A stretch of DNA of 64,000 nucleotides, from the NCBI GenBank assembly GCA_037379345.1, contig CM074524.1, positions 3,445,635 to 3,509,634 on the forward strand, given 5' to 3'. Below, in pieces: positions 1-64,000 of this stretch (positions are counted from its first letter, which is position 1; each line of letters starts with the position of its first letter). The stretch is from Perna viridis. Its lineage: Eukaryota. The notes below the pieces were generated by a model, which did no database searches, was not told the DNA's origin, and saw only the letters and a list, made by a program, of their open reading frames with translations. Both the position numbers and the translations under genes were made by a program.

Positions 1-1499
1 TAATCATACCAATATAAATGAAATGTCATTACTTATTTTATCAGTCTTCACTCCGAAAACTTCTGTATGGAATGCTTTTCAAAAATAAGCTGTTTCCCCA
101 CATCTTATTTGTTAGTAATTTTATCCAATTGAGTCTTACGTTTTAACATGAGAAATAAATCTATTATATGATGGAAATACTTGAGTCAGAAAAATTATGC
201 AAACTATCCTTAAAAACAAGAAAAAAAAAATTTTGGAATTATATGAGTTATTTATTGCAAACAATGCAAAATAAAATAGAAATTTCCAATTTTCGTTGGG
301 GGAAAAAATCAATCTAAGTACATAATTAGAAGCCATAACATCCGTAATATTAGCTACAAACACTAAACATAAATTTTCTCATTGAAGACATGCACAATTA
401 TAATTCTATCTACCACTAAATGACTTCATTTACAATATTATCATACAGTGAAACTAATTACATATTTACAATCAATTCTAACTACAGAACTCTTGACTAT
501 GATCGAATTTTCTCCAATCAAAAACAGAACAGAATCTATTTCAAATAACATTCAATCATATTTATTAATCAGTGTGATATGATACTGTTCCTAAGCAGAC
601 CTTGTTGCCAGAAGAACGTATAAAACACTGATCTTAGAAATTTCTCAACTTTATGGCATCAATGCTGAAACAAGTATAAAAAGAATAACTTTGCCATGAT
701 GAAGTTGCGAATTTTCTTAGACCTAAAAGTTTAGTGTTCTAAGACACCCAGGTCAATGTGTGCTATACACTTCACTTCTAGTAAGCCTTGCCTAGTGCTA
801 ATTCTACCGCATATAATAAATGGTTTTTACCTCCTCATAATCAAGATTTCTGCAAAATTAATTGTAGAATATTCATAAACATCATCAAAGTACATAAATT
901 TAATTTTTTCAAACATCATTGTACACTTACATGTCATAAATTATGAACATTCAAATGTTTATTTTAAGATTAAATTGATTCAAACAAATAAGCAAGGAAG
1001 AAAATTATCTTGATACAAAAACATTAAATACGAGTCATTGTATACAACAAATTTTCTCTTACAAAAATCATCAAATTCAGACACAATCATACTTACCGTA
1101 ATTAATCATGAATTAACAAAAACAAAATATTACACTAAGATATTTTAGTTTATTTTCCCGTTGTTCCGTTGACGTCTGTTGATAAATAGGTCAATTAATA
1201 ATTTCTAAAACATTTAAACAAATGTAATTAGTGCATAAAAGCTGTTTCACAAATGAATTTTTCAGCAATACAAACAAAAAACCCAGGAAAATAGACTACT
1301 ACATTTTGTTAGCAATTACTGACAATTTCTGCACTATATTAACTTCATATTTACATTAACATGCAACTACACACAAATACATATGTGAAAACAACTGTAC
1401 CATCTAATTCATATCATGACGAGAGTTGTTCATGAAAATAAAATGACAATCTATGTGGGGTAATTTGTGAGACTTATCTACCTTCAACAAACCAACTGC

Positions 1500-1667
1500 C
1501 CTGAACCCGATTTCATAAAAATCTCTAAAGTTGAGAATTTCCTCAAATCTTTGAGTTTTACCTCAATATCTAATTTCAAGTAATCTGATTGGTCAAAATT
1601 TTAGTTGAGGAAAAATTTGAGGCAACTCTCAATTTGAGAATTTTTTTTTTACAAAATCCAGGCCTGG
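1500..1667. mobile_element. Short palindromic MITE; related copies at 63411-63552 and 54782-54924
   Basis: Shared tttcataaaaa.atctc..a.ttgagaattt.ctcaa...aatttcaagt.atctgat.ggt, with inverted internal symmetry. Confidence 0.6.
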
Positions 1668-3362
1668 AGCATTTAATTCACATTAATTTGCACATTTAAA
1701 TATAAATCCATCAATTGATACTTGTACTATCTCGCTGCACGCAAAAACACCTCATGTCAATGCAGCAGAAATAGCTGAGCAGTTCCAACTGAAAGTCCAT
1801 TTGTCTCACTAAATCACATAAAAATGTATATTTGAAACTATAACATTAATAAACTTCTTTTTGTAAAGTACCAATAGTTAATGAGATTTATACAACACAG
1901 CTCTGGGTTATTTATCTACTGGACAATTCTACATTTGCCAGGAAACAATATGTACCATTTACACATGTGAACAACCCCTTTTTAACATGCTAACTAACAC
2001 GTCTCAATAATCTTGTCTACCATTTAAAATTGAGGGTATCACTTAATGACTTTCTTGGTAACTAAAATTCAAAATCTGTTTATTTACATCAATAATAGAG
2101 AATACAATAATTGTCCATTTAACAATGTGTTACTTTTCCAGATATGACGGATATTTTTGCATAAACAGCATAATTAAATGTATTGTATTGTCATCAGAAG
2201 ACAACATTATTTCTGTCAATATAATGTTTACAACATGACATTTCTTTTTTGTAAAAATCAATTGAACATCAAAACATTTCAAAACAACATCTACAAATAT
2301 ATATATACATCTAAAAGGTGGTTTGTGTGGTCATGCTGTTTTACTTACAATATCATGAATGATACCGTTTGGTTGGCCATTACCAACACCAGAAGACTAA
2401 AATATATGAAAATAACAAATAACTTTCATTTGAACTAAAACGCAGTTCTTTCACCCTCAAGTTAATACATAAGCACTAAGTATACATAGGAAGATTGATA
2501 CATGCATGTACATGCGAAAGCTCTATATACCTAAAGCAAATTTTTCTTGGAAAATGGCACTGTTCAAGATCATTTTAAATCGAACTGAAATTAAGCTAAT
2601 GAACATATAATCTACAGTATATATGAAACCAAACATTAATTTTTTTTTTCGAATAAACAACAGTAGTAGGCATATAGGAACATTACAAACAATAGATGAT
2701 TAACATACATAAATTGTTTTAAAAGACCACAGCAAATAAAATGTGAAATTTAGTACATAAACAGTGCCATAACTTGTGGATCTGGTTTGTGATATCAATG
2801 AAAATGTCCAATCAGCAGATTCTAAAACAGAGCACCGATTCTCTAAATATTTTAAATGTAGTGAAAACATTTTACAAAGTGTTGATATAAGTTCTACTTC
2901 AATAATTAGAATGAATACAGTAAAGTTCTCTGAAGATGGACAATATTTCAAACCAGATCCTACAATTCAAATGCAAGATGTAAATAAACATGTTAAAGGT
3001 GACTAAAGTGATCTTGCTAAGCCCCTGAGAAACAACCAATGAAAATCATCGATATTCGGTGTACTACCATGTTATTTCTCAATATACATTGTTTGAACAA
3101 GCTTCTTCAAATCCCCCTCGTTATACTAAAAAATATAAGAATCACATTGTTTCCACTGTAGAAACCTTATAAATACAACAGCCATACTTCTTTTTCTGAT
3201 ATAACATAGATGCCAGGCACGATTTAAGTTTGTGGGGTTATACTGCCAACAATATTCAAAACTGACTTTTTTTTTGTATCAGCGAATACCTTTTGATGAA
3301 AACATTTAAAAAGCCATTACACAAGCTGCATATAAAGACAAACTAGGTTTGCAAAAGCAATA

Positions 3363-3368
3363 TTTATT
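3363..3368 (-). promoter_or_regulatory. Candidate polyadenylation signal AATAAA
   Basis: Plus-strand tttatt about 330 nt past the stop codon. Other candidates lie at 561 and 251, and the hexamer is common in AT-rich DNA. Confidence 0.3.
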
Positions 3369-3698
3369 GATATATAATTGATTAGATCAATCATTAATTG
3401 TTTTACAAATTTAAAGTAGCTTGTTCAATTAACTACCATGTTCAGAGTGCAAGACAATTTTTTTCTACCAAACAGATATGATATAAGAATGCCACCTGAA
3501 CCAAAAAAGTGCTTAAGAGGAGAAACTAAGAAGCAAACCAAAAGAACCAAGGAAAATTAGTAATATACAAGGGTTCACTAAGCATGTTGGATATACATGG
3601 AAAGACAAGAAAGGAAGTAGCAATGCCAGTATGACAATAGTTGAGACTAGTGGTGTGTATCCTAAATATAAAGACCAAGATAAAGGTTTCAAACAATT

Positions 3699-6600
3699 TT
3701 ACATTTCTGGAGGACTTGTTAACTCCCTATGCCTTGTTAGGTAACCTTTAACTCCAGCATGCAAAAATGGCAGGGCAGTTTCATCAAATATAGACTTATC
3801 ATCCATGTCCATCTTAGAAATTTTCAGCAGTCGCTTTGAATATGTTTTATTTCGTAACAGAAAACCTCTAAAAGCCGCCTGTAAAATGAGTAAGGATTCC
3901 TCTTTAAGAATAGCACTGTTTTGAATCTCATTTACGATCCTACGTGAGAATGTTTCTACTGATAACTCACTGTCATCATGAGAGTTACGTGTAACATCTG
4001 ACTGCTTTCGGTTTGTTTCGTGACTGGAGAAGGCTTCTGTCTTTTCCATTGGACTGATAGGGTACTCAATATCAGGGTCAACAAGGTCAGTTGAAACTGG
4101 GGAAGGTTCTTCAAATCGGCTACGATGTGTGTCTATATCATGTCTTAAGTATGAGTCTATTACTGTTGTTGTACCAACATGAAGATTTAGTTGCATATTA
4201 GGTGAAGGCTCTTCAAAGCGTCTATTTTCGTTTCTTACATCTTTACTAACCTGTTTATCAGTCTCATGCAAAGGAAATGGTTCATCATACCTCCTTAATG
4301 GACTTGGTTCTTCATATCTCCTGAAAGGAGATGGTTCTTCATGTCTCCTTAAATGTGCATCTGGAAGAGAGGATATTTCATCCAATTGTCTATGAGATGA
4401 ATGAAGAGCTGGGCTTCCTGCACTCCTTACAGGAGGTGAAGGTTCTTCAAATCGACGTCTGTCACTATCAAATCTCTCTTCTTCGAGACCTTCATGAAGA
4501 AAAAGAGATGGCTCCTCATACTGATTCAAAGGTCTGTGAGACTGTTGAGGTGTTTTGTACCTGGTAGATTCTCGACTACGGTACAGGTACTGTACAGGTG
4601 TATTATTTTCTTTCTGTCTTTCTGATTTTGCTGATTTACTATGCAGAATGTATTGAATCTTTTCGTCTTCCTGTTTGGTATTTTCTTCTTCAATTTCTTT
4701 GTCTGAGTGTTGTCGGTGATACGAAACTCGGACAGGAATATCTTCACTGACAAATGTTGATTCCCCACCATCATAAAATGAAGGTAAAATTCTATCAACA
4801 GTTTCATTATTCTGTTTTTCAAAGGAACAACTTATCTTAACCATATCAGGATTGTTCACAAATGGGGGAGGAGTGGGATGTTTTGGGAAAAATACTACAA
4901 CAGAAGAAGTTTCATTGTCATACTGGCACAACTTATGGGTTAACCTGCGAGTTAAATAGCCCCTGAAGAAAGATTGCAGATGTGAAGCAGCCATAAAGCG
5001 TGAACGTTCATGAAAAAATTGTTGAGATGGTTTAGTGGATTTTCTACGCCTAGACAGTAAGCTACGAAAACTCTCTTGCAAATGGGAAAAAGAGTCCACA
5101 TGAGCGATAGTCGAGCACGCAGTAGGGATAAATTGTTCCTTATGTTTATCTGCATCGATCACAAAAGTATGTTCTCTATGAACATTTGATAACGAAGCAT
5201 GATGTCCACTTGTGAGAGGTCGAACCGAACTGATTTTCCCAGTTGTAATCAAATCAAAATTTTCAGCTGAACCTTGAACAAACAAAGGATCTTTTCCATC
5301 AACTGCAACATTCCTATAAGGAACTGTCTGGGCCATTAGTTTTCTCCGAGACAAATATCCTCTGACATGGGACTGTATTTGAGTTGTTGCTTTTGACTTT
5401 TGTAACCAAACCTCATTTTTGTGCTGAAATTTCATAGTTTCATATTTATTTCTTTGTGAGTAACTACGATAACATGATTGAATTCTTACAGCAGCTGCAT
5501 GCATTTCAGCTTCATTTTTTAGTTTGACTGAAACTTCTTTACGAACAAGATATCCCTTAATGCTAGATTGCAACAATTCGAGTGCCAAATGTCTAGCTTG
5601 TAACTGAACATCCCTTCTCACTTTATATCCACGGAAATAAGATTGAACTTTAGTGGCAGCTAAATTTTTACGTTCAGTAGCAAGCGTTTCGAATTGTTGC
5701 CTTGCTTTAAAGCCACGGTACTCAGACTGGATTCTTGTAACAGCTCGTTTTTGCTCAAGGTAGCCCTTTCGAGATAAGTAACCACGAACTCCAGCTTGAA
5801 TTTTGGAGGCACAGCTGCTTTGTCTACTTATATTAGCTGAAATATTTCTCCTTGTTAGAAAACTCTGAAATTCTATCTGCAGTTCTGAAGCGGCTTTATG
5901 GTACCTAGCAAGGGCTGCTACTTTGCGTCGACAAATATGCCATCGCTCAACATATGCCCTAAAGCCTGACTGCAATACAGTAGCAGCAACGTCACATTTC
6001 AGTATTTGATGAAGTTTAACAAACGCAACTCTCCTGAAAAGGTACCCATGAAAAGATGCTTGGACCTTATCCAGAGAGTCTACGTAACCTAGCCTATTCA
6101 CAGGATTATCTTGACGCCAAAAATCCATTATCAAACGTTTATTTATGTCTCTACGCGCTAAAAAAGCACGCACATTTGCTTGAAGGAACAACAAAGCATC
6201 CGCTCTTTGTTCGTTTACCTTAATTCGATTGACTTTTTTCCTATCTCTATAACCACGATATCTTGCTTGTATTTTTGTTGCGGCATTGTCACGTTCGTGA
6301 ATGAGACCTAAAATGTCCATCACTTCTTCCTGCGCTACAGAACGAAGATGTAACAACTGTTTTGTATTTTGTCGTTTCTGTATGCGTCTCCGCACTAAAA
6401 ATCCCCTTGCTGCTGCCTGCATGAGGGTTACAGCATCAGTTTTCCCATCTAACCTCTTACTCTGAAATTTAGTGAAGTAGTTCGAATTAATAAATTTTCC
6501 CCTCCCATATATCCTACCACCACCAAAACAGGATTTGATAGTGTTTAGTTTTGAAACATACCATGATAACTCATTTTGTCTGGATTTTGAAGGTTGCAGA

Positions 6601-9600
6601 AAAGTGTTAATGAAACAGTTGTCAAATTTCTGCCTAAATAAGAACCCTCTAACACTTGCTTGAAGATGACTATGCAAATATATTTTCAACGACTTGGGGC
6701 AGGATGATTGTTTATCTACAGAAGACATGCTTTTGTAACAAGAACTTAAACTATTGACCAATTTGTGGGCTTTGTATGCAGCTTGGAGTATTCTTCCATC
6801 CTTAAGTTTTGAATTTATTTTATTTTCTTCATCATAGTTACACTTATTTATATCAAAAATGTCATTGCAAGTTTGTTGAAATTTGGTATTGCAGTTCAAT
6901 GAAGAAGCATTTGAACAGGAATCCTTTTTCAAACGCATGCTCTGTACAGACAGATTTTTAAAATTAACATTGTCTGAACTCTTTGCATTTTCTACCAACT
7001 CAACAACCTTTCTAGCAGATTCTTGTCTCACTATTGGAATTTCAATTTCTTCTTTTATTGAGAACAACTTATCAGTGCTCCTTGAAAAAGACCTTGACAT
7101 TTTACTTCCTGACCTTGACACAACTGATCTCTCACAGTTCGTTTCATTTTTAACAACAGTTACAACTTCACTGAAATCACCAATATCAGATCTGCTCGCT
7201 TTCTCAACAAAATAATCATCATCAATTTCAGATTTACTTTTAACAATTTCAAGAACTGATTCAACGTCTTTTTGAACAGTACAATTTGTATTGCTCCAAA
7301 CTCCACAATCATCTGTTCGTTCAACAGAATTCATTGATACAGTGGCACCCTGTAGGCTATGACCACTAACAAACCCAGATTCAACAGAAAACTGTGCGTG
7401 ATCACTATCAGAATCTAAAAAACCTTTCTGCTCAGACTTTGTTTGAGGTGAATATGAAAAATTACCAAATTTATGGTAGCTATCCTGACAATTGTCTGTC
7501 TTATTCTCCTCAGTATTACTATGAACATTTTGAATCTCATTAACAAATCTTGCACACAGAACCCCCTCTAAGGCTGACACTATATAATGTACATTATTAT
7601 CATTTAATTCCCTAAGTTGTTTCTTGTGCTCCCGCCTTGTTTTTCTGGCCTTTAAAGCAGCCTGGAGTTTTGTAACGGCAGTATTCAAATCCATTTGAGA
7701 AGGGTTAGTTTTTTGTTTACATTTAACGAAGATTCCTTTAACAGTTGAACTATGTTTTATTGGAGAAACCTTACAAGACTCTATGATAAAATGTTCATCA
7801 TGCTTTATTTGAAGTCTGGTTAGTTTACCCTTAAATCTAGCTTGTAAATCATCAACAGCTTTTAATTTCTTTAACAAAACCCTTGCTCTATAACCTTTGT
7901 AATAAGATTGAATTTTTACTGCTGCAATTTCACATTCATGTTCAACCCTTGACTTCTTACATATAACCCTTGACTTATAACTTCTAAAATACCACTGAAT
8001 TTTCACAGCTGCTGCATTTAGTTTTTGATTCTGAGGGGTGACATTTAACGCGTCAGTTTTTACTCTTGACCTATGACCTCTAAAGATAGATTGAATTTTC
8101 ACGGCTGCTTTGTTTCTTCTTTTATTTTCCAAATTGGACTTTAAATCATGGAAGATAACCCTTGATCGACGACCTTTAAAAATTGACTGAATTTTAATAG
8201 CTGCTTCATTTGGCTTTTTAACGTCAAGTTCAGCCTTCATTTTTTGTTTTAAAATCCTTGTCATATGATGTCTAACGAAAGACTGCATTTTCAAAGCCGC
8301 CTTATTACGATTATCCTTCATTTCATTATACTCCCGACGCGACATATAACCCCTAAAAATAGTCTGAATTTTAATAGCTGCATCATTTCGTGTTTTTCTT
8401 TCATGATTTAGTTGCCATGAGTAACAACTGTGGGAGGTTTTTAGAATAAAATCGACCATACTTCTAGCCTCGTCATTTAAACATTGTTTTAAATTGCTCT
8501 GTCTTATTCTATATTTTCTGAATGTGGTCTGAATTACAGATGCAGCTTTTTCTATCTTCCACTGTCGATTTCGACTCCACCTACCCCTAATAACTGACTG
8601 AAGCTTTGTAGCCGCATCATTCCTTATTTTAACTTTTTTACAGAGCCATAATCTAAAAGTCTTTTGAATAATTGAAGCAGCTCTAATTTTCATTAGCATA
8701 TTTTCCCTGTAAGTCTTGAAATGTCTCAGTATAATATTTGCAGCCTCATTTCTTTTATCATTTTTCACTCTCATGTACTTTACAAAAGCTTTTTGTATTA
8801 AAATAGCTGCTTGGTTCTCGGTATCTTGACATGCATTTCTTTGTTTTTCTTTAAAAAATGCTTTGAAACTTCTTTGAATAACCCTACAAGCCTGTTCCCT
8901 ATCCACGCCTGTCTGTACTTTTAATACCGATTTTTCAGTGTTTTCTTTGATACTTTTGAAGTTTTTATTTACTAGGGCCTCATCAGTTCCACTTTTCTCA
9001 GCCAACATATGAAAACTGTTTCTTCTACCAATGAAAGCATGGAAAGCTGCTTGTACAACGGTGGTTGCCGTTTCTGTCTTCCCTTTTTTGTATTCCTTAA
9101 ATGCGGACTGAATAGTCTGTGCAGCTATATTATTGACATTACTTTCAGGACTTAGCAACTCTTCATTTTGACATTTAGGATTCTTCAACATTTCTTTAAA
9201 AAGAGAAGTTTTATCTTCATCTTCAATTTCTTTCCCTATCAAAGTTATGTCTTTTTTTAACTCCCCATCCACTATTTCAATTCTAGACACTGCCCCAAAA
9301 GTGACTTGTTTTTTGACAGTTAGACGACTATTTACTTTATTATCCTTTCTAACAAGATAACCCCTAAAAATTGCTTGAATTTTAGTTGCTGCATCAGCAC
9401 GCCAAATATCCTGGACTTCAATATCATCTTCCATGATTTGATATTCTAGACGTTTACGGCATATCATACCCCTAACTGCAGCTTGTAAATTTGTGACATC
9501 ATCAATGTTTGTTTCCAATCGAATTTTCAAAAATGACCAAAACCTAGACAGAAAAGATTTTACTGAAGCTTGCAGATATGTGGTAGCCAAATGCTTCACT

Positions 9601-12479
9601 TTGATCAGTTCTTGTTCTATTTTCTCATCTTCAATTTCATTTAAAATATGAACATCATGTTTTTTCCACTCAATTTCAAGGGTATCATCTAAACTACAAC
9701 TTCCAGTTCTACTTGTTTTAAGAACGGACTCTGTGGTAAAACTTTCCATTTCCCCATGACTACCCAAAAGACCTAAATTAGAAAACCTACCACAGCGACT
9801 ATCAGCATATATTCCCTCCCTTTTGGCCAGATCAAAGTTAACAGTGAAACTTTCTCCATCACCAGGAGAGCGAATGTTTAAATCAGTCTCAAAGAACTCA
9901 TCACCAGAATGGTTGCTAGCCTGACTATCAGTGGCTGATCTGAGTCCACTACTGACTCTGTTGATTGAACTTGATTTGTTCACATCAAAAAATGGAAAAC
10001 TCTTATGTCGTTTTGACTTTGCAATTAAAATAGGGAACATTTTATCAAGATCTGTATCTAACATTTCAGGGAAAGTTTTATTTTTAATCATAAAACTAGA
10101 AAAGGGAGTCTTATAGTTAAATTTTTCTTCCACAGTTTTATTTCGACTTGAATTAACAACATCAACCCCTTGATCAGTTTCTGTATTTATGTTCAGGTTG
10201 TCAGTAAAACGTTGTGATTTGTTATGGGCAATAGCCGGTAAAGTATAAACTTGTCTGGGTGGTGCAAAATAACTAGATGAACCAAACAGTTTACAGGTAT
10301 GCAATCTACCTAAAGTTTTAGATCTTTTCAATGATTTTTTTATTGATTTCTCATCCAAGGGTACTAATGATTCAAGAATAAAGGAAAATGTTTTAGCCAG
10401 TCCCTTTCTATCACCAGCAACAAAAGAGTTAGATTTCTTATGCAATAGCTTCGACATCATTGCCTTCAATTCACTCTTATGATCCTTCTCAACCCTGTGT
10501 TTATACATTCTACATTCATTCATTTCCTTAACTTTATCTAACACTTTATCTTTTCTACTGCCTTCATGACAGTATGGAGAAGTTTCATTTTCATCATCAT
10601 GGCAAGTTTCACTACTAGATTCAAACTTGTTCTGGCTGTTATTAGAATTGTCACTAGCAAAATTACTGCTGAAATCATTGTATGGAGGAAGGATTTCATT
10701 TTCACAATTTTCTCTATACGATTCAGACCTCGTAAGCATAGTGCTTTTACTACTCATTTTAAAAAGCAGACTTCGGTTATCTATCCCAGAGTCTATACTG
10801 ACTCCATCATTTTGCCTTAACGGTACATTACATTGCCTAATGATAACATTACTTTGCCTACTGGAATTATTAATTTGCATCATTCCAACACTACTTTGCC
10901 TACTGGAATCATTATCTTGCCTCAATTCATCATTACTTTGTCTACTGGAATCATTATCTTGCCTTTCAACATAATTTTGCCTACCGGAATCATTATCTTG
11001 CCTCATTTCATCATAATTTTGCCTACTAGGATCAATATCTTGCCTAAAATCAACATTATTTTGCCTACTAGAAACATTATCTTGCCTAATGTAAACATTA
11101 TTTTGCCTATTGAAAACATTGTCTTGTTTAATGTCAACATTACTTTGCCTACTGGAATTACTATCTTGCCTAGTTTCATTATAACATTGCCTACTGGAAT
11201 TGTAATCTTGCCTCATCTCAATATTACTTTGCCTACTATCATCATCTTGCCTAATATCAATATCACTTTGCCTACTGACTAAACTATCCTCTCTATGTTC
11301 CACATTACTTTGCATACTGAGAACATTTTCTTGCTTAAAATCAACATCAATTTGACCACTTAAAACTTCCTCATGCCTTATTTCAACATCACTTTCCCCA
11401 CTTACTATATTGTATTGCCCTTTACCACTTTCATTTTGCCCACTTGGTAAAATTCCTTGCCTAATATTATCATCACTATGCCTGACTGCTAAATTGACTT
11501 GCCTACTAACAACATCATTTTTTGTATATCTATCATCATGCTGTATGCTATCTACACAAATCTGTCTAGACAGATCTAACCTTATCTGACTTAACGATTT
11601 CATCAGATCATTGCCTTGACTTTCATTTAAACTTATTGATGTACCCCCTCTACTCTTTATAGATTTAGCTGACTGTGACACAGTACTCGATATTCTTTCC
11701 TCAGAAACCCTACCAATACTATTATTACATCTATCAGGGTTGGACATATTATAATTTTCTCTGAAAGCCTCGACTTTAGAATTTTCATTAACTGTAGTAG
11801 GTTTAGCAAGATCACCTTTATTAACTAAACCAATTAACGAGGGGGAGTGATTGTTACCAGAATATACCTTTTTCTTAGCCACCTCTTTTCTGGCTTGGTG
11901 GCCCCTGAATCCAGCCTGTATTTTAGTGGCTGCCTTTTCTTCTTCTTCATGTTGAACCAGTTGTTTTTTCTTTGTTTGCACTTCCTTTCTAGCTTGATGT
12001 CCTCTAAATCCTGCTTGTATTCTCGTAGCTGCTTTTTCTTCTTCTTTCTTGTTATCGTCTCTTTTCTGTTTTCTTTGTTTAATATCCCGTCGAGCTTTAT
12101 GCCCACGGAATCCAGCTTGAATTTTAACAGCTGCTGCTTCCTCTTCTGTGTTCTTTTCCATCCTTTGTGTCTTCTTCTGTTTAATTTCTTCTCGGGCTCT
12201 ATGGCCGCGGTAACCAGATTGAATTTTGACTACAGCTGCCTCTTCTTTTGAATTCTTGAAATCACGTACCTGTTTTTTCTGTTTGATTTCCTTACGAGCT
12301 TGATGCCCGCGGAAACCTGCCTGTATCTTTGTTGCAGCTTCATTCTCTTGTTTCATCTGTTTAGATTTCATTGCATCATCCTGCTTCTTTCGATCGTCGT
12401 CTGCTTTCTTCTTTTTAAGGTCATTGACCTCCTTCCTGGCCTGATGACCTCGATAATTGGCCTGGATCTTGGTCGCAGC
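3699..12479 (-). CDS. Giant terminal coding exon (8,781 nt, 2,926 aa) with about 40 IQ/IQ-like motifs
   Basis: The 2,890-aa ORF extends 36 codons upstream in frame to the acceptor tatttctaaaag|GCTGCGACC. The junction with the previous exon builds 'DEHK|AATKIQANYRGHQARK'. IQ motifs counted by eye in clusters of about 6, 19, 16 and 2. Confidence 0.9.
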   Translation of the reverse strand, partial: AATKIQANYRGHQARKEVNDLKKKKADDDRKKQDDAMKSKQMKQENEAATKIQAGFRGHQARKEIKQKKQVRDFKNSKEEAAVVKIQSGYRGHRAREEIKQKKTQRMEKNTEEEAAAVKIQAGFRGHKARRDIKQRKQKRDDNKKEEEKAATRIQAGFRGHQARKEVQTKKKQLVQHEEEEKAATKIQAGFRGHQARKEVAKKKVYSGNNHSPSLIGLVNKGDLAKPTTVNENSKVEAFRENYNMSNPDRCNNSIGRVSEERISSTVSQSAKSIKSRGGTSISLNESQGNDLMKSLSQIRLDLSRQICVDSIQHDDRYTKNDVVSRQVNLAVRHSDDNIRQGILPSGQNESGKGQYNIVSGESDVEIRHEEVLSGQIDVDFKQENVLSMQSNVEHREDSLVSRQSDIDIRQDDDSRQSNIEMRQDYNSSRQCYNETRQDSNSSRQSNVDIKQDNVFNRQNNVYIRQDNVSSRQNNVDFRQDIDPSRQNYDEMRQDNDSGRQNYVERQDNDSSRQSNDELRQDNDSSRQSSVGMMQINNSSRQSNVIIRQCNVPLRQNDGVSIDSGIDNRSLLFKMSSKSTMLTRSESYRENCENEILPPYNDFSSNFASDNSNNSQNKFESSSETCHDDENETSPYCHEGSRKDKVLDKVKEMNECRMYKHRVEKDHKSELKAMMSKLLHKKSNSFVAGDRKGLAKTFSFILESLVPLDEKSIKKSLKRSKTLGRLHTCKLFGSSSYFAPPRQVYTLPAIAHNKSQRFTDNLNINTETDQGVDVVNSSRNKTVEEKFNYKTPFSSFMIKNKTFPEMLDTDLDKMFPILIAKSKRHKSFPFFDVNKSSSINRVSSGLRSATDSQASNHSGDEFFETDLNIRSPGDGESFTVNFDLAKREGIYADSRCGRFSNLGLLGSHGEMESFTTESVLKTSRTGSCSLDDTLEIEWKKHDVHILNEIEDEKIEQELIKVKHLATTYLQASVKSFLSRFWSFLKIRLETNIDDVTNLQAAVRGMICRKRLEYQIMEDDIEVQDIWRADAATKIQAIFRGYLVRKDNKVNSRLTVKKQVTFGAVSRIEIVDGELKKDITLIGKEIEDEDKTSLFKEMLKNPKCQNEELLSPESNVNNIAAQTIQSAFKEYKKGKTETATTVVQAAFHAFIGRRNSFHMLAEKSGTDEALVNKNFKSIKENTEKSVLKVQTGVDREQACRVIQRSFKAFFKEKQRNACQDTENQAAILIQKAFVKYMRVKNDKRNEAANIILRHFKTYRENMLMKIRAASIIQKTFRLWLCKKVKIRNDAATKLQSVIRGRWSRNRQWKIEKAASVIQTTFRKYRIRQSNLKQCLNDEARSMVDFILKTSHSCYSWQLNHERKTRNDAAIKIQTIFRGYMSRREYNEMKDNRNKAALKMQSFVRHHMTRILKQKMKAELDVKKPNEAAIKIQSIFKGRRSRVIFHDLKSNLENKRRNKAAVKIQSIFRGHRSRVKTDALNVTPQNQKLNAAAVKIQWYFRSYKSRVICKKSRVEHECEIAAVKIQSYYKGYRARVLLKKLKAVDDLQARFKGKLTRLQIKHDEHFIIESCKVSPIKHSSTVKGIFVKCKQKTNPSQMDLNTAVTKLQAALKARKTRREHKKQLRELNDNNVHYIVSALEGVLCARFVNEIQNVHSNTEENKTDNCQDSYHKFGNFSYSPQTKSEQKGFLDSDSDHAQFSVESGFVSGHSLQGATVSMNSVERTDDCGVWSNTNCTVQKDVESVLEIVKSKSEIDDDYFVEKASRSDIGDFSEVVTVVKNETNCERSVVSRSGSKMSRSFSRSTDKLFSIKEEIEIPIVRQESARKVVELVENAKSSDNVNFKNLSVQSMRLKKDSCSNASSLNCNTKFQQTCNDIFDINKCNYDEENKINSKLKDGRILQAAYKAHKLVNSLSSCYKSMSSVDKQSSCPKSLKIYLHSHLQASVRGFLFRQKFDNCFINTFLQPSKSRQNELSWYVSKLNTIKSCFGGGRIYGRGKFINSNYFTKFQSKRLDGKTDAVTLMQAAARGFLVRRRIQKRQNTKQLLHLRSVAQEEVMDILGLIHERDNAATKIQARYRGYRDRKKVNRIKVNEQRADALLFLQANVRAFLARRDINKRLIMDFWRQDNPVNRLGYVDSLDKVQASFHGYLFRRVAFVKLHQILKCDVAATVLQSGFRAYVERWHICRRKVAALARYHKAASELQIEFQSFLTRRNISANISRQSSCASKIQAGVRGYLSRKGYLEQKRAVTRIQSEYRGFKARQQFETLATERKNLAATKVQSYFRGYKVRRDVQLQARHLALELLQSSIKGYLVRKEVSVKLKNEAEMHAAAVRIQSCYRSYSQRNKYETMKFQHKNEVWLQKSKATTQIQSHVRGYLSRRKLMAQTVPYRNVAVDGKDPLFVQGSAENFDLITTGKISSVRPLTSGHHASLSNVHREHTFVIDADKHKEQFIPTACSTIAHVDSFSHLQESFRSLLSRRRKSTKPSQQFFHERSRFMAASHLQSFFRGYLTRRLTHKLCQYDNETSSVVVFFPKHPTPPPFVNNPDMVKISCSFEKQNNETVDRILPSFYDGGESTFVSEDIPVRVSYHRQHSDKEIEEENTKQEDEKIQYILHSKSAKSERQKENNTPVQYLYRSRESTRYKTPQQSHRPLNQYEEPSLFLHEGLEEERFDSDRRRFEEPSPPVRSAGSPALHSSHRQLDEISSLPDAHLRRHEEPSPFRRYEEPSPLRRYDEPFPLHETDKQVSKDVRNENRRFEEPSPNMQLNLHVGTTTVIDSYLRHDIDTHRSRFEEPSPVSTDLVDPDIEYPISPMEKTEAFSSHETNRKQSDVTRNSHDDSELSVETFSRRIVNEIQNSAILKEESLLILQAAFRGFLLRNKTYSKRLLKISKMDMDDKSIFDETALPFLHAGVKGYLTRHRELTSPPEM

Positions 12480-15400
12480 CTTTTAGAAATAATATTTTGT
12501 ATTAGTAAATATTCAATTAAAATAAAATTAAAAATATATACAACATAACTTTGAATGTATCAAAGGGACATTTTGAATTTTATTGTATTTGCTGTGCATT
12601 GTAATGATATATACCTGAAGCACCAAACGTGCATCCACTACCAACAACAGTGGCTTCTTTCACATTAGAATTAAAATTGAAAGAGTAAAGGATCCTATTG
12701 AGGGTTGTAAAGGAACAGTACTTAAAAGATATATTTTTAATAGGAAAGAGTAATCAAGGGAACCAAGGTTATAGCGGTAATCAAAAGAATGTAATACAGG
12801 GACAAAGACCAGACATGGAAAACAGACATACACAACAAAGAATATAAGGTAACTAAAGTCATACAAACAAAGTAACAAAAGCAAATGAGCAACTCGGACT
12901 CCACTAAAAACTGGGAGCATGGACCAGGTGCACCGGTAGGGTAAGCGTCCTCTGCTTTTCAAGAAACACCAGCCGAGTTGCTCATAAAATGTTTAGTCCG
13001 GAGTAAAGGAAAACTATGACAAGTTGAACAAATCAGTTTTCATGGCGCAGATAGATACACCGTAGTGATCCACAAGTTCATGACGACGACCATAAAACTT
13101 CTGTAGTGATGACTTCAATCTTGTAGCAACATAACTCCGTTCCAGAGGCCAATTTGTTAGAACTCTATTACGATACAAAAAGTCTGCCTAGTTTTGGCAA
13201 GCTCTGGCATAACATATGAGCTGTGATATGAACACTCCATATGCAGGTGCTGAAGGGATGCATTATAGATGAAAGGAAAGTTGACAATTCTGAACGAAAA
13301 GTCATCACGTTTGTCGTAAAGTTTGGTCAATAGTTTTCCTTTACCACTGATTTCTAAGTGTAGGTCATGATATGAGGCTGACCTTACAGTGTCTGTAGTA
13401 TCCTTTATCTCAAATTCTTTGGGGTAGATGCTATGTATCAAATCCCCCAAATTAGGATTGTTTAAAAATAATACGTCATCTATATTGCGGAAACTGAGAT
13501 TAAAGGATCTAGCTAAATGATATTCTTTCCTTCGTATCAGATCAGCTATAAAGTCAGCCTCATAAGAGTGAATGAATAGGTCAGCAAGTAGAGGAGTGCA
13601 ATTTGTTCCCATCGTTTTGTTGCGGACCGTTTGTTGAAAAATGTGTCTACCATACTGGACAAATATGTTGTCGATTAAAAATTCCAGCATTTTGTAAACA
13701 TCTTCTGTATATTTGGAAGATGATTTGGAATTATTTTTTACAAAGTATGAGGAATCTCTACCAAGAACTATATACTTGTATCTAGGTGTACCATCTTTTG
13801 GAAAAACAACAATATACAATGTTTTTAATTCGGGATTTTAACTGAGTATGGGGAATAGAAGTATACAGTGTTGAAAAATCATATTTATTCATCTGAACAG
13901 CCTTACAATAGACCAGTCTCGTTTTTCATTAGACGAAATCAAAAGTAACTTTAATTTAGTAGTTGAACTCTTGAATCATCCCAAACTTCTCTAATATCCG
14001 TTGTTTTACTAACCTATATTTAAGTAATACTCTTAAATGGTTTGGTAAGTATTGCAAATTATTATTAAAAAGTCTATTTTATCAAATCAGAATTTCAGAC
14101 AATTAATAAGTTTTAGTGGAGACATATTGCCAAATCTGTTTTACTTGTTAACTACTGATACCACAATGACATTTATTCAGAAAAGAAAGAGTAAAAGAAG
14201 GGAATGGAAAGAATAAATGAAAGAATATAAGTAGATGAATGTTAGGAAAGGATGAACAATGTGAACAGACTAGAGCAATCAAACGTATGCAGTTCTCATA
14301 CTGGTAGCATTTTGTGAATTCTGTAATTATCATATTTTTTCTTTAAAATCAAACAACTTGTTAAAATCAGGATACCAGTATTGACCACTTGATACCAGAA
14401 AAATCAGGATACCAGTATTGGCCACTTGAGATCAGAAAAATCAGGATACGAGTATTTACCACTTCAGACCAGAAAAATCAGGATACCAGTATTGACCACT
14501 TGAGACCAGAAAAAATCTGTTTCTTAAGAAAGTAATTTTTAAGTGTTAAAATTATTGTACATTACCAGACACATCAAAGTTAGAATATCAGTCCAAGGAA
14601 TATAAAAACCCTTCTAGAGTTTTACAAATGAATGCTATTTTTTAAAAGAGAATTTTAAAAAAAAATGTGGAACATAAATAGTAATTCAATATATCATAAA
14701 ACAGTATATATACTTGAGCTTTTGCTAATTATGAAACTTTTAAAAAAATAAACTATTTCTTCCTGAACCAGTTCTTAAGTAGTTTTCTGTGTCATCACAT
14801 TTTGATTTAAAATGAAATAAATTTGAACATGGCTAAGTACGTAATTTGTATAAGTACAATAAGAACTGAAAAAAAAATCAGGAATTCACAATTGCACAGA
14901 AAATTGTCATATTATTCATAAGATAAATAAATTCTTACCTTCAGAGGCATTGGAAATATAAGTAACAGAGACTGAAGCTGTGAATACAGTCAAAACAGAA
15001 AGATCAAACAATGCGACTAGGAAATCACTAAAAAAATAAATACAGACTAGAGGCACACAAAACAACAAAAGAAGATAATGCAGAGTGTAAGCAGAAATAC
15101 ATTGGAAACAACTGAAACTTTACTTGACCTAGACTTCCTAGTGATAGTTCTATCACCAAAGGTTTTACCATTATCAATATAGGACATTGTAGAAATATGT
15201 TAATTCATAATGCTGTCTAACTTAATAATAAAACACTGATCATCGAACAAAAAACCCCAGGCCAATCAATATATATTATAATTCAAATCAGCACAGTTTT
15301 CGAAAACTCCAAATTCTACTGGAAAAGGACAAAAACAAGCAAACAATCTTGAACATTTTTCTCTTCTTCTATCCATTATAACAACTCACACACTAATGAA

Positions 15401-18400
15401 GAATAATGACAGAAAAAAGCAAAGACCTCTGTAAATGTGGCCAGCTTCAGATTCTCTAAAATTGGCAATGGAGTGGGTTCAGTCAGATCTGCATTTTAAA
15501 CAATGGCAGAGCAACAACTGTGTGAAAATAGATATAAATTACACATTTTTATGGTTTATTTAATGCATGTGAAGGTGACAATAACATCACATAAGACTAA
15601 AGCTATCAAAATTAATTACTGAGTTCTCATACCATATTTCAAAACATTCTTATGAGAGGAAAAGCATATTTTCCCTTTCTATTGCCTAAAAAGGAGATGG
15701 GGGAAACTCCTTTGTTTGCTGTAAAAGAACATAAGAAAGGCACTATTTGTATTTTATCTTATTGATAATGTGACAAAAATTACTAAAGAGGGAACCTTGA
15801 AAGAGAGGTGTTAGAGCCTGAGAATCATAATATATTTTATGCAGCCATACAGACAATACATACTACACATATAAAGGAAATAATAAAGAGGAAAGAATGA
15901 ATGATAAATTAAAGATAAAGTGCATAGAACCATGACAACGATTAGGATGTGAAGAAAATGACACAAAAAGTACAGACATACTACAGCAGACAAAGACAGA
16001 TGAACAGCATTTACAAATCGAAGCAGTAAAAAGAATGAAAGAAGGTCAGACATATTGAACACAGAAAACATTAAGTAATGACAAAGTAATTTTTTGTTGG
16101 TGTCAATTGATAGAACAGCTGAATAACAAGTACATATCAAAACAGCAAAGAAAAAATAAAAGGATACACTTTTGTGACATATGTAAATAAAAAAATAATA
16201 TGACAAATTGGTGACAAAAGCAGATGAGAGACAATGAAAAGTAGAAGTAAAGAAAGAATAGTAGATTTTCTAGCATGCAACACATTTAGTCGAAGAAAAT
16301 AGAATGATCTGGCCATTAATTTTTTCAACAGATCAGATATAAAAAAATTAACACAGAAACAAAACATCAACAAAAACTTACAAATTGCATAGTTTTTTCA
16401 CTAAATTATTGTTCTTTTTTCACATATTTTAGTTCAACTTTTCTTTATTCAATTTTGACATATTTGTTTTTATTAATACTTTATTTTAAATGAATTAGTA
16501 CATTGTATATAGGTTTTCATGACAAAAATGTACAAAAAGATATGACGACTTCATCAAATTAGAATGCAGGAAAGGTAAAAAATGTAACAGATGAAACAAA
16601 GAAAGAAAGAAAATAGAAGAAACCCTATATTTTGCTTTTTACACCCAAGGCTCTATTTATTGAATCCCTTTTTAAATGAACTGGATTTGTTATTGATTTC
16701 CTAACAAACATGTTTATGACATCTATAATTTAAAAGCAAGTATTTATCTCCACCCCCCCATCACTATAAGCTATTTTTGTATAAAAATTAGGACAAAACT
16801 AATGAAGCAAAATGAAGTACAAGAGAGAGAGTGTTTTGTGTTTGAAAGGATTTTTTTTACTCTAAACACAAAAAGGTAATAATTTAAAGTTCATTTCAAT
16901 GGAAAATTATATCCACAATGAAAAGTGGAAATTATATCCACAATTTACATGGAAAATCATATCCACGATTAAAACATCAACCAATTGATTAGAAACATAG
17001 CAATTTCTTTTTAGTCACTACCTTATGTTCATCAGAAGGTGATGGAACTTTGTTATCCTTGGCCGGAGACTTCTTCCCAGTATCATTAGGTGTCGAAGCT
17101 CGCACAGTATCATAATTATTAAAGTTACGATCATCTTGTTTCGGAGGCGTGTCCTTTCTATTTTTATTAGAGGTTTGTTGAGGTGGTGCTTTACTATTCG
17201 ACTTATAAGTGCTGTTCTGTGACGTTTTGCTCAATGAATTACTAGGTGATTTTTGGTCACCCTTGACCCCATGTGACCTGTCACCATTTTGTTGAGACGT
17301 CTTACTGTGCGAGTGGTCAGGTTGTTTTTGCCGATTGTTCGTCTCCTATTGGGGTGTATCATATCAACAGTTAGGAACACACAGCAACCAATGTGAACAA
17401 TCAAACACTAAATGGGTCAACACAAACCAAATGATAAAATGTGAATTATATTTTGGCCTCACTTCAACACCAAGCATGTATAATTTGTTAGTAAGGACAA
17501 CATCATGAGAGCTACAGCTATGGTGCTACTGTGTACAGTGAAAAATATCATGCAAAAAAGTGTGTTAAGACCTCCTACCATTTTTTTTTACCTTCCTACT
17601 TAACAATTTTCTGTGTAATTAATGTTAAGTCCTGCATTGAAAAATATTTAACTCATTCTTTCTTTTTGTTTTGTTTTATTTGTTACAAAACTAATTTAAT
17701 TGAACTAAAATTTTCATATCTTTTACTAGATGGTATGTGTAAAAAAATCAAGTAAATTTCAGTTGTCTCCACTATTTTTTACTACAGTTTTAACTGTCTG
17801 AATTTTGTCCTAGCAAAGCAATCTCCCTAGAAGAAATAACGATCTTCTAGTATGTAACTGTCTTTGAAAACAAATAGCTCAATCTCATAGAAGATAAATT
17901 AAATCATTCAATGCTTCACTTCAAATTATATAAAAAATAGCCCAAAGAAGATCAGTATTAAAATCAAAAGATTTGAACGTGCAAATAATTCAGATAAAAA
18001 AAGGCTGAAAGAATACTGTGACTGTAATACTTAAAACACAAGCCAAGAGCAGCAGAAAATAATCAGACAAGCATTTAGATACTGAAAATACTGAAAATAC
18101 TGTGTCCAAAAACAAAGAAATTTTTAAAAAAATCTTGGTGTCAGTTTAATACTGGTTTCAGTTAGAATCATGCTAAAAAAAAAAAGAAAAAGTGATAAGT
18201 TGAACATGTGTGTCCTTAAACATTAAAATTCTTTCAGAAAGATATATTTCCAATAAAATGAATCAATGGTTTGGAAAGTAATGACATAACATAAAACAGT
18301 TAACTAATTTTTACCAAAAAAATTTTCTATAATTTTTTTCAATAAAGATCAATTAAAAACCAGTCATGTTTTCTAGTTTTCAATTAGTTTTCTATCTTGT

Positions 18401-48400: not shown

Positions 48401-49077
48401 ATGAAATAAAAATTTCAGATATTTTGTGGGAAATTTGATATTTTTAAACCTGATTTTATGAACTTTTTTGCAAATTTTCGCATATTTTTGCATGGTTTCT
48501 ATGGTAACCCTATATGCTGTGGGTAATTTTTTTCCAGAAAATTTTTACTACATCCTGAAGGCCTTGGCTTCAGCTATTTCTAGATATATAGATTTACAGA
48601 TGCTTGACAATTTTTTAAAGTGATAAATGTTACAAAGCATCAGATTACAAGACCAAAATTAGGCAGTTCTACAATACTGTGGAGTGATGGCTCAACATAA
48701 ACTATGACATCATCAGTAATATAGTAATAGACTGATTACCGATCAGATCGCTTCTAACTCTTTACTGCACTGGTGTGAGTGAAAAAAAACTGATCTTGCA
48801 AAATTTACAGTAAGTGCTTACATAGGCAACAATATGAATGTAATAAATAGCACTCTTCATGTTTATTTATTGCTTAGTTGAGACCCCCAGCTTTCTTTAT
48901 GACTCAACTAAAAAATCTTTTTTGTATTTTTTTATCATGCACATATATCATTTATTTTGGTAGATATATAGTTCAGTATACATTTTATACTTACGATATT
49001 TTACAACTTTGTGTGTTAACAGTGTTATATTTAGGCTGTATATTTTCAAAAGTTTTGTTGTGACGTGCTGGTACAAT
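3699..49077 (-). CDS. DCDC2: Multi-exon DCDC2-like gene (DCX domain + DCDC2 C-terminal motif) with a giant IQ-repeat terminal exon; 5'-incomplete in window. Exons: 48995-49077, 47195-47326, 46398-46553, 45942-45974, 43376-43408, 28993-29061, 27995-28083, 27055-27179, 24057-24146, 21933-21965, 17022-17345, 3699-12479
   Basis: Every internal junction is GT-AG. Exon start phases are 0,2,2,2,2,2,2,1,0,0,0,0 and chain with no stop; the total of 9,948 nt is divisible by 3. Peptides resemble DCDC2 as I recall it: DCX 'LFHMDGRPVDDVRQIENDGLYVAV', 'TLPPI', and 'DDGGVFKAKGQNKDTRGAREVRDTGDTKVDLPIDQ'. The symbol means DCDC2-like; orthology was not tested. Confidence 0.82.
4095..4525 (-). repeat. Coding dispersed motif R(F/Y/H)EEPSP, about 7 copies
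   Basis: QYEEPSL, RRFEEPSP, RRHEEPSP, RRYEEPSP, RRYDEPFP, RRFEEPSP and SRFEEPSP in the ORF translation. Confidence 0.8.
10810..11510 (-). repeat. Coding degenerate tandem repeat, 14-aa unit (2 x 7 aa) SRQSNxxxRQDNxS
   Basis: Repeated plus-strand 'ttgcctactggaatcattatcttgcct' and translated SRQ..RQD units. About 10 clear copies plus degenerate ones. Confidence 0.85.
12744..13884 (-). mobile_element. 5'-truncated, decayed Penelope-like retroelement (RT domain + 3' non-coding end)
   Basis: Motifs YDFSTLYTSIPH (about 13884-13850), MGTNCTPLLADLF, FRNIDDVL (YIDD mutated) and LYDKRDDFSFRIVNFPF, with frameshifts. The 3' part recurs at 37276 and 59975. Confidence 0.85.
14363..14517. repeat. Minisatellite, 37 bp x 4
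   Basis: tcaggatac at 14367, 14404, 14441 and 14478. Confidence 0.9.
17022..17345 (-). CDS. 324-nt exon, low-complexity S/K/Q/P-rich linker (ETNNRQKQ...VPSPSDEHK)
   Basis: cccaatag|GAGACG...CATAAG|gtagtg. Phase 0-0. Overlaps ORF 16989..17234 in the same frame. Confidence 0.8.
20239..20331. other. 93-nt imperfect palindrome (46-bp arms)
   Basis: catcctccaaagccagggtcttgagtccacctttactctctcaaat-g-atttgagggagcaaagatggactcaaaactctgactcaggaggatg; 38 of 46 positions pair Watson-Crick. Confidence 0.85.
21933..21965 (-). CDS. 33-nt exon DERIRKEKQNK
   Basis: taatttacag|GATGAA...AACAAA|gtaaga. Phase 0-0. Confidence 0.72.
22379..23421. mobile_element. Non-autonomous DNA transposon (MITE), about 1.04 kb, 22-bp TIRs
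   Basis: Left taggtcacacattcatggatca versus right tgatccatgaatatgtgaccta (1 mismatch). The left end is duplicated at about 22320-22372, and three ~34-bp repeats lie inside the right end. Confidence 0.75.
24057..24146 (-). CDS. 90-nt exon EEINDGDEKEAKVPSGVELSRQPSEASEQQ
   Basis: cttcttag|GAAGAG...CAGCAG|gttagg. Phase 0-0, GC-rich island. Confidence 0.85.
25613..25692 (+). mobile_element. 56-bp 5'-truncated SINE/LINE tail flanked by a perfect 12-bp TSD
   Basis: cggacgcagttg at 25613-25624 and 25681-25692 flanks ...tatagctgaaatattgc...gacgttaaaccccaacaaacaaa. Confidence 0.7.
27055..27179 (-). CDS. 125-nt exon with the DCDC2 C-terminal motif DDGGVFKAKGQNKDTRGAREVRDTGDTKVDLPIDQVRAEEVK
   Basis: tttgtttacag|ATGATGG...GTCAAA|gttagt. 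Phase 1 to 0. Similar to human DCDC2 'DEGIFKAGAERSETRGAAEVQEDEDTQVEVPVDQRPAEIV' (recalled). Confidence 0.9.
27516..27876. repeat. Minisatellite, 41 bp x ~9
   Basis: Unit taatgtggtatcatggctcatacttagggaaaatatcacag. Confidence 0.92.
27995..28083 (-). CDS. 89-nt exon RKRNQVNGVPVKAAKHTKRTPGRQADYDR; NAGNAG acceptor (28083 or 28080)
   Basis: tttttgtttatag|CAG|AAAAAG...AGAG|gtacgt. Phase 2 to 1. Confidence 0.82.
28719..29020. repeat. Minisatellite, 44 bp x 7, built from an exon 3' end plus its splice donor
   Basis: Unit gagaacttacctagtttctggatatgagctgacagaatggttgg. The last copy overlaps exon 28993-29061. Confidence 0.92.
28993..29061 (-). CDS. 69-nt exon TLPPIESKKHSPDHSVSSYPET
   Basis: gtttttcag|AACTTT...ACTAG|gttagt. 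LPPI motif as in DCDC2 'SSLPPIVGSRK'. Phase 2-2. Confidence 0.8.
32392..32584. mobile_element. Short MITE 'TACTGT...ACAGTA'; related copy at about 55999-56181
   Basis: Termini tactgtgaaa/tttcacagta. The internal cccatgaaaaccac.aaaat...gtactc.acaaa is shared with the 56-kb copy. Confidence 0.6.
32746..32820. repeat. Tandem repeat, 25 bp x 3
   Basis: Unit ataacaataaaggtgttagYaaagt. Confidence 0.85.
35244..36503. repeat. Highly homogeneous minisatellite, 42 bp x 30
   Basis: Unit atagataatagaggaagacaaStgYcctgttctggtgttttc. 1,260 bp equals exactly 30 units, with only two variable positions. Confidence 0.97.
37276..37612 (-). mobile_element. Non-coding 3'-end copy of the Penelope-like element at 12744-13090
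   Basis: Colinear match: aatcaagggaacca...atgagcaactc..actccac...ggagcatggaccaggtgc...gtaagc.tcctctgcttttc...aaaggaaaactatgaca...gttcatga. Confidence 0.8.
37787..38376 (+). mobile_element. Helentron-associated non-autonomous element (HINE/pearl-like) with an internal 165-bp tandem unit
   Basis: Subterminal aaaaca(t)atgtctcc repeated near both ends; 165-bp unit starting at 37983 and 38148; short ggac/cact tract; 3' hairpin gtctcctc..ggggagagac followed by ataa. Confidence 0.7.
39644..39879. repeat. Minisatellite, 59 bp x 4
   Basis: Unit cttcagactacaaccaaacctgtcctgaacaagttataacaaacacgggtgcacagtga. Confidence 0.92.
39941..40174. mobile_element. MITE family 'TAAGGCCAAA...TTGGCCTTA'; related copies at 29721-29929 and 60902-61103
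   Basis: Terminal taaggccaa/ttggcctta, subterminal tgtttcctgc/gcaggaaaca, and internal cctacctaccc shared by the copies. Confidence 0.7.
40253..40377. mobile_element. Small fold-back element/MITE
   Basis: tacacaggcaaatttatttcacgtga versus tcatgtgaaataatttagcttgtgta; internal gtgaaa repeats. Confidence 0.5.
43376..43408 (-). CDS. 33-nt exon SSLNGPVGRH (possibly a cassette exon)
   Basis: ctatgctttag|ATCAAG...CATAG|gtaatt. Phase 2-2, open in the required frame, GC-richer than its flanks. Confidence 0.6.
   Translation of the reverse strand: MKSKRSSWKA
44144..44354. mobile_element. Fold-back MITE with 32-bp TIRs and GAG...CTC ends
   Basis: gagctagacctatagtaagggacacaactctt versus the reverse complement of aagagttatgtcccttactgcaggtctatctc (4 mismatches). 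No clear TSD. Confidence 0.65.
44962..45316. mobile_element. MITE with ~28-bp imperfect TIRs
   Basis: tggccaatcaaaattcatttaaagattc versus gaatctttaaataaatttcatatggcca. Confidence 0.6.
45942..45974 (-). CDS. 33-nt exon FTETKYLWKD
   Basis: tttttgtag|ATTCAC...GACAA|gtgagt. Phase 2-2, no stop. Confidence 0.75.
46398..46553 (-). CDS. Exon (156 nt): C-half of DCX domain, LFHMDGRPVDDVRQIENDGLYVAVDQFAKFEHGDYTPHGKKPLSVPLSPRY(K)
   Basis: attttag|GTTATTC...TACAA|gtaagt. Matches the DCX consensus L(Y/F)xxDGxxVxxxxxLExGxxYVAVxxxxF. Confidence 0.9.
47195..47326 (-). CDS. Exon (132 nt): N-half of DCX domain, VFLNKEFEKPPLKVTLDPLQQANTREMEKAVRLKCQEAYFRFD(K)
   Basis: ttttctttttcag|AGTTTT...GATAA|gtaagt. Phase 2-2, open frame. 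Confidence 0.88.
47828..47968. repeat. 11-bp tandem repeat (tcaatRatcag-like)
   Basis: About 12 copies of tcaataatcag/tcaatgataag. Confidence 0.85.
48052..48686. mobile_element. MITE-like element with CACT...AGTG termini
   Basis: Perfect 11-bp TIR cactccacagt/actgtggagtg with weaker extension to about 34 bp. No TSD seen. Confidence 0.55.
48995..49077 (-). CDS. Exon (83 nt): inter-DCX linker IVPARHNKTFENIQPKYNTVNTQSCKI(S)
   Basis: ttttctttccag|ATTGTA...ATATC|gtaagt. Phase 0 to 2, joins the next exon as TC+A=Ser. Resembles the DCDC2 linker 'VKPVIHSRINV...PCTIF'. Confidence 0.85.
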
Positions 49078-49443
49078 CTGGAAAGAAAAAAATTGAAAGT
49101 TATTCAAGAGAACCAGGTACATTTACACTGCAAATTTTATTATGTACAATAATTTGGTACAGATCACCATGACAATTCCAATAACATGTAAATGTATACC
49201 TTATTTTTTAATGTTAGCTTACTTTGGAAATCAATGTCAAACTTCAGCAGGGGTTCAAACTTGTTAAAGTCTGAGGTACGAATTCCCCAACTGATGACCT
49301 AGGATCTTAATTATTTCATTTTCCAAGGTCCAGGAACATCAACTGTATTTACTGATACTTAATAGAGAACTTTAATTTTCCTAAGACATTGATTTTAAAC
49401 TTTGAAAAATCCAGAATCTTCCACTGTTGAACATAAATGTGGA

Positions 49444-49583
49444 CCCTTCTACAGGCCTGAATCATCAGAAATCCCTTCTACAGGCCTGAATCATCAGAAA
49501 TCCCTTCTACAGGTCTCAATCATCAGAAATCCCTTCTACAGGCCTTAATAATCAGAAATCCCTTCTACAGGCCTCAATCACCT
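49444..49583. repeat. Minisatellite, 29 bp x ~5
   Basis: Unit cccttctacaggcctgaatcatcagaaat. Confidence 0.9.
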
Positions 49584-51413
49584 GAATAAATTCTCTTAAC
49601 ACTTCCTCTGTGAGTCTCTTAACTAGTTACATAATTGATATCTAATTCATTTTTTATATTGGGGAGTAAGATATCAATATAACCAATATTGACTCACGTT
49701 ATAAATATTGATATATATTGACATTAATGTATAATTTTATTCCATTCATAAATGACAAAATCTATTGGGGGTTGTCAAAATATTATGCAATGGTGTTTTA
49801 TGTGTAAACAGATATTTAGGATTATGTTGGGCAATCAATTTGGGTAAAACAGGGTAGACTTATAATTGAAGTCATGCTGAAAATCTGCAACTTTAGAAGT
49901 TGAAATGATAGATTGTTCTAGACTTGGGTAAACTATTATATTCATACTAGCAAAGATGCCATAAACCAACTTTATTTAAGACATCAATTCTATTTCACTG
50001 CTACTTATTTTCCCAACTTGCATATACCAAACAACTATTCCATAATAATAGGACTCTTCTGCAACAATTTGTTTTCTATGGGTTTTCTTGCTGGCCAAAA
50101 CAGTAAAAATAAATCACATCCAAAGTAGATTGTGTGTAGAGTTTGAACAAGTACAAGTACCAAGAAGACATGCACAAACTTTATGGGTAAAATGTTTTGC
50201 AGAAAGTAGAAGTGGGCAGTACAATCCATATGGTATTATCTTACAACTCTATATCTAAGTTAACATACAAGGAGTAAAGTGATGGTGAAAATGACATTAT
50301 TTTAAAGATTGTTTATCATTAGACACATTTAACAGTTGCATCAGAGTCAAGAAATTTCTTGTATTTGAAGATTAGCCATCAATCTAGAATTGATATTTGA
50401 AAGTATACATTAACTAAAGTTGTGACCATCAATGAACAACTGACATCTCTAAATCTTCAATACTAAATACAAAATGCCTAGTTATCTCTATTTTAACACC
50501 AGCATTATATATCATTACCAGTTATCTACCAAACCAATCAGTGCTGATCCTATATAATGCTGATAATTGATCATTACACTTATAATTTTTAATTTCATTT
50601 TTTAACACCTGTTTTAGAAATGACATCAATATTAATATATATTCCATGTCAGAGTAATAGGTGCACAAATATAGAAACTTGGTCCAAAGAAATTGTTCAG
50701 CTAAATATCGGTTGGCTAGCCAAGTAAATCTGGTTGCACCTCCAACTCATTAATTGAACAAAAGCATGTAACCCTTGGCGATCATTTACCTGAAAGGCAA
50801 TTAAAAGAAATTGGAAGCATGTAGAGCGATTAACCGAGAAACAATGTTTTCATCATGAAACCCATACCAACCAATCAATAAGATGAATAGTAAACGATGC
50901 CCTTTATCAAGGGTTCAGTATTCAAGTTTACTTGTAAGTAAAAGTATAAAGATGAGACAAGAAAAAGCAAGATACACCAAACCTCATTGTCATTGTTACA
51001 AATGTAACTTGTCAGTCAAAGGATGAAGCAAGAAACTGATCAAAACAACTGCCACAATATACAATCATTGAAAGAAAATAAAAACACCTTTTTTTTCTAT
51101 GCAGCAACTTGGACTTCACTGAAAATGAGGTTGCAATTCAAATGTATGCCATTGTATTAGTTACTAGTAAAGTACACATTTTCAAAGATTAAAAAAGTAG
51201 CATATCTTAAAATTTCAGAGCAACCAATTCATTTCTCAGCAGAAACTTAAAAACCTTCAACAAGAAAGTATTGTACCATGGAAATTCCATAAAATATTCA
51301 AATCCATGTTATATCAAAGAACCTGGTAAAAAACCTGCTTCAAAATCCAGCCTCCAAATTAAGTAGGTATTATGGACAGAAGGTAATTATGACTACCCTA
51401 CTTCAGATCAATA

Positions 51414-52652
51414 CTTCACATGGATGTTCTCTGAAGGAGTTCTGAATATGTTGGGTACCTCAAATGGATGTTCTCTGAAGGAGTTCTGATTACAAGGTGG
51501 CTACCTCAAATGAATGTTCTTTGAAGGAGTTCTGATTATAAGTTGGGTACCTCACATGGATGTTCTCTTAAGGAGTTCAGATTACAAGGGGGTACCTCGC
51601 ATGGATGTTCTCTGAAGGAGTTCTGATAACAAGGTGGGTACCCCACAAGGAAGTTCTCTGAAGGAGTTCTGATTACAAGTTGGGTACCTCAAATGGATGT
51701 TCTCTGAAGGAGTTCTGATTACAAGGTGGCTACCTCACATGGATGTTCTCTGAAGGAGTTCTGATTACAAGGTGGGTACCTCAAATGGATGTTCTCTGAA
51801 AGAGTTCTGATTACAAGGTGGCTATCTCACATGGATGTTCTCTGAAGGAGTTCTGATTACAAGTTGGGTACCTCAAATGGATGTTCTCTGAAGGAGTTCT
51901 GATTACAAGGTGGCTACCTCACATGGATGTTCTCTGAAGGAGTTCTGATTACAAGGTGGCTACCTCACATGGACGTTCTCTGAAGGAGTTCTGATAACAA
52001 GGTGGCTACCTTACAAGGATGTTCTCTGAAGGAGTTCTGATTATAAGTTGGGTACCTCACATGGATGTTCTCTGAAGGAGTTCTGATTACAAGGTGGCTA
52101 CCTCACATGGATGTTCTCTGAAGGAGTTCTGATTACAAGGTGGCTACCTCAAATGGATGTTCTCTGAAGGAGTTCTGATTACAAGGTGGCTATCTCACAT
52201 GGATGTTCTCTGAAGGAGTTCTGATTACAAGTTGGGTACCTCAAATGGATGTTCTCTGAAGGAGTTCTGATTGCAAGGTGGCTACCTCACATGGACGTTC
52301 TCTGAAGGAGTTCCGATAACAAGGTGGGTACCTCACAAGGATGTTCTCTGAAGGAGTTCTGATTATAAGCTGGGTACCTCAAAAGGATGTTCTCTGAGGG
52401 AGTTCTGATTACAAGGTGGCTACCTCACATGGATGTTCTCTGAAGGAGTTCTGATTACAAGGTGGGTACCTCACAAGGATGTTCTCTGAAGGAGTTCTGA
52501 TTACAAGGTGGGTACCTCACAAGGATGCTCTCTGAAGGAGTTCTGATTACAAGGTGGGTACCTCACAAGGATGTTCTCTAAAGGAGTTCTGATTACAAGG
52601 TGGCTACCTCACATGGATGTTCTCTGAAGAAGTTCTGATTACAAGGTGGGTA
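51414..52652. repeat. Minisatellite, 46 bp x ~27
   Basis: Unit acctcacatggatgttctctgaaggagttctgattacaaggtggct, with recurrent variants. Confidence 0.95.
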
Positions 52653-55600
52653 TTAAGTGATACAGAGTTCAGTTACAGTGACATCACAAAATCAGAGAAA
52701 CTTCAGTAAAGTGCAACATGTTTTATAAATCAATGAGACAAGCAGTTTTCTATGTGTCATAATAATACTGCACATGTTCTTACCAACAGATTGTGATTAC
52801 ATATGGCAGTTCTCTTCCACCCCCATCCCCCCCCCCCAAAAAAAAAAAAAAAGAAGTTAAACCATACAAAATAATGCATAAAGCCACCCAAAGGAAATGT
52901 TGTGAAATCTAAAACTTAGTGGACAACTTGGTGAACACCACTGATATATAATAGATACAGTACTTATACAGATTAAGTTAACTCCCAAAATGTAAAGAAT
53001 TCACAATAAATGTCTAAATACAATTAAGATTTCAATCAAATTCAGATACACATCATGGTGTTCACCCACCGTGACAAAGAAACACACGGCACCCCTACTT
53101 GACTTTAACATTGACAGAAATATTATTCTCCAACAAATTGGTATCAAAATGTAACAAGTCAACACTATTATTAGTAGTTTATATTTTCTATACATTTTTA
53201 CCATTTCAAAAGCCCTTGTAAATGTTTCCAGGGTCATATTAAATTGAAATTTCTTATTGTGTCAGTTCAAACATACCATTTTAAAAGATTTCAATCGCTC
53301 TTGTGATCATTTCGAGGTCAATTTCAATTGAAATCTGCAATTGTACCAGCTCAAATTAAGAAAACAACTTTTTTGCTTTGGAAACCTTAGAAAGTTAAAA
53401 AAGCCGAACAATGTCATTCAAACAACTCATTCTGATACAAATAAAGAGTAAACATCATGCAAGAACTATCTGTTACTTATATCTCCCCAATAAGACTTGA
53501 AAATTTCACATGAAGATCGTTGGCTTTAAATTTCAACTGACCATGGACCTTTCATTCTGAAATGCTAATTTTAACCCATTTTCTATTAGATAGAAAGTTT
53601 AATAGGATATTTCACTAAATTACAATGTACATATACCTGTATATAAATTGATAAGTAAGTTAATTTAATTGCAAGGACCGATTTGGACAGATCTAGCAAA
53701 AGTAAAGACATTTGAAGACTTGATTTTGGCAATTTGTACTTGAACATTTGTATCTTTATTAATTAACAACCATTCTGAATGGGAGACCTCTATAGTCTAT
53801 AGTCTACATGTTCTACATTGCTCTCAATTATTTGTACCCTGATAGCAGCAGTCAAGCTGAAGGCAGTATATGGGAAAAATATTCTCAAACATTTGTACAA
53901 TTGATAGCAGCACCCAAACTTTAAGTCTTTGAAGATGTCATGGTCTTATTTAATTCTCTAAAAAACCAGAATCTTTATTGCCTAGTACCTACAATGGGCT
54001 GTGATAAGAAAGGGTACTTAAATATCCCATTGTGAGTAGAATATCTTAAGAATTATGATTTAAATGTGTAATTTAGATACAGACACATTTATAATGTTTA
54101 CAATGATGTCTACATAGTAATATTATAACTTTACAACACTGTGGTTTAAAGATGTCTGATAAAAAGACCATTTGAAATCTGATTGATCGAAAAATTCCGA
54201 AAAATGTTGGCAAATCGGTCTGGAGAGGTCAATTGATTTTATCCCATCGATGTATAATTGTGCAGTTCCTACAATAAAAGCAAGTTCTTTTAACTACATG
54301 TACTTGTATTGTAAAGCTAGGAAGTCACAAAGTCCAATTTATCTATAGTCAGTGAGTTAGTATGTAGAAGGGATTCATTTCTGCTATTAGAATGTACCAG
54401 GCTCCAGGGCCACAAAACTTGAAAATTACTCAAATCTGAGAAAATTCTTAACCATTTGTGATGACATCAAATTTTAAGAACTTTGATTGTAGTCATCATA
54501 GACTTTAAGAATATTCTTACACTTAAAAATCTCTCAATTTTTGTGGCACTCGGAAGTCTGGAGTTTCAAGGTAGTTTTAAATTAACTAAAAAAACTGTGA
54601 GCAAAGCTCATTAAAATATACCCTCACCCTACACAGTAAAAATATAGCACAGTTGTCAAGCAGAAGTTAATGCTGCTCTTGTCTGAATCAGCATACTAAT
54701 AAATAACTTCTATTAAAGAACCAAGTGGCAGTCGAAAGTAAAGGCAAAGTAAACTGGAATGAAAAGGGTGCGGACAGACACCAGAGATTGGTCTCATAAA
54801 AAAATCTCAAATTGTGATTTTCCTCAAATCCTTCCTCAACTCAAGTATCAACCAATTAAATCACTTAAAGACAAACTCAAGAATTTGAAGAAAATGAAGA
54901 TTTTTTTTTAATAATACAGGGCCCACGATCATTTTATACTGCCTGCTTTCAAAATCACTGTTCACTGTTTTTTGTACAGTATTAGTTGTCTAAAATGATG
55001 GGGGACGAAATGGTGTTACCATAAGTATCAAGACATCATCAAATTTCTCCTCAATTGTTTTATATATTTTACAACTTAACTTTGAGAAAGTAAGTACATG
55101 CATAAGTTGGTGCATTCAATTTTTCATCAAATAACAAAATTGCAAATATTCATAATTTATTACACAAGACAAGACAATTTACGACCTTTCATATACATTA
55201 TAATATCAACTTTATTTAAAATTTAAAGCCCTCCACAAATATTTTGTATATTGTAGTTAAGTGTTAAGAGACATGTGGGGTTAGGTGTATTTGTATAAAA
55301 CACCCAAAATTTTATAAATGGTTCTTGGTACACATAAAGCAAGTTAAAGCCCACTTCACACTTTGTTGAAAACAAATATTTGAACCAAAGGAAGATAAAT
55401 CTTAATGCTTAAGAGTGGCAACTGCAACAAAATTGAAAACAAACATTGACGACCTCAGAACTCTCGAAAATTCATTTCACATTTATGACATCATTGAACA
55501 AAAGAACAAGCTTGGGCTAAGGCATCATAAAAGTTCTATTTTTTAGTAGAAAATTTAAGAAGAATTCTGTTTTCATTTACCTCAAAAGTACATCCATGGA

Positions 55601-57362
55601 GAGCCATGTCATCATTAGTCATATAAAGTATTTATAGAGAAGGGCTATTTCATTTATTGACAAATCTGTCATAACTGACCACCAAAGAACAAAATCATGG
55701 TCGCATCAGAATGGTGGTCTTTATATAGAAGTTAATTTTTACCCATAATGCACTACATTAGGATCTTTTCAGTCAAGTTATTGCTGAACACAAGTGGTAA
55801 CTGGTTCAGTTTTGATTGTAGAATGCAATAACACTTAAAAGCCGTTTCTTGAAATAAATTTCAACAGAATTTTTACTAATTACATGAAATCAATGCTTAC
55901 AAAGATTTTAGGCTATGACTGCTGAGTTACAAACTCAAATTATGATGTTGCCGAAAATAAGAACCAAAAGGTTTTAATTACAAAAAACATAGTATATAGT
56001 ACTGTAATTTGTGGGTACCAAGTTTCGTGGTTAAGAGGAAAATGATCATTTCGTAGATTCTAGAATTTATTATAAAAAGTGAGTGGAAATTTCTTTTATG
56101 TTGGGAACCAAAATTCATGGATTACCAAACCCATGAAAACCACTAAAATCAGTACTCCACAAATAATTGTACTTCTACAGTCCTCAGGGTGGACAAAATT
56201 GTTTTTACTACAGGACTAGTATGCATTTAAACCCCTGTGTCATTTTTAAAGATAGAAAAATGAAATATCCTGAATAATAATTTGAGACACATATGTGAAA
56301 ATGATAGGTTATCATTGAACACTTTACAAAGTCTATATGAAATGATATGTGTTACCCCATCATTGAGTAACTTTACTTCTCTATAAATCTACTTATATTT
56401 CTCACAATATCATACATTACTAATGTGCATGAACTACTATTATAACATTTCTTTTTGGGGGATAATGGGGCAATGTAACCTAATCTCGATTAACAACCAT
56501 TATCACAGCAAGAGGCAGACTGAAAGAAATAGTCCCACGGAGATATACGACATTATCATGACCTACCTAAGAAATTCACAACCCAATATGTCAAAAAACA
56601 CAAGTAGACACTTAATCGTTGTGGAGAAAGGAGTAGAAACTATTTCACTTTCTCTAGAAAATGTTCAGTGGTGTCTGCGATTGTTTGTACTTTACAAACA
56701 ATAAAATGATAAATTACCAATGAATTACTCCTAAATATCTTCTAAATGCAGAGAAATGTAGTCTATTGTGTTAAATAACTGTTTAACTAACCACTAGATG
56801 TTTTAAAGGGTGAACCACAAAACAGAAAGTATTTGAATAAATTGTTTAAAATGACATGAATCACATCTATAGATCATTCATACATGCACATGTAGTTCCT
56901 TTGAACTGCCTCTTAGTGATCAGAACCCAGCACTGCTAATTGTTGCTTAACTCACCAGCTACTGTCAGATGACCAGAACCCAGCACTGCTAGTAGTTGCT
57001 TAAGACACCAGCTACAGTGAGATGATTATATAAGGCATATTTGTCCATAGAACTCCAATGAACAATTTTCAAGTAGTCCTCTCCAAAATTAGGGTGAAAC
57101 TGGACTACTGTTAGTGTCAATCCCTGTCATGAAGCTGAACCAGTAAGTGGTTTATGAACAAGGGTAAGCTGTCCCGAAGTTGTTTAAACAAGCATAGCTT
57201 AGTCAAATATTAAAAACAATCCTGATCTTGATTCAAGTCATAACTACGATTTGTTTCACCATTACAGGCTTATTTACTTATAGTTTCTAATTATTTGAAT
57301 TGTGGACTGCAGACTAATTGACTTTAATGGTATCACAGTAGCAAGCTAGTCAACTGAAAAAA

Positions 57363-58227
57363 ACCTACATCCTATGTTACCCAGAAGAGAAATGACCAAT
57401 CCTTTGTTGCCTAGAAGAGAAATGACCAACATCCTATGTTGCCCAGAAGAAAAATCATCAACCGTATGTTGTCCAGAAGAGAAATGACTAATCCTATGTT
57501 GCCCAGAAGAGACATGATCTATCCTATGTTGCCCAGAAGAGAAATGACTTATCCTATGTTGCCCAGAAGAGAAATGACCTACATCTTATGTTGTCCAGAA
57601 GAGAAATGACCAATCCTATGTTGCATAGAAGAGAAATGACCTACATCCTATGTTGCCCAGAAGAGAAATGACCTACATCCTATGTTGCCCAGAAGAGAAA
57701 TGACCAATCCTTTGTTGCCCAGAAGAGAAAAGACCAATCCTATGTTGCCCAGAAGAGAAATGACCTATCCTATGTTGCCCAGGAGAAATGACCAATCCTA
57801 TGTTGCCCAGAAGAGAAATGACCAATCCTATGTTGTCCAGGAGAAAAATGACCTACATCCTATGTTGTCCAGAAGAGAAATGACGAATCCTATGTTGCCC
57901 AAAAGAGACAAGACCTATGCTATGTTGCCCAGAAGAGAAATGACCAATCCTATGTTGCCCAGAAGAGAAAAGACCAATCCTATGTTGCCCAGAAGAGAAA
58001 TAACCTACATCCTATGTTGTCCAGAAGAGAAATGACCAATCCTATGTTTCCCAGAAGAGAAATGACCTACATCCTATGTTGCCCAGAAGAGAAATGACCA
58101 ATCCTATGTTGCACAGAAGAGAAATGACCAACATCCTATGTTGCCCAGAAGAGAAATGACCTACATCCTTAGTTGCCCAGAAGAGAAATGACCAATCCTA
58201 TGTTGCATAGAAGAGAAATGACCAATC
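57363..58227. repeat. Minisatellite, 30/32 bp x ~28
   Basis: Unit atcctatgttgcccagaagagaaatgacca, with 32-bp 'acctac' variants. Confidence 0.95.
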
Positions 58228-59974
58228 AAAAGGTTTGTAACAAATCAAACTAAATTATTCATAGTTTTAAGTGAAAATTAATTCAATAGTCTCACAAAGG
58301 GCAGAACTGACAGGCATCCATTCTCCCTAAAATTGACAAAGCATGAGTTAAAACAGTAAAAATGCAAGAAAAGGCATATGCGTATCAATTTAAATTACAG
58401 AACCCATCCAGTTAGCAAAACATGAATGAACAATGTTACTTTTGTGTATTGCACCTAGAGCAAGTGATCAGGAATTACTCTAAAAAAAATTTTCCAAACA
58501 CTCTGCAAAGTGACCTGCATCTTCCTCTAACTTTTCAAATCTGCCATTATAGTTGTGTTTATACACACCATCACAACTTTGTTTCCAAGGAAACAATCAA
58601 GAAAAATCAAGACAAAATAAAAGGCAATTTCTCATTAAAGGACATGTAACAATATCCATAAAAGGTAACACCAACAGTTAATATTCAAAGTTGAAGGTAT
58701 TGTTGACTGCTATAGAATTTAAGGACATTTTATTTGTTTATTTGTGCTGCTTTTGTACTTCAATGCAGATTTGAACTCACGTGAATTGAGATTACAAGGT
58801 ACAATACTATTTCTACAGAAAATTGTATATTTCAACATTTTTAAAGCATTACAAACATGTCAAATTATAATGATTGGTAAATCTTAATACATTTGTATCC
58901 TATCAAATTAATTGCAAATTTGAAAGTTATCAAATTAAAGTGTCAAAATTGATTGAATCAATTACTATACACAGCATGCATTATTTCAATGAAATAGAAC
59001 CAAATCTACCAAATTTTTGAATACACATAAATATAATATAGATCTCCATATTATTTCAAAAGAACACTAAAAAAATGGATGATAAAGCCTTTATAATAGA
59101 GTAAACCTCCACTCAAATAGATGCCTTTAATTTATTGACATCATATTGAAACAGATCTGATGCCTGATTTCATCCTCTATTAAGACGATGCAGTAGGCCG
59201 ACATTTCAACCAAAAAATCCTATCAAATTTAACACTTTTAATGAATTCATATTTTCATTTATTAGGTGTTTAATTCAACGAACTTTAGTAGCTAAATCTT
59301 TAAAGAATATTAATGTCTGAGTAAAAATATGAACTGTGACACCATTATTTACTATAAATGAGTTTTTAATTGAGTCTACATTCAATGTTTTGTATGACCA
59401 CAAACTCAAATTTTTGTTCATGTCCAACCTGGAATGAGTTCAGTTACAGTCAATAGGTAAATGAGGTCAGTATTTTTTTGGTCACATTCTCCCCTTAAAA
59501 AGTATGCTAAGCCAACAAGAGCAAAAAGGTCTTATAAGTTGGGCATATATATAGTAAAAAAAAAAAGAATAAGTAGGATTAACCTATAAATAGGATTATC
59601 TATTAGCAGACTTCATGTTCTGTGATCTTTCTAAACTAATATGGTTTGTTTTCTGGTGATAAAATCAGAAGATATGAAAAAATATAAGTTTTAAAATATT
59701 GAAAACCTTGATGACCTTTATCATGTGACCATGTAAAGATAAAATATCTTTATGGTGAGTAAACGCAAAAAAAAGGTAGATAACCTCTATACCGGATTGA
59801 AAAATTCTACAAAATGTCATCCTCTTTAAATCCACATTGAAGGCTTTCAACAGTCAAAATCTGCTAAAGATATCTTGAAATACAGCCTTGGAGGCCTCGT
59901 GAATGCATATGTTGGGAAAAGAAAAATGTAAGTAAAAAACATAAGAAATGAGAAAGAAGAATCCAGGAAGAAAG

Positions 59975-60112
59975 AGCTGTAATCCAAAGAATATATTCCA
60001 AGGACAAACACCACACGGGGAAAATAGACAAACACATGGGAGCACAGATTAGGTGTACCGGTAGGGTAAGCATCCTTTGCTTTTCTAGAAATACCTGCAG
60101 AGTTGATCATAA
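59975..60112 (-). mobile_element. Shorter, more diverged copy of the same 3'-end repeat
   Basis: ggtgtaccggtagggtaagcatcctttgcttttctagaaatacc...gagttgatcataaaatg matches 12925-12990. Confidence 0.7.
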
Positions 60113-63100
60113 AATGTAACCTCCCAGGCAGACGAATAATACATCATTTAAGAAAGAATGTGCGAAATAAAGAATTTTTGTAAATCAGCCAGCTATCAAA
60201 ATTCTTAACCAAAGAAGAGATGTACAATGTATACAGTATGATTCTAAAGAATATAGTATGTTACTAAGGGAAAATTTGATTTTAGAAATAAACAAAAACA
60301 AACAACAAAACTATGAAAAAATTTGTATTAAGGATCAACCACTGAAAAATCCTATAATTCAAGCTCTGAGAATAGATCTTTTAAAAGTAATTGAATAGTC
60401 AGACAGGGAATAAAATCTCGTAGATTTGATTCTTATATTTACACAAACTTTAAAAATATGCGTCTTTATCAATTGAGCATGTAAAAGGCATTGGAAAAAA
60501 TTATCTGGATACAATGAAGGAGTAAAAATGGATCGATTCCCTTTCACCACAATAGTCATTATGGTCTTTTTTTAACCTTGAGATTCAATAGCTGATTTCA
60601 AAACTATTCCATGTAAAAAATTCTGGTCCATAGTTTAATGTCATGGATATTTTCAGCATGGGATATATAAAGATGATAACACAGTCATGTTGGTTGCCAT
60701 GGGACATACTTAGATTGTTGTTGGTTGCCATGGGACATACTAAGATAGGTTTCATGATGACATCACTGTATACTTAAAAGATGCATTAAAAGCCTGATCT
60801 TAGTGATATGTTAAATTGATGAGTCTAGAATTTAAACAGATTAGCACACTAAATTGTTGCTTTAGAGATTTGAGTCACATTTTCAGATGAACTTTACAGA
60901 ATAAGGCCTAAAAAATTTTACCAGTGATTCCTCTAACCCTTCTGACCCTTAGGTATTTTTTTGCAATTTCTGACAAGCACTGTTTAAGCCTGAAATTGTA
61001 TCCAAAACAAACTAGTCAAAAAAAAAAACCTACTCACATGTACCTATCTGACCTACCCTTTTTCAGAGGATGTTAGCAGAAACACAGATATTTTATTTGC
61101 CTAATGACATGACAGAAGAAATGAGTGGACACTTCTTGTATATACTGATTCCCAACTAGGCAAGATTACCACCCTGATTGAACTTTTGCCAATATTTAAG
61201 GTTGGATCCGTAAAAGGGGAGTCAGATTCAGAACCAAAAATTGGAAAAGGGGTCCAGACTCAAATTTTGTAAAAAAAAAAAAAAAAATTCCCAACAAAAG
61301 AGGGGGATTAAATCCCCAATACCCACCCCACTGATCCAACACTACATATAATGAAAATTCATTTTATTCAAAAAAGAAGGATATATATATGCCTATAAGA
61401 AAGGGATTATTAAATGCCATACATACATGTACTAATAGCATTAATTTATTCAACCATGAGTCCAATGTTAGAGACCACGTATTTTGTATTGGAATTCCAT
61501 GATAAAGGGAATTAAAGGCCTTGTTGACAACGTGCCTCCAGATAAGATTGTTCCACATATCTGTTTGTCCCAATGGAGAAGATCGATGTTCTATTTTTTT
61601 TTTAGAGGCTTAAGTGTGACTATACTTAGGTTAATTAATGTTAGAACCATACGACTGCTTGATTCTCATTCATAAAATAATAAATGATTATAAAATGATG
61701 GTCATATGTACTTTGGCTTCTTCTTTGTTGGTCATGATTCAAAACAGTATAGATAATAACTTTTCACCTTTCATTCAAAAATGGTCCATTACCATGAAAA
61801 CACATTTTTACACTTTCTAGAAATCTTTGCCAAGGATGATCTGAATTAACAATCAATGACTAACAACTGTGTATTCTCATCAAAATGTCGTATTTTCAAT
61901 TTCAAAGATGTAAAAATGTAATAATCTAAAGCACTTGATACTCATCCGTTTTCTTCACACATTTTTTTTCAAAAACTCATCTGGGAAAAAACTACATGTA
62001 AAAAAACTTATTAAACGGGATGATGGATTGAACTATGGTGTTTCTTCAATAGAGTTCAATTTTCCATAGGAATTTCCAGTTTTGAATGAAATAAATTTAT
62101 AACAAAACCTTCAAAAATATCATTATTATAATGGAAAAATAAAGACTGATGATTTTAGTATAAAGTTATGACAGCCAATATATTTTGATTTACAACACTT
62201 TAATGATCTTATAACCAATATTGGAAAAATTACACTCTAATTCATTGTTAGAAAATCCAACTAAAGTTACCAGTAATACCAAGGTTTAAATCCCCCCAAA
62301 AATGTACTTCTCCAAAATAATATACACTTCACATACATGTATCAATACAAATGACTGATACACTTTATAAATATTCCAGTAACTATCACAGTTTGAGACC
62401 AATACTTTGCTCATCCAAGGACTTCCAGAACGAGCAGGGCATAAACAGCCAATCCACCAGGGCCTTTATATGGACTCTCAAACATTTGGCATAAGTATCC
62501 AACCCATCAGGGCCTTAATATTGACTCTCAAGCATTTCGCCTCAACACCTCTGTCCAGTGTCATACAGGGATAGAGTATTGACTATCAAGTTTTTGGCCT
62601 GAACAGACCTTGCAGTGTAATACATGGCATGAAGATTGTTTCTGGCCTAAACAACCCTATCCAGTGTCATGCAGGGCCTGAGTATTGACTCAAGAGCTCT
62701 TCAATATTTTATTGACATTACTCCATAATGCCTCCATATCATTCATAGAAAAATCAACAATTTAAATTTATCAGCAAACAAGACAAATATATTCTCAAAA
62801 CACAAGAAGGAATCAATGACATCTATTCAAGAAACTGCCAGGAATGAAAATCAATGGTTCTCAATGTTGATGCTTAAATGTTTAATTTAAACTTATCTAT
62901 TGAAAAAAGGATAAGGAAGATATAATGATGACATGATTATAGAAAGCCGATCAGATACATTATCCAGAGATATTGACAGGAGTCTTTAAAACTAATATCA
63001 TTTCATCATGCAGTGCAGCCTAGCTGGTCTAGTTTCAAGACTCAAAGTAAACAAAGCATGGGATAAGTGAAAATATCCTGTCTGCTGGGGCAAGTGAAAA

Positions 63101-64000
63101 TCCTGCCGGTCAAAAATGTTGTTAGAAAGCTGAGAACTTAAACCATGGTGGATCCAAGGGAAAGGTTACGAAGGTTGGAACACCCTTTCAGTTGGAAGAT
63201 TTTGAAAATTTTTGGCAAAAATTAGTAGATGAAGCCCTTTTGAGAAAAATTGGATCAGAAACCTCCCATTAATTTCTGAAACTGCTTTGAATTCATGCTT
63301 GATAAAATAAAAACAAAAATATAAACTTACATTTTTAAGGAACCATATTTACTAGCCTTGATTGACTCAAGGGCCCCAGGGGTTCAAATTAGTGCCTGTT
63401 AGAAGTTTCTGGCCTGGGTTTCATAAAAAAAAATCTCAACTTGAGAATTTTCTCAAGTCCTGTGTTTTCCTCAAATCTTCAATTTCAAGTGATCTGATAG
63501 GTATAAATATGAGTTCAGGAAGGATATGAGATGATTTACGAAACCAAAACCTGAACTAAAACCTTAGAAATTTCATTTAAAACCTAGGTCCTGGAAACTC
63601 TCTTCACAGATACATGTACTTTAATGAGGCTCTTAGTAGATAAACCATTTATTTGAAATATATATGGAAAAATACAAGAAAGTAAATTTTACCCCTGAAA
63701 TCTGGTAAAGGCTGTTTTTTCTAAAACAAGACCTCAAATTTCTACAACTAGGAAAGGTGACCTATTGATATGTACAAGCCAAAGTAATTTATAATGGAAA
63801 ATTAAGCTGTTTGAAATCATTCCTTTAAATGGAAACAACAATTTTCAAAAGTCCACAACACTGCATGTTACAAACAATATTGAGCAATCAAGCCTTTACT
63901 ACTGTGCAGGAGGGAATGGATTATAAACCAAGCCTTTACTACTGTACAGGAGGGAATGGATTATAATTGAGGAAGTTCCTGGCAAAAGACCTTTGTTTCC

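What the first reader, a model, noticed from the sequence alone, without database searches (positions are those of the whole stretch)
3699..49077. DCDC2-like doublecortin protein spliced in frame to a ~2,900-aa, ~40-IQ calmodulin-binding tail
Seen: eleven small exons (DCX domain, LPPI motif, DCDC2 C-terminal motif) phase-chain without a stop into the 8.8-kb IQ exon. The last junction itself forms the IQ context 'EHK|AATKIQANYRGH'. Established: vertebrate DCDC2 is a ~480-aa ciliary microtubule protein without IQ arrays, and ASPM couples CH-domain microtubule binding to a long IQ array mostly on one large exon. No CH or ASH domain is visible here. Inference: a DCX-anchored, Ca2+/calmodulin-loaded microtubule or axoneme scaffold that converges on ASPM architecture, possibly in cilia, sperm or neurons. 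An automated pipeline could split it or label the large ORF 'ASPM-like'. I cannot tell whether it has been described before.
Basis: partly seen in the sequence, partly recalled or inferred. Interest (0 to 1): 0.85.

Follow-up and report, generated by a model that had tools for sequence, protein, structure and literature searches.

The report
Mussel DCDC2 gene with giant IQ tail
A real, expressed gene for a microtubule-binding DCDC2-type protein can end in one 8.8-kb exon that adds about 34 calmodulin-binding IQ motifs; smaller versions of this layout are already predicted in snails, worms and rotifers, but I found no paper describing any of them.

Summary
The core observation holds. The 2,926-codon exon holds 23 strict, 34 relaxed or 41 loose IQ motifs.

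The start codon with the first DCX domain, and a second small exon, lie 10.7 kb and 1 kb beyond the window end. The full model has 13 exons and 3,430 codons, with no internal stop.

The IQ exon is an alternative 3' end, not a fixed tail. It sits inside the last intron of a DCDC2-family gene. A related mussel makes a 498-aa IQ-less form that skips it for a distal exon, which is conserved here about 4.9 kb past the IQ stop. One run also shows probable polyadenylation in the intron after exon 12.

DCX+IQ is not unprecedented. Pfam confirms it in predicted proteins of Pomacea, Owenia, Dimorphilus, Tubulanus, Adineta, Sinanodonta and Solemya. I found no paper describing such a protein.

It is not ASPM: no CH or ASH domain, and the only ASH hit is on another contig.

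Microtubule anchoring, calmodulin loading and a ciliary role are inferred, not shown. The scan earlier noted another IQ-array gene (Sp17 type) in this genome.

The parts
48995..49077 (-). Exon 3 (83 nt), the linker between the two DCX domains.
   Evidence: Canonical CAG| and |GTAAGT sites, and the phase fits. It is 41% identical to residues 122-148 of the relative's transcript product P0289, E=1e-4.
47195..47326 (-). Exon 4 (132 nt), N-terminal half of the second DCX domain.
   Evidence: Canonical sites. Weak but colinear match to P0289 residues 150-180, E=0.08. The domain length fits P0017 and P0289 only when this exon is joined to 46553 (by eye).
46398..46553 (-). Exon 5 (156 nt), C-terminal half of the second DCX domain.
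   Evidence: Pfam DCX scores 25.3 bits against a cut-off of 22, and 24.3 bits in the genome search. It is 49% identical to P0289 residues 194-246, and the homology starts exactly at the TTTTAG| acceptor.
45942..45974 (-). Exon 6, a 33-nt micro-exon (FTETKYLWKD).
   Evidence: Canonical sites and a length divisible by three. It matches 'SQTKYLWKE' in P0289.
28993..29061 (-). Exon 7 (69 nt), TLPPI motif. Its 3' part and donor are the first copy of a 44-bp minisatellite.
   Evidence: 96% identical to P0289 residues 256-279. The tandem repeat spans 28689-29021.
27995..28083 (-). Exon 8 (89 nt).
   Evidence: 83% nucleotide identity to the relative's transcript L007. The phase fits.
27055..27179 (-). 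Exon 9 (125 nt), the DCDC2 C-terminal signature motif (GGVFKAK...DLPIDQ).
   Evidence: 93% identical to P0289, 57-66% to the bivalve proteins P0004 and P0017, and 60% to Conger conger DCDC2 residues 306-345, E=2e-13.
24057..24146 (-). Exon 10 (90 nt), a probable cassette exon.
   Evidence: Canonical sites and phase 0 to 0. It matches P0004 residues 384-401 at 56%. It is absent from the relative's transcript P0289.
21933..21965 (-). Exon 11 (33 nt, DERIRKEKQNK).
   Evidence: In X21, 119 RNA reads run on from 17345 into a 30-letter sequence found only at 21933-21962. One X5 contig carries exon 11, exon 12 and the start of the IQ exon.
17022..17345 (-). Exon 12 (324 nt), a low-complexity linker. 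Both borders are proven by RNA.
   Evidence: Joint 12478|17021 and loose ends at 17345.
15550..17021 (-). Probable intronic read-through and 3'UTR of a short isoform. It would add 10 residues after exon 12 and stop at 16991-16989.
   Evidence: In X21, stranded depth of 25-65 runs from the donor down to about 15553 and then drops to 2. A poly(A) signal ATTAAATAAA lies at 15564-15555. In X1, X5 and X11 the depth here is only 0-4, against about 100 on the exons.
3699..12479 (-). Exon 13a, the giant alternative terminal exon: 2,926 codons plus the stop.
   Evidence: Open frame. RNA junction. RNA-behaving runs hold 87-95% of its sampled words. The relative's exon is open for 2,709 codons with the same acceptor and the same stop position. 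A poly(A) signal AATAAA lies at 3368.
11880..12479 (-). IQ cluster 1: six near-identical IQ modules of the AATKIQAGFRGHQARKE type.
   Evidence: 102-bp repeat. 70% identical to the relative. Matches the IQ pair of the Pomacea DCDC2-like protein P0214.
10845..11402 (-). Coding 42-bp repeat (13.4 copies), giving a 14-aa RQ/SN-rich low-complexity repeat.
   Evidence: It is poorly conserved and gap-rich against the relative.
7632..9575 (-). IQ cluster 2, roughly 15-20 motifs (exon residues 969-1616).
   Evidence: Colinear with P0004 residues 1141-1630.
4944..6665 (-). IQ cluster 3, about 15 motifs (exon residues 1939-2512).
   Evidence: 51-69% identical to the relative. Colinear with P0004 residues 2136-2592.
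3849..3884 (-). Last IQ motif, near the C-terminus.
   Evidence: The C-terminal bin is 70% identical to the relative.

Best explanation
This is one minus-strand gene of the DCDC2 family (two N-terminal doublecortin domains plus the DCDC2 C-terminal motif) in a mussel-like bivalve genome. It starts 10.7 kb beyond the window end and has alternative 3' ends.

In the long isoform, exons 1-12 (504 codons) are spliced to a single 8.8-kb terminal exon. That exon adds 2,926 residues: about 34 IQ motifs in three clusters, separated by low-complexity stretches that are probably disordered. Other isoforms lack the IQ tail. One skips exon 12 and the IQ exon for a conserved distal exon about 4.9 kb past the IQ stop. 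Another probably polyadenylates in the intron just after exon 12.

Inferred mechanism: the DCX domains dock the protein on the microtubule lattice, most likely ciliary or flagellar as for vertebrate DCDC2. The IQ helices carry many calmodulin or calmodulin-like light chains. The choice of 3' end would then switch the protein between a plain microtubule-binding protein and a microtubule-anchored calmodulin scaffold or reservoir.

Shown: exon structure, the exon 11 - exon 12 - IQ splicing, conservation, and domain content. Inferred: physical linkage of exon 1 to the IQ exon in one molecule, microtubule binding, calmodulin binding, and location.
For: Splicing:
- The 17022-to-12479 joint appears in four runs from four studies. 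Exon 12 and the start of the IQ exon have matching depth in X1, X5 and X11, and the unique (non-repeat) parts of the intron lie at 0-6.
- Exon 11 is tied to exon 12 by 119 reads.

Internal exon, not a separate gene:
- The first IQ motif lies upstream of the first in-frame ATG (12371).
- The acceptor and the sequence AATKIQANYRGHQARKEV are conserved in the relative's genomic contig, which also has no in-frame ATG before them.

Gene model:
- All 13 exons have AG/GT borders. Their concatenation is 10,290 nt with no stop.
- The relative's complete spliced transcript (P0289 on L007) is colinear with exons 1, 3, 5-9 and 11 and with the distal exon.
- The 3' part of L007 (its distal exon) lies on the same contig as the relative's IQ ORF, 7.4 kb downstream, at 97.8% identity.

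Coding constraint:
- 31 of 34 IQ motifs align with an IQ motif in the relative.
- IQ cores are 62% identical against 42% elsewhere, and carry few gaps.

Family:
- DCX1 scores 78 bits and matches microtubule-bound doublecortin 4atu at E=8e-14.
- The C-motif is 60% identical to fish DCDC2.

Same architecture elsewhere:
- Pfam DCX+IQ in Pomacea, Owenia, Dimorphilus, Tubulanus, Adineta, Sinanodonta, Solemya and in a 3.3-kb Logan contig encoding a single 860-aa ORF, taken to be a transcript.
- Atlas clusters with DCX 100% and IQ 97-98% in Mollusca and Rotifera.
Against: - No single read or contig spans from a DCX exon to the IQ exon in this species.
- The links exon 1 to 2 to 3 and exons 3 to 11 rest on splice logic and the relative's transcript.
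- Exon 2 has no significant alignment on its own, and exon 4 is weak.
- In X21 the IQ junction has only 6 reads against a depth of about 125 on exon 12, so the long form is a minority there.
- The distal-exon isoform was not tested with this species' reads.
- Calmodulin binding, microtubule binding and ciliary location were not tested.
- The one fold attempted (exon residues 751-968, single sequence) gave pLDDT 29.7 and says nothing either way.
Confidence: 0.72

Rival explanations
1. There are two genes. A short DCDC2-like gene and an independent IQ-array gene lie next to each other, and the observed junction is occasional read-through or chimeric splicing with no protein-level meaning.
For: Short IQ-less isoforms exist: the relative's P0289 and the read-through in X21. 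In X21 only 6 reads cross the junction. Gene callers file the relative's IQ ORF alone, as P0001.
Against: In X1, X5 and X11 the spliced contig has the same depth as both flanking exons, and the unique parts of the intron are nearly empty. The conserved coding sequence starts exactly at the acceptor, with the first IQ motif before any in-frame ATG, in both species. Exons 11 and 12 contain no ATG codon in frame. DCX+IQ occurs in one ORF on the contigs P0159 and P0172 (ORFs filling 2.4-3.3-kb contigs, so taken to be transcripts) and in RefSeq models of other spiralians.
Confidence: 0.07
2. The long isoform is real, but the tail is not mainly a calmodulin scaffold. It could bind other EF-hand light chains, or act as a long spacer, ruler or disordered tether whose IQ-like repeats are only helix-forming units.
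For: Long low-complexity stretches separate the IQ clusters. Only 23 of the roughly 40 motifs fit the strict consensus. Binding partners were not tested.
Against: IQ cores are the best-conserved parts of the exon, and 31 of 34 positions are kept in the relative. Pfam IQ scores E=3e-125. The six N-terminal modules closely fit the neuromodulin/neurogranin/Sp17 type of IQ, which binds calmodulin; that comparison is from my own knowledge and was not tested here.
Confidence: 0.15
3. The large ORF is an ASPM paralogue or a captured ASPM fragment.
For: Most named database hits to the IQ exon are ASPM, at 22-30% identity over 11-27% of the query. Like ASPM, the IQ array sits on one large exon.
Against: The exon has no CH, ASH or ASPM C-terminal domain. 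The genome's only ASH hit is on contig C7. The matches are confined to the repeated IQ motif. The closest full-length relatives carry DCX, not CH.
Confidence: 0.02

Closest known systems
Vertebrate DCDC2 (doublecortin domain-containing protein 2; ciliary microtubule-binding protein)
   Same: Two N-terminal DCX domains. The conserved C-terminal motif is 60% identical over 40 residues to Conger conger DCDC2. Relatives are named 'DCDC2-like' or 'DCDC2C-like' in RefSeq.
   Different: Vertebrate DCDC2 is about 480-600 aa. The fish example has no strict IQ motif. This gene can add a 2,926-aa tail with about 34 IQ motifs through an alternative terminal exon.
Spiralian predicted DCX+IQ proteins: Pomacea XP_025090944.1, Owenia CAH1774299.1, Dimorphilus CAD5114161.1, Tubulanus XP_074657000.1, Adineta UJR16130.1, Sinanodonta ACJMK2_000398, Solemya ScPMuIL_009150
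   Same: The same order of parts: DCX, DCX, C-motif, acidic or low-complexity linker, then IQ. Pfam confirms it. The two bivalve models are colinear with this gene through three IQ blocks.
   Different: Most have 1-12 IQ motifs and 490-860 aa. The window gene has about 34 IQ motifs and 3,430 aa. I found no paper on any of them. The alternative 3'-end arrangement is documented here only for this species and its relative.
ASPM / Asp (abnormal spindle)
   Same: A microtubule-associated protein with a very long IQ array, largely on one giant exon, that is loaded with calmodulin (established knowledge).
   Different: ASPM uses ASH and CH domains. None is present here, and the only ASH-domain locus lies elsewhere. 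The IQ array here is broken into three clusters by long low-complexity stretches.
Neuromodulin (GAP-43), neurogranin, PEP-19 and Sp17-type IQ modules
   Same: The six N-terminal modules (AATKIQAGFRGHQARKE) resemble this IQ type (my own knowledge). Copepod proteins with an RIIa (Sp17-like) docking domain plus IQ arrays are among the best hits to this block.
   Different: Those are small proteins or carry an RIIa docking head. Here the anchor is a pair of DCX domains.

Membership tests
DCDC2 family | Two tandem N-terminal doublecortin (PF03607) domains | tested here: met
   DCX1 scores 78.2 bits over positions 2-60, on exon 1 outside the window. The C-terminal half of DCX2 scores 24-25 bits against a cut-off of 22. 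The N-terminal half of DCX2 is placed only by a weak colinear alignment.
DCDC2 family | Conserved C-terminal motif after the DCX pair (GGVF[KR]AK...DLPIDQ) | tested here: met
   60% identity to Conger conger DCDC2 residues 306-345, E=2e-13. 57-93% identity to molluscan relatives.
DCDC2 family | Binds microtubules and localises to the ciliary axoneme | not testable with these tools
   The only indirect evidence is that DCX1 matches microtubule-bound doublecortin 4atu at E=7.7e-14.
IQ calmodulin-binding motif proteins (PF00612) | Matches to the IQ consensus above the curated cut-off | tested here: met
   E=3.1e-125, 396.8 bits, 18 stretches pass individually. Regex counts are 23, 34 and 41 against at most 5 in shuffles.
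IQ calmodulin-binding motif proteins (PF00612) | Actual binding of calmodulin or EF-hand light chains | not tested
   No complex prediction or experiment was run. This is inferred from the motif and its conservation.
ASPM / Asp | N-terminal ASH domain (PF15780) | tested here: not met
   There is no ASH domain in the IQ exon. The only ASH hit in this genome is at G000:C7:43883720-43884004.
ASPM / Asp | Calponin-homology domains (PF00307) before the IQ array | tested here: not met
   Pfam scans of the IQ exon and of the open frames holding exons 3-5, 9, 10 and 12 show only IQ and DCX. Exon 1 hits DCX. The other small exons match only DCDC2-like relatives.
Spiralian DCX+IQ 'DCDC2-like' group | Colinear DCX, DCX, C-motif, linker and IQ in one product | tested here: met
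   Colinear tblastn matches of P0004 and P0017 to exons 1, 5, 9, 10, 12 and the IQ exon. Pfam confirms both domains in nine relatives.

The most novel reading that the evidence does not exclude
Choice of 3' end acts as a tissue switch. It turns a ciliary or flagellar DCDC2 into a 3,430-aa, microtubule-anchored carrier of about 34 calmodulins, serving as an axonemal Ca2+/calmodulin store or ruler. Three tandem DCX-encoding first exons (all with an ATG, all ending in phase 2) might add a second, 5' layer of choice. This would be a so far undescribed way of placing calmodulin on microtubules, possibly shared by Spiralia and expanded in bivalves.
Probability: 0.25. Interest if true: 0.7.

Novelty: new variant of a known kind. 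Interest (0 to 1): 0.5.

Why it matters
DCDC2 is a human ciliopathy and deafness gene, and its partners in Ca2+ signalling are unclear. An invertebrate lineage in which the same protein family carries its own calmodulin-binding array suggests a direct link between DCX-type microtubule binding and Ca2+/calmodulin. That link can be tested in the abundant cilia and sperm of mussels.

For annotation, this locus shows two ways automated pipelines go wrong. They split the gene (exon-1-only and IQ-only ORFs are filed as separate proteins), and they label the tail 'ASPM-like'.

The nested giant alternative terminal exon, conserved between two mussels, is also a clear case of isoform choice changing protein size roughly six- to seven-fold.

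Tried and rejected
- The search for homologous proteins with the DCX part of P0004 (region 1-420) found only P0004 itself. This is a limit of the word index, not evidence of absence.
- The phmmer search of 1.8 billion representatives with exon 1 listed no protein over 914 aa among the best 150. It therefore gives no census of long-tailed forms. Nine of the 150 carried IQ-like motifs by regex, and one of those (the fish Conger) is a chance match.
- Exon 2 against P0289 by BLASTP gave no alignment. The exon is kept on splice sites, phase and a weak tblastn match to two relatives.
- I rejected longer versions of exon 5 starting at 46635 or at ACAG|ACC. They have poor acceptors or give a DCX2 domain of the wrong length.
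- AlphaFold on exon residues 751-968, the only conserved stretch without IQ motifs, gave pLDDT 29.7 from a single sequence. No fold search was made.
- My last homology search, with the upstream DCX exon at 83.8 kb, returned only exon-sized ORFs. These include Mytilus galloprovincialis at 66% identity. It could not tell alternative first exons from separate genes.
- Four literature searches found no description of a DCX+IQ protein. The one paper holding both 'DCX domain' and 'IQ motif', PMC3498115, treats them in unrelated proteins.
- The spliced product was not sent to any search or fold tool. Exons were searched one by one by reference. The concatenation was made only inside a script, to check frame and stops.
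- No calmodulin-complex prediction was run.
Full report
**What is in the window**

The minus strand carries one open frame from 12482 to 3702. It is 2,927 codons stop to stop, and the first ATG is at 12371. Pfam finds only IQ motifs in it (PF00612, E=3e-125, 18 stretches pass individually) and no CH, ASH or other domain.

Counting by consensus gives these numbers:
- 23 strict motifs ([FILV]Qxxx[RK]Gxxx[RK]), against 0.05 in composition-matched shuffles.
- 34 relaxed motifs, against 1.3 in shuffles.
- 41 loose motifs, against 0.8 in shuffles.

The motifs fall into three clusters at exon residues 1-200, 969-1616 and 1939-2512, plus one near the C-terminus. Low-complexity stretches separate them. 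One is a 42-bp coding repeat at 10845-11402. The window has no N.

**The key splice is real**

I laid four runs from four studies on 12000-17600. All four skip 12480-17021, which reads GT..AG on the minus strand:
- X21: 6 stranded raw RNA reads with 6 different starts.
- X1, X5 and X11: one contig each, at depths 115, 128 and 85.

In X1, X5 and X11, exon 12 and the start of the IQ exon have similar depth, and the unique (non-repeat) parts of the intron lie at 0-6. These runs therefore behave as RNA, and the long form dominates in them. They also hold 67-95% of the sampled words of the whole 8.8-kb exon.

In X21, 119 reads run on from 17345 into a 30-letter sequence that occurs once in the window, at 21933-21962. 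That defines the 33-nt exon 11. One 568-nt X5 contig carries exon 11, exon 12 and the first 210 nt of the IQ exon.

The window is G000:C14:3445635-3509634. A six-frame Pfam DCX search of the genome finds only half a domain inside the window (46475-46555). It also finds three complete DCX domains on the same strand, 10.7, 19.6 and 36 kb beyond the window end.

I fetched that flank. The two bivalve DCX+IQ proteins (Sinanodonta P0004, Solemya P0017) align their N-termini best to the nearest of the three, at 38-40% identity, E=2e-16. That exon opens with an ATG preceded by an in-frame stop.

A 498-aa protein, P0289, from a related species gave the decisive guide. It is a complete ORF on a 2,247-nt contig, L007, which I take to be a spliced transcript because it matches the exons of this locus only. 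It is colinear with exon 1 (70% identity), exon 3 (41%), exon 5 (49%), exon 6, exon 7 (96%), exon 8, exon 9 (93%) and exon 11.

With it I placed 13 exons, all with AG/GT borders and fitting phases:

| Exon | Position | Note |
|---|---|---|
| 1 | C14:3520595-3520294 | outside the window; ATG and first DCX domain |
| 2 | C14:3510706-3510631 | outside the window; 76 nt |
| 4 | 47326-47195 | N-terminal half of DCX2 |
| 5 | 46553-46398 | C-terminal half of DCX2 |
| 6 | 45974-45942 | 33-nt micro-exon |
| 7 | 29061-28993 | TLPPI motif |
| 8 | 28083-27995 | |
| 9 | 27179-27055 | DCDC2 C-terminal motif |
| 10 | 24146-24057 | probable cassette exon |
| 11 | 21965-21933 | 33 nt; tied to exon 12 by RNA reads |
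| 12 | 17345-17022 | both borders proven by RNA |
| 13a | 12479-3699 | giant IQ exon |

Concatenated in a script, only to check frame, they give 10,290 nt, or 3,430 codons, with no internal stop. The joined product was not sent to any search or fold tool; exons were searched one by one by reference.

Exon 2 is the weakest exon. Its sites and phase are good, but it has only a weak tblastn match. Exon 4 is also weak.

**The IQ exon is an alternative terminal exon nested in the gene**

P0289 goes from the exon 11 equivalent straight into a K/P/D/T-rich tail and a 3'UTR. In this genome, that tail and UTR match an open frame and flank about 4.9 kb downstream of the IQ stop. The coordinates are C14:3444469-3443951 for the coding part. 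The UTR is 74% identical over 370 nt.

In the relative, the same distal exon lies on the same genomic contig as its own giant IQ ORF (P0001, L006), 7.4 kb downstream of it, at 97.8% identity to the transcript. Both species therefore keep the giant exon inside the last intron of a DCDC2-like gene. The relative demonstrably makes an IQ-less isoform.

X21 also shows a third 3' end. Stranded coverage of 25-65 continues past the exon 12 donor down to about 15553 and then drops to about 2. A poly(A) signal ATTAAATAAA lies at 15564-15555. This form would add ten residues and stop at 16991-16989. In X21 it outweighs the IQ junction, which has 6 reads there.

**The IQ exon is an internal exon under constraint**

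- In both species the conserved coding sequence begins exactly at the acceptor with AATKIQANYRGHQARKEV. No in-frame ATG precedes this first IQ motif.
- The relative's exon is open for 2,709 codons and stops at the same place.
- 31 of 34 IQ motifs align with an IQ motif in the relative.
- IQ cores are 62% identical with 17 gapped positions. The rest is 42% identical with 370 gapped positions.

**Family placement**

- DCX1 scores 78 bits on Pfam and matches microtubule-bound doublecortin (4atu) at E=8e-14.
- Exon 9 is 60% identical to residues 306-345 of a fish DCDC2, E=2e-13.
- It is not ASPM. There is no CH or ASH domain, and the genome's only ASH hit is on contig C7.

**How widespread is the architecture**

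- Two bivalve gene models of 2,657 and 1,963 aa have DCX+IQ. They are colinear with this gene, including three IQ blocks.
- The ESM Atlas holds clusters with DCX 100% and IQ 97-98% of members in Mollusca (113 members, named 'DCDC2-like isoform X6') and Rotifera (60 members).
- Among the 150 best representatives found with exon 1, nine have IQ-like motifs after the C-motif. The named ones are Pomacea, Owenia, Dimorphilus, Tubulanus and Adineta, plus the fish Conger, which is a chance match. P0159 is an 860-aa ORF with 12 IQ motifs on a 3.3-kb Logan contig that I take to be a transcript.
- Pfam confirms both domains above cut-off in all but one of the proteins I submitted.

The layout is therefore a recurrent spiralian form of DCDC2. 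What stands out here, and in the two bivalve models, is the size of the tail. Four literature searches found no description of a DCX+IQ protein.

**Organism**

Names are coded. The best named hit to a neighbouring exon is Mytilus galloprovincialis at 66% identity. I take it to be a bivalve related to Mytilus but not Mytilus itself.

**Mechanism**

*Shown:* the gene structure, the exon 11 - exon 12 - IQ splicing, alternative 3' ends, conservation of the IQ positions, and DCDC2-family membership by sequence.

*Inferred from established knowledge of DCX domains, DCDC2 and IQ motifs:*
- The DCX pair docks on the microtubule lattice, probably in cilia or flagella.
- The IQ helices bind calmodulin or calmodulin-like light chains.
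- The choice of 3' end switches the protein between a plain microtubule-binding protein and a microtubule-anchored multi-calmodulin scaffold.

The only fold attempted (exon residues 751-968) was uninformative, with pLDDT 29.7.

**Verdict**

The finding is a real but not unprecedented architecture: a bivalve expansion of an uncharacterised spiralian DCDC2+IQ form, delivered by a giant alternative terminal exon.

Noticed in passing
outside the window: G000:C14:3529269-3529573 and 3545867-3546198 (minus strand; loci L002 and L004): Two more DCX-encoding exons lie upstream of exon 1. Each starts with its own ATG and ends at a GTAAG donor in the same phase (2), at the same place after the domain as exon 1. 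No DCX2 or C-motif exon was found between them (tblastn with relatives). They could be alternative first exons of this gene or first exons of tandem paralogues. The 83.8-kb exon is conserved in Mytilus galloprovincialis at 66% identity, as an exon-sized 'hypothetical protein'.
   Followed up: partly
window 28689-29021: A 44-bp minisatellite (7.6 copies) begins inside exon 7. It repeats the 3' end of the exon together with its donor site, so several downstream copies read SP(N/D)HSVSSYPETR followed by GT. These may be decoy or alternative donors.
   Followed up: no
window 12744-13883: Intron 12 holds a very highly repeated and expressed element. Summed contig depth reaches up to 2.8e5 in RNA runs, on both strands, and many reads run on into unrelated sequence. 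It includes an open frame at 13157-13819 that I read by eye as reverse-transcriptase-like, though it has no Pfam hit.
   Followed up: no
window 35244-36505; 51412-52652; 57369-58227: Three large intronic or intergenic minisatellites: 42 bp x 30, 46 bp x 27 and 30 bp x 28. The first is open in three frames and produces spurious ORFs of 388-436 aa.
   Followed up: no
window 12063-12479: The six N-terminal IQ modules hit copepod proteins that combine an RIIa (Sp17-like) docking domain with IQ arrays (P0002, P0003). The scan has separately noted an Sp17+IQ-array gene in this same genome. Multi-IQ 'calmodulin carrier' proteins may be a recurring theme here.
   Followed up: no
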